Positions 1 through 64,000 of a stretch of DNA of 64,000 nucleotides are shown one piece after another. A program made the translations under genes and the position numbers. The notes beneath the pieces were generated by a model. That model was not told the origin of the DNA, searched no databases, and saw only the letters and a program-made list of their open reading frames with translations. The stretch covers positions 96,001-160,000 of the forward strand of contig CAXXVO010000015.1 of the NCBI GenBank assembly GCA_963422645.2, written 5' to 3'. Each line of letters opens with the position of its first letter. Positions within the stretch are counted from its first letter, which is position 1. The stretch comes from Alphaproteobacteria bacterium (GTDB taxonomy: Bacteria; Pseudomonadota; Alphaproteobacteria; UBA828).

Positions 1-1386
1 GGGGGCGTAGCGACCCTTGCGATAGGTCATGATGTCGAAGCCGGCGATCGACCAGCGCTGGAAGGCAGCCGGGCTCCAGGCGCCGCGATCGAACACCACG
101 GTCGGCCGCGGCCCGGCGCCGACCTCGTCGCGGATTTTCGGGAGAACCGCGTTCTCAAGCATCGACAGCAGGTCGTCATTGGCTTCGGCGGTGACGAAGA
201 ACCAGGGCTGCGCCTGCGCGTCGTTCACCCAGGTATCGGAGGTCGCCGGCATGCACAGCCGACGCTGCGGCGACCAGGTCTTCGGGATCTTGTACTTGCG
301 GCCATGATAGGGCCGGACATGGCCGTCGACATAGAGATAGCCCAGCGCCTCGGGGCGCGCCCAACGCCGGGCCAGCGCATCGGCGAAGTGGCGCGCCTTG
401 CCCATGGCGCCGATTTCCGCGAGCTTGCGGCGCAAGGTCTTCACCTCCGGCGCGCGGTCGAGGCCGAGCAGCAGGCCGAGTTCGCCCGGCGCATGGGCTT
501 TGAGCTGCTCCGGCGTGCGTATCCGCAGCAGCGCCATGAAGGTGAGCAACAACAGCACGCTGCACAGACCGAAGAAGCCCTTCTTGAGATGGCCGTAGGC
601 TTGCTCGCCGGCCGCGAACAGGCCCTGATCCAGCACCGCCGGCAGCGCCAGCAGCACACCGGCTCCCGGCACCGCTTCCGCCGCCTGCACCTGCATCGGC
701 GCCTCCGTCAGGCGGCCGGCCATCGCCAGAGTCCGTTCCTCAATCCGCTTGACGGCAACACCGGCGCTGCACTGCGCATCCGCCGCCGAACGCAGCGACG
801 GTCCCGGCCCGGTCTCCAGGATGCCCTGTGGGAGCGACAACGATACCGGCGCTTCCGTTCGCTGAGCGCCCGGCGCCGGTGCAGCTGCAACCGAACCCTG
901 CGCCGGCCCGGCACCCTTGCCTCCTCGCGCCGTCCGCTTGCCCGGCCGCACCAGCTTGCCGGTCTTGATCGCCGCCCTGACGCACCCTTCCGAGACCCCG
1001 ACGGCACGCCCTGTTGCCGACACGCTCGCACCTGCGTCGAGCAGCTCCTGTGCCAGGGTGAGCTCGGCCCCGGCCAGCTTGTATCCTTTTCTTGGACGCG
1101 GCTTCGCGATGAGCGCCTCCAGCCCACCGTCGAGATACTTGTCACGATTGCGCCGGACGGTCTGCCCGCTGACACCCATCGCCCTTGCCAGAGCTTCGGC
1201 TGAGACCAGACGCTGTGCAGTGAGCATCGCCATTGCGTGGCGTTTCCCGAGGGCATCGTCTTCGGCATAGGTGAAGATCGGGCCCGCGCTGTTGAAAAAG
1301 ACGACCCTTCCGTCCTCTTCGACCATTGCGAGCGTCTCGGAGATGACGATGGCGTTTTCCGGCCACAGCGGAAACTGAAGCTGCAT
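1..1386 (-). CDS. putative DDE transposase with N-terminal HTH domains (3'-partial)
   Basis: Manual translation from ATG 1386: MQLQFPLWPENAIVIS...YLYVDGHVRPYHGRKYKIPK...VVFDRGAWSP, homologous to DGHVKVYSGRKG...LVFDREGWSP at 32846-34564. The frame stays open to the window edge, so it is absent from the ORF track. Confidence 0.85.
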   Translation of the reverse strand, partial: MQLQFPLWPENAIVISETLAMVEEDGRVVFFNSAGPIFTYAEDDALGKRHAMAMLTAQRLVSAEALARAMGVSGQTVRRNRDKYLDGGLEALIAKPRPRKGYKLAGAELTLAQELLDAGASVSATGRAVGVSEGCVRAAIKTGKLVRPGKRTARGGKGAGPAQGSVAAAPAPGAQRTEAPVSLSLPQGILETGPGPSLRSAADAQCSAGVAVKRIEERTLAMAGRLTEAPMQVQAAEAVPGAGVLLALPAVLDQGLFAAGEQAYGHLKKGFFGLCSVLLLLTFMALLRIRTPEQLKAHAPGELGLLLGLDRAPEVKTLRRKLAEIGAMGKARHFADALARRWARPEALGYLYVDGHVRPYHGRKYKIPKTWSPQRRLCMPATSDTWVNDAQAQPWFFVTAEANDDLLSMLENAVLPKIRDEVGAGPRPTVVFDRGAWSPAAFQRWSIAGFDIMTYRKGRYAP

Positions 1387-1638
1387 CGGCTATGTTCCTG
1401 AACCGCGTTGTGCCCCTTTGCCGCGCATTGTAAGCGAGTTCGGCTGCTCACTACGAGGCCCCTTTACAGCGCCCATATCATTGACATTAGTTGGAATACC
1501 CTGCTATTCTGACCGCTTCTTTCTGCCGCTCGTCCCGCATCTTTTCGCCTCAACACTTGACATTACGAAGGTCGGCCGGCGGTTCCCAAAACATTCTCAA
1601 TGATTCAATCACTTACCAGCGTAATGTCAGGAGTTCTG
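1..1638 (-). mobile_element. IS-like element (partial, runs off the left edge), related to the 2.5-kb element at 32.8-40.3 kb; inserted into the MTase gene of IS66-MTase copy 1
   Basis: End reads CAGAACTCCTGAC (rc of 1626-1638), similar to CAGACTTCCTGAC of the 32847-35359 element. From 1639 (ACCTT) the sequence matches copy 3 from 37977 onward. Confidence 0.85.
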
Positions 1639-2216
1639 ACCTTGGGGGCGGGGCGCTGATGAAGCGCAAGCCGCCGGCCGTGCGTTCGATCGGCATCGAC
1701 CGCGATGCGCAGGCGCTCGAGGCCTTCGTCTGCGACTACCCGGTCGATCTGGTTCACGGCTGTGCCCATGACTTCCTGGCCTCGTTCCCGTTCCTGGGCC
1801 CGGAGCTGGTTTACAGCGATCCGCCCTATCTGCACGCGACCCGCCGCTCGGCGCAGCGCTACCGCTTCGAGTACGAGGAGGCCGGCCACGTCGCGCTTCT
1901 CGCGCTGCTCAAGGCTCTGCCCTGCCAGGTCATGATCTCGGGCCATCCGTCGGCGCTCTATGACGAGGTGCTGGCGGGATGGCGCCGGCTGGCGCTGCAG
2001 GTCACGACCCAGGGTCTGGTGCGAACCGAGGTCGTCTGGTTCAACTACGCCCCCGACCGGATGCATTGGGCCAGCCACGCAGGCCGGAACTTCACCGACC
2101 GCCAGCGCATCAAGCGCAAGGCAGCCAACTGGGGCCGGCGCTACCAGGCCTTGCCGCCGGGCGAACGCCTCGCCGTGCTCGCCGCCATGATGGCCGTCGA
2201 GGCCGAAGACACGTGA
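1639..2216 (+). pseudogene. DNA adenine methyltransferase, interrupted near codon 30 (in motif I)
   Basis: Same as 37889-38554 from LGGGALMKRK onward; the N-terminus is replaced by IS-end sequence. Confidence 0.88.
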
Positions 2217-3751
2217 CGGTGTCGCACTGGCACGAAGACCTCGCCGCCCGTAACGAGGCCTTCTGCTGCCTGAAGGAGCTTCTCGAGCCATCATCCCTCG
2301 CAACCACTGTCGTCGTTGCCGTCCGGGAATGGGGGCAGGGGCTGCTGCGATCAGCCACCGCGCTCGCCCGGGAAAATGCCGCACTCGAGCAGGAGAACGC
2401 GGCCCTGCGCGAGCGCATCGCCGAACTCGAGCGCAGCGCGGCCCTCAACAGCACCACAAGCAGCAAGCCCCCCGCCAGCGACGGGCTCAAGAAGAAAAGC
2501 GGAGCCCAGAGGCGCACCCAAAGCCAGCGCGGAAAGTCCGGCGGGCCCAGTGGCGGCCAGCCCGGCCACAAGGGAACCACCCTCGCGCGGAGCGACAGCC
2601 CGGACCGTGTCGTCGATCACCACCCCTCCACCTGTTCCGGCTGTGGCGTCGAGCTCTCGGACGCCGACCGGCAAGGCGCGCCCGCCTGTCGGCAGGTCTT
2701 CGACGTACCCGAGCCGCAGCCTCTCGAGGTCACCGAACACCGCGCCCATCGCTGCCTCTGCGGCGCATGCGGCACGCTGACACGAGCCGCCTTCCCGCCG
2801 GGCGTCACCGCCCCGGTCCAGTACGGCCCTCGCATCACCGCTTGGGTGAGTTACCTGCTGTACGCCCAGTTCGTGCCCGAGAAGCGTCTGGCCGAACTCA
2901 TGAGCGACATCTTCGCGGTGTCCATCTCCACTGCCACGATCGCCGCCATGGGCCGGCGCACAGCGCAGCGCTTCGAGGGCTTCCTCGACCATGTCGCCGA
3001 TCTGATCCGCACGCAGGCGCCGGTCAAGCACCTCGACGAGACCGGCCTGCGTATCGCCGCCCGTACCCGCTGGCTCCATGTGCTGTGCACCCCGTTGCTC
3101 ACCGTCCTGCGCATCGGCGAGGGACGCGGCGATGTCGAAAAGAACCTGAAAGGCATCCTCGTCCACGACGACTTCGCCCCCTACTTCACCATCAAGGGCG
3201 TCCGCCACGGCGCCTGCAACGCACATCACCTGCGCGAACTCCAGGCCCTGATCGACATCGAGAAGGAGGAATGGGCGGCGAGCATGCACCGCCTGCTTCA
3301 GCGCGCGCGCAGGGCCGCCCGCTTCGCCCGTGAGAAAGACCGTCAAGTCCCCGCCTCCCTGGTGGCCCGCATCTCAAGGGCATGGGACCGTATCCTCGAA
3401 GAAGCCATCGCCTTCCATGAGGCCCAACCGCCGCTCCAGATCGCAAAGCGAGGGCGAAAGAAACGCCGCATCGGCCACAACCTCGCGCGCCGCCTTCAAA
3501 AGCATAAGGAGGGCTGCCTGCGCTTCCTCACCGACCTGCGCACGCCGTTCACGAATAACGAGGCGGAGCGTGACATCCGTATGAACAAAGTGCATGAGAA
3601 GATCTCAGGCGGCTTCCGCTCCCTGCAAGGCGCCTGCAACTTCGCCGGAATGCGCAGCGTCATCGTCACCGCTCGAAAGCAAGGCTGGAACATCCTGCAA
3701 ATCCTGGCGCACCCGGAACCGATGCAGCTGATCCCTATACTGCGCTCCTGA
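2213..3751 (+). CDS. IS66 family transposase (TnpC-like)
   Basis: Coiled coil, NS..SSKPP.SD, GGQPGHKG, CxxC...CxC zinc finger, DETG, CNAHHLREL, TNNEAERDIR. The GTG start overlaps the MTase TGA (GTGA). Confidence 0.93.
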   Translation: MTVSHWHEDLAARNEAFCCLKELLEPSSLATTVVVAVREWGQGLLRSATALARENAALEQENAALRERIAELERSAALNSTTSSKPPASDGLKKKSGAQRRTQSQRGKSGGPSGGQPGHKGTTLARSDSPDRVVDHHPSTCSGCGVELSDADRQGAPACRQVFDVPEPQPLEVTEHRAHRCLCGACGTLTRAAFPPGVTAPVQYGPRITAWVSYLLYAQFVPEKRLAELMSDIFAVSISTATIAAMGRRTAQRFEGFLDHVADLIRTQAPVKHLDETGLRIAARTRWLHVLCTPLLTVLRIGEGRGDVEKNLKGILVHDDFAPYFTIKGVRHGACNAHHLRELQALIDIEKEEWAASMHRLLQRARRAARFAREKDRQVPASLVARISRAWDRILEEAIAFHEAQPPLQIAKRGRKKRRIGHNLARRLQKHKEGCLRFLTDLRTPFTNNEAERDIRMNKVHEKISGGFRSLQGACNFAGMRSVIVTARKQGWNILQILAHPEPMQLIPILRS

Positions 3752-3912
3752 ACTTCTCCGGCTCATCCTGAGTATCGCTGTCCTCTCATCTTGTTCGCGA
3801 CGCGGCGTTCATCATCCTCTCGCGCTCAAGAGAGTAGGCACCCCCGCGGCGTGGGGGCGTTGACGCAAAAGGAACTGGCTTGTTCCATAAGAGAGAGGGG
3901 GTACCTGGGCAG

Positions 3913-4206
3913 TTACGATGAATCATCGAACGCGGACATCCGCTTGAGCGATGACGCGCGGCGTTCGGCCCGAGCCTCCCGTTCCCAAGCTGCGACATCG
4001 ACCCCCTGCGCCTTGAGCGAGGCCTGCCAGCGATCGAGAGCCTCCAGCTTGTTCTTCACGCGCTGATTCTCGTCACCCGCCGCCGCGCGGATTGCGCGAC
4101 GCAGCACTTCGGATTTCGACACGTTCCAGCGGCGCGCGAGCGACTCCAGCGTGCGCACGGTCTCGACATCCAGCGAATAGGTCGATTTGATCGTCGTTAC
4201 GACCAT
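3913..4206 (-). CDS. CopG/ribbon-helix-helix protein, probable TA antitoxin
   Basis: STYSLDVETVRTLESLARRWNVSKSEVLRRAI fits the RHH pattern. The stop codon is supplied by the IS end. A downstream ATG ATT CAT C (MIHL-like PIN start) is cut by the IS. Confidence 0.75.
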   Translation of the reverse strand: MVVTTIKSTYSLDVETVRTLESLARRWNVSKSEVLRRAIRAAAGDENQRVKNKLEALDRWQASLKAQGVDVAAWEREARAERRASSLKRMSAFDDSS

Positions 4207-4213
4207 AACGCTA

Positions 4214-4240
4214 AGTATGGCCGTACTCCAACTATGTCAA
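4214..4240 (-). promoter_or_regulatory. putative promoter/operator of the TA operon
   Basis: TTGACA (4240-4235) and imperfect palindrome AGTATGGCCGTACT (4214-4227) just upstream of ATG 4206. Confidence 0.45.
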
Positions 4241-4249
4241 GCCAACGAG

Positions 4250-5434
4250 TCAGGAGCCGGCAAAATAACGCTCCAGAACGCCGAGATAGATGTCCGCGAG
4301 CCGCTCCATCGCCTCCACCGGCACGCACTCGTCGGTGCGGTGCATGGTCCGGCCGATCAGGCCGAACTCGGCGACCGGGCAATAATCTTTGATGAAGCGC
4401 GCGTCCGAGGTGCCGCCGGTGGTGCTGAGAGTGGGGGTCCTGCCGGTCACGGCAGTCACGGAGTCGGCGACAATCGTGCTGAGCCGGCCCGGCGGGGTCA
4501 CGAAAGCCTCGCCCGAGACCTCGGTCACGAGCTCGTAGGGCTCGCCGGCCGCATCGAGGCATGCGCGGATGGTGCGCTTGAGACTCGTCCCGGTGTGGCG
4601 GTCGTTGAAGCGGACGTTGAAGCGCGCCGCTGCTGCACCGGGAATGATGTTCGTCGCCTCGTTGCCGACATCGATGGAGGTGAGCTCAATCCGGCTCGGC
4701 TGGAAGTGATCCGTGCCCTGGTCCAGCTCCAGCGCAAGCAGGGCATTGAGCAGGGTCACAAGACGGGGCAGGGGGTTGTCGGCGAGCATGGGATAGGCCA
4801 CGTGCCCCTGGCGGCCGGCGACGCGCAGTGTGCCGTTGAGGCTGCCGCGCCGGCCGATCTTCACCATCTCGCCGACCTCGTCGGGGTTGGTCGGCTCCCC
4901 AACCAGGCAGACATCGAGGGTCTCGCCTTGCGCGCCGAGCCAGTCCAACACCTTGCGCGTGCCGTTGACCGCCGGCCCCTCCTCGTCGCCGGTGATCAGC
5001 AGGCTGATGGGACCGGCCACGGCGCCGCCTGCGCCGAAGCGCGCCACTGCGGCGACGAAGGCCGCGATCGCCCCTTTCATGTCGCTCGCACCGCGCCCGT
5101 AGAGCACGCCGTCCTCCACTTGCGCCGCGAAGGGCTCGCGGGTCCAACCCGCACGATCCCCCGTTGGCACCACGTCGGTGTGGCCCGCGAAGCAGAAGTT
5201 GGGCCGGCCCTCGCCCCGCCTCGCGAAGAGGTTATCGACCCGCGCCGTGCCCGGCTCCTCGAAAGGCAGGCGGTGACACGTGAAGCCGAGCGTCTGGAGC
5301 GCGCCTTGAAGCACGTCGAGCGCGCCGCCATCCGCCGGCGTTACGCTCTCGCAGCGGATCAGCGCGCGGGCGAGCGCCAGCGGATGCGCGAGCGCCTCAG
5401 CGGATGCCAGGTCCTCCGTGCTCGCCCCGCTCAA
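4250..5434 (-). CDS. dapE: succinyl-diaminopimelate desuccinylase
   Basis: [35 protein letters not shown]; TTG start overlaps the dapD stop. Confidence 0.95.
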
Positions 5435-6276
5435 TTGCGAAGTAGCTCGTTGATCGAGGTCTTGGCCCGCGTGCCCGCGTCCACCCGCTTGACGATCACC
5501 GCGCAATAGAGGCTGGGGCCGGGCGAGCCGTCCGGAAGCGGCTTGCCCGGCAGCGAGCCCGGCACGACCACCGAGTAGGAAGGAATGCGCCCACGATGGA
5601 CCTCGCCGGTCTCACGGTCGATCACCCGCGTCGAGGCGCCGACGTAGACGCCCATCGACAGCACCGCGCCCTGCTCGACGATGACGCCTTCGGCCACCTC
5701 GCTGCGCGCGCCGACGAAGCAGTCGTCCTCGATGATCACCGGGTTCGCCTGGAGCGGCTCCAGCACGCCGCCGATCCCAGCGCCGCCGGAGATGTGGCAG
5801 TTCTTGCCGATCTGCGCGCAGCTCCCCACCGTGGCCCAGGTGTCGACCATGGTGCCGCTGTCCACGTAGGCGCCGATGTTCACGAAGGACGGCATCAGCA
5901 CCACACCGGGCGCGACGTATGCCGAGCGCCGCACAATGGCGCTGGGCACTGCACGGAAGCCTGCCTCTTGAAACCGGGCCTCGTCCCAGCCCGCGAACTT
6001 GGACGGCACCTTGTCGTACCAAGGCGTATCGGCCCCCGGCCCCCCCGGAATCGTCGCCATGTCGTTGAGCCGAAAGGAGAGCAGCACCGCCTTCTTCAGC
6101 CACTGATTGACGATCCACTCGTTGTCCCGCTTTTCAGCGACACGCGCCTCGCCGGAATCGAGCAGGGCGAGAGCGGCCTCCACCGCCTCCGCCGCGGCAC
6201 CGCCGCTCGTGGGCGAGAGCGTGTCGCGCTCCTCCCAGGCGGCTTCCACCGCGTGTTCGAGGTCTGCTGTATTCAC
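5431..6276 (-). CDS. dapD: tetrahydrodipicolinate N-succinyltransferase
   Basis: [41 protein letters not shown]; GTG start with GGGAGAGG upstream. Confidence 0.96.
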
Positions 6277-6299
6277 GGGCCTCTCCCTTGCTCCTTGCT

Positions 6300-7019
6300 T
6301 CAGCCGCCCGTGCCGTCCGCCGCCGGCGCGGGTAGCGCGGCGAGCCAGGCGGGTAGATCGTCGGTCACGTAATCGGGCGTGATTTGCTCCGCGCCGGACG
6401 ACGCCCAAGCGCTGTCGTTTTGCACCCAAACGGTGGCCATTCCGAGCGCGGCTGCCGGCGCGAGGTTACGCAGAATGTCCTCGAAGAAGATGGCCCGCGT
6501 GGGCTCGACGTCGTGCACGTCCGCGAGCCGCGCATAGGCTTCGGGATAGGGCTTCGGCACCCAGTCAGCTGCTTCGATATCGTAGATCTCGCTGAAGTGG
6601 TGGCCGATGCCGAGCCGTGCCATCACGCGCTTGGCGTAGGGGGCATCGGCGTTGGTGAAGACCAGCTTGCGGCCGGGCAGCCGGCCCAGCGCCGTCTCCA
6701 GGATCTCGCTCCGCGCGATGGGCGTGAGATCGATGTCGTGCACATAGTCGAGAAAGGGCGCGGGCTCCATGCCGTGCTTGAGCATGAGGCCGCGCAGCGT
6801 GGTGCCGTATTTACGGAAGTAGCCCTTCTGCAGCTTGTGGGCCTCCTCCCGATCCACATCGAATGCGCTGGCGATGTAGTCGCCGATGCGTTGGCTGACC
6901 TGGTCGAAGAGGTGCGAGCTCGACGGATAGAGGGTGTTGTCGAGATCGAATATCCAGGTGTCGATGTGAGCGAGGTCGGCGCCGCCCGGTGCCGTGCGCG
7001 CGCCGTCGGTCAGTTGCAT
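6300..7019 (-). CDS. pyrimidine 5'-nucleotidase (HAD family)
   Basis: [29 protein letters not shown]; usual dapD neighbour in Alphaproteobacteria. Confidence 0.9.
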
Positions 7020-7531
7020 TGGCCGCTGGAGCCCTCCGCGCACACCTTGTTGCCATCAATCCAGCGCGCCCCGCTGAGGTCGGCCTTGAGAAAATCGGTG
7101 GTGTCGAGCCGGGCGCCGGTGAAGTCGGCACCGCGCAGGTCGGCGCGGAAGAAGCGCGCGCGGCGGAGATCGGCGCCCTCGAACGAGGCGCCGGAGAGGT
7201 CCGACTTGGTGAAGTCGGTGCCGATCAGGCGCGCGCCGGCCCAGTTCGTATCCACCAGGACGGCGTCAGTGAACTTGGCGCGCCGGGCGTCGACGGCGCT
7301 GAAGTCGGCTCCGGTGAGGTCCGAGCGCGCGAAAAACCCGTCGCGCAGCGTGGCCCCGGCGAGGTCGACGTCGACGAAGGTCCGGTTGTCGAGAAGGCAG
7401 CGCCGCCAATCGACGCCTGGTTGCGGCGTGTCCGTGCACGCGGCTTGCGCGCCGGGTGCCGCGAGCGCAAGCAACGCCCCGATCAGCCCCGCCACCACGA
7501 CACTCGCTCGCCTCATTCTACCGGACACCAC
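7010..7531 (-). CDS. secreted pentapeptide-repeat protein
   Basis: Signal peptide, A(D/N)LxG-type repeats, flanking cysteines. Confidence 0.88.
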   Translation of the reverse strand: MVSGRMRRASVVVAGLIGALLALAAPGAQAACTDTPQPGVDWRRCLLDNRTFVDVDLAGATLRDGFFARSDLTGADFSAVDARRAKFTDAVLVDTNWAGARLIGTDFTKSDLSGASFEGADLRRARFFRADLRGADFTGARLDTTDFLKADLSGARWIDGNKVCAEGSSGQCN

Positions 7532-7554
7532 CTGAACCTATCCCGACGTGCCGC

Positions 7555-7779
7555 TCAGTCGCCCTTTGGGCCCAGTCTGTCGCCGCCCTCGGGCTCGTCG
7601 GCCTCATGATCGATCCGCTTACCGTCCTGCGCGCCATCGCCCCGGGCTGCCTCGACCTGCGTTGCTTGTCTTTCCGCCTTGGTGCGCCCTGTCCGCGCAC
7701 GGTTCGCCGCGCGTTGCTGCGCCTTCGCCGCCCTGTCGCGCTTCTTACGGAACTGGTTCAGGTTGACGACATCGCCCAT
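7555..7779 (-). CDS. DUF4169-like small basic protein
   Basis: MGDVVNLNQFRKKRDR...ANRARTGRTKAER signature. Confidence 0.8.
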   Translation of the reverse strand: MGDVVNLNQFRKKRDRAAKAQQRAANRARTGRTKAERQATQVEAARGDGAQDGKRIDHEADEPEGGDRLGPKGD

Positions 7780-7963
7780 GACCAAAGGCCTTTCGGTACG
7801 CCGGCAAACATGGTCTAAGAAACGCGGGGCCTCCCATCCGATCAGACCCGTCCGATCGAGAGGCAAGCCTAGACGAAATGATTGGGGCTGTTAACCGGAG
7901 TCGACCGGGCCGGCATCGCTCGGGCAAAGTGCCCGTCCTCTCCGCCTCGAGGCATGGCCAACG

Positions 7964-10900
7964 GTGAAATTCGTTTACGGCATCCTTGTCTTTCTGGCTC
8001 TCGTCGTCGCCGCTCTCTTTCTCGTGCCGTCATTCCTCGATTGGGAGGAGTTCAAGCCCGAGATTTCCGAGCGCCTTGAGGCCATCACGGGGCGCACGCT
8101 AACGATCGACGGCCCGCTCAAGGTCTCGATATTGCCCACGCCAACGATCGAGGCGACCGACCTGCGCCTCGCCAACGTGCCTGGCGCGGCCAGCCCGGAT
8201 ATGGCGCGGATCAAGTCGCTCGATCTCAGGCTCGCGCTCGGGCGGCTCCTCGGTGGCGAAATCGCTGTCACAGGCCTTGCAATCGACGAACCCGTGATCG
8301 AGCTGCAGCGTCTCGCCGATGGTCGCCCCAACTGGCTCTTCGAAAGCATGCCGGGGCCGGTGACCGAGGGGAACGCTGCGGAGGAAGCCGAGTTCGGCCT
8401 TGAATTGACCAGGCTCGACTCCGCGACGATCACGAACGGTGCAATCGTCTATCGCCATGCCGACGGTCGGCCGCCGGAGCGGATCGAGGGGATCGACGCA
8501 ACCCTCTCCGCCCGCACGCTCAACGGACCCTTCCGTGGAGACGGCACATTCATTGTGCGCGGCCGGCCGGTCGCGTTCCAGCTCGCGACAAGCACGCTAA
8601 GTGACGACGGCACCATGCCGATCTCGGTCGAAGCCGTCTTCGGCGATGAAGGGGGCCGCGCGCTGTTCGAGGGCACCGTGCGCGGCAATGGCGAGGTGCC
8701 CGCCTTCGACGGCAATGTGCGCCTTGAGGCGGCTGACTTCGGCTCGCTGCTGAGCGAACTCGACGTGGATCTCGGCGCGCTGCCGGCGGCGCCGTTGGCC
8801 ACCGAATTCGACGCCAAGGCGGCGCTCAGCCTGAACACCGAGACCATCGCCACGCGGGATATTCAACTGCGTCTTGGCGAGAGCCAGGCGAACGGAGCGC
8901 TCTCCTGGCAGGGCGGCGACGTGCCGCGGCTCGTCGCCGAGATCGACCTCAATCGGCTCGACCTGGATCAGTTCCTGCCGGCCGAAGACACACCGCAGGC
9001 GGCCGCCGGTACCGGTCAGTCTGACGAAGCGCAGCCGCTCGCCGCCCTGCAAAGCATCTCCGGTGACATTCGGGAAGTGATTCCCGGCGACGTTGCGGCG
9101 GCGGTCGACCTCAAGATCGGCACCCTCACCTGGCGCGAGGGTATCATTCGCCAGGCCCGGACGCAACTTGCGCTGGCCGACGGCACGGTCGCGATCCAGC
9201 AGGCCTCTGCGCTCCTGCCCGGCGGCACCCAGGTTCAATTCGCTGGCCAACTGACGCGAGGTGGCGATCGTCCGTGGCTCGACGGCGTGGCCGATATCGC
9301 GGCCGACGATCTGCGTGCCGTCCTCTCCTGGCTCGGCGTGGATGTGGGCGATGTCCCGGCGGATCGGCTGCGTGTCCTCAGCGCGAGCGCCGATCTCTCC
9401 GCCGATGGCAACCAGTTCTCGGCATCCCACCTGGACGTCAGAGTCGATACCACGCGGATCGCCGGCAACGCGGCCCTTGCAGCGGGCGAGCGGCCACGCG
9501 TCACCGCCTCCCTCGCAGCCGACACGGTCAATCTCGACGCCTATCTGCCCGCAGCCGGCAACGCGGCCGACGGATCGCAGGAAACCGCGCAGGCAGAGCC
9601 GGAGAACACCGACACTGACGTATGGGCCGGGCTCGCCGATGTCGACGCGAATGTCTTGCTCATGATGGATGCGCTGACCTACGACGGTGTGCGCCTGGCC
9701 GGACTGGAGCTCAGCGCCGCCCTCAATGATGGCGACCTGACCCTGCGTCGGGCATCGGTGGCGGATGCAGCAGGCGCCAGCGTCTCCGTCACAGGCACCG
9801 GGCGCACGCTCTGGACGGCGCCCCGCTTCGATCTCGCGATCGAAGGCGCGGCCGACTCCCTCGATGGCGTCACCGCGCTTCTCGACATCGATCCCGACAT
9901 TCGTACCGAGGCGTTCGGCAAGATCGCGCTCAACGGCACTGCAGCCGGCGGCGAGGACGCCTTGTCGCTCGACCTTACCCTTGCGGCCGGCACCGCCGAG
10001 GCAACGCTGCGAGGCACCATCGACGAGCCCTTGGGCACGCCGGCCGGTGCCCTGGCGTTCAGTCTCCGTGCCTCGGATTCCGGAGCGCTGGCCCGCACCC
10101 TTGGGCTCACGCCACCTGCCGTCGTCGGTCGGCTGGGCGGGCTGGCGGTCGATGGCGGGATCGGCGGCGATCTCGATTCCATCGCAATCGATCTCAGTGG
10201 CGAGACCGCCGGCGCAACGCTGAAGATCGCCGGAAAGGTCACGGACCTGCTCGCCTCGCCGGGTTACAGCGTCGACGTCGATCTCGCTCATCCCAGCGGC
10301 GAGGACCTGGTCGAGACCGTGATCGGCGAGCCGATGGCCGGCGCCACCCTCGGCGCCGTGCGCCTGGTCGGCAAGGTCTCGGGAGATCGGACAGTGGCCA
10401 ACCTCGCCGGCATCGAAGCGGCGATCGGCGACAGCACGCTGGCTGGCGATATCTTCCTCCGCCTGGATCAGGAGCCAACCGCTTTCCACGCGGACATGCG
10501 CTCCGGTCTGCTCGACCTCGCGTGGGTCGGCGGCGGCCTCGCGGCAACGGACGGCAGCTCGGGTGCCGACACCGAAGTCGTTGAACTGGGATCGGAGCGG
10601 TGGTCCGACGAGCCGATCGACTTCGCGCTCCTCGATCGGCTCTCCGGCACGCTCGCTCTCGACGCAGAGGCGCTGGTGCTCGGCCCCCACCGCATCGAGC
10701 AAGCCGTTATCGACCTCGCCGCGGCCGAGGGCACGCTGACTCTGCGCTCGCTCGAAGGGCGGCTCTTCGGGGGCGCACTGAAAGCCGACGGCAGCCTGGC
10801 CGGAGGGCCGGCGCCGTCCGGGCAAGCGGCGGTTCGGCTCGTCGATGCGGACATCGGCGCCATTCTGCGCGAGGCTGCGGACGGTCGCGCGGTCTCCGGC

Positions 10901-12067
10901 ACCGCCACGATCGACGGCTATTTCACCCTGAGCGGCCGGAGCGAGCGCGAAATGGTGGAGAGCCTCACCGGCCGCGTGGCGATCACCGGCGGCGAGGGCA
11001 TGGTCGAGGGCGTGGACGTGCCGGCGATCAGCGGCCAGATTGCCGCGCTATCCACGGTCGATGCGTTGAACGACATCGTGGGCTTCGTGGAGCAGGCGGA
11101 ACAAAGCCTTTCAAGCGGGCAAACGGCGATCCGCTCCCTCGATGGCACCGTGCGGGTTCAGAAGGGCCAGGCGCGCATTGACGGCTTCGAGATCGTCGCC
11201 GACGGAGGCGTCGGCGAAATCAACGGCACCGCCGATTTGCCCGCGTGGCAGCTCGACCTCACGGCGCTCTTCCGCCTCGCCGAGCATGCGGACGCCCCGC
11301 AGGTGGGTGTGCAGCTCGAAGGTTCGATCGACCGGCCGGAGCGGCGCTATCTGATCGAGGAGATGCAGGCTCATCTGGTCAAACTCGGGCTGCTCTCGCT
11401 CGCCGGCTCGGATGACGTGCCCAAGATCACGCTCCGCAAGGGTGCGAAGGCAGAACCGGGGACCGAAATAGACACGTTGCTGCGAAACGTGCTGGGCGAT
11501 CCGGACGAGGCGGAGGCTGCCGGGCCAGTCGGCGAGCAGACGGAATTGCCTGAAGGAGCGGAAGAGACAGGCAAGGCGATGGAGGCTCCCAACCAAGACG
11601 ATGCTGGGAGCGCCCTGCTGTCGCTGGACGACGTGCCGGCCAGTCCCGTGGTAGTGGAAGAGCCGGTTGACGCCGACCAGGCAGAGAAAGCGGCGGGCAC
11701 GGAGCAGACGGAACCGCGAGAAGAGACATTGCTGACCGACGACGAGGTGCAGCCCACGGCGGCGCCTCCGTCCGACGAGACGGCGCTTGTGACTCCGTCC
11801 GACGAGCCGGTGCCCGAACCCCCGCCGGCGCCCGACCGCTATCGGGGCGAGGACCTGCAAGACTTCGTCAACGACTTGCTGGGGGAGCCTGAGCCAGAGG
11901 GGGAGGAGAACCCCCAAGACCTCGTCGACGGTGCGTCGGGGGAGCCTGAGCGGGAAGGGGAGGAGAAACTGCAGGACGTCGACGATTTGTCGGAGGAGCC
12001 TGCGCCGGAGGGGGAGGACGAACTCCAGGACTTCGTCGACGATCTGTTGAAGACCCTCGACGAATAG
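7964..12067 (+). CDS. AsmA family protein with a long acidic C-terminal extension
   Basis: N-terminal TM, PSFLDW...ITGR.LTIDG AsmA start, repeated beta-taco segments, acidic tail. Confidence 0.9.
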   Translation: MKFVYGILVFLALVVAALFLVPSFLDWEEFKPEISERLEAITGRTLTIDGPLKVSILPTPTIEATDLRLANVPGAASPDMARIKSLDLRLALGRLLGGEIAVTGLAIDEPVIELQRLADGRPNWLFESMPGPVTEGNAAEEAEFGLELTRLDSATITNGAIVYRHADGRPPERIEGIDATLSARTLNGPFRGDGTFIVRGRPVAFQLATSTLSDDGTMPISVEAVFGDEGGRALFEGTVRGNGEVPAFDGNVRLEAADFGSLLSELDVDLGALPAAPLATEFDAKAALSLNTETIATRDIQLRLGESQANGALSWQGGDVPRLVAEIDLNRLDLDQFLPAEDTPQAAAGTGQSDEAQPLAALQSISGDIREVIPGDVAAAVDLKIGTLTWREGIIRQARTQLALADGTVAIQQASALLPGGTQVQFAGQLTRGGDRPWLDGVADIAADDLRAVLSWLGVDVGDVPADRLRVLSASADLSADGNQFSASHLDVRVDTTRIAGNAALAAGERPRVTASLAADTVNLDAYLPAAGNAADGSQETAQAEPENTDTDVWAGLADVDANVLLMMDALTYDGVRLAGLELSAALNDGDLTLRRASVADAAGASVSVTGTGRTLWTAPRFDLAIEGAADSLDGVTALLDIDPDIRTEAFGKIALNGTAAGGEDALSLDLTLAAGTAEATLRGTIDEPLGTPAGALAFSLRASDSGALARTLGLTPPAVVGRLGGLAVDGGIGGDLDSIAIDLSGETAGATLKIAGKVTDLLASPGYSVDVDLAHPSGEDLVETVIGEPMAGATLGAVRLVGKVSGDRTVANLAGIEAAIGDSTLAGDIFLRLDQEPTAFHADMRSGLLDLAWVGGGLAATDGSSGADTEVVELGSERWSDEPIDFALLDRLSGTLALDAEALVLGPHRIEQAVIDLAAAEGTLTLRSLEGRLFGGALKADGSLAGGPAPSGQAAVRLVDADIGAILREAADGRAVSGTATIDGYFTLSGRSEREMVESLTGRVAITGGEGMVEGVDVPAISGQIAALSTVDALNDIVGFVEQAEQSLSSGQTAIRSLDGTVRVQKGQARIDGFEIVADGGVGEINGTADLPAWQLDLTALFRLAEHADAPQVGVQLEGSIDRPERRYLIEEMQAHLVKLGLLSLAGSDDVPKITLRKGAKAEPGTEIDTLLRNVLGDPDEAEAAGPVGEQTELPEGAEETGKAMEAPNQDDAGSALLSLDDVPASPVVVEEPVDADQAEKAAGTEQTEPREETLLTDDEVQPTAAPPSDETALVTPSDEPVPEPPPAPDRYRGEDLQDFVNDLLGEPEPEGEENPQDLVDGASGEPEREGEEKLQDVDDLSEEPAPEGEDELQDFVDDLLKTLDE
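11850..12060 (+). repeat. coding tandem repeat (~54-57 bp, 3-4 degenerate units)
   Basis: GEPEPEGEENPQDLVDGAS / GEPEREGEEKLQDVDDLS / EEPAPEGEDELQDFVDDLL. Confidence 0.8.
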
Positions 12068-12113
12068 ACGCTCTCAGCCTGCGTCGCTCGTAATCGTGTG
12101 TGTGGCGGCGCAA

Positions 12114-12144
12114 GGGCCGGCGCCCCGGTTGGGAACGCCGGCCC
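12114..12144. terminator. GC-rich hairpin between convergent asmA and degP
   Basis: GGGCCGGCG...CGCCGGCCC 9-bp stem; no clear U-tract. Confidence 0.5.
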
Positions 12145-12180
12145 CCTCCCGCCCCACCTCAAGAGGTGACGAAGCGACCC

Positions 12181-13704
12181 TCAAGCGGTGACAAAGGGAA
12201 GAGCGACAAAGCGCTCGCTTCCGTCCCGGCTCATCAGCATGAGGACGGCCTCGCGCCCATCGCCCTGGGCGGCCTCGATGCGCTCGTTCACCTCAGCGAT
12301 CGAGCCCACGGGCTCGTTGCCGACGGTGACGATCACGTCGCCGGGGCGAATGCCCTTTCGGTGAGCGGCGCTCCCCGGCGCCACGTCGGCGACGACCACG
12401 GCACCCCCGCTGCCGTCCATGTCGGCACCCTCGCCCGCCTCGGAATCGACGTTTTCGAGGCGAAGGCCGAAGGTATCGAGCCGGCCGGCCTCGTCAGTGC
12501 CGGACATCTCCGCGCTGGTTTCGACTGCCGGCGCCGCGTTCCCGATCGCCGCCGCGAGTTCGACGACCTCGCCATCGCGCCAGACCGTGAGGGTGGCGGA
12601 GGTTCCGGCATCGATGGCGGCGATCGTCTGCGAGAGCGTCCGCGAGTCCTCGATCGGCGCCTGGTTCACGGCGGTGATAACATCGCCCTGCTCGAGCCCT
12701 GCCTCTGCGGCCGGGCTCTCCGGCTGCACGCGGGCGACGATGGCGCCCTCCGTGCCCTCCAGCCCGAGGCTCGCCGCGATGTCCTTGGTGATAGGCTGGA
12801 TGTGCACGCCGAGCCAGCCGCGCATGACCCGGCCATGGGCCCTCAGGTCGTCGATGACCGCCGCGGCCGTGACGGCGGGGACTGCGTAGCCGATCCCCAC
12901 GTTGCCGCCCGAGGGCGAGACGATGGACGTGTTCACCCCGATGACCTCGCCGAGCAGATTGACCGTGGGGCCACCCGAGTTGCCGCTGTTGATGGGCGCA
13001 TCGATCTGCAGATGGTCCTCGTAGGGGTTGGGGCCGGTGCCGCGCCCGCGCGCGGAGACGATGCCGAAGGTCGCGGTCTTGCCCACGCCGAAGGGATTGC
13101 CGACGGCGACCACCCAATCGCCAACGCGGGTGCCGTCGTCCGCCGCGAAACTCACGGTCGGCAGCGGCACGCCGCTCTCGACCTTGAGCAGGGCGATATC
13201 GGACCGCCTGTCGCCGCCGACGATCTCGGCGTTGAGCCGGGTGCCGTCATCGAGGATGACGGTCACGGTCTCCGCGCCGGCGATCACGTGATTGCTGGTC
13301 ACGATGTAGCCATCGGCATCAACGATGAAGCCCGAACCGATGCCGCCGCTCGGCGCGTCGCGGCGGGGGCCGAAGTCCGGCGTGAAGCCGAAGCGCTCGG
13401 CAAAGTCCTCGCCGAAGAAGCGCTTGAAGTGGTCAGGGATGCGCTGGCCGCGCTGCTGCTGGGCGGTGAGCGCGGGCCGGGCCTTGTGCATGACCTCGAT
13501 CGAGACGACAGCCGGGCTTACCGCCTCCACCACGCCGGCGAGGCTGGGCATCGTCAGAAGCTGATCCACCGAGGTCGGCGGCGTGACCGCCGTGGCCGTC
13601 TTCAGTGAAGTGGCCAGCCCGCCGCCGGCCAGCGCGATCATGCCGAGGCCTGCCAGGGCCGCGACGATGACCGTCCGTTTGCGTTGGGGTGAAAGCGTGC
13701 TCAT
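12181..13704 (-). CDS. DegP/DegQ (HtrA) serine protease with two PDZ domains
   Basis: GSGFIV, TSNHVI, DIALLK, INSGNSGGP, two PDZ domains. Confidence 0.93.
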   Translation of the reverse strand: MSTLSPQRKRTVIVAALAGLGMIALAGGGLATSLKTATAVTPPTSVDQLLTMPSLAGVVEAVSPAVVSIEVMHKARPALTAQQQRGQRIPDHFKRFFGEDFAERFGFTPDFGPRRDAPSGGIGSGFIVDADGYIVTSNHVIAGAETVTVILDDGTRLNAEIVGGDRRSDIALLKVESGVPLPTVSFAADDGTRVGDWVVAVGNPFGVGKTATFGIVSARGRGTGPNPYEDHLQIDAPINSGNSGGPTVNLLGEVIGVNTSIVSPSGGNVGIGYAVPAVTAAAVIDDLRAHGRVMRGWLGVHIQPITKDIAASLGLEGTEGAIVARVQPESPAAEAGLEQGDVITAVNQAPIEDSRTLSQTIAAIDAGTSATLTVWRDGEVVELAAAIGNAAPAVETSAEMSGTDEAGRLDTFGLRLENVDSEAGEGADMDGSGGAVVVADVAPGSAAHRKGIRPGDVIVTVGNEPVGSIAEVNERIEAAQGDGREAVLMLMSRDGSERFVALPFVTA

Positions 13705-13801
13705 CGTTTCCTCACTTGCCGTTGCTGTTGATTCGCAGCGGCCGATGGCAGGCCGCCGGTCATCTATGACAGGGCAAGCTGTCGTCACGATGGACGTAGG
13801 A

Positions 13802-13826
13802 TTAACTCTTCGTCATTGTGGGGTAA
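13802..13826 (-). promoter_or_regulatory. possible OmpR-family direct-repeat site upstream of degP
   Basis: Minus strand TTAC-N7-TGAC-N6-TTAA (10-11 bp periodicity), next to an OmpR-type two-component pair. Confidence 0.3.
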
Positions 13827-13856
13827 CGCTTTCGCGAGAGGACAAGGCCTTTCGGC

Positions 13857-14213
13857 ATGGCCGAGCGACTCAAACCCTGTCCGTCCAAGCCCAACTGCGT
13901 CTGCAGCCGGCACGGCGCGTCCCCGCGTCATCGCGTTGAGCCCTTCGCCGTCTCCGGCGACCCTGCGGAGGCCCTCCGCCGATTGAAGTCCCTGCTGGAA
14001 GCCCTGCCGCGAACCAGGATCGTCACGGCGACCGACGACTACCTCCACGCGGTCTGCCGAACGCGGCTCGGGTTCCCCGACGATGTCGAGTGCCTGCTTT
14101 CCCCGGAGGAGGGCGTGATCCACGTCCGCTCGGCTTCGCGGGTGGGCTACTCCGACTGGGGTGTGAACAGACGGCGGGTGGAAGATCTCCGCCGCCGCTT
14201 TCAGGGCGCGTGA
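13857..14213 (+). CDS. DUF1499 family protein
   Basis: PCPSKPNCVCS, GFPDDVE, RSASRVGYSDWGVNRRRVE. Confidence 0.88.
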   Translation: MAERLKPCPSKPNCVCSRHGASPRHRVEPFAVSGDPAEALRRLKSLLEALPRTRIVTATDDYLHAVCRTRLGFPDDVECLLSPEEGVIHVRSASRVGYSDWGVNRRRVEDLRRRFQGA

Positions 14214-14255
14214 GGACCTGAGCCTGGTCGGGCTCTGACCGTCCGGTTGCGCCGC

Positions 14256-15641
14256 TCAGGGCGCCACAGGCGGAAACGTCACACTGACGCGAAGTCCTCC
14301 CAATGGGCTTTCGTCCAGCACCAACTCGGCCCGGTGCAAGGTCGCGACACCCGCGACGAGGCTGAGCCCCAGGCCGCTGCCGCCGCCGGTGCGGCTCGCA
14401 TCCAGGCGGACGAAGCGCTGCAGCACGCGCTCCTGCTCCTCGGGCGGGATGCCCGGCCCCGAATCCTCAACCGTCAGCCGCACCCCACCCGAATCTTCAC
14501 GCGCGAGGCTCACCCTGATCCGGCCCTCGGGCGTGTAGGCCAGCGCGTTGTCGAGCAGATTGGCGACGAGTTGGGAGAGGAACTGGCCGTGGCCGGCCAC
14601 GCTACCCGTCTCCTCCAATGCAGCTTCGATGGCGAGCCCCTTCTCCTCGGTGAGCGGGGCGTAAAGCTCCACCATGTCGGCGACGATGGAACGGAGGTCC
14701 ACCGGCTCGAGCGCGATCCCGGCTTTCCCCGATTCGGCGCGGGCGATTTCCATTAGCGTGGCGAAGGTGCGCAGAATGCCGTCGGTCTCGGCAATCGCGC
14801 GTTCGAGGGCGGCGCGGTGGCCCTGCTCGTCCGCCGGCCCCTCTCCGAGCGCGAGTTCCAGCCTGGACTTGAGGCGGGTGAGCGGGCTGCGCAGGTCGTG
14901 CGCGACGCTGTCGGTCACCGTGCGCAAGCCGGTCATCAACGTCTCGATCTCGTCCAACATCTCGTTGACCGTGATCGAGAGGCGGTCGAACTCGTCGCCC
15001 ACGCCCGTGACCGGCATGCGCCGCGAGAGGTCGCCGCGCACGATACGCTGGCCGGTCTCACGCACGGCATCGACCCGACGCAGCATCCGCCGGCTCATGA
15101 CGAGGCCGCCGAGGAGCCCCAGCACCAGCGTGATCCCGAGCGCGCCGCCCAGGGATTCGAGGATCAGGTCCTCGAAGTCCGACCGCCCGCGCGGGTCGCG
15201 GCCGACCAGCAGCCGGAAGCCGCCCGGCAGGACGAAGGTGCGCGCGCGGATGGTGCCGTGGGCTTCGTCGCCACTCGCGCGCCTCGCCGAAATCTCCACC
15301 CAGCCGGCCCCGGCCCCGGCCGCCTCGCGCGGCCAAGCGCTGAGATTGCCGGCAAGCCGCCTGAGGTCGGGATCGGCGAGGAGGTAGACGCTGTCCGGAT
15401 CGCCGTAGGGGCCGCTGCGTTCCTCGATGACGGCGACCAGCTGGCGGATACCCCGCGCCCGGTACTGCTCGGCGAGGCCGCGCACCTCGGCCTCGATGGT
15501 GTTGCTGGTCTGCCGGTCGATGACCCGCACAGTGGTCCAGTAGATGAAGGCGAGCAGCAGCAGGACCGAGGCGCCGAACAGGACGACGTAGAGGAGCGAA
15601 AGCCGGAACGTTGACGTCCGGAGCAGTCTAAGCGTCGGCAC
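14256..15641 (-). CDS. sensor histidine kinase (HAMP-HisKA-HATPase)
   Basis: Two TMs, AHDLRSPLTRL, NLLDNAL, DSGPGIP, GSGLGL. Confidence 0.93.
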   Translation of the reverse strand: MPTLRLLRTSTFRLSLLYVVLFGASVLLLLAFIYWTTVRVIDRQTSNTIEAEVRGLAEQYRARGIRQLVAVIEERSGPYGDPDSVYLLADPDLRRLAGNLSAWPREAAGAGAGWVEISARRASGDEAHGTIRARTFVLPGGFRLLVGRDPRGRSDFEDLILESLGGALGITLVLGLLGGLVMSRRMLRRVDAVRETGQRIVRGDLSRRMPVTGVGDEFDRLSITVNEMLDEIETLMTGLRTVTDSVAHDLRSPLTRLKSRLELALGEGPADEQGHRAALERAIAETDGILRTFATLMEIARAESGKAGIALEPVDLRSIVADMVELYAPLTEEKGLAIEAALEETGSVAGHGQFLSQLVANLLDNALAYTPEGRIRVSLAREDSGGVRLTVEDSGPGIPPEEQERVLQRFVRLDASRTGGGSGLGLSLVAGVATLHRAELVLDESPLGGLRVSVTFPPVAP

Positions 15642-15642
15642 G

Positions 15643-16332
15643 TCACGCGTCCTCGCGCGCAGGCGCACGAAGGCAATACCCGACGCCCCGCACGGTGTGG
15701 ATCAGCGGAGGGTCGAACCCCTTGTCGATCTTGCCGCGCAGCCGGCTCACATGGACGTCGATCACGTTGGTCTGGGGGTCGAATTGGTAGCCCCAGACAT
15801 GCTCCAGCAGCATCGTGCGCGTCACCACTTGGCCCGTGTGGCGCATGAAGTAGGCCAGCAGGTTGAACTCACGCGGCTGCAGCGCGATCTCGCGGCCTGC
15901 CCGCCGCACCGTGCGGGCAAGCAGATCCAGCTCCAGGTCCGCGAAGCTGAGACGCGTCTCGCCGGCCGCGTCGCCCGCGCGCCGGAGCAGCGCCTCCAGC
16001 CGCGCCAGAAGCTCGGAGAAGGCGAAGGGCTTGGTCAAGTAATCGTCGCCGCCGGCCCTGAGGCCTTCCACCCGGTCGTCCACCTGGGCGAGCGCGCTCA
16101 GGATCAGCGCCGGCGTGCGCCGACCCTTGCGGCGCAGCGTCTCGATCAGGGAAAGCCCGTCGAGGCCCGGCAGCATGCGGTCGACCACGAGCGCGTCGAA
16201 GCGGTGGTCGAGCGCGAGCGCGAGCCCGTCCGCCCCGTCATGGACGAGCTCGACCACGTGGCCGCTCTCGCTCAGGCCCTTCTGCAGATAGCGGGCGGTC
16301 TCGATGTCGTCTTCGACGACCAGCACGTGCAT
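15643..16332 (-). CDS. OmpR-family response regulator
   Basis: VVEDD, DRMLPGLDG, DDYLTKPF, VIDVHVSRLRGK, TVRGVGY. Confidence 0.94.
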   Translation of the reverse strand: MHVLVVEDDIETARYLQKGLSESGHVVELVHDGADGLALALDHRFDALVVDRMLPGLDGLSLIETLRRKGRRTPALILSALAQVDDRVEGLRAGGDDYLTKPFAFSELLARLEALLRRAGDAAGETRLSFADLELDLLARTVRRAGREIALQPREFNLLAYFMRHTGQVVTRTMLLEHVWGYQFDPQTNVIDVHVSRLRGKIDKGFDPPLIHTVRGVGYCLRAPAREDA

Positions 16333-16392
16333 GGCTGCAACCTTGGCAGGCCGGGCGCAGCGATCAAGGGCCTCAACACATTGTGTGCGGGT

Positions 16393-17250
16393 TCACTTGC
16401 GTCGCGGTGCTGGCGGGGCGCCGTAGAGCGCAAGCCGCACCGCGCGCCACGCAGCCTCCAGCCCGCGGCGTAGCGTAGCGCCGTCCCTCGCAAGCAGGCG
16501 CACGCCGATGCCGGCCTCGTTGGGGAGCGCTGAAGCACCGCCATAGAACTCATCCGACGGCGTGAGAGCGCTGCGGAGAGCCGCCAAGATGGCCTCGCAG
16601 GTCGGGCTCCGGTGGGCGACGACGAAATTGCCCTGCGCGGGCCAGCGCGCGAGTTGCGCGCGGCCTGCCGCCAGCCGCTCGCCTGCGACGTCATAGCGCT
16701 CCAGGGCGAGAAGCCGGCCGCCCTCGTCGCGGATCCGCATCTCCGCCGCGAAGCTGTCAAACCGGCGGTCCTCGCCGCCCGGGTCGTGGTGGGCGAAGCT
16801 CTCGGACGCGACGACGGTGGCATCCGCTGCAGCCTCGATCTCCAGCACCGAGGTCAGCCGTGCGCCGGGGAACATGATCAGCGGGTCCGGCAGATACTCG
16901 AGCAACGCGCCGTCCGCAGCCTCCAACGCGACCGTCTGCCGCGCCGGCGACCGAGGCATGCGGTGCACGATGGTCGCCGCCTGGGTGGTCACATGGGCGG
17001 CGCTGCCGGCGCCTGCGGCGCAGGTCATCACGAGATCCTCGCCCTGATAGATGCCGCCGGAGACCGACTGGAGGTAGAGCGTCAGCGCCCCTGCCGGCGC
17101 CTCGTCGAAGTGGAATGGCCGGGTGATGTGGAAGGGATAGCCGACGCGCTGGCGCGCGATGTAGCTCGGCCCGTCGGGCGCCCGGGCGAAGCGGAGCGCG
17201 GCTTGTGGCCCCTCGTTGGGCCGGGCGGCCGGCATGGCATTGGCAGCCAA
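16393..17250 (-). CDS. ureD: urease accessory protein UreD
   Basis: YPFHITRPF, SGGIYQGE, TTQAATIVH, LEYLPDPLI; directly follows the urease alpha subunit. Confidence 0.85.
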   Translation of the reverse strand: MAANAMPAARPNEGPQAALRFARAPDGPSYIARQRVGYPFHITRPFHFDEAPAGALTLYLQSVSGGIYQGEDLVMTCAAGAGSAAHVTTQAATIVHRMPRSPARQTVALEAADGALLEYLPDPLIMFPGARLTSVLEIEAAADATVVASESFAHHDPGGEDRRFDSFAAEMRIRDEGGRLLALERYDVAGERLAAGRAQLARWPAQGNFVVAHRSPTCEAILAALRSALTPSDEFYGGASALPNEAGIGVRLLARDGATLRRGLEAAWRAVRLALYGAPPAPRRK

Positions 17251-17259
17251 AATACGAGC

Positions 17260-18969
17260 TCAGCGCAGCAGGTAGTTCTGGCCGAGGGTGATCTTGTCGA
17301 TCGGCTCGCAGGCAGCGAGCGTCCCGTCGACGAAGACCTCGAAGGTCTGGCTGTCGACGCGGATATCGGGGCAGGCGTCGTTGTGCAGCATGTCCTTCTT
17401 GGTGAGCTTGGTGAAGCTTCCGATCGGCAGGATCGGCTTGGCGAGGCCGAGACGGCCCTGCACGTCGATATCGAGCGCACGCCGATGGGCGAAGTTGGCG
17501 CTCAGCGTCGTTGGCGCCCGCCCGTAATGGCCGAACTGCGGCCGCATGATTACCGGCTCGGTGGCGAAATAGCTGCCCGAAGGATCGCCGCTCGCGCCCC
17601 AGGCGACGAAGCCGCCCTTGATCACGCCGAAGGGCTTCATCCCGAAGAAGGCGGGCTTCCAGGTCACGAGGTCGGCCATCTTGCCGGGCTCCAGCGAGCC
17701 CACGTATTGATCGACGCCGAAGGCGATCGCCGGGTTGATGGTGTACTTCGCGATGTAGCGCTTGATGCGCTCGTTGTCGGCGTCGGCGGTGGTCTCCTCG
17801 GGCAAGCGCCCGCGCTGGTCGCGCATCTTGCTCGCGAGTTGCCAGCAGCGCGTGATGACCTCGTTGATCCGCCCCATGCCCTGGCTGTCGGAGCCGAACA
17901 TGGAGACCGAGCCGATGTCGTGCAGCACGTCCTCGGCCGCGATTGTGCCGTGGCGCACCCGGCTCTCGGCGAAGGCCACGTCCTCCGGCAGGTCATAGCG
18001 CAGCAGGTGGCAGGCCATGGTCATGTCGAGCTGCTCGTCGAAGACGTTGACCGTGTAGGGGTTGGTCGGGTTGGTCGAGGACGGCAGGCAGTGCGGCTCG
18101 CCGTTGCAGCGGATGATGTCCGGCGCATGGCCGCCGCCGGAGCCTTCCGTGTGATACATGTGGATGGTGCGGCCCGCGATCGCCGCCATCGTGTCCTCGT
18201 AGAAGCCGGACTCGTTCAACGTGTCCGTGTGGATCTGGACCGGGAAGTCGTGCTCGGCCGAGGCACGCAGGCAGGCGTCGATGGTGGCCGGCATGGCGCC
18301 GTAGTCCTCGTGAATCTTCACGCCGATGATGGCGCCGTCGAGATGCTCGGCGATGGTTGCCGGGTCGTGGGAGGAGCCCCGGCCGAAGAAGCCGAAGTTG
18401 ATCGGCCAGGCTTCGGATGCCTCATGCATGCGGTAGGTGTTCCAGGGGCCGCCGCAGTCGATGGCAAAGAGCGGCCCCATGGTGCCGCCGATCATGGTGG
18501 TGAGCCCGCTGGCCAGCGCATGGTTGCACTGCTCCGCCGACAGCCAGTGGACGTGCACGTCGATCCCGCCCGGCGTCACGATGAGGCCGCCGGCCGGGTA
18601 GTAGGTGGTGTTGGGGCCGCAGACGAGATTGGGATCCACCCCGTCCTGGGTGTTGGGGTTGCCGGCCTTGCCGACGCCCGCGATCTTGCCGTCCTTGATG
18701 CCGATGTCGGCCTTTACCAGACCCAATACGGGATCGATGACGGTGGCGTTCTCCACCAGCATGTCGATGGCGCCGTCGGCTGCGGAGGTGTGGGCGTCGT
18801 AGGACATGCCGTCCCGCATCACGCGGCCGGCGCCGGTCCAGCACTCGTCGCCGTATGAGGTGTGGTCGTGCTCGATCTCGCCGATCAACGAGGTGTCGCC
18901 GAGCCTGATCTTGTCGCCCTTGGTCGGCCCGTAGTAGCGGGCATAGGTCTCGCGCGCGATCTTCACCAT
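17260..18969 (-). CDS. ureC: urease alpha subunit-like Ni-amidohydrolase (divergent)
   Basis: [60 protein letters not shown]. Confidence 0.85.
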
Positions 18970-18973
18970 CTGC

Positions 18974-19669
18974 CTATGCTCCCCGGAATCCGCCCGCCTT
19001 GGCGCGGGCGATCGCTTGCTCCTTCACCGCAGGCGAGTCGATCATGCCCTCGGTGAGACTGTTGAAGCCGCTGATCCGGCCGCGGCCGCCGAATTCCACC
19101 AGCGCGACCTCCTTCTTCTGGCCGGGCTCGAAGCGGACGGCGGTGCCGGACGGGATGTCGAGACGCAGACCGAAGGTCGCCTGCCGGTCGAATTCGAGCG
19201 CCCGGTTGACCTCGAAGAAGTGGAAGTGGCTGCCGATCTGCACCGGGCGGTCGCCGGTGTTGGTGACGGTGACCGACCCCGTCCTGCGGCCCGCGTTCAG
19301 CTCGACCTCCTCGTCCGGTGTGATGATCTCGCCGGCGCGGGGGCCGGGCGGGGTCTCGGCCTTACCGGGGCGGATCGGCTGATGCACGGTGATGAGCTTG
19401 GTGCCGTCCGGGAACATCGCCTCCACGTGAACCACCGGAATGAGCTCGGGCACGTCCGACAGCACGTCATCCGACGTGAGGATCTCCGCGCCGTACCCCA
19501 TGAGGTCCTTGAGCGAGCGGCCTTCTCGGGCGCACATCAGGAGCTCGTCGCATATCAGGGCGACGGCCTCGGGGTGGCTCAGCTTGATGCCGCGGCGCCT
19601 GTGCTCGCGCGCGAGCTGGGCGGCCGTGAATATGGTGAGCCGCTCTTTCTCCGTCGGATTGAGGTTCAT
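18974..19669 (-). CDS. fused urease gamma-beta subunit (UreAB)
   Basis: [11 protein letters not shown]...[14 protein letters not shown] (gamma) fused to [19 protein letters not shown]...AVRFEPG (beta). Confidence 0.92.
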
Positions 19670-19794
19670 CGGCCGTCGCCTCCCTAATGCGTCCCATCAT
19701 CAGAGTAGTCGCCGGGAAGCGCGGAAAACAGCCGAATTTGCCGCTGCCCGTCGCTCGCATAAACTCGCCGCCGCGTCAGGAGGGAGCCCAGCCC

Positions 19795-20808
19795 ATGATA
19801 GCCAACGCCAACCGCCAGATCGTGCTCGCCGCCCGCCCGGAAGGGGCACCAAAGGAGACTGATTTCCGCCTTGTCGAGGCGCCAGTGCCCGAGCCTGCGG
19901 ACGGCGAGCTGCTGGTGCGGACGATCTGGCTCTCCCTCGACCCTTACATGCGGCTCAGGATGGGGACGAACCTGCGCTACTACCCGCCAATCCCGCTCGG
20001 CGACGTGATCGTGGGCGGTGCGGTCAGCCAGGTGGTGGAGAGCCGGCATCCGAGATTCCAGCCCGGCGATATCGTCGACGACTACACAGGCTGGCAGGAC
20101 TATGCCATCGCGCAAGGCGCGAGCGCGCACAAGGTGGATCCGGGGTTGGGACCGCTCTCCACCGCCATCGGCGTCCTCGGCATGCCGGGGCTCACCGCCT
20201 ATCTCGGCCTCGTCAAGGTCGGCCGCCCCGCACCGGGCGACACGGTCGTGATCTCGGCAGCGGCAGGCGCGGTCGGCGCGGTCGTGGGCCAGGTGGCGAA
20301 GATCGCGGGCTGCCGGGTGGTCGGCATCGCCGGCGGGGCGGAGAAGCTGCGCTACCTCACCCAGGAACTCGGCTTCGATGAAGCCATCGACCGCCACACG
20401 GACGACCTGCCCGGCGCGCTCGCCAAGGCATGCGGCGACGGCATCGACGTCTATTTCGAGAATGTCGGCGGGCCCATCGGCGATGCGATCTATCCCCTGC
20501 TCGCCCACGGCGCCCGCGTCGTGATCTGCGGCGGCATCTCCCACTACAACGCAACCGAGCCACCCAGGGTCGCAAGCCACCTCGCGCCCATCCTCTTCAC
20601 CGAGACCGAAGTGAAGGGCTTCAACATCTATTCTTACGGCGCGCACTACGGGCACGCGCGCAAGCGCCTCGCCCGCTGGCTCGCCGACGGTCGTCTCGCC
20701 TTCAAGGAAGACGTCGTGCAGGGGCTCGAGAACGCGCCTCTGGCGTTTCAGCGCCTCTTCGACGGCCGCAATTTCGGCAAGCTGCTGGTCAAGGTCTCCG
20801 AGGAATGA
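19795..20808 (+). CDS. NADP-dependent oxidoreductase (CurA/prostaglandin reductase-like)
   Basis: NRQIVLAARPEG, LSLDPYMR, LGMPGLTAY, SAAAGAVG, GRNFGK. Confidence 0.9.
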   Translation: MIANANRQIVLAARPEGAPKETDFRLVEAPVPEPADGELLVRTIWLSLDPYMRLRMGTNLRYYPPIPLGDVIVGGAVSQVVESRHPRFQPGDIVDDYTGWQDYAIAQGASAHKVDPGLGPLSTAIGVLGMPGLTAYLGLVKVGRPAPGDTVVISAAAGAVGAVVGQVAKIAGCRVVGIAGGAEKLRYLTQELGFDEAIDRHTDDLPGALAKACGDGIDVYFENVGGPIGDAIYPLLAHGARVVICGGISHYNATEPPRVASHLAPILFTETEVKGFNIYSYGAHYGHARKRLARWLADGRLAFKEDVVQGLENAPLAFQRLFDGRNFGKLLVKVSEE

Positions 20809-20829
20809 TCGTCCACACGCCTGGGGCTT

Positions 20830-21540
20830 CTATTCGTGCCCGTGAACGTGATCCTGGCCGACACGGATGCAGACCGGCACGGGCCGGTCGTTGTTGGGAT
20901 CGGGGGGCGAGGCGTGCATGTGCTCCAGCTCTTCGAGCACGACGGCGGTGATGTAGGGGAGCGGTAGCGCCATGGCCTCGGTCACCGAGACCCAGCGGAG
21001 GTCGAGCAGCTCGCCATTGCCGTCGAGGGTGCCCGACGCGTCATCCGCGCGCGCCAGGAAGAACCGCGCGTTGAAGCGGCGCGGCAGCCCCGGCGGAGTC
21101 ACCGCGCGGTAGATGTAGTCGAGCCTGTCCAGCGCGGGTGCCAGCCCGGTCGCATGGAAGTCCTGCCATTCGGGCCGCAGCTTCTCGTTCGCCGCCGGCG
21201 CCTCGACCCCGAGCGCGAGTCCGGTCTCCTCGAAGGTCTCGCGCACGGCCGCAGCGGCCAGCGAGCGGGCGCGCGCCGGCGTGCATGCGCGCGCGAGCCG
21301 CGCGGCGACGGCGGGTCTCAGCTCCGTCGCCGGGCGCACCCAGCGGTCGCAGGGTTCGACACCGCCGCCGGGAAACACGTACTGGTCCGGCATGAACACC
21401 TGGCGGCGGGGGCGGCGGCCCATCAGGACCTCGGGCCCGCCCGCGCCTTCGCGCACCAGAACCAGTGTTGCGGCGTCTTTGGGCCGGGGGCTGCGGCGGC
21501 TTACGCCATCGGCTCCCCGGCGGGCGGGCGCGTCAGTCAC
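20830..21540 (-). CDS. NUDIX hydrolase
   Basis: PKDAATLVL, YVFPGGGV, AAVRETFEETG, RRFNARFF; start uncertain. Confidence 0.85.
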   Translation of the reverse strand: MTDAPARRGADGVSRRSPRPKDAATLVLVREGAGGPEVLMGRRPRRQVFMPDQYVFPGGGVEPCDRWVRPATELRPAVAARLARACTPARARSLAAAAVRETFEETGLALGVEAPAANEKLRPEWQDFHATGLAPALDRLDYIYRAVTPPGLPRRFNARFFLARADDASGTLDGNGELLDLRWVSVTEAMALPLPYITAVVLEELEHMHASPPDPNNDRPVPVCIRVGQDHVHGHE

Positions 21541-21982
21541 TGGTGAAGAGCACGCCCCACTGGTTGTCGACGACCGCGCCCGCGCCCGAGACCGTGAAGT
21601 TGGAGGTGATGATCCCGGTCGCGCCTGCCAGTGGCCCGGTGCCGCCATCAATCTTCCAGCTGATCCCGCCATGGGTGAGCCCGTCTTGCGCGCTCGGCCC
21701 CATCCATCCGGTTCCGATGGTGCTGAAGTCGAGCGTGCCGGCCTCACCGAAGTCGATGGTGCCGTCCTCGGTGAATTCACCGTCCTCGAGCATCTGCACG
21801 TTCGAGGTGAACGACGCCCGCTGCGATGCCGCCTCGTCGATGGAGACTGTGGGCCCGCTCGCGCCCAGTGCGGTCGTGAGCGCATTCGTGGTGGAGCCCG
21901 TCTTGGCCCAAAGCTCGTTCTCCTTGCCCTCCTGCGGCCCGGCGGACCCCCTGAACTGCATGGCGTAACTGATCTGGCTCAT
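21533..21982 (-). CDS. hypothetical beta-rich protein (dirigent/AOC-barrel-like motif)
   Basis: IDGGTGPLAGATG motif; RBS GGGAG upstream; coding-like codon usage. Confidence 0.65.
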   Translation of the reverse strand: MSQISYAMQFRGSAGPQEGKENELWAKTGSTTNALTTALGASGPTVSIDEAASQRASFTSNVQMLEDGEFTEDGTIDFGEAGTLDFSTIGTGWMGPSAQDGLTHGGISWKIDGGTGPLAGATGIITSNFTVSGAGAVVDNQWGVLFTSD

Positions 21983-22253
21983 TCCTGACTCTCCCTCATA
22001 TCCGCACGGCCCCGGCTCATGCGGGAGCCCCGCCGTTCCGATTCCCGGCGCATCTTACGCGCAAGCGCCGAGCTTGCCGATGGTCGATCGGCGATCTCTC
22101 CACCCTAGCGGCGAACGTTGCGCTGTGGTGGCGTTTCCGTTACCTCTCAAGGCTGTACGGAAGGACCAAGGCACGGCGGGCCGGCATGGGCGTGAGCGGC
22201 ATGACGGGCACGGTTGCTGACCCCGCCGGCGGCACGGTGGTGAAGGCGCGCGC

Positions 22254-23168
22254 ATGACGGTCGCCGCGGGCCGGGAGCGGCACTTCGCACGTCGCGCAAA
22301 CCTCTTCGCCGACCGGCATTTCAAGTGGCTGGTGATCGCGCCGTCGATCATCGTGCTGCTGCTGATCGGCCTCTATCCGCTGATCTACACCGGCATCGTC
22401 AGCTTCCAAGACATCACCATGCTGGCCGAGGACACCTCCTGGTCCGGCGGCAAGCATTATGCGGCGCTCTTCTCCGACACGCGGCTCTGGGAGGCGATGG
22501 GCCACACCTTCCTGATCCTGGCCATCGCGCTTCCCATCGAGCTGGTGCTGGGCTTGCTGATGGCGCAGCTCTTCCTCGAAAAGATGCCGCTCAAGCAGGT
22601 GTTCGTCGCGCTCCTCATCATCCCGACCGTCATCTCGCCGATCGTCGCGGGCTCCACCTGGCGGCTGATGTTCGACAATCAGTACGGGCCGATAAACCAG
22701 ATCATCGGCTGGTTCTCGTCGGATCCGGTTGCGATCCTCTGGCTCTCGCGGCCGGAATGGGTCTATCCGGCGATTCTGGTCTGCGAGGTGTGGCAGTGGA
22801 CGCCATTCATGTTCCTGATCCTGCTGGCCGCTCTCTCCAACGTCGACCGTAGCCTGATCGAGGCGGCCGAGATCGACGGCGCCTCGTTCTGGAAGATCTT
22901 CTTCAGGATCACGCTGCCGGTGATCAAGCCGGTGCTCGTCATCGCCATCCTGATCCGTGCGCTCGATCTCTTCCGCATCTTCGACATCATCTGGGCGATG
23001 ACCAAGGGCGGACCCGGTACGATGACCGAGACAATTTCGATCTACGCGTACATCCGGGCTTTCAAGGAATTCGAGACGAGCTATGCGGGGGCGATCGCCT
23101 TCCTGGTGATCATTCTGCTCTCGATCATCGTCATATTCGCGCTCAAACGGGTGGAGATCGCCCGATGA
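22254..23168 (+). CDS. carbohydrate (CUT1) ABC transporter permease
   Basis: VWQWTPFMFLILLA, EAAEIDGA (EAA loop). Confidence 0.92.
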   Translation: MTVAAGRERHFARRANLFADRHFKWLVIAPSIIVLLLIGLYPLIYTGIVSFQDITMLAEDTSWSGGKHYAALFSDTRLWEAMGHTFLILAIALPIELVLGLLMAQLFLEKMPLKQVFVALLIIPTVISPIVAGSTWRLMFDNQYGPINQIIGWFSSDPVAILWLSRPEWVYPAILVCEVWQWTPFMFLILLAALSNVDRSLIEAAEIDGASFWKIFFRITLPVIKPVLVIAILIRALDLFRIFDIIWAMTKGGPGTMTETISIYAYIRAFKEFETSYAGAIAFLVIILLSIIVIFALKRVEIAR

Positions 23169-24040
23169 CGGCGTCCGACACGTCCGCCTCTCAACCTGCC
23201 AGCAGGTGGCCGCGCTGGCTCACGCGCGAGCGGCGCCGCATGGCCTGGCGCTTCCTGATCGCGCTGGTGGTGCTCGTCTTCTTCCTCTTCCCGGTCTACT
23301 GGCTCTTCATCACCTCGATCAAATCGGCAGGCGATATCTTCGCCCGCCCGCCGGTCTGGTTCCCGAACGAGCCGAACTTCCGCATCTTCGGGGTCCTGTT
23401 CAAGGACGGCGACGTCTGGGCGATCTACAACAGCCTGATCATCGCCAGCGTCTCCACCGTCGTCGCCATGATACTCGGCACCGCAGCCGCGTACTCCCTC
23501 GCGCGCTTCAAGACCGGCGGGCAGAACCTCGCGATCTGGATCATCTCGCAGCGGATGATCCCGCCCATCGTCGTCGTCTTCCCAATCTTCCTGCTCTTCG
23601 TCTGGTTCGGCTGGATCGACAGCTACGTCGGGCTGATTCTGCTCTACATCGCGTTCAACCTGCCCTACGTGATCTGGATGATGCGCGGCTATATCGAGGA
23701 CATCCCGGTCGAGGTGGAGGAGAGCGCGCTCACCGACGGCTGCTCCCGCTGGCAGGCGCTGCGCAAGATCGTCTTCCCCATGGCGCGCACCGGCATCTTC
23801 GCGACGGCGGTGTTCACCTTCATCTTCGCCTGGAACGAGTTCGTCTTCGCGCTGATCCTGACCCGCACGGACGTGCTCACCTTCCCCGTGCTGGTCACCC
23901 ATTACTACGGCGCTCAGTCGACCTTCTGGGCGAAGATCGCGGCGCTCTCGGTGCTGGGCACGCTGCCGGTGTTCTTCGCGGTGGCGACGCTGCAGCGCTT
24001 CCTCGTGCGCGGGATCACCATGGGCGCGGTCAAGGGGTAG
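23165..24040 (+). CDS. carbohydrate (CUT1) ABC transporter permease
   Basis: EESALTDGC, FAWNEF, GITMGAVKG. Confidence 0.92.
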   Translation: MTASDTSASQPASRWPRWLTRERRRMAWRFLIALVVLVFFLFPVYWLFITSIKSAGDIFARPPVWFPNEPNFRIFGVLFKDGDVWAIYNSLIIASVSTVVAMILGTAAAYSLARFKTGGQNLAIWIISQRMIPPIVVVFPIFLLFVWFGWIDSYVGLILLYIAFNLPYVIWMMRGYIEDIPVEVEESALTDGCSRWQALRKIVFPMARTGIFATAVFTFIFAWNEFVFALILTRTDVLTFPVLVTHYYGAQSTFWAKIAALSVLGTLPVFFAVATLQRFLVRGITMGAVKG

Positions 24041-24050
24041 GAGAAGCGCG

Positions 24051-25148
24051 ATGGCCGGAGTCAGGTTGCGCGGCGTGCACAAGCGTTTCGGCAAGGTCCA
24101 TGCCGTGCGCGGGGTGGACATCGAGATTCCCGACCGCGCGTTTACCGTGCTGGTGGGGCCGTCCGGCTGCGGCAAGAGCACGCTGCTCCGCATGATCGCG
24201 GGGCTCGAGGAGATGACCGAGGGCACGGTGGAGATCGAGGGCGCGGTGGTCAACGACGTCCGGCCCAAGGACCGGGACGTCGCGATGGTGTTCCAGAACT
24301 ACGCGCTCTACCCGCACATGTCGGTGTTCGAGAACGTGGCCTTCGGGCTCAGGATGCGAAACGCGCCCAATGCCGAGATTCGCCCGCGGGTGGAGCGGGC
24401 TGCGGCCATGCTGGGGATCTCGGATCTGCTCGACCGCCAGCCGCGTCAGCTTTCCGGCGGCCAGCGCCAGCGCGTCGCCATGGGCCGCGCCCTGGTGCGG
24501 GATGCGAAGCTCTATCTCTTCGATGAGCCGCTCAGTAACCTCGACGCCCAGCTCCGCGACGAGATGCGCACCGAGATCAAGCGGCTGCATCAAGACATGC
24601 AGCGGACCATGATCTACGTCACCCACGATCAGGTCGAGGCGATGACGCTGGCCGACCGCATCGTGCTGCTGCGCGACGGACAAATCGAGCAGGAGGGGCC
24701 GCCGCTGGAGCTCTACGAGCGGCCGCAGACCCGCTTCGTCGCGGCCTTCATCGGCTCGCCGGCGATGAACTTCGCTCCGGCGCAGATCGAGGCGGCGGAC
24801 GGCGCGGTCACGGTCCTGGCCGGTGACGATGCTTTCGCCCTGCCGCCGGAACGCGCCGCGCGCCACGCCGGCGACGGCGGGCGCACGGTGCTACTCGGCA
24901 TCAGGCCCGAGCACATGTACCGGGCCGAGGGCGAGGCACCCCGGCCCGATTGCGCGCGGCTCGTGACCACGGTCGAGATTGTCGAGCCCATGGGCGCCAA
25001 CACCCTCGTCAACTTCCACCTGGGCGAGACCTCGATGCTCGTGCGCCTGGAAGGCTCCGCCGCCGAGCAGCCGGGGGATTCGCTCCCGCTCGATGTGGAC
25101 ATGAGCCGGGCCGTCCTCGTCGATCCCGAGAGCGAGCGGGTGATCTGA
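24051..25148 (+). CDS. ABC transporter ATP-binding protein (MalK/UgpC type)
   Basis: GPSGCGKST, LSGGQRQR, DEPLSNLD, TOBE tail. Confidence 0.94.
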   Translation: MAGVRLRGVHKRFGKVHAVRGVDIEIPDRAFTVLVGPSGCGKSTLLRMIAGLEEMTEGTVEIEGAVVNDVRPKDRDVAMVFQNYALYPHMSVFENVAFGLRMRNAPNAEIRPRVERAAAMLGISDLLDRQPRQLSGGQRQRVAMGRALVRDAKLYLFDEPLSNLDAQLRDEMRTEIKRLHQDMQRTMIYVTHDQVEAMTLADRIVLLRDGQIEQEGPPLELYERPQTRFVAAFIGSPAMNFAPAQIEAADGAVTVLAGDDAFALPPERAARHAGDGGRTVLLGIRPEHMYRAEGEAPRPDCARLVTTVEIVEPMGANTLVNFHLGETSMLVRLEGSAAEQPGDSLPLDVDMSRAVLVDPESERVI

Positions 25149-25159
25149 AGTCGCTCGAT

Positions 25160-26035
25160 TCAGCCGGTTGTTGACAGCGTGCCGATCCCGGCAATGACGA
25201 TGGCGACGCCCAGCCACTGAAGCGGCATCACCGGCTCGCGCAGGATTATCCGCGCCAGCAGGATCGACACCACCGAGTAGGCGGAGCCGGTGACCATCGC
25301 GAACTCGCCGTTCTCCAGCGCGAGCCCGGCATAAAGGAGGACATAGGCGAGGGTGTCCATCAGGGTGATGAGGAGGATCAGCGGCCACGCGCTGAGCGGC
25401 ATGCGCGGCAGCCTGCGCATGCCGAGAAAGGCACCGCCCAGGGCGATGGCGCCGACAATCCGCCCCGACAGCAGGGTCATCAGGAGGCCGTAACGCTCGA
25501 CTGCGTGATCGGCGGCCAGCATGGCGACGGCAAAGCAGAACGCGGCGCCGATCGCCGTTGGCACGGCGCGGCGCAGCACCGCCGGCGCGTAGTCCGGCTT
25601 GTCGCCGCTGTCCACGCGGGAGACCGCGAGCGCCACCAGCCAGACCCCGCCGAGCGTGGCGGCCATCGCAACCCAGTGGATGGGCTCCGGCCGCGCGCCG
25701 AAGACGACCGTCATCGGCACCGCGAATGCCGGATAGCTGGAGGCGATCGGCGAGCCGAGAGAGACCGGGCCACGGGTGACGGCGTCGAACAGCAAGAGCG
25801 TCGCCAACATGGTGGCGACACCGTTGAGGACCAGCAGCCAGAGGCCGGAAAGCTCCCAGACCAGCGTCTCGCCGCTGGCAACGACGTAGATGCCGATGCC
25901 GAGGCTGCCGAGCAGCATGATGCCGAGCAGCGCCTGCGGCGGGCCAATGGCGCGCCCGACGAAGCGGGCCGCAAAGTCGCCGACGCCAAAGCTGCCCGCA
26001 GCGGCCGCTCCGAACAGTGCCGACCCGGCGATCAT
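25160..26035 (-). CDS. DMT/EamA family transporter
   Basis: About 10 hydrophobic segments in two EamA-like halves. Confidence 0.85.
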   Translation of the reverse strand: MIAGSALFGAAAAGSFGVGDFAARFVGRAIGPPQALLGIMLLGSLGIGIYVVASGETLVWELSGLWLLVLNGVATMLATLLLFDAVTRGPVSLGSPIASSYPAFAVPMTVVFGARPEPIHWVAMAATLGGVWLVALAVSRVDSGDKPDYAPAVLRRAVPTAIGAAFCFAVAMLAADHAVERYGLLMTLLSGRIVGAIALGGAFLGMRRLPRMPLSAWPLILLITLMDTLAYVLLYAGLALENGEFAMVTGSAYSVVSILLARIILREPVMPLQWLGVAIVIAGIGTLSTTG

Positions 26036-26278
26036 GGTCTGCCCGGCTCGACCGCGATGGCCGCCCGACCGAGAGAGGCCGCGCACGCAATCGACCCGCG
26101 TTTCATCGGCATACCTTGTTCACCTTGTGGTGGGAGGCCCCCAAACACACCGCTGAGGCGGGTCGCGACAATCACACCCTCAGGTTAAGTCCGGGATCGC
26201 CCGGGACATAGCGGGATATAGGAGGACGCGCCGCCATCGTGGCCCCGCATGCGAGGCCCGGCATCGCCGCCGCAACGC

Positions 26279-26959
26279 TCAGGGCTCGCCGATCTCGCCC
26301 AGGATCGCGTCGGACGGGATGACCCGCGCGTAGCCGCGCCGGAGCGTCTTCAGCTCCGCCTCGTGCAGGTCCCGGTTGTCGGTCGCGGTCACGTCGCTGC
26401 CGAAGATGACCTTGTAGTCGCGGAAGAACGCGTCCCGCGCGGTCGCGCCGCAGCAGTAATTCGTCATGCAGCCCGTGATGATCACCGTGTCCACGTCGCA
26501 CCCGCGCAGATAAGTGTGCAGGTCCGTATCGAAGAAGGCGCTGTAGCGGTGCTTCTGGATCACCTTCTCGCCCGGCTCCGGCGCGATCTCGTGGTAGGTG
26601 GGCACGTCGTCCGCGCCGATCCGGAGCGCGCCCTCCCTGATCGGCCGGTTGAGCGGCACGTCCCACATCAATCCCTTTTCCCGGCTCGTGGCGTCGTGGG
26701 CGTGCTCGGTGAAGATGACGGGGATGCCGAGCGTGCGGCAGCGCTCGATCAGCGCCTTGACGCGGGGCAGGATCCGAAGGTTTTCCGGGGTCCACATGCG
26801 CGCGCCTTCGGCAACGAACCCCTCCTGAAGGTCGATCACCAGCAGCGCCGTCTTGCCTGGATCGATGGGAAAGTCGGGGTTGGACGCTTCGTATTGATCG
26901 GCCGCGCGCTCGAGGATTTCCGCCTCGCCCGGAAACGCTTGATCAGCCCCGCCCGCCAT
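26279..26959 (-). CDS. isochorismatase-family cysteine hydrolase
   Basis: LLVIDLQ, KHRYSAF, GCMTNYCC (D-K-C triad). Confidence 0.9.
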   Translation of the reverse strand: MAGGADQAFPGEAEILERAADQYEASNPDFPIDPGKTALLVIDLQEGFVAEGARMWTPENLRILPRVKALIERCRTLGIPVIFTEHAHDATSREKGLMWDVPLNRPIREGALRIGADDVPTYHEIAPEPGEKVIQKHRYSAFFDTDLHTYLRGCDVDTVIITGCMTNYCCGATARDAFFRDYKVIFGSDVTATDNRDLHEAELKTLRRGYARVIPSDAILGEIGEP

Positions 26960-27164
26960 GCCGGCTTCCTCCCTCGTCTCTGCCCGTCCCGGCGCCCGCC
27001 TGGTCAGGGCCGGCTCGTCCGCCAGAAATCCGAGAGTACCCCACACCGCCGGATTTGCGGACGCCCAAAGCCGGAATCATTTGGAGGTCGTGCACGCGCT
27101 AATTCGTTTTGTACATTAATTACTTGGCAAAATGATTCTGGTGACCGGTTGGAGAGGGCCGAGA

Positions 27165-27338
27165 GTGGAATTCGCCGATCGCGAGAGCTTCGCCAAGCAC
27201 CGGCCCCAGGCAGCGCTGACCGTGGCGCGCCCGGAACTGCTCGTCGACGGCTCCGACGACGCCTTCCGTCAGATGATCCATGACGCGCTGGCGTTCGCCT
27301 CACGGCTGCAGGCGGGGCGCGAGGAACCTCCCCCGTGA
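27165..27338 (+). pseudogene. N-terminal fragment of a probable MarR-family regulator
   Basis: LTVARPELLVDGSDDAFRQMIHDALAF resembles the N-terminus of an alphaproteobacterial MarR subfamily and ends before any HTH. An AT-rich operator-like stretch lies at 27100-27122. Confidence 0.5.
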
Positions 27339-27394
27339 CCGCCGGATGACGGCGATGCTCTTCTAGCAGTCGTTGAGCGCCCGCGCGTCTGGCG

Positions 27395-28525
27395 TCAGTC
27401 CCAGAAGTACATGGGCGTGTTGGTGAGCATCTCGATGCCGTCTTCCTTGACGATGAAGTTCTGCTCGAAACCCGCGGCCCCCACGCCCTTGCGCATGAGG
27501 AAGGCCTCGGAGCTGCACACCATGTTGGCCTCGATCACCTCGTCGTCGGTGCAGGTCTCTGCGCCGTAGATCGGGCGCTCGAAATAGAGACCGCAGCTAT
27601 GCCCATAGAGCGGCCACTGCTCGCCGGCCTGGTCGGGATCGCCATGCGCCTCCTCCGTCAGCCTGTCGCCGATACGCGCGAGCTCCTTGGCCGCTATGCC
27701 CGGCCTGAATGCCTCGATCACACCTTCGACGATGCCGCCGCAGGCCTCGATGAGATCGCGCTGTGCGCTGGTTGGCCGGCCGCGCACTGTGGTCCGCCCG
27801 GGATCGAGCCAGTAGCCCTTGCACATCGGGCCCATCAACCAGGCGCGCACCATGTCGCCCTCTTTGGGTGCGTCGGCACTGGCGCCGGTGAGGGACTCCC
27901 GGGCGAAGTTGGTCATCTCCCGGTCCACGCCGTGGGAGCAGCGAATGATCGTCGGCACACCGCCGCGTTCAACGACTATCTTTGCTGCCTCGCCGGCCGC
28001 CTCGCGCTCTGACTTGCCGACGAGCAGCCCCTTCATCATGGCATCCAGCCCGAGCGTCACGGTCTCACCGCCTTCCCGAAAGGCGTCGAGCTCGAGCGGA
28101 CTCTTGATCAGGCGCGGCTTCTGAACGAGGTCGTCCTCGAACACCCACTCGATATCGGGGGTCATCGCCTCGAGCTGGCGCATGTACTTCACGCCGAAGA
28201 AGTCGCTGCCGACGAGCGCCACGCGTCCCGAGATGCCGCGACGGTTGAGCTCCTTGGCCACGCCCTCCACCGGGTTCATGTGCCAATCCACCCGATCGGT
28301 GGCGACGTCCTCGGCGCGGGGTGACGGCTCGTCCATGTGAAGATGCGGCGTCTCGCCGCTTTGCATGATCACGGCGGCATGCGCCCGTGCGCTCCACAGA
28401 GGAACCTCGGGCTCATGGCCGGAATGGCAGGAATACCAGTTGGAGAGATAGAGCACGTCGGCACAACGCTCGTGAGTGCTGGCGCTGCGGCTCCAGATCA
28501 CGGCGACGTCGTAGCCGCGATTTTT
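27395..28525 (-). pseudogene. M24 (Xaa-Pro peptidase/creatinase-like) protein, 5' end lost at the IS66 junction
   Basis: RLIKSPLE, GYWLDPGRT, GHSCGLYFE, FEQNFIV. The frame runs directly into the IS IR at 28526. Confidence 0.8.
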
Positions 28526-28690
28526 GTAACTGCCCAGGTACCCCCTCTCTCTTATGGAACAAGCCAGTTCCTTTTGCGTCAACGCCCCCACGCCGCGGGG
28601 GTGCCTACTCTCTTGAGCGCGAGAGGATGATGAACGCCGCGTCGCGAACAAGATGAGAGGACAGCGATACTCAGGATGAGCCGGAGAAGT

Positions 28691-30229
28691 TCAGGAGCGC
28701 AGTATAGGGATCAGCTGCATCGGTTCCGGGTGCGCCAGGATTTGCAGGATGTTCCAGCCTTGCTTTCGAGCGGTGACGATGACGCTGCGCATTCCGGCGA
28801 AGTTGCAGGCGCCTTGCAGGGAGCGGAAGCCGCCTGAGATCTTCTCATGCACTTTGTTCATACGGATGTCACGCTCCGCCTCGTTATTCGTGAACGGCGT
28901 GCGCAGGTCGGTGAGGAAGCGCAGGCAGCCCTCCTTATGCTTTTGAAGGCGGCGCGCGAGGTTGTGGCCGATGCGGCGTTTCTTTCGCCCTCGCTTTGCG
29001 ATCTGGAGCGGCGGTTGGGCCTCATGGAAGGCGATGGCTTCTTCGAGGATACGGTCCCATGCCCTTGAGATGCGGGCCACCAGGGAGGCGGGGACTTGAC
29101 GGTCTTTCTCACGGGCGAAGCGGGCGGCCCTGCGCGCGCGCTGAAGCAGGCGGTGCATGCTCGCCGCCCATTCCTCCTTCTCGATGTCGATCAGGGCCTG
29201 GAGTTCGCGCAGGTGATGTGCGTTGCAGGCGCCGTGGCGGACGCCCTTGATGGTGAAGTAGGGGGCGAAGTCGTCGTGGACGAGGATGCCTTTCAGGTTC
29301 TTTTCGACATCGCCGCGTCCCTCGCCGATGCGCAGGACGGTGAGCAACGGGGTGCACAGCACATGGAGCCAGCGGGTACGGGCGGCGATACGCAGGCCGG
29401 TCTCGTCGAGGTGCTTGACCGGCGCCTGCGTGCGGATCAGATCGGCGACATGGTCGAGGAAGCCCTCGAAGCGCTGCGCTGTGCGCCGGCCCATGGCGGC
29501 GATCGTGGCAGTGGAGATGGACACCGCGAAGATGTCGCTCATGAGTTCGGCCAGACGCTTCTCGGGCACGAACTGGGCGTACAGCAGGTAACTCACCCAA
29601 GCGGTGATGCGAGGGCCGTACTGGACCGGGGCGGTGACGCCCGGCGGGAAGGCGGCTCGTGTCAGCGTGCCGCATGCGCCGCAGAGGCAGCGATGGGCGC
29701 GGTGTTCGGTGACCTCGAGAGGCTGCGGCTCGGGTACGTCGAAGACCTGCCGACAGGCGGGCGCGCCTTGCCGGTCGGCGTCCGAGAGCTCGACGCCACA
29801 GCCGGAACAGGTGGAGGGGTGGTGATCGACGACACGGTCCGGGCTGTCGCTCCGCGCGAGGGTGGTTCCCTTGTGGCCGGGCTGGCCGCCACTGGGCCCG
29901 CCGGACTTTCCGCGCTGGCTTTGGGTGCGCCTCTGGGCTCCGCTTTTCTTCTTGAGCCCGTCGCTGGCGGGGGGCTTGCTGCTTGTGGTGCTGTTGAGGG
30001 CCGCGCTGCGCTCGAGTTCGGCGATGCGCTCGCGCAGGGCCGCGTTCTCCTGCTCGAGTGCGGCATTTTCCCGGGCGAGCGCGGTGGCTGATCGCAGCAG
30101 CCCCTGCCCCCATTCCCGGACGGCAACGACGACAGTGGTTGCGAGGGATGATGGCTCGAGAAGCTCCTTCAGGCAGCAGAAGGCCTCGTTACGGGCGGCG
30201 AGGTCTTCGTGCCAGTGCGACACCGTCAC
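28691..30229 (-). CDS. IS66 family transposase
   Basis: Same protein as 2213-3751. Confidence 0.93.
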   Translation of the reverse strand: MTVSHWHEDLAARNEAFCCLKELLEPSSLATTVVVAVREWGQGLLRSATALARENAALEQENAALRERIAELERSAALNSTTSSKPPASDGLKKKSGAQRRTQSQRGKSGGPSGGQPGHKGTTLARSDSPDRVVDHHPSTCSGCGVELSDADRQGAPACRQVFDVPEPQPLEVTEHRAHRCLCGACGTLTRAAFPPGVTAPVQYGPRITAWVSYLLYAQFVPEKRLAELMSDIFAVSISTATIAAMGRRTAQRFEGFLDHVADLIRTQAPVKHLDETGLRIAARTRWLHVLCTPLLTVLRIGEGRGDVEKNLKGILVHDDFAPYFTIKGVRHGACNAHHLRELQALIDIEKEEWAASMHRLLQRARRAARFAREKDRQVPASLVARISRAWDRILEEAIAFHEAQPPLQIAKRGRKKRRIGHNLARRLQKHKEGCLRFLTDLRTPFTNNEAERDIRMNKVHEKISGGFRSLQGACNFAGMRSVIVTARKQGWNILQILAHPEPMQLIPILRS

Positions 30230-30891
30230 GTGTCTTCGGCCTCGACGGCCATCATGGCGGCGAGCACGGCGAGGCGTTCGCCCGGCGGCAAGGCCTGGTA
30301 GCGCCGGCCCCAGTTGGCTGCCTTGCGCTTGATGCGCTGGCGGTCGGTGAAGTTCCGGCCTGCGTGGCTGGCCCAATGCATCCGGTCGGGGGCGTAGTTG
30401 AACCAGACGACCTCGGTTCGCACCAGACCCTGGGTCGTGACCTGCAGCGCCAGCCGGCGCCATCCCGCCAGCACCTCGTCATAGAGCGCCGACGGATGGC
30501 CCGAGATCATGACCTGGCAGGGCAGAGCCTTGAGCAGCGCGAGAAGCGCGACGTGGCCGGCCTCCTCGTACTCGAAGCGGTAGCGCTGCGCCGAGCGGCG
30601 GGTCGCGTGCAGATAGGGCGGATCGCTGTAAACCAGCTCCGGGCCCAGGAACGGGAACGAGGCCAGGAAGTCATGGGCACAGCCGTGAACCAGATCGACC
30701 GGGTAGTCGCAGACGAAGGCCTCGAGCGCCTGCGCATCGCGGTCGATGCCGATCGAACGCACGGCCGGCGGCTTGCGCTTCGTCAGCGCCCCGCCCCCAA
30801 GGTGGCTTTCGATGTAGACGGAGTGCGGCGGCATCAGCGCAATCAGCGCTTGGCACAGACCTGCTGTCGCCTTCGAGCCGAAATACCCCAT
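30226..30891 (-). CDS. DNA adenine methyltransferase (Dam/D12-like), IS passenger
   Basis: MGYFGSK, IESHLGGGA (motif I), YSDPPY (motif IV), E.VWFNY; M37T relative to copy 3. Confidence 0.88.
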   Translation of the reverse strand: MGYFGSKATAGLCQALIALMPPHSVYIESHLGGGALTKRKPPAVRSIGIDRDAQALEAFVCDYPVDLVHGCAHDFLASFPFLGPELVYSDPPYLHATRRSAQRYRFEYEEAGHVALLALLKALPCQVMISGHPSALYDEVLAGWRRLALQVTTQGLVRTEVVWFNYAPDRMHWASHAGRNFTDRQRIKRKAANWGRRYQALPPGERLAVLAAMMAVEAEDT

Positions 30892-31128
30892 GGACCGCTC
30901 CCGTCACGCGAGAGAGCAGTCCATAGTCCCGCAACTCTATGAGGTCAAGAACCAATCGCGGTGGCAGAACCAGGCCGCGGCCGCCGCCATAATCACCGTC
31001 CTCAACTCAGGATTGGGGTACCTGGGTAGTTACGATTTGTCATTTTGGGCCAGTGGATTGAGGCGTTTCTCGTTCGGAGTTGGTGGAAAGGGCTTGACGG
31101 GAATTTCGGGAAATGACTCAACAACGAC

Positions 31129-41177: not shown

Positions 41178-42319
41178 TCCGCCGCCTCCCTGCACGCAGC
41201 CGTCAACACCGCAAGTTTCGACAGCAGGCCGTCCTTGTCGGCGTAGCACCCCTGAAGCCACCGCCTGCCAGAGCCCGAGTAGGCCTTGCGCGCATGAAGC
41301 ACACGCGTGTTGTCCAGAAGGAAACACTCGCCCGGTTCGAGTCGGACCATGACCTGCATCGCCGGGTCGTCGACGATCTCGCTCAGGCGTCGATAGGCCC
41401 TGTACCAGGTATCCATCCGCTCGAAGGGAACATCCGTCACCGCGGCAAGGGAGCGGTTGTTGAAGCGAATGGCGGTCAGCTCGCCGTCCGGCGCCAGTTC
41501 GAGGATCGGGCGCCGCGCGCGCAGGTTCGTCGAGGGATCGCCGGCGTACTGGAAGCGCGCGCAATACCTGCTCAGCACCTCGAAATCGTCGGGTCGCTCC
41601 TGCCGGAGCCGCTCCGCCGCCCGGAATCCGTCGACCACGATGCTCTCCCCTCCTTCAGCGGAATTCTCCAGGCAATAGAGCACCTGCAGCGTCGGCACCG
41701 GGTCCCTGTATGGATTGTCGGTATGGGCCTGGAGCCCAAGACTGGAGAAAGCGAGGTTGGTCGGATTCACCTCGGTGCGGACCTCGAAGTGCCGGCCGTA
41801 GTTGGTCTCCCTCACGTACCCGAAGAGGTCGACAACATCGAAGAGCGCGCCCGGCCTCGTGCCTCCCCCGACGACCCTGCCGAACCCGAAGCGCACGACC
41901 GCCTCCAGCCATTCCCGCAACCGCCCGCTGTCAGCTTTCAGAGATCCCATGTCCGCTTCGGGAATCTCTGCCAGGGAAGGGCTGTCCCAGGTTTCGATGC
42001 CGGATGCGATCCAGCCCCGTTCGTTGCGGGCCGGGCGGTCGCAGGCGTTCCTCAGGAGCCACCCCAAGTCATACCCGATGGTCTTGTTCTCCGGTTGGAA
42101 CGACACGGTCAGGGTCGCGCCCTCGGCCTTGGCGGTCACGATGGCCGTCTCCTCCGGGATGTCGCCGACCGTGACCAGCCTTTGGCCGTTCTCCGGTGAG
42201 CGGGTCCGCTCGTCCCGGGCATTGTCCCGCAACCACACGGCGTGGAACCGAAGGGGCTCCGGGCCGAGACCGGCTATTTCGACGACCTGTCCATCCGGGC
42301 TGAGAGTGACGTCGGGCAT
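41174..42319 (-). CDS. Fe/2OG dioxygenase, gamma-butyrobetaine-hydroxylase-like (TmpA-like)
   Basis: FHAVWLRDN, HTDNPYRDP, DNTRVLHAR, RWLQGCY. Pairing with an HD oxygenase matches TmpAB (trimethylaminoethylphosphonate catabolism). Confidence 0.82.
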   Translation of the reverse strand: MPDVTLSPDGQVVEIAGLGPEPLRFHAVWLRDNARDERTRSPENGQRLVTVGDIPEETAIVTAKAEGATLTVSFQPENKTIGYDLGWLLRNACDRPARNERGWIASGIETWDSPSLAEIPEADMGSLKADSGRLREWLEAVVRFGFGRVVGGGTRPGALFDVVDLFGYVRETNYGRHFEVRTEVNPTNLAFSSLGLQAHTDNPYRDPVPTLQVLYCLENSAEGGESIVVDGFRAAERLRQERPDDFEVLSRYCARFQYAGDPSTNLRARRPILELAPDGELTAIRFNNRSLAAVTDVPFERMDTWYRAYRRLSEIVDDPAMQVMVRLEPGECFLLDNTRVLHARKAYSGSGRRWLQGCYADKDGLLSKLAVLTAACREAAE

Positions 42320-42419
42320 CGCGCAAGCTCCCCGAATCCCGGAGCGCATGGTAGCGGATCGAGACGGCAACCGGCCCGGAATTCAAGGCGGGTGCCCGTC
42401 CGGACCGCGGCACTCCGGC

Positions 42420-42568
42420 TCAGAGCGTTTCCGTTTCGCATGGAAACGCTCTGATTCTCTGTCGCTCACGGCAGCCGGCCTTCGGCCGGCGCCTGCGCGG
42501 GCGCGCCGCATTCGCGGCGGGCCGCGGTCGCGGCCTGTCGCGCGTCCGTCAAGGACGGACGCGCTCTA
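42420..42568 (-). repeat. structured ~150-bp intergenic repeat/MITE, copy A
   Basis: Termini TAGAGCG...CGCTCTGA, several hairpins; homologous to 44865-45010. Confidence 0.75.
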
Positions 42569-44209
42569 TAGCCCGGCGGCGCGCTCCCTGAGCACGTACT
42601 TCTGGACCTTGCCCGTGGAGGTCTTGGGCAGCGCGCCGAACACCACGGTCTTCGGGCACTTGTAGTGGGCGAGCTCGCCCCGGCAGAAATCGATCAGCGC
42701 CGCCTCGTCCGTGCTGGCGCCATCCTTCAACGTGACGAAGGCGCAGGGCGTCTCACCCCAGGTCTCGTCGGGCCGCGCCACCACGGCGGCCTCCAGCACA
42801 GCGGGATGGCGGTAGAGCGCGCCTTCGACCTCGATGGTGGAGATGTTCTCGCCGCCCGAGATGATGATGTCCTTGGCCCTGTCCCTGAGTTCGATATAGC
42901 CGTCGGCGTGGACAACGCCGAGATCGCCGGTGTGGAACCAGCCGCCGGCGAAGGCCTCCGCCGTCGCCTGCGGATTGTCCAGGTAACCCTTCATCACCGT
43001 ATTCCCGCGCATGAAGACCTCGCCCATGGTCTTGCCGTCCGCCGGCACCGGCTCGAGCGCCTTGGGGTCGGCCACCATGAGCCCGTCAAGGGTGGCGTAG
43101 GGCATGCCCTGGCGTGCCTTGAGCGCGGCCTGCTCGTCGAGCGGCAGCGCGTTCCACTCGTCGTGCCACGCGCACACGGTGGCCGGGCCGTAGACCTCGG
43201 TGAGCCCGTAGACGTGGGTGACGTGGAAGCCGGCTGCCTCTATCCGTGCGATAACGGCAGCGGGCGGCGGGGCGGCGGCGGTCATGATCTCGACGCGATG
43301 ATCGAAGGCGATGCGCTCATCCTCCCTCGCGTTGTTGAGCAGGTTGAGGACGATGGGCGCCCCGCAGAAGTGCGTGACCCTGTGCGCCGCGATCGCCTGA
43401 AAGATTGCCCCCGCCTCGACCCTGCGCAGGCACACGTGGGTGCCGCCGTAGGCGCTGATCGCCCAGGTGAAGCACCAGCCGTTGCAGTGGAACATGGGAA
43501 GCGTCCAAAGATAGACCGGGGCATGAGGCATGGCCCAGGTGACGCCGTCGCCGAGGCAATTCAGGTAGGCTCCCCGGTGGTGATAGACGACACCCTTGGG
43601 ATTGCCGGTGGTGCCGGAGGTGTAGTTGAGCGAAATCGCGTCCCACTCGTCCTCGGGCCAGGGCCAGTCATAGTCGGGATCGCCCTCTGCCAGCAGCGCC
43701 TCGTATTCGATCTCGCCGATCAGGTCGCCGCCTTCCTCGGGCGTGTCGTCGATATCGATGACCACTGGCGCCGCGGCTGCCCGGGAAAGGGCGTCCGCGA
43801 TCACCGGCGAGAACGAGCGGTCGGTGAGCAGCACCGTGACGTTGGCATGGTCCAGAATGAACGCGAGGGAGGCGGCATCGAGCCGATAATTCAGGGCGCT
43901 GAGCACGGCGCCGCACATGGGAACGCCGTGGTGCGCCTCCAACATCGCCGGCGTGTTGGGGGACATGATCGCAACCGTGTCTCCCTTGCCGACGCCGCGC
44001 TTGGCCAGCGCCGAGGCGAGGCGCCGGCTGCGCGCGTAGAACTCGGCGTAGCTCGCACGCCGGGTGCCGTGAATCCATGCCGTCCGCTCGGGGAACACTG
44101 CCGCGGCGCGGCGCAGGAAGGAGAGCGGGGTCAAGGGAACGTAGTTTGCATCGTTGCGCTCGAGCCCGGCCTCGTACGGGCTCTTGTCGGTGCGCTTCCC
44201 GCCCATCAT
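42566..44209 (-). CDS. acyl-CoA synthetase (AMP-forming)
   Basis: YTSGTTGNPKG, YGLTE, GWFHTGD, KDIIISGGENIS, PKTSTGK. Confidence 0.93.
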   Translation of the reverse strand: MMGGKRTDKSPYEAGLERNDANYVPLTPLSFLRRAAAVFPERTAWIHGTRRASYAEFYARSRRLASALAKRGVGKGDTVAIMSPNTPAMLEAHHGVPMCGAVLSALNYRLDAASLAFILDHANVTVLLTDRSFSPVIADALSRAAAAPVVIDIDDTPEEGGDLIGEIEYEALLAEGDPDYDWPWPEDEWDAISLNYTSGTTGNPKGVVYHHRGAYLNCLGDGVTWAMPHAPVYLWTLPMFHCNGWCFTWAISAYGGTHVCLRRVEAGAIFQAIAAHRVTHFCGAPIVLNLLNNAREDERIAFDHRVEIMTAAAPPPAAVIARIEAAGFHVTHVYGLTEVYGPATVCAWHDEWNALPLDEQAALKARQGMPYATLDGLMVADPKALEPVPADGKTMGEVFMRGNTVMKGYLDNPQATAEAFAGGWFHTGDLGVVHADGYIELRDRAKDIIISGGENISTIEVEGALYRHPAVLEAAVVARPDETWGETPCAFVTLKDGASTDEAALIDFCRGELAHYKCPKTVVFGALPKTSTGKVQKYVLRERAAGL

Positions 44210-44310
44210 GATCTCCCCATCGCCGAAACGGCGCGCGATTCTGGTCGCGCGCTACCGCGATTGCAAAGGGCGAATGCAACCGGACCGGCAACCGCGAGCG
44301 GGGAGGCGGG

Positions 44311-44829
44311 GTGCGGCGGCTCTACTTGATGCGCCACGGCAAGGCCCAGGCCGGCATGCCGGCCGGCGGCGGCGACCTCGAGCGCGCGCTCGTCGGCAGG
44401 GGCCGGAAAGAAAGCCAATGGATGGGCGCCTTCTGCCGCGATCAGGCCCAGCCGCCGACGCTGATCCTCTGCTCGCCCTCGCGGCGTACTGTGGAGACCT
44501 GCGACTCGTTCTGCGAAGGATTTGGCGAGAGCCTGCCGCGCCGTGTGGTCGACGGCATCTACATGGGCAGCCCGTCGGCTCTGCTCTACGCGGTGGCCGA
44601 GTCCGGCGGCAGTGAGGACGGCGTCCTTCTCATCGGCCACAATCCCGGCATTCACGCGCTGGCCCTCGCGCTCGGCGGACGCGGACACGGACCCGCCTAC
44701 GCGCAACTCTCTTCGAGATTTCCGACGGCGGCTCTCGCCGTATTCGAGACCGACATCGACGACTGGGCCGCGCTCAGAGCCGGGAGCGCGCGACTCGTCG
44801 CCTTCAAGATCGCAAAGGAAATGCGCTGA
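44311..44829 (+). CDS. SixA-like histidine phosphatase
   Basis: LMRHGKA, CSPSRRT, IGHNP, FPTA. Confidence 0.88.
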   Translation: MRRLYLMRHGKAQAGMPAGGGDLERALVGRGRKESQWMGAFCRDQAQPPTLILCSPSRRTVETCDSFCEGFGESLPRRVVDGIYMGSPSALLYAVAESGGSEDGVLLIGHNPGIHALALALGGRGHGPAYAQLSSRFPTAALAVFETDIDDWAALRAGSARLVAFKIAKEMR

Positions 44830-44864
44830 GCCTCCACCCCCTCGGCGCCAGGCCTGTTCCCGAG

Positions 44865-45010
44865 TCAGAGTGCGTCCGTATTTGACGGACGCACGACAGG
44901 CCGCGACCGCAGCCCGCCGCTAATGCGGCGCGCCCGCGCAGGCTCCGGGTCGCGCCGCAAGGCGCGCGGAATCCAATAAGAGCCGGCTGCCGTGAGCGAC
45001 AAATTTTCAG
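44865..45010 (+). repeat. structured ~150-bp intergenic repeat/MITE, copy B
   Basis: AGAGTGCGTCCGT...GACGGACGCACGACAGGCCGCGACCGC...GCCGGCTGCCGTGAGCGACA shared with the rc of copy A. Confidence 0.75.
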
Positions 45011-46048
45011 TTAGTGCACTCGCTGGGTGCAGAAATCGACCACGTCGAGCAGGGCGTCCTTCGCCTCGGACGCGGGGAAGAGGCCGAGCGCATCACGGGC
45101 CATGGCGCTGTAGTGGCGCGCTCGCTCCACCGAATCGGAAATCGCGTCATGGCGGGTGAGTAGGGCCATCGCGTGCGCGAAGTCGCCGTCTTCCTGCTGC
45201 TCTTCCTCCATGGTCCGCCGCCAGAAGGCGCGCTCCTCGTCGTCGCCCCGACGAAACGCCAGCACCACGGGCAGCGTGATCTTGCCGTCACGGAAGTCGT
45301 CGCCCACCGACTTGCCGAGCACCGCTTCGCGGGCGCCGTAGTCGAGGGCGTCGTCGACCAGCTGATAGGCGATGCCGAGGTTGAGCCCGAAGCTTCTGAG
45401 CACCTCCTCCTCGGCGGCGGAGCGCTCCGCCACCACCGCGCCGAGCTGACAGGCGGCCGCGAAGAGCGCCGCAGTCTTCGCGGTCACCACCTTGAGATAG
45501 GCGGCCTCGCTGGTCTCGGTGTCGTTGGAGGTGGTGAGCTGCATCACCTCGCCTTCGGCGAGCGTCGCGGCGGTATCAGCCAGAATGCCGAGCACGCGGA
45601 GCGAGCCGTCGGCGACTGAAATCTGGAACGCGCGGCTGAACAGGAAGTCGCCCACCAGCACGCTCGGCTTGTTGCCCCAGACCGCGTTGGCGGTCGCCGT
45701 GCCCCGCCTGAGCGCGCTGTCGTCGACGACATCGTCGTGAAGCAGCGTCGCCGTGTGTATGAACTCGACGCAGGCGGCGAGGTCGATGTGACGCTTGCCG
45801 GTGTAGCCGCAGAGCCTGGCGGAGCCGAGGGTCATCATCGGCCGGAGACGCTTTCCGCCCGCCGCAACGATATGCGCGGCGAGCTGCGAAATAAGCATCA
45901 CCGAGCTTTGCATGTTGTCCAGAATGACGCCATTGACGGCGCGCAAGTCGTCTGCGACCAGACCGTGAAGTGGGTCCAGCGAGGCCCCGGAGGCCGCCTT
46001 GCGCCGTGCAGCAGCCCGCCCTTCGAGCGGAACGACCGTATTCGACAT
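45011..46048 (-). CDS. ispB: polyprenyl diphosphate synthase
   Basis: GGKRLRP, LLHDDVVD, QLVDDALD, GDDFRDGK. Confidence 0.9.
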   Translation of the reverse strand: MSNTVVPLEGRAAARRKAASGASLDPLHGLVADDLRAVNGVILDNMQSSVMLISQLAAHIVAAGGKRLRPMMTLGSARLCGYTGKRHIDLAACVEFIHTATLLHDDVVDDSALRRGTATANAVWGNKPSVLVGDFLFSRAFQISVADGSLRVLGILADTAATLAEGEVMQLTTSNDTETSEAAYLKVVTAKTAALFAAACQLGAVVAERSAAEEEVLRSFGLNLGIAYQLVDDALDYGAREAVLGKSVGDDFRDGKITLPVVLAFRRGDDEERAFWRRTMEEEQQEDGDFAHAMALLTRHDAISDSVERARHYSAMARDALGLFPASEAKDALLDVVDFCTQRVH

Positions 46049-46153
46049 AGACCCTCTCGCTTGACGGCGCGCTCGCGCAAGGGCATCCATGCGCAACTGC
46101 GTTGCCCTTAACCTAACAGCTAGCGCGCGGTTGGACACGGGAGTCAGGACAGA

Positions 46154-46366
46154 ATGATCGAGCTCCTGCGCACGAACGACCTGGTGCAGCTCTCGTTCCT
46201 CGACGCCGTGCTGAGAGACGCCGGAATCGAGCCCATCGTGCTCGATCAGCACATGAGTGTGCTGGAGGGGAGCGCCGGCGCGATCCCGAGACGCCTCATG
46301 GTCGCCGACGAGGACGCCGATACGGCACGACGCATCTTGAAAGAGGTCGACGCCCTCGATGACTGA
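46154..46366 (+). CDS. DUF2007-like small protein
   Basis: MIELLRTND...DQHMSVLEGS.GAIPRRLMV; conserved ispB-divergent context. Confidence 0.8.
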   Translation: MIELLRTNDLVQLSFLDAVLRDAGIEPIVLDQHMSVLEGSAGAIPRRLMVADEDADTARRILKEVDALDD

Positions 46367-47150
46367 GACCGAGTCCGCGCGGGTCACCAGCGATACGCTG
46401 CTCGGTGGCCGGGTCGCGCTGCAGCAGCCGGCGGCGGGCTACCGAGTCGCGATCGATCCGGTCCTGCTCGCGGCCGCAGTGCCGGCCTCGGACGGTGAGC
46501 GCGCGCTCGATGTCGGCTGCGGCGTCGGCGCCGGAGCCCTCTGTCTCGCGAGCCGTGTGACTGACCTGCACGTCACGGGGCTCGAGGTGGACCGCGCCTT
46601 CGCGCAGCTCGCCAAGGATAACGCCGCGCTCAACGGGCTGGAGGAACGGCTCGACGTCTGGGTCGGTGATTTCGAGCGGCCGCCGCCCAAGTTATCCCCG
46701 AAAGGCTTCGACCACGTGTTCGCGAATCCGCCCTTTTTCGAGCAGGGCGCGAATCAGCCGCCAGCCTTCCGCGGCCGCGCGCAGGCGACGGTGGAAGGCG
46801 CGGCCGGGCTCGACACCTGGCTCGAGTTTTGTGCTCGGATGGTCCGCCCGGGGGGCACCATCACGATTATCCATCGGCCGGAGCGACTGGCCCAGATTCT
46901 GGGCGGACTTTCTCCGGCGCGGCCCGGCGCCATCGTCGTCTATCCGCTGTGGTCGCATAATCCCTTCAGCGGCGCGCGCACCAGGAAGACCGCGAATCGC
47001 ATCATCGTGCAGGCGACGGCCGAGCACGGCGGACCTTTGCAGATCGCGGCCGGCATGATCCTGCACGATGACGACGGCAGCTTCTCCCACGCAGCAGATC
47101 GTGTCTTGCGCGGGGGCGCCGCACTGACCCTGCTGGAGGAAGAGTCCTGA
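46359..47150 (+). CDS. tRNA1(Val) A37 N6-methyltransferase-like protein
   Basis: GYRVAIDPVLL, LDVGCGVG, ANPPF. Confidence 0.85.
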   Translation: MTETESARVTSDTLLGGRVALQQPAAGYRVAIDPVLLAAAVPASDGERALDVGCGVGAGALCLASRVTDLHVTGLEVDRAFAQLAKDNAALNGLEERLDVWVGDFERPPPKLSPKGFDHVFANPPFFEQGANQPPAFRGRAQATVEGAAGLDTWLEFCARMVRPGGTITIIHRPERLAQILGGLSPARPGAIVVYPLWSHNPFSGARTRKTANRIIVQATAEHGGPLQIAAGMILHDDDGSFSHAADRVLRGGAALTLLEEES

Positions 47151-48004
47151 TGAGGCGGCTGCTGATGCGCCTGACGTTTCGGCGCCCGCCGCCAGTCGTC
47201 TCGGTCGTGCGGCTATCGGGCGTGATCGGACGGGCCGGCATGTTCGGCGGCCGCATCAACATGGAGGCCGTCGCCCCCGTGCTGCAGCGGGCCTTCCGCC
47301 AGCCGGGGCTGAAGGCCGTGGCGCTCGAGATCAATTCGCCGGGAGGCTCCGCGGCGCAGTCGGCGCTGATCCACAACCGGATTCGCGCCCTTGCGATGGA
47401 ACGCGACGTGCCGGTGATGGCCTTCGTGGAGGATGTCGCAGCATCGGGCGGATACTGGCTGGCTGCGGCGGCCGACGAGATCTTCGTGGACGACAACTCC
47501 ATTCTCGGCAGCATCGGCGTCATTTTCTCGGGCTTCGGATTCCATGAAGCCATCGAGAAGCTCGGCGTCGAGCGGCGGCTCTACACCGCCGGCGAGAAGA
47601 AGTCGCTGCTCGACCCCTTCCTGGCCGTGCAGCCGGACGATCTCGATCGCCTGCGCCGGGTGCAGGGGGACATTCACGACAACTTCAAGGAGCTGGTCCG
47701 CGCGCGGCGCGGCGCGCGCCTCGCCGAGAGCAATCCCGACCTCTTCAGCGGAGAGTTCTGGCTGGGCCGCAAGGCGATCGGGTTGGGGCTCGCCGACGGC
47801 ATCGGCGATATCCGAAGCGTGCTGCGCGAGCGCTACGGCCGGAAGGTGGTCATCCGCAAGATCGGCCGCCCGCGCGGGTGGCTGGCGCGGCGCCTGCGGC
47901 CGGGCCTCCTTCTCGGAGGCGACGGCGAGGAGGCCGGCTCGCTCGCCGGCGAGCTGATCGGCGCCATCGAAGCCCGTCTCTGGTGGTCCCGCTACGGGCT
48001 CTGA
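47150..48004 (+). CDS. S49 family peptidase (SppA-like)
   Basis: INSPGGS, AASGGYW, GSIGV. Confidence 0.92.
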   Translation: MRRLLMRLTFRRPPPVVSVVRLSGVIGRAGMFGGRINMEAVAPVLQRAFRQPGLKAVALEINSPGGSAAQSALIHNRIRALAMERDVPVMAFVEDVAASGGYWLAAAADEIFVDDNSILGSIGVIFSGFGFHEAIEKLGVERRLYTAGEKKSLLDPFLAVQPDDLDRLRRVQGDIHDNFKELVRARRGARLAESNPDLFSGEFWLGRKAIGLGLADGIGDIRSVLRERYGRKVVIRKIGRPRGWLARRLRPGLLLGGDGEEAGSLAGELIGAIEARLWWSRYGL

Positions 48005-48044
48005 GCAGCCTGAAACGCCGCGTTCCGGACCTGCGCGCGGCCCC

Positions 48045-48755
48045 TTAGAAGCGCTCCAGCCAGAGATCCAGAAAGCGATCGAGCCAGCGGTGCACCGCCG
48101 GGTCGTAGCGCAGGGAGTCGGAGCGCTGACGATCGGCGGACGGAACCTCGGGCCGCAGGAAATATTTCTGGGCCTTCGAGTTGTTGAGCCAGCGCTCATG
48201 GGTCACCGGCGTCATCTCCGGGTGAAACTGGACTCCGAACGCCCGCTCACCGTGACTGAACGCCTGATTCTCGAAGATGCCCCCCCGCGCCAGCAGCTCC
48301 GCTCCCGGCGGCAGGTCGAAGCCCTCCCGGTGCCAGTGATAGACGTGGAAGGGTGACGGGAAGAGCGCGCAATCCGGCTTCGCAGGCCGAAGCGGCTGAT
48401 AGCCGACCTCGCAGAGACCGTCCGGATGGGGATAGACGCGTCCGCCGAGGGCGCGGGCCATGATCTGGGCGCCGAGACAGATGCCGAGCAGGGGCGCATC
48501 GGCCGCAAGCTGTGCGGCGATCCAATCGGTCTCTTCCCGAAGGAAGGGAAGGTCGTCGACATCGCTCGCGCTCATCGGCCCGCCGAACACAACGGCCGCA
48601 TCGTAGCCGTGCAATCGAGCGCCGTTCATGGGCGGCAAGGCCGCACCACCGGCCGCGAAGCAGACTTCGGTCTCGCAGCCCCGCGCATGCAGCGCCTCGC
48701 GCACCTTGCCGGGATTGGCACGCTCTGAATGTGTGACCAGGACGATGCGCGTCAC
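48045..48755 (-). CDS. class I glutamine amidotransferase-like protein
   Basis: GGPMS, GICLGAQ, QFHPE. Confidence 0.88.
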   Translation of the reverse strand: MTRIVLVTHSERANPGKVREALHARGCETEVCFAAGGAALPPMNGARLHGYDAAVVFGGPMSASDVDDLPFLREETDWIAAQLAADAPLLGICLGAQIMARALGGRVYPHPDGLCEVGYQPLRPAKPDCALFPSPFHVYHWHREGFDLPPGAELLARGGIFENQAFSHGERAFGVQFHPEMTPVTHERWLNNSKAQKYFLRPEVPSADRQRSDSLRYDPAVHRWLDRFLDLWLERF

Positions 48756-48909
48756 GGTGCTCGTGTTCTCCTTCGCCAACGGTCGATGAGGTTGCCCCTT
48801 CGCAGCGGCTGTTTGCCCTATCGCGGCGCGGTCGGCAAGCGTGCGGGCGTTGGCGGGTGTGTTGGCGGGTGTGGTCCCGTGCCCTGCGCCGTGACACCAT
48901 GGCCCAGCC

Positions 48910-49904
48910 ATGAGCGAGAGCACCGTCCCCGTCGTCGACATCGCGCCCTTTCTGGGCGGCGGCGATGGGCAGAAGGCGGCGGTGGCGCAGGCGGTCGACC
49001 GGGCCTGCCGCCGCATCGGCTTCCTGATCGTTGCCGGCCACGGCGTCCCATCCGCCGTCATCGACGATGCCCTCGCGGCGACCTGGGCCTTCTTCGACCT
49101 GGGCGACGCCGAGAAGCGCCAATGGATGTCGCCCAAGGGCGATTTTCGCCGGGGCTACCTGCCCGTGGGCGGCAATGCGCTGGCCTACACGCTAGACCGA
49201 GAGTCGCCGCCGGACCTGATCGAGGCCTTCACCTTCGGGCGCTTCGATCTGCCGCAGACCCCCTACTTCGCCGCGCACCGCGAGACCTGGTTCGAGCCCA
49301 ACATCTGGCCCACCCGGCCGCCCGGCTTTCGGGAACGCCTCTGCACCTACTACCGCGCGATGGAGCGCTTGGCCGAGACCTTGATGCGCATCTTCGCGCT
49401 GGCGCTCGACATGCCCGAGCACTTCTTCACCGACAAGATCGACCGCCACATCACCGCCATGCGCCTCAACCACTATGCCGAGGCGAGCCGCCCTCCCCTG
49501 CCGGGCCAGCTGCGCGCGGGCGCGCATAGCGACTACGGCAGCCTCACGATCCTCCTTGCGACCGATGCCGCCGGCGGCCTGCAAGTGCGCGGCGGTGACG
49601 GAACCTGGTGCGATGTCGCCCCCGTGCCCGGTACCTTCATCGTCAATCTCGGCGACCTCATGGCACAGTGGACCAACGACCGCTGGGTCTCGACGCTGCA
49701 CCGCGTGGTCAACCCGCCGGCGGCTCGCCGCGCGGGCAGCCGGCGCGCTTCCATCGCCTTCTTCCACCAGCCGAACCACGACGCCCTGATCGAGTGTCTG
49801 CCCACCTGCCGGCACCCCGACGATCCGCCCCGCTACGCGCCGACGACCTCCGGCGCGCACCTGCTGCCAAGACCGCGAAGGAGACCGGGGCGACCGCACG
49901 CTGA
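48910..49904 (+). CDS. isopenicillin N synthase-family Fe/2OG oxygenase (probable 1-nt loss near 49866)
   Basis: VPVVDI, HSDYG, HRV, RAS motifs. The natural tail LAKTAKETGATAR* lies in another frame; the ORF track extends the gene to 49992. Confidence 0.82.
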
Positions 49905-49988
49905 GCACCCGATGCCGCGTCCGCGCCGTGCACGCGGCGAACAAGGTGAGAATTTGCGAGACTACGTGAGACTCAATGAGATTCGGGG

Positions 49989-50243
49989 CTAGATCAAGGA
50001 GGGTGCGAAGGCCAGGAACGCCGCCATTGTCAGCGCCAACAGTATCCAGAGAGCCCATCCCATGACCGATGCCGCGGCGCGTACCCCGTCGGCAGCGCCT
50101 GCCGTGGGTCGTTGCCTGCGACGGGTCGGCGCGTGGACCGCTAGCTCGTTCCCGGAGCGTTGCGCGGGCGCGAGCTCGGCGGAATCGGATCGCGTTGCAT
50201 CGGTGGGATCGGGGGATTGTGCGCCGGAGGTGTGAACGGCCAT
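49989..50243 (-). CDS. hypothetical small membrane protein
   Basis: C-terminal TM helix; GAGGA upstream of the ATG. Confidence 0.45.
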   Translation of the reverse strand: MAVHTSGAQSPDPTDATRSDSAELAPAQRSGNELAVHAPTRRRQRPTAGAADGVRAAASVMGWALWILLALTMAAFLAFAPSLI

Positions 50244-50547
50244 GATCCGAAGTCCTCGCGTTTCGCTTCGAGAACACCTCGAAGGGCATCTCCTGAGGAC
50301 TCACGTAATCGGCATAGCCATTACGACAAATATCGAATGTTCATCGATTCCATAAGAAACTCATATGAAGCGCCGAACACCAGGTGAAGCCGATCGCCCG
50401 GTCGCGGGCAGCGACGCAACGGATCGCTCCTCACGACTGGTAAAGTCGGGAGCGGCACACCAGATCGGTGTATAGGAGCGGCATGAAGACGATGCGAAGG
50501 CTTGGGTTGCGTCGGCGCCAGTCTAGGATGGGCCGGATGGACCGGGC

Positions 50548-51171
50548 ATGAGCTCCGGGCGCGGGCCCTGGAGCCGCCTCCGCACGGAGGCCGGATGGCA
50601 CCGGCAGGGGCCATCGCCCCAATTCCCACGACCGCCGCGTCCGCCGGCGACCGGCAAGCTCCTCCGCAGGCTTCGCCACGCCGCCGTCTGGTTCGCGCTC
50701 ACCGGCATTCTGGCGATCGGCTACAGCTATCGCTTCGAGCTCACGGACCTCGTGAACCGGCTGGGCGGGGAGATCGTCCCCTACGCGGCGGTGACCACCG
50801 AGGACGGCGCCGTGCGCGTCCGCGCCCATCGCGACGGCCACTTCTACATCGACTCCCGAGTCAACGGCGCCGACGTCAGATTCCTGATCGATACCGGCGC
50901 GACCATCGTGGCCCTCAGCCCGGAAGACGCCGAGCGCATCGGCTTCGACCCGGCGCAGCTGAGCTTCTCCCAGCGGCTGCACACCGCCGGCGGCATCGTG
51001 CGCGCCGCGCCGGTCGTGATCCGCTCGCTCGAGCTCGGCGACATCCGCCTGAGCAATGTGCGGGCCGTGGTCAACAGCGAGCGCCTGCCCCACTCGCTGC
51101 TCGGCATCAGCGCGCTGGAGCGCTTGAGCGGCTACGAGGTCCGCGACGGCACGCTGACACTGAGGCCTTAA
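50548..51171 (+). CDS. clan AA (retropepsin-like) aspartic protease
   Basis: DGHFY, FLIDTGAT, TAGG, SLLG. Confidence 0.88.
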   Translation: MSSGRGPWSRLRTEAGWHRQGPSPQFPRPPRPPATGKLLRRLRHAAVWFALTGILAIGYSYRFELTDLVNRLGGEIVPYAAVTTEDGAVRVRAHRDGHFYIDSRVNGADVRFLIDTGATIVALSPEDAERIGFDPAQLSFSQRLHTAGGIVRAAPVVIRSLELGDIRLSNVRAVVNSERLPHSLLGISALERLSGYEVRDGTLTLRP

Positions 51172-51340
51172 CCCCCCTACTCCCCCCAGACCTCGGCGAG
51201 GAAGCGCAGCCAGTTCTCGCCCATGACCTTGCGGATGCGGCCCTCGGTCCAGCCGGCACGCTCCATGGCTTGGGTGAGGTTGGGGAGCTGCCCGATGGTC
51301 TCCACGCCCTTCGGGTTGGACATCGGGGTGAACTTTACGA

Positions 51341-53228
51341 GTAACTGCCCAGGTTCTTGCTGTGAAAATTCTCTGGGATTCGGCACAACGCTACCCACGC
51401 GACGCCCGTGTGCTCCTCTGTGGTCGCCGGGTTTCACAGCTCACGATGCCCCTCTTGCGGACTGCGACCGGTAAGCTACCCCGATGTGGCCCGAAGTCCG
51501 CCCGCGCGACGGGCACCGATTTTCATTCTATGGGGTGGTCCAGCACGGCGTCGACCATGATCGTTTATGAGAATGGCTCCGCTGTTGGAGAACCCGTGCC
51601 AGGTGAGCTTACGCGCACTTGACGGTGGCGATGAGCCGATCCGATGGGCTGGTCAGGGCTTCGATGATATTCCAGCCCTGCTTTCTGGCGGTGGTGATGA
51701 CGCTGCGCAGGATGGCGAAGTTCTCGGCCCCCTGCGCGGACCGGAAGCCCCCGGAGATCTTCTGGCGCAGCTTCATCATCCGAAGGTCGCGCTCGGCCTC
51801 GTTGTTCGTGAACCCGACCTCGAGGTCGATCAGGAACCGGAGCACCGCGCATTTGTGGTCGCGCAGCCTCAAGGCCGGATTGTGACCGATCCTTCGCTTC
51901 CGGCGCTTCTTCCTCTTGCCAGGCGAGAACGGTGGTTGGCTCTCGTGAAAGGCCAGCGCATCGGCGATGATCTCGTCGTATCGGCGCTCGATCAGCGCCA
52001 CAAGCCTCGCCGGAACGGCGATATCCTTGTCCAGCGCGATGCGGGCGGCGCGATTGGCTCGGCGCAGGAGCTGCTGCATCCGCCGGGCCCAAGCCTCCCC
52101 TTCGATGTCCACCAGCGCCTGCAACTCCCGCAGGTGATGGGCGTTGCACAGGCCGTGCTCCACCCCTTCCATCGCGAAGTACGGCTTCCAGTGATCGTGC
52201 ACGACGATGCCGGAGACACCCGAGAGCAGGGCGCCGCGCTTGCCGCTGACCCGGTACGCCGCCAGCAGCGGCGTGCAGATCACATGAAGCCACTGCGTCT
52301 GACCGCCGATCCGCAAGCCGGTCTCGTCCATGTGTTTCACCCGCGCCGTGCCCGCCGCCAGGTCCTGTATGTGCAAGGCCGCGTCCCGCAGCCGCTCGGC
52401 CGCCCTCTCGCTCATCGTCGCCAACGTCGCAGCCGTCACCGGCGCGCCGAAGAGCTCGGCCATCACCTGCGACAGCCGATCCTCCGGCAGGAAGTGAGCG
52501 TGCTGAAGGTAGACCGCCACCCCGGCAATGCGCGGGCCGTACTGCACCGGCGCCGACACCCCGTCGGGGAACGCCGCCCGGGTCACCGTCCCGCAATGCC
52601 CGCAGCACTTGGCATGCGCCCGGTGCTCGGTCACCTCCAGGGGGCTCGGCTCGGGCAGATCGAACACCTGGCGGGCGACGGGCGTTCCCGCCCTGGCCGC
52701 GTCCGAAAGCGGCGAACCGCATCCCTTGCAGGAAGCCGGGACGTGATCCTTCACCCGATCCGGGTGATCGGCGCGGCGCAGCGTCTTGCCCTTGTGGCCG
52801 GGCTGGCCACCGGGCTTGCGGCCCGATTTGCCGCGCAGGCTTCGGGTTCGCCGCTTCGAATTCGGCTTCCTCAGCCCATCGCTCGAAGGCGGCTTGCCGC
52901 TGTTGCCGCTGTTGAGGCCGAGACGGCGCTCCAACTCCTCGATGCGCTCGACGAGACGCGCGACTTGCTCTTCCAGCCGCGCGTTCTGCTGCCGAAGCCA
53001 GGCATTTTCCTCCCGAAGCCGGGCGTTCTCCTCCTCCAGGCGGGCGATCTTCTGCGCGGGCGTTTCGGGCGCTGCTCCCGTCGAAGGGCCGCGCGGCGAC
53101 TCGGGATTGCTCATGTCGTTGTTGAGTCATTTCCCGAAATTCCCGTCAAGCCCTTTCCACCAACTCCGAACGAGAAACGCCTCAATCCACTGGCCCAAAA
53201 TGACAAATCAGACGACCTGGGCAGTTAC
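51341..53228 (-). mobile_element. IS66-B copy 2 (intact, 1888 bp, single-ORF ISBst12-like organisation)
   Basis: 14-bp IR GTAACTGCCCAGGT; perfect 8-bp TSD CTTTACGA (51333-51340, 53229-53236). Confidence 0.96.
51609..53114 (-). CDS. IS66 family transposase
   Basis: NSGNSGKPPSSD, DETG, CNAHHLREL, TNNEAERDLR. Confidence 0.94.
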   Translation of the reverse strand: MSNPESPRGPSTGAAPETPAQKIARLEEENARLREENAWLRQQNARLEEQVARLVERIEELERRLGLNSGNSGKPPSSDGLRKPNSKRRTRSLRGKSGRKPGGQPGHKGKTLRRADHPDRVKDHVPASCKGCGSPLSDAARAGTPVARQVFDLPEPSPLEVTEHRAHAKCCGHCGTVTRAAFPDGVSAPVQYGPRIAGVAVYLQHAHFLPEDRLSQVMAELFGAPVTAATLATMSERAAERLRDAALHIQDLAAGTARVKHMDETGLRIGGQTQWLHVICTPLLAAYRVSGKRGALLSGVSGIVVHDHWKPYFAMEGVEHGLCNAHHLRELQALVDIEGEAWARRMQQLLRRANRAARIALDKDIAVPARLVALIERRYDEIIADALAFHESQPPFSPGKRKKRRKRRIGHNPALRLRDHKCAVLRFLIDLEVGFTNNEAERDLRMMKLRQKISGGFRSAQGAENFAILRSVITTARKQGWNIIEALTSPSDRLIATVKCA

Positions 53229-54166
53229 CTTTACGAGCGGGCGGGCATCGCCCTTGTCGTTGGTGATCCAGTCGAAGAACTCCTGGCCGTAGCCTTGGGT
53301 GAAGTCGGTGCCGAAGGCGACCGAGTCCTCGCCGGCGACCGAGATCACGTGCTCCATCGCCCCCACGTAGTCGTCCACCGTCGAGTGCTCGCCGCCGCTG
53401 AGGAACGCCGGGAACATGGTGACCCCGATCATGCCGCCCTGCTCGGCGATGAGTCGAAGCTCCCCGTCGCCCTTGTTGCGCTGGTGCGGCTTGAGGGCCG
53501 AGGGCAGGCAGTGGGTGTAGGCGACCGGCTTCGAGGATTCGCGAATCGTCTCCTCGGACGTGCGGGAGCCCACGTGGCTCAAGTCGATCAGCATCCCCAC
53601 CCGGTTCATCTCGGCCACCAGCTCGCGGCCCCAGTCGCTGAGCCCAGAGTCGCGGCTCTCGTAGCAGCCGGAGCCCGCGAGGTTCTGCGTGTTGTAGGTG
53701 AGCTGGGCGATGCCGACGCCCACATCCTTGAAAAGCTGGACCGCGCCCAGCTTGTCCTCGAAGGCCGACGTGTTCTGGAAGCCGAGGATGATCGCCGTGC
53801 GGCCTTCCTCCTTGGCCCGGCGGATGTCGGCGGCGGTGCGCGCCTTGACGATCAGGTCGTCGTGGTCGCGGAACCAGCCGTTCCAGCGGGCGACGTTGGC
53901 CATGGTCTCGGCGAAGCCTTCCCACACGCAGCAGGTGCAGTTGGCAGCGGTGAGCCCGCCCTTGCGCATGTCGCGGAAGACCTCCTCCGACCAGTTGGAG
54001 ACGATCAGCCCGTCGATGACGATCAGATCCTCGTGCAGCGTACTCACGTCACGTCCCTCCCCCGGTGCGCCGCGCCTGGCGGGCGCTTCCGCCCGATAGC
54101 CCGTTGTCTCCCCCGACTGAGGGGCTAAGATACGGTCACCCTCTGCGCGCGCGAAGGAGAGATATT

Positions 54167-54628
54167 ATGCCCTTGCTCGACCTGCACCACGTGGCCATCA
54201 AGTCCAAGAACCTCGAAGAGACGGTAGCGTTCTATTGTGACGTGCTCGGCATGGAGCAGGTCGAACGCCCGGAGTTCTCGTTCCCCGGCGCCTGGCTCCA
54301 GATGGGCGAAACCATGTTCCACATCTATGGCGGCGACCCCGCCAAGACCCACAGCGGGAACTACAAGTACAACCAGCGAGTCTCGCCGATAGACCATATC
54401 GCGCTCCGGGCGTCGGGCTTCGACGAGATGAAGAAGAAGCTGATGAAGCACAAGTGCGATTGGCGCCAGATGAACATCCCGGACTTCAAGCTCTGGCAGC
54501 TCTTCGTGCTCGACCCGAGCGGCGTGGTCATCGAGCTCAACTTCGAAGTGGAGAAGGAGCCGAAGGGCAGCAAGGGCCCGTCCGGGCAGAAGAAGTACGA
54601 ATTCGGCCGCTTCGCCGCCGCCGCCTGA
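54167..54628 (+). CDS. VOC/glyoxalase family protein
   Basis: LHHVAI, FYCDVLG, DHIAL, DPSGVVIEL; RBS AAGGAG. Confidence 0.88.
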   Translation: MPLLDLHHVAIKSKNLEETVAFYCDVLGMEQVERPEFSFPGAWLQMGETMFHIYGGDPAKTHSGNYKYNQRVSPIDHIALRASGFDEMKKKLMKHKCDWRQMNIPDFKLWQLFVLDPSGVVIELNFEVEKEPKGSKGPSGQKKYEFGRFAAAA

Positions 54629-55053
54629 GGCACCGCACGCCACGCCGGCCGCCCGACAGGAGCCGGCACAAGCCTGTTCAGGATCGCGGAACCCGCGGCA
54701 CGCCACGGGGCAGGGTGTCGTGCCGCGGCAGATCGTCCCCCATCTCCAGCCACGGCATGCGTTCGCGCACGAAGACGTGCCGCTCCGGCGCGAGCGTCTC
54801 TGGCTTGTCGAGCGTACCGGCCATGATGTGGACCTCGCCGGGGTAGACCGCCGCCACGTAGGTGAGCGGCGTGCCGCAGGCGCCGCAGAAGGTGCGCTCC
54901 ACCCGGGGCGAGCTCTCGTACGAGCCGGGCGTGCCGGCGACGAAGGCAAACCCGGTGTCACTCACACCGACGAAGGTCGAGACCGGCGCGCCGGACGAGC
55001 GCCGGCACTCCTCGCAGTGGCAATGGGAGACCCAGAGCGGCCCGCCCTCGGCC

Positions 55054-57526
55054 CAATGGCATTCACTTAGCGGTTTTCGACTGTTCACTTAAGGAGTCGT
55101 GTTCTTGCGCTGTCGGTTGCGTGCGTTTCTGTCGTTCAGGTGTTCAGGCGACGGCCCGCTTTGCGCGTGCCCACTTGCCGCGGGGTTTGCGCGACCTGCG
55201 TTCGCAGGACCGGCCGGGGCGCGGGCGCTGACGCGCCTGGTTGATGCAGGAGAGGACATGGCTGAGGGTTTCGGCGACCATCGCCGTATGGCGCAGCAGC
55301 AGCGCTTCGAGGTTGCGCGCGACGGTGGCGAGGCCGTTGCTGAAGTTGGCTTTCATCGCCGGCTTGCCGTCGGCAGGGCGCTCGGCGTCGAGGCTTGCGT
55401 TGCTGCGGTTGGTGAAGAGCCGGGTCATGGCGATGAGGTTGAAGTGGGCGAAGAGCTCCTGGCGGACGCCGCGCTCGGTCTGGCTGTGGAAGGCCTCGAC
55501 GGCCATGGCCTGTTTCGAGGTCTTGTAGAGTTCCTCGATTCCCCAGCGCGCGTGATAGAGCTCGGCCAGTTCCGCGACGCTCCAGGCCTTGGGGTCGAGG
55601 AGGGTGGTGGCGAGGATGAAGACCGTGCTGCCGATGCGGTAGCGGACCAGTCGCAGGCGCAGCGGGGTGGCGTCGACGTGCGGCGTCTTGCGGCGCAGCT
55701 TTCTCAGGGTGTCCTTTCCGGGAGCGACGGTGATCGGCGCGTCCGTGCGGCCGTCGGCGATGAAGGCGTCGAGGGCGGCGCCTGCCTTCTTCTTGATCCG
55801 GAACACGGGGTGCAGGCCGCGGGCGACATGGGCGTGCAGCATCTCCCAAGAGTAGTAGCCGCGGTCATAGACCACGATGTCGTTGGCCGAGAGCGCCTTG
55901 AGGTGGGCGAGGGCGGCCCTTCTTTCGTCGCCGTGCGCGACCAGGTCGAAGTCCACCGGGATGTTCGCGTGCAGCCGGTAGAGGCAACTCAGCAGGCCCT
56001 GCGGGTAGTGGGCCGCCTCGGAGGGCGTGCGGTAGCCGGCCTTGAGCAGCGGCCGCGGCAGGTTGAGCTTGGAGCCGTCGACCGCGAACACGCGGTGGCC
56101 CTTCCAGGCCGGGCCGTCGGCGCGCTTGAGGATCTCGGCGTGCAGCGTCTTGAACACCGCCTCGTCGACCTTGGCCCGCGCCATGCACATCGCCGAGGCC
56201 GAGACCGGCGCCGGCTGCGGCAGTGCGACGCCCAGGACCCGGCACTGCTCCCACAGCCCGGCCAGCGTCGTGGCGTAGCCCGCGCGGCCGTTCGAGAACG
56301 CCAGCCGGAAGATGAAGAGCATGACGAGAAGGGTGTCGAGGACCCGCCGGCGGCTCTGCCACACCCGGTCGTGATCGGCGGCCACCGCCGCCAGTGCGCC
56401 GATCAGGTCCTGCCACAGCGCCACGAAGGGATCGTCCGGCGCCAGCGCTGCCGGCCGTGTCCTGTTCCCGCGCCGCGCCGGCCGCGGGCCTTCGAGCAGG
56501 ATCGAGCGGAAGTCCGGCGTCAGCGGGTAGACGTAGACGCTTTTGCGGGTCTTGCCCTTGCCGCCCCCGGTCTCGCCGAGACAGCGCCAGTTGGCCGCGC
56601 GGTAGCAGGCGCCGTCGAAGAGGCTGGGGTCCACGAAGGTCTCCACCAGAACCGGGCGCGCTCCGAAGCGCGCCTCCCAGTCGCCGGGCAGCTGGCGCAG
56701 CGCCATCGACAGCGCTTTCGACGCCAGGTTGTCGACCCGGACCCAGGGAAAGATCAGGAAACGCGTGTGACCCACGACCAGATCGAGGTGCTTGCGGAAG
56801 CCTTCCGCCGGCCACCCGATCCACTCGTCGCGGCAGGGCAGCGTGCGCGACGCCCGGGCAAACAGAAGGCAGCCCAGAGGCCGCCCGTGGCGGTCCAGGA
56901 GAAAATAGCGCAGATGCGCGCCGACCAGACGATGCAGCCCGAGATAGTGGTGGCGCGCGACGAACTCGTTCCACAGCCCGCCCTCCTCCTTGCCCGCCGC
57001 AATCGACAGGCGCAGCGGCATCAGCGCGGCCAGGTCCTCCGCGATCGCCGCGGCCGGCGCCGTCCGCTCGCTCCGGGCCATCGCCTCCTGCGGCCCCCGC
57101 ACCTGCGCCTCGTCCCGCGCCGGCAGGGTCAGGATGCCCAGCCGCTCCAACTCCTCCAGCATCCGCAGGCAGACCGCGACACGGTTCCGCCCGCTCGGCG
57201 CGCGCCAGTTCAAATGCTCGCAGATCGTGTGCCCGAGCTCGTTGCGGCTGATCGCCGGAAACAGCGCCACCGTCTCCTGGATGTCGGCAATCTGCCGGCG
57301 GGTCAGACGTCTGCCGAAAAAGGTCGTCGACTTCAGCGCGGTGATGCGGGGGTCCATGGGCCGGCTCCACTGACAGGGGGACAGCCACAGTGTGCCAAAG
57401 CACACGCCGCCGGTCAATCCCCCTCGTGCGGGAAACGCCGAGACCGACAATCCACACAAGAAATCAACTCGTTACGACACCACCAAAAAACCCCGGAACA
57501 ATCTTCGCGCCAAATGAATGCCATTG
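55054..57526 (-). mobile_element. IS4-like element (2473 bp) with a DUF4338-fused transposase
   Basis: IR CAATGGCATTCA; 10-bp TSD GCCCTCGGCC (55044-55053, 57527-57536). Confidence 0.93.
55144..57357 (-). CDS. DUF4338/DruA-like domain fused to an IS4-family DDE transposase
   Basis: N-half: WNEFVARHHYLG, RDEWIGW, RFLIFPWV, NLAS, ETFVD, GACYRAANW. C-half: AVDGS, YDRGY, YHARWGIEELYK (YREK). Confidence 0.88.
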   Translation of the reverse strand: MDPRITALKSTTFFGRRLTRRQIADIQETVALFPAISRNELGHTICEHLNWRAPSGRNRVAVCLRMLEELERLGILTLPARDEAQVRGPQEAMARSERTAPAAAIAEDLAALMPLRLSIAAGKEEGGLWNEFVARHHYLGLHRLVGAHLRYFLLDRHGRPLGCLLFARASRTLPCRDEWIGWPAEGFRKHLDLVVGHTRFLIFPWVRVDNLASKALSMALRQLPGDWEARFGARPVLVETFVDPSLFDGACYRAANWRCLGETGGGKGKTRKSVYVYPLTPDFRSILLEGPRPARRGNRTRPAALAPDDPFVALWQDLIGALAAVAADHDRVWQSRRRVLDTLLVMLFIFRLAFSNGRAGYATTLAGLWEQCRVLGVALPQPAPVSASAMCMARAKVDEAVFKTLHAEILKRADGPAWKGHRVFAVDGSKLNLPRPLLKAGYRTPSEAAHYPQGLLSCLYRLHANIPVDFDLVAHGDERRAALAHLKALSANDIVVYDRGYYSWEMLHAHVARGLHPVFRIKKKAGAALDAFIADGRTDAPITVAPGKDTLRKLRRKTPHVDATPLRLRLVRYRIGSTVFILATTLLDPKAWSVAELAELYHARWGIEELYKTSKQAMAVEAFHSQTERGVRQELFAHFNLIAMTRLFTNRSNASLDAERPADGKPAMKANFSNGLATVARNLEALLLRHTAMVAETLSHVLSCINQARQRPRPGRSCERRSRKPRGKWARAKRAVA

Positions 57527-57588
57527 GCCCTCGGCCCGGTAGCGCACCGCGCTGCAGCGGCAGCCGCCCTCGATGGCGGGGGCCTCGC

Positions 57589-58362
57589 TCATTCCCTGAG
57601 CGTGCACCAGATCGGCGTGTGGTCCGAGGCCTTCACGCCGCCGCGAGGCCCTGAGTCGATCTCGCAGGCCTCCAGCCGGTCCGCCGCCTCCGGCGAGAGC
57701 AGCAGATGATCGATCCGCAGCCCCTCGCCCCGCTGCCAGCGGCCGGCCTGGTAGTCCCAGAACGTGTAGGACCGCCGGTTGGGGTGCAGCGTGCGGAACG
57801 CCTCCACATAGCCGCTATGGAGCAGCGTGCGGAAGCGCGACCGCGATTCATTGCGGCAGAGCGCGTCGTCGCGCCAGGCTTTCGGATCGTAGCAGTCGAG
57901 GTCGGCCGGGATGACGTTGTAGTCGCCGCCGAGCACGACCGGCTCCTCGTGCCTTAGCAGCACGTCAGCGCGCGCGGCGAGCCGGTCCATCCATGCGATC
58001 TTGTAGGGAAACTTCTCGGTCGCCACCGGGTTGCCGTTGGGCAGATAGATCGAGGCGATCCGGACGCCGCCGGTGGTGGCCTCGACGTAGCGCGCCTGCT
58101 CGTCTTCCTCATCGCCGGGGAGGCCGATGAAGACATCCTCCAGCGGCCGTTTGCTCAGGATGGCGACGCCGTTGTAGGTCTTCTGCCCGTGGACGAGGAG
58201 GTTGTAGCCGCAGTCCTCGATCTCGAGTCGCGGGAAGGCCTCGTCGAGCGACTTGGTTTCCTGCAGCAGCACGACATCGGGCGCGGCGCTGCCGAGCCAC
58301 TCCAGCACGGCGGGCAGGCGGACCTTGATCGAGTTGACGTTCCAGGTCGCGATCTTGAGCAC
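57589..58362 (-). CDS. xth: exodeoxyribonuclease III
   Basis: ATWNVNS, LQETK, YLPNG, GDYN, RIDH, SDHTP. Confidence 0.95.
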   Translation of the reverse strand: MLKIATWNVNSIKVRLPAVLEWLGSAAPDVVLLQETKSLDEAFPRLEIEDCGYNLLVHGQKTYNGVAILSKRPLEDVFIGLPGDEEDEQARYVEATTGGVRIASIYLPNGNPVATEKFPYKIAWMDRLAARADVLLRHEEPVVLGGDYNVIPADLDCYDPKAWRDDALCRNESRSRFRTLLHSGYVEAFRTLHPNRRSYTFWDYQAGRWQRGEGLRIDHLLLSPEAADRLEACEIDSGPRGGVKASDHTPIWCTLRE

Positions 58363-58366
58363 GGGC

Positions 58367-58741
58367 TCAGACGAGGGAGAAGGACGTGCCGCAGCCGCAG
58401 CCGGAAACCGCGTTCGGGTTCTTCACCTGGAAGGAGGCGCCGATCAGGTCCTCCACGTAGTCGATCTCCGAGCCCGTCATGTAGCCGGCCGAGACCCGGT
58501 CCACCAGCGCAACAATGCCGTCCCGCTCGATGGCGATGTCGTCCGGCCGCTGCTCGGTCTCGAAGGCGAAGCCGTACTGGAAGCCGGAGCAGCCGCCGCC
58601 CGAGACGCTGACCCGCAGCATCGTGCCCGAATCGTCCTCATCGGCGATCAGCGCTGCGATCCGCCGGGCCGCGCTGGCCGAGAGCGTGATGTCCTCGTTG
58701 CCGCCTGCGAGCGGTTGAACTGCGTCGAATGCGCGTGCCAT
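58367..58741 (-). CDS. erpA: iron-sulfur cluster insertion protein ErpA
   Basis: GGGCSGFQY, NPNA, CGCGTSFS. Confidence 0.9.
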   Translation of the reverse strand: MARAFDAVQPLAGGNEDITLSASAARRIAALIADEDDSGTMLRVSVSGGGCSGFQYGFAFETEQRPDDIAIERDGIVALVDRVSAGYMTGSEIDYVEDLIGASFQVKNPNAVSGCGCGTSFSLV

Positions 58742-58875
58742 GGCGTCTGTTGACCTCACCTGCAATCCTAAGGATTAGATAGCGCCGCCCGAGCGCTTGT
58801 CAATCGACGGGACGGAAATGACGCGAAGGGGCGGCGCCCGCCTGCCGGCCCGCACGTTGAGATTCGCTGGCTATC

Positions 58876-58961
58876 TAGACATCCTATAGGATATCACTAA
58901 TATAGTTGCGGTGAGGCTGGTGTTGGACACAAACGTCGCTTATTCTTTTATACTGTCCTAA
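58876..58961 (+). pseudogene. promoter plus first codons of a PIN-family toxin gene (remnant)
   Basis: TAGACA-N16-TAATAT with palindrome ATCCTATAGGAT (58881-58892); GTG 58911 reads (M)RLVLDTNV and stops after 16 codons. Confidence 0.45.
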
Positions 58962-59564
58962 TTTACTGTATTTGCAAGATTTTTATTTTCCCCCATGATG
59001 CTCGTAAGCAATCCGGAAGCGAATTTGAGTGAAAGGCTGCGCGTTCCGACGCAGCGTTGTCGACGGAAACCGCCTACCGTGCAGGAGAATTCGTTCGGTC
59101 ATCAGTGACGCGGACGGCGGGCGAGCGGGGGTTTGAGGCACTGCCCTATCGCAGGCAGCGGATCTCGGGGCCTTCTCATAACCGTCACCGCGTCACCGCA
59201 TCGATACCGCTCAGGCAAACGGTTCTACAAGCTGCAAACGGGAAGTCGGAGTAAGTGTTCCGTCGGGCCGGCGTAGACCGACAGACCGGCACACTTATGC
59301 AGGCAGGCGCGGTTCAATCGAGCGGAATCCGGAGCGTCGACAGACCAGCGGTTGGTTCAGTCTGTCAATCGGCTTTCAATACTGACCCCCGATCGGCGTG
59401 CAAAATTGACCCCCCTGAGTGGCACGGCGGAGGTTGTCCCGGTAGCCAATAGGGGGGACCCGCGCGGCTTCGTGTGGCGCCCTGCGCTACGCGGAGCGAA
59501 GCCGCGTGGGGGGTCCCTGTTGGCCCACCGGGGCAACCGGGCCGCAAGGGAGGCCGGCGGCGGG

Positions 59565-60293
59565 TCAGGAGCGGTTCTTGAAGCGCCAGCTCTCGTTGCC
59601 GGTCTCGATGATCTCGCAATGATGGGTGAGGCGATCGAGCAGCGCTGTGGTCATCTTGGGGTCGCCGAAGACGGATGGCCATTCGCCGAAGGCGAGGTTT
59701 GTGGTGATGACGATCGAGGTGCGCTCGTAGAGCCGGCTCATCAGATGGAAGAGCAGCTGCCCACCGGCCTGGGCGAAGGGCAGGTAGCCGAGCTCGTCGA
59801 GGATGACGAAGTCGCGGCGGACGAGCTGGTCTGCAGTGCGGCCCTGGCGTCCGGCGCGAAGCTCGGCCTCGAGGAGGTTGACCAGGTCGACGACGTTGTA
59901 GCACCGGCCGCGCGCGCCCTTGCGGATGCAGGACCGCGCGATGGCGACGGCGAGATGGGTCTTGCCGGTACCGGTGCCGCCGACCAGCACGATGTTGCGT
60001 TTGCCCTCGAGGAAGCCGCCGCCGGCGAGCTCCTGGATCAGGGGCTCGTTGACCGGCGAGGCGGCGAAGTCGAAGTCGGCCAGCTCCTTGACCGTCGGCA
60101 GCTTGGCGGAGGCCATCTGGTACTTGATCGAGCGGGCCCTCTTGTCGGCGATCTCGACCTGCAGCAGCGTACCGATGATCTGTTGCACCGGATGGCGGCG
60201 CTTGAGCCCGTCGGCAAGGATGTCGTCGTAAGCGGCGCGCATACCTGCGAGCTTCAGCTGGGTCATCATCTCCAGCACATCATGACGCTCCAT
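59565..60293 (-). CDS. istB: IS21 helper ATPase IstB
   Basis: [26 protein letters not shown]. Confidence 0.95.
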
Positions 60294-61794
60294 GACCGGC
60301 CTCCCTCAGGCTGTCGTAGCGCTGACAGTCGGCTACCGGCTTGTGGCGAAGCTGCAGGCCCTCGGGCGTCGGGATGATTGCCGGCGGTGCCGGCTGGCGC
60401 TGCCGGGCGAGGATGTTGAGCACCACGTCGGCGCTGCAGGCACCGCAGTCGAGCGTCTCGGCACAGGCCGCCTCAACCGCCTCCAGTCCGTCCTCCAGCA
60501 CCGCCGCGAGCACCTTGACGAACTGCCGGTCGCCGTCGTCGTGGCCCGCGAGCCGGGTTCGCAGGCGGCCGAGCGCGTTGGGCAACTGCCAGTCCTTGAA
60601 GGGCGCGCCATTGCGTAGCGCGCCGGGCTTCCGCGTCAGGATCGGCACGTAATGCCACGGATCGTAGACGAACCGGCCGCGCCCGAAGCTGCGGGGGTGC
60701 TCGGCAACGGTCTCGCCGTCCTGGCGGATGACGATCCGATCGGCATAGGCCCGCACGTCCACCGGCCGGCCGACGGCGCGGGCCGCGACGCTGTACTGGT
60801 TGTTGTCGAAGCGCACCAGACAGGTCTTCGAGACCGACACCTCGCTGGCATGGAAGCCGTCGAAGGGGCCGCGATACGCCATCAGGAAGGGCTGCTCCTC
60901 CTCGAACACCTGCCACACCGTCTTGCCCGGGATTGTCGGATGCGGATGCTTCTTGGCGTCCTCGATGCACCGATCCATCAGCCACTCGTTGATCTCGGCG
61001 TAGGAGCGGCCCCGCGGGATGGGCACGAACAGGCGGCCGCGAAGGTCACCCACCTGCTTCTCGACCTGCCCCTTCTCCCAGCCAGCCCCTGGCGTGCACG
61101 CCACAGGCTCCACCAGATGGTGCGAGCACAGCTCCTGGAAGCGGCGGTTGTAGTCCCGCTTCTTGCCCACGAAGATCGTGCTCACCGCCGTCTTCATGTT
61201 GTCGTAGATGCCCCGCCGGCAGACCCCGCCGAAGAAGCGGAAGGCACGCTCGTGCGCCTCGAAGACCATCTCCTGGCTCTCGCGGGGAAAGATCTGGACC
61301 AGATACATCCGGCTGTGGCACAGCCGCATGTGCGCCGCCTTCACCCTGGTCGTCGCGCCCGACAGACGCGCGTACTCGTGGCTCCAGTCGAACTGGTAGG
61401 CCTCGCCGGGATCGAAGATCAGCGGCACATAGGCCTGCGCCGGCGACAACAGCCGCCACCGGCGCCGCCAGGCCCTGGCATAGCGGCGAACCGCGTCATA
61501 GCCGCCCTTGTAGCCCAGCGACACAAGGTCTTCATGAATCCGCAGAAGAGACAGCCGATCCTTGCGTGCCTTCTTCTCGTTGGCCTTCAGCTGGCGCTCA
61601 AGCTCCTCCACCCACAGCCCAAGCTTCGGCATCGGCTGGATCTTGCGCTCGTAGCTGTGCGAGGTCGCATCGCCCCGCACCACCTTGCGTATCGTGTTCT
61701 TGGAAACCCTCAAATCCCGGGCGAGCTTCTTGATCGGAACGCCCTTCACCAGATGATCCCGACGGATCTTCGCGATCGTTTCCACAACCAGCAT
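60280..61794 (-). CDS. istA: IS21 transposase IstA
   Basis: [22 protein letters not shown]. Confidence 0.95.
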
Positions 61795-61910
61795 CTCCCC
61801 CACCACCCCGTCCGTCCAAACGACGAGGTGTGTTCATGGACACAAATCCAAGGGGGTCAATTTTGGACGCCGATCACCCCCAATAGGGGGTCACTTTTCC
61901 ACGCTTAACA

Positions 61911-62404
61911 ACACCGTGCCGGGCGATGAGCGTGCGCCGGGCATGCTCTGCCGTGAGGTGGGGGCCGTGGTGGAAGGCGAGCGCTTCCAGCGTCCCGCGC
62001 CAGGCCGCGTCGCCGTCGATCGGCGACGGCCGGCCCGTGCGTTCACCGTCCAGCAGCGCCACGACGCGCCCGCCCTCCGGCAGGCCCCGCACCCGGCGCC
62101 GCCAGGACGCCGCGGCCGAGGCCGAAACACCGGCCTCCGAAGCCGCAATGCCGTCCGCCTTCGCACGCGGCATCCCGGCGGCGTGCAGATCGTCCGAACG
62201 GCGCACCGCCGCCAGACGAGCTCGCGCACGATCCCGATCCTCATCCGCCGCCCGGTCCCACGCCGCGCCGTCCGCCAGGACCTCGCCCGTCCCGGGGTCG
62301 TGGAAGACGCGGGCAGCGGGGTCGTGCACCGCCCCCGCAGCGCCCGCACACGGGGCCTGCACGGGCGTTGCGGGGGCCATGCGCAAGAGCGGCTTCAGAG
62401 CCAT
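61911..62404 (-). pseudogene. Mu-like transposase N-terminal (HTH) part, truncated by IS21
   Basis: WDRA...RARARLAAV...GVSASAAASWRRRVRG...ALLDGERTGRP followed by a second HTH; cut at 61910. Confidence 0.6.
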
Positions 62405-62808
62405 TCCGGCGGCGCCCCGCGTTGGAAGCGATCGTCGAGCAGGGAGACCAGGCGCGCAATCGGCCTGCGACCGCAATAGCGACGCCGCCACTTTCCGACC
62501 GTCCCCGCCGACAGGCCTGTCTCACGTCCGCCCGCGGCGTCGGCGTGGTACAGCGGAAAACCGCGCGCCACCGCACGCATCGATGCCTCCACGGCACTCA
62601 ATCGTGTCCGTGCCGCATCCCGTGCCTCCTGCGGCGCCGTGTCCCAGATCCGCTGCCACGCGGCCGCCCGCTCGATGTCGATGGGATCGATCCATGCGGT
62701 TCGCATCGGAACCGCGGCGTTCCGTTCGTCGCCACAGACGGTCGAAGCATCGCGATACGCCTGCGTGGCGATCCGGGCGCCGCCCTTCCGGGTCAGCTCG
62801 CCGGTCAT
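62395..62808 (-). CDS. stand-alone HTH protein paralogous to the adjacent transposase N-terminal domain
   Basis: Aligns by eye with 61911-62404 over ~75 aa; start overlaps the upstream stop (ATGA). Confidence 0.65.
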   Translation of the reverse strand: MTGELTRKGGARIATQAYRDASTVCGDERNAAVPMRTAWIDPIDIERAAAWQRIWDTAPQEARDAARTRLSAVEASMRAVARGFPLYHADAAGGRETGLSAGTVGKWRRRYCGRRPIARLVSLLDDRFQRGAPPEWL

Positions 62809-63773
62809 GGCTCGCCCGCCAGATGCTCCAGCGCCGGCTGGATCTCGTCCTGAAGAACCGTTTGCGCCCCCTCGATGCGGGCGTCGATCGCCGCCTCCAG
62901 ACGCTGTGCCAGCGCACGCCGCTCCGCCGGCGGCATCCCCGCGGCATCGCGCGATGCCTGTGCGATCCGACCCATCACGGCCCGCAGGACCGGATCGATC
63001 CCGTCCATGAGAGCCGCCACGGCGCGCTCGTCCGCGCCCGCCCCGCCCGCCTCCGGGCCCTCGATCGGCGCCAGCGCCGCCGCCGCGTCGGCGTGCCGCG
63101 CGCGCAACGCAGCGCCCGCCTTGCCGAACTCCCGGCGGATATCCCGCGCCAGGCCGTACTGGGCGCTGCGGTGCATCGCCCGGATCTCCGACGACCGCGA
63201 CGCCTCGACAGCGACCTTCGTCATGCGTCCGGCGGCGCCGGCGGCCACTCGTTGCTCGGCACCGATCCGATCGCGCATCCGGTCCGCTGCGTCCCGCGCC
63301 CTGGCAGGATCGGTCGGCTTGTAGCCGCCGCCCCGCGCCTCCCGAACTGCCTCGCGCACCCGCTCGCGCGGCCAGCCGCCGGCCTCCGCATCGTCCAGAA
63401 TGCGCTCGGCCGTCTCCGCGTCGAGCGCCGCAACCTCGGCATGAGACGAAAAGCTGACACCCGCCCGACGGCGTGCCGGATCCTCAAAGCGCCGGGCAAC
63501 GCCCGCGCAGTGATAGAGCGTCTTGCGCGCAATCCCGATCTCGGCGGCCGCGACCGTCAGATCGCCCCAGTGACGCTCCCCATGCCGCGCCCAGTCGCCC
63601 AGATGCCATCCCGAAATATCCCGCCGGCGGGATATTTCCTTGCCAAGAGCCAACCAGTCGTCACGCCCGAGAGCGTCGTCAAGCGCCAGCCCGGGCGCCG
63701 TCGCGCGCCCGGCGGCCGCCGCATCGTCGGCAGGCTTGACGCCCACAACCCGAAGATCGGGCCGATCGCTCAC
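62805..63773 (-). CDS. phage protein with an LmbU-like DNA-binding domain and coiled-coil tail
   Basis: WHLGDW...GE...TL....VARRF...RRR..VSFSSHAEVAAL...W pattern; GTGA overlap with the upstream gene. Confidence 0.6.
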   Translation of the reverse strand: MSDRPDLRVVGVKPADDAAAAGRATAPGLALDDALGRDDWLALGKEISRRRDISGWHLGDWARHGERHWGDLTVAAAEIGIARKTLYHCAGVARRFEDPARRRAGVSFSSHAEVAALDAETAERILDDAEAGGWPRERVREAVREARGGGYKPTDPARARDAADRMRDRIGAEQRVAAGAAGRMTKVAVEASRSSEIRAMHRSAQYGLARDIRREFGKAGAALRARHADAAAALAPIEGPEAGGAGADERAVAALMDGIDPVLRAVMGRIAQASRDAAGMPPAERRALAQRLEAAIDARIEGAQTVLQDEIQPALEHLAGEP

Positions 63774-64000
63774 GCCGCCTCCGCCGGAGCCGGCGCAACC
63801 ATCCGGTAGAGCCAGATGCGCTGCCCGCTCGCCGGGCTCGCGATCTGGCGGCACACGATCTCCGCCCCACCGGCCCGCAACTCCGCGACGCAAGAGTTGA
63901 CCGCGCATACCCCGGCCCTGGTCGCGATGTCCAGCGTCGAATGCTCCGCACCGTCCGACAGCATGGCATGCACCCGTTGCAGCCGAGCCGACCGGTCCAG
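63770..64000 (-). CDS. phage winged-HTH protein (5'-partial)
   Basis: RLQRVHAMLSDGAEHSTLDI...CAVNSCVAELRAGG...WLYRM. Confidence 0.6.
   Translation of the reverse strand: MDRSARLQRVHAMLSDGAEHSTLDIATRAGVCAVNSCVAELRAGGAEIVCRQIASPASGQRIWLYRMVAPAPAEAA

Follow-up and report, generated by a model that had tools for sequence, protein, structure and literature searches.

The stretch of DNA analysed here, called the window, comprises 64,000 nt from an Alphaproteobacteria bacterium (UBA828; GCA_963422645.2, contig CAXXVO010000015.1, 96,001-160,000). The common view of insertion sequences (IS) is that they encode a transposase and nothing else; the present case concerns two conserved accessory modules that cross unrelated transposase families. 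The explanation that we favour, with somewhat better than even confidence, is that the IS66 element of the window carries what would be an Upf31-type autoregulatory cassette and that the IS4 element carries a near-obligatory Mom-like module which may act locally.

The two elements and their modules

The IS66-family features of the window are as follows.

37747..40254, plus strand: complete IS66-family element A, 2508 bp, with a single TnpC and no tnpA/tnpB
37889..38554, plus strand: Upf31-like gene, 221 aa, Dam/D12 methyltransferase fold, no target-recognition domain, C-terminal helical hairpin at 181-220
38551..40089, plus strand: IS66 TnpC transposase, 512 aa, its GTG start overlapping the stop of the Upf31-like gene (GTGA)
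28526..31033, minus strand: second complete element A copy (Upf31-like gene 30226-30891, TnpC 28691-30229)
1639..3916, plus strand: 5'-truncated element A copy, TnpC (2213-3751) still there
51341..53228, minus strand: IS66 element C, 1888 bp, no passenger, its TnpC 60% identical to that of element A

Element A has 19-bp terminal inverted repeats with one mismatch. Its TnpC matches DDE_Tnp_IS66 (PF03050, 6e-41), and membership of the IS66 family follows from a transposase above the curated cut-off (NF033517, 289 bits against 180), GTAA ends and an 8-bp target duplication, the last found at 22 of the 36 full-length copies in the genome. The tnpA and tnpB genes of the canonical IS66 group are absent, and the element consists of the Upf31-like gene and tnpC only. 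The single-gene IS66 elements of the ISBst12 group are alike in their GTAA ends, 8-bp duplication and lone TnpC. Passenger genes are also known from the 'transporter IS', which hold an extra gene inside the two ends, whereas the extra genes described here seem to belong to the transposition unit itself, as conserved components, and not to be cargo. Element C shares the end type of element A and served as an internal control; it is present in 66 copies, and the two passenger-bearing IS66 elements in 36 and 14. Contigs from two other runs bridge the position of the 37747 copy and thereby provide its empty site. The span of interest had earlier been drawn from 1639; an element A copy does lie there, but it is cut, with its left end, the promoter/operator and about 29 passenger codons missing.

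The IS4-family features are as follows.

55053..57526, minus strand: complete element of the IS4 family (2474 bp), which has terminal inverted repeats and a 9-bp target duplication
55144..57357, minus strand: fusion transposase, 737 aa, with a helical N-terminal domain (~1-80), a DUF4338/DruA GNAT domain and an IS4 DDE domain
56542..57096, minus strand: DUF4338/DruA domain (residues ~88-272), Mom-like GNAT fold, ahead of DDE_Tnp_1

The genome holds ten full copies of this element, nine of them with the 9-bp duplication, and the transposase scores 157 bits against NF033592 (cut-off 115), which places it in the IS4 family. Both insertion sequences are genuine and recently active, and both modules lie inside the element ends. 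A sequence-only reading had described a coupled Dam-like gene in the IS66 element and a fused DUF4338 domain in the IS4-like element, both 5' of the DDE domain. This is borne out for the two elements by the stop overlapping the TnpC GTG and the Dam fold in the former, and by one 737-aa ORF with PF14236 before DDE_Tnp_1 in the latter. It fails as a general rule, as DUF4338 accompanies several transposase families on either side, and in the same genome it is also found 3' of IS66 transposases. That two unrelated IS families bear modules of adenine-modification type likewise stands, the modules being integral, conserved and of Dam and Mom fold, but the label applies at the level of fold. What the two elements have in common is a pattern: each pairs its transposase with a portable accessory module whose fold is one known from DNA adenine modification. 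A function in common is not proven.

The IS66 passenger as a relative of Upf31

The Upf31-like protein has a DPPY motif (at 90) and a motif-I-like ESHLGGG. It matches PADLOC MTase_II (6e-22) and PHROG 56 (2e-17), and its score with the TIGR dam model (TIGR00571; 1e-4, 22 bits) is far below the cut-off of 115; it has no match in Pfam, and a PDB sequence search with the single protein returned none. EcoDam and DpnM are its best Foldseek matches, the family profile matches 2dpm (6e-10), and a Rossmann fold with motif I ahead of DPPY marks it as Dam/D12. The target-recognition domain between the two halves is missing, with ~20 profile positions where DpnM has ~110 residues. DPPY is invariant or nearly so across 73 aligned family members, and in 24 of 26 sequences motif I has H at the position where Dam enzymes have F, a change that may weaken SAM binding. 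Prediction of a homodimer gave a score of 0.10, which makes no call either way.

Over its full length the protein is 45% identical to Upf31 of pBP136 (101/222, E 8e-68). Both have ETHLGGG/DPPY-type motifs (ESHLGGG in the IS protein) and a C-terminal helical domain, modelled here as helices at 181-220; this full-length homology and an inverted repeat over its own promoter assign the IS gene to the Upf31 family. Upf31 (upf31.0) of the IncP-1beta plasmids pBP136/R751 was tested in one study, in E. coli. In that study, restriction digests and SMRT gave no methylation, autorepression was 17.5-fold, a reporter fell from 4.76 to 0.09 units, the C-terminal domain was required, and binding to an operator was put forward as a proposal (Elg et al., 2025; PMC11997246). 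A term search of the paper found no IS context.

A portable promoter, palindrome and gene

The region upstream of the passenger contains two predicted features.

37832..37860, plus strand: predicted promoter, -35 TTGACC, 17 nt, -10 TATGGA
37839-37858, plus strand: predicted operator palindrome CATAG-N10-CTATG, overlapping the predicted promoter

Across 24 distinct upstream sequences, conservation of the two arms of the palindrome is 92-100% and their complementarity likewise 92-100%, as against 29-46% in the spacer. All 59 occurrences of CATAG-N10-CTATG in the genome are in element A context, and the same arms with spacers of 6-9 or 11-14 occur 0-1 times. The palindrome lies over the promoter in the same way at an IncP-1beta upf31 promoter, the common layout being TTGAC-N2-CAT(A/C)G-N10-C(T/G)ATG, with CATAG arms in the IS and CATCG arms in Upf31. 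The IS copy differs in that it is inside an element, is coupled to a transposase and is without a KorB partner. An otherwise unrelated IS701-type element shares this cassette with element A; the similarity (82% over 731 nt) sets in precisely at the -35 box and breaks off precisely at the stop overlap. Promoter, palindrome and gene travel as one unit, and the gene is stop/start-coupled to tnpC.

By analogy with Upf31, the gene most probably acts as a brake on expression of the transposase. The protein would bind ATAG-N10-CTAT across its own -35/-10 and repress the single promoter that serves both itself and tnpC, acting in trans on all copies; with such trans repression, production of transposase would be largely limited to the time when the element enters a cell that lacks the repressor. 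Since DPPY is intact, the protein may methylate its own operator alone. The IS66 copy numbers fit a brake, but they come from three elements in one genome. Weighing against the favoured explanation, the Upf31 that was tested is a relative at only 45% identity, the near-invariant DPPY argues for retained catalysis, and a consensus promoter scan did not call the predicted element A promoter.

The Mom-like domain of the IS4 transposase

The DUF4338 domain matches Pfam PF14236 (1e-31) and the Mom-like phrog_1384 (8e-4). DUF4338 has already been called a GNAT, and it occurs in DruA of Druantia type I and fused to DndF (PMC10853773); the same Pfam family is here inside IS elements. No Druantia genes were found among the scanned window proteins, and the IS4 fusion has no PADLOC match. 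DUF4338 is present in 106 of the best 120 matches to the DDE part, and from this sequence survey the domain is near-obligatory in the IS4 lineage of the window. The N-terminal 86 residues of the fusion matched unnamed mobile-element clusters only in an atlas search. A palindrome in the IS4 promoter, GTGTGC-N4-GCACAC, was considered as a second operator and dropped because no such palindrome was seen, by eye, upstream of homologues.

In fold searches with two different aligners, Mu Mom ranked first (PDB 8bv8; PMC13219725; bioRxiv 10.1101/861617), with Z 14.9, rmsd 3.1, 158 aligned residues and 18% identity. Mom H58, Y59, S124, D149 and Y159 have aligned, conserved counterparts, and H137, S213 and Y252 (Mom H58, S124 and Y159) are invariant across 119 fused and 83 stand-alone homologues. 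R111, described in the cited Mom literature as Mom-specific among GNATs, probably corresponds to the invariant R199, a match made by spacing that the sequence alignment did not pair. Near Mom R151 most homologues have K/R and the window copy has L, and the counterpart is uncertain. Beyond the common GNAT fold, the IS4 protein differs from Mom in its fusion to a DDE transposase, its extra N-terminal helical domain and its lack of a com gene. On the structural model, the domain is a Mom-like GNAT with conserved active-site counterparts, and it would act locally in transposition, either on element DNA, to which we give a little less than even weight, or on protein or tRNA.

The likeness to Mom might also be a coincidence of fold. 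The IS66 passenger would then be a repressor, and the IS4 GNAT would acylate protein or tRNA, acting on the transposase, on some host factor or on a target of addiction type. This is rather unlikely, though it is the strongest of the alternatives. Generic GNATs follow Mom at Z 12-12.6, about 2 lower; at the sequence level the resemblance to Mom is borderline (hhalign E 0.095, probability 0.6%; HMM 2.3 bits), a PDB sequence search with the DUF4338 profile gave no match, and the two modules differ in gene position and in partner families, those of Upf31-like genes being based on 80 loci. The five conserved counterparts, the probable equivalence of R111 and R199 and the first rank of Mom in both aligners speak against coincidence.

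Possible epigenetic self-control

Both proteins could instead be active adenine modifiers serving the control of their own elements, one by methylating the operator and the other by placing a Mom-like mark on ends or new copies. We regard this as doubtful. The catalytic motif is near-invariant, the site, in which 10 bp are specified, was found in the genome within element context only, and the fusion would deliver DUF4338 in cis. An E. coli genome would be expected to hold only about four such sites (4.6 Mb / 4^10); hence motif-finding SMRT with a vector lacking the plasmid repeats, as described in the methods of PMC11997246, could miss the mark. The H for F in motif I and the L of the window copy near Mom R151 count against activity. 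This reading overlaps with the favoured explanation and extends it.

Restriction as a possible explanation

The sequence-only reading had grouped the two elements as self-modifying and anti-restriction, selected in a restriction-rich host and expected to be enriched in genomes rich in restriction-modification (R-M) systems. The precedent that it drew on is in print: at the mom locus of Mu-like prophages, Hia5, Hin1523 and Nma1821 are non-specific adenine methylases that replace mom, the Hia5 type having a ~90-residue target-recognition region (~80-170), DPPY at 191-194 and wide methylation (PMC3299994). The IS66 protein resembles this type in its Dam-related fold, DPPY, motif I and location on mobile DNA, and it differs, as compared by description rather than by sequence, in having DPPY at 90 and no target-recognition region.

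Both modules would accordingly modify adenines broadly and shield the element or carrier DNA, which we consider quite unlikely. The Dam fold with intact DPPY, Mom as the closest solved structure to DUF4338, the Hia5-type replacement of mom and the presence of the Upf31-like family in phages and on conjugative plasmids (134 of the 196 matching plasmid records) are all consistent with a shield, and an enzyme that lacks the target-recognition domain might be of low specificity. Yet the methylase-like gene groups with Upf31, which gave no methylation signal. DUF4338 load did not correlate with any of three R-M markers (rho -0.30 to 0.19) among 21 genomes of one genus, a small and related sample with partly incomplete genomes; in the enrichment test as a whole rho ranged from -0.30 to 0.27 and no value was significant. 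R-M content of the host equals the genus median. The two genomes richest in these markers, G037 and G044, have neither DUF4338 nor an IS-type Upf31-like gene, only one distant partial match each. For the Upf31-like gene, 3 of 401 genomes in a phylum sample, its own included, were too few for an R-M test. A Mrr-type (PF04471) search of the own genome gave no match. Passenger-free element C outnumbers each of the other two IS66 elements, and the two modules were not found alternating on one transposase backbone, the best cross-group TnpC identity being at most 31% (14 against 17 sequences). The cited Mom literature adds that overexpression is lethal, a trait that sits badly with an element resident in many copies, and that the insertion 175-209 is essential; this HTH-like insertion is absent from DUF4338, a gap in the alignment. 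The DUF4338 domain may have an anti-restriction role; the shared anti-restriction reading is not supported, and host restriction is not needed to explain either module. With one module related to Upf31 and the other a Mom look-alike, the two are better seen as portable control or helper parts.

Neutral cargo or an assembly artefact is a very improbable account of the passengers and one largely refuted by conservation: element C transposes well without a passenger, but the IS-borne Upf31-like copies are under purifying selection (dN/dS 0.12-0.24), all 36 full copies of element A have kept the gene intact, conservation of the passengers extends across phyla, and element A is spanned by contigs from other runs.

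Significance

Among the papers that literature searches listed, no title or abstract describes DUF4338 or Upf31-like genes in insertion sequences; Iyer et al. (2009, 2013) on Mom-like families may already note mobile-element cases. With its exact edges and readable operator, the Upf31-like cassette lends itself to a direct test of whether it encodes a repressor for the IS; it predicts a binding site for Upf31 and offers a reason for the missing methylation signal. The link between DUF4338 and Mom suggests a specific chemistry that DruA might carry out. Many genes of mobile DNA annotated as 'DNA adenine methylase' may be regulators.

A broader proposal, improbable on present evidence, is that two adenine-modifying folds were taken up by insertion sequences on repeated occasions for portable self-control, namely a methylase-fold repressor that marks its operator and a Mom-like acyltransferase delivered in cis that tags ends or fresh insertions. 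The marked operator would match, in its site geometry, the IncP-1beta repeats that have long lacked an explanation. If true, insertion sequences would encode an epigenetic control over their own transposition, and a first activity could be assigned to DruA.

The two insertion sequences and their passengers

The window (contig C16) lies in an IS-rich genome of 5.9 Mb, and both passenger-bearing elements in it are real insertion sequences with defined boundaries and demonstrated mobility. Element A is an IS66-family element carrying a Upf31-like gene next to tnpC; the IS4 element carries a DUF4338/DruA domain.

Insertion sequence features of the window
37747-40254, + strand: element A, IS66 family, complete (2508 bp, 19-bp inverted repeats)
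37889-38554: Upf31-like ORF of element A (221 aa)
28526-31033, - strand: element A, second complete copy
1639-3916: element A, truncated copy
55053-57526, - strand: IS4 element (10 full copies, 9-bp duplication at 9/10)

The genome holds 36 full copies of element A, with an 8-bp duplication at 22 of them, and contigs from two other runs join across the copy at 37747 (empty site). The sequence-only reading had described a Dam-like gene coupled to the IS66 transposase and a DUF4338 domain fused to the IS4 one, and this description stands. The GTG start of the 512-aa TnpC overlaps the stop of the 221-aa ORF, as it does in sister element B and four relatives, and a single ORF of 737 aa (full length in 6/10 copies) joins DUF4338/DruA to the IS4 DDE domain. 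Several IS4 copies are broken at one position near 56640-56646, within the DUF4338 domain.

The Upf31-like protein and its cassette

The Upf31-like protein model is confident (pLDDT 92.7) and has a Dam-like fold, with EcoDam and DpnM as top structural matches. An alignment of 73 rows (72 of 150 matches, selected for full length) shows no variation at D90, P91 and P92. About 20 positions cover a stretch that takes about 110 residues in DpnM, so the protein is without the target-recognition domain; it has an extra helical hairpin at 181-220. Relatives in a plasmid search carry the name upf31.0, and identity to Upf31 of pBP136 is 45% over 222 residues. In the available text of Elg et al. (2025; PMC11997246), Upf31 gave neither GATC methylation nor a SMRT signal, autorepressed 17.5-fold, and lowered a reporter from 4.76 to 0.09 units with its C-terminal domain required; the operator proposed there is the repeat CAGCATCG. 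The supplements of that study (promoter fragment, alignments) may bear on the operator question.

Upstream of the IS-borne gene lies TTGAC-N2-CATAG-N10-CTATG. At the equivalent place, IncP-1beta plasmid pSN1104-59 has TTGAC-AG-CATCG-N10-CGATG; in pBP136 the right arm is degenerate, and close by lie four further repeats whose arms are 10 nt apart. Conservation and complementarity are each 92-100% at arm positions 9-12 and 23-26, unlike in the spacer (79 of 80 loci, many being copies from the same genomes; 24 distinct sequences). All 59 genome occurrences of CATAG-N10-CTATG stand in element-A context, and the strict repeat pattern is found in 2/7 distant plasmid and phage relatives, which vary. 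A consensus scan called no promoter upstream of the element A gene because the -10 box is without its last T. This T is often missing from alphaproteobacterial promoters; gammaproteobacterial copies have TATGCT.

An IS66 TnpC follows immediately in 72/80 loci (two clades, ~30% identical) and an IS701-type transposase in 6/80 (Pfam run on two). The IS701-type carrier (2785 bp, multi-copy) has ends of its own, matches element A at 82% over 731 nt, from the -35 box to the stop overlap, and encodes a Upf31-like protein nesting within the IS66-borne ones. Among IS-borne copies, dN/dS is 0.12-0.24. From the cassette edges, nesting, conservation and dN/dS, it follows that promoter, predicted operator and gene form a single portable, selected unit. 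In the IS701-type element (L064:4446-5000), about 500 extra bases, including a small divergent ORF, precede the cassette.

The Upf31-like protein seems rather likely to repress the promoter shared with the transposase, which would limit transposase in cells already holding a copy. More doubtfully, it may methylate its own predicted operator. Element B (G000:C10:290745-293200, locus L087; 2461 bp, 14 full copies) has a Upf31-like gene 86% identical to that of element A and a predicted operator TATAG-N10-CTATG; mutual cross-repression may occur between the two elements.

DUF4338 and Mom

Mu Mom (8bv8) ranks first in both Foldseek and a wide search for the model of IS4-protein residues 1-290 (pLDDT 90); the wide search gave Z 14.9, rmsd 3.1 and 158 aligned residues, the next match having Z 12.6. 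Similarity at the sequence level is marginal, and the GNAT assignment of DUF4338 is already published (available text of PMC10853773). Important Mom residues include H58, Y59, R111, S124, D149, R151 and Y159 (available text of PMC13219725), among which H58, Y59, S124, D149 and Y159 align with H137, Y138, S213, D243 and Y252 of DUF4338; H137, S213 and Y252 are invariant across 119 fused and 83 stand-alone homologues. R111 probably corresponds to invariant R199, judged from spacing only. Close to R151, K or R is found in most homologues and L in the window copy. An insertion reported as essential in Mom (PMC13219725) is absent from DUF4338. The domain occurs in 106 of the best 120 matches to the DDE part (lengths up to 758 only), and fusion is near-obligatory in this IS4 lineage. 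DUF4338 is a predicted acyltransferase that would partner the transposase; its substrate could be DNA adenine, at somewhat less than even chances, or protein or tRNA.

The domain is not particular to IS4. In the same genome it also lies 3' of IS66 transposases and is fused to an ISAs1-type enzyme. Among 47 neighbours selected from 62 metagenome loci, 37 were transposases, 4 belonged to other families and 6 had no match; the transposases were of IS66 (19, DUF4338 being 3' in 14 and 5' in 5), ISAs1 (14), DUF4277 (2), Tn5 (1) and IS701 (1) type. At L081:1686-5002 and L083:2193-5200, a stand-alone DUF4338 gene (293 aa) comes after IS66-type transposases that measure 700-810 aa and have a long N-terminal extension, an arrangement common across the genus. 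A large serine recombinase element disrupts DUF4338 genes of IS66 elements (L084:4131-7262 and L085), and a canonical IS66 interrupts a DUF4338-ISAs1-type fusion (L086:3310-4695). Genome G039 has many IS-borne DUF4338 genes besides a full-length DruA match (C3:1267359-1268237, L200; 1e-81), which is unlike the IS-borne type and probably a true Druantia gene.

A proposed shared anti-restriction purpose

The mom/methylase swap in Mu-like prophages, from which a common strategy had been argued, is real (available text of PMC3299994). Catalytic motif sets are conserved in both modules, and motif-based SMRT would miss a long bipartite site; even so, a shared anti-restriction purpose is improbable, as four tests opposed it. 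The supposed enrichment with R-M was not seen: across 21 genus genomes (related, MAGs with gaps, some counts being lower bounds, markers not nucleases), DUF4338 matches did not track HsdS, N6_N4_Mtase or N6_Mtase (rho -0.30, 0.19, -0.13), in contrast to IS66 load (0.87, partly circular), and for Upf31-like counts, with just 4 carriers in the set, rho ran from -0.08 to 0.27. Nor is the host restriction-rich, its R-M sum being 10 versus a genus-set median of 9. Passenger-free element C, whose TnpC is 60% identical to that of element A, outnumbers the passenger-bearing elements (66 versus 36 and 14 full copies). No same-slot swap of the two modules is indicated, since the IS66 transposases that accompany Upf31-like genes fall in different clades from those that accompany DUF4338, with identity between the two groups no higher than 31% (35 sequences, quick tree, long branches flagged). 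Finally, the sole tested Upf31 relative showed no methylation in the available text (PMC11997246).

Mom overexpression is reported as lethal (available text of bioRxiv 10.1101/861617), which favours local rather than broad action. The claim of a common function is over-reaching, and the alternative set out above is testable. Relatives are known for every part, and literature searches found no description of the arrangement; two papers from the Aravind group about Mom-like families may already contain the DUF4338 link.

Other features of the window

An IS nest spans 28526-40456. Element C lies there in two pieces (31034-32771 and 40320-40456), interrupted by a tandem pair of Transposase_29 (PF21804) elements, with element A inserted in the second of the pair; another element A copy abuts the left end of element C. 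A 75-bp tandem duplication (32765-32914) marks the end of a Transposase_29 element. About 10 pieces of 440 bp from the right end of element A (near 3479-3916) occur genome-wide with an identical inner edge, possibly a miniature derivative or an insertion hotspot. An IS21-family element (istA/istB, 59363-61913) has dozens of near-identical copies, and urease genes (fused gamma-beta subunit, ureC and ureD) occupy 16393-19669.
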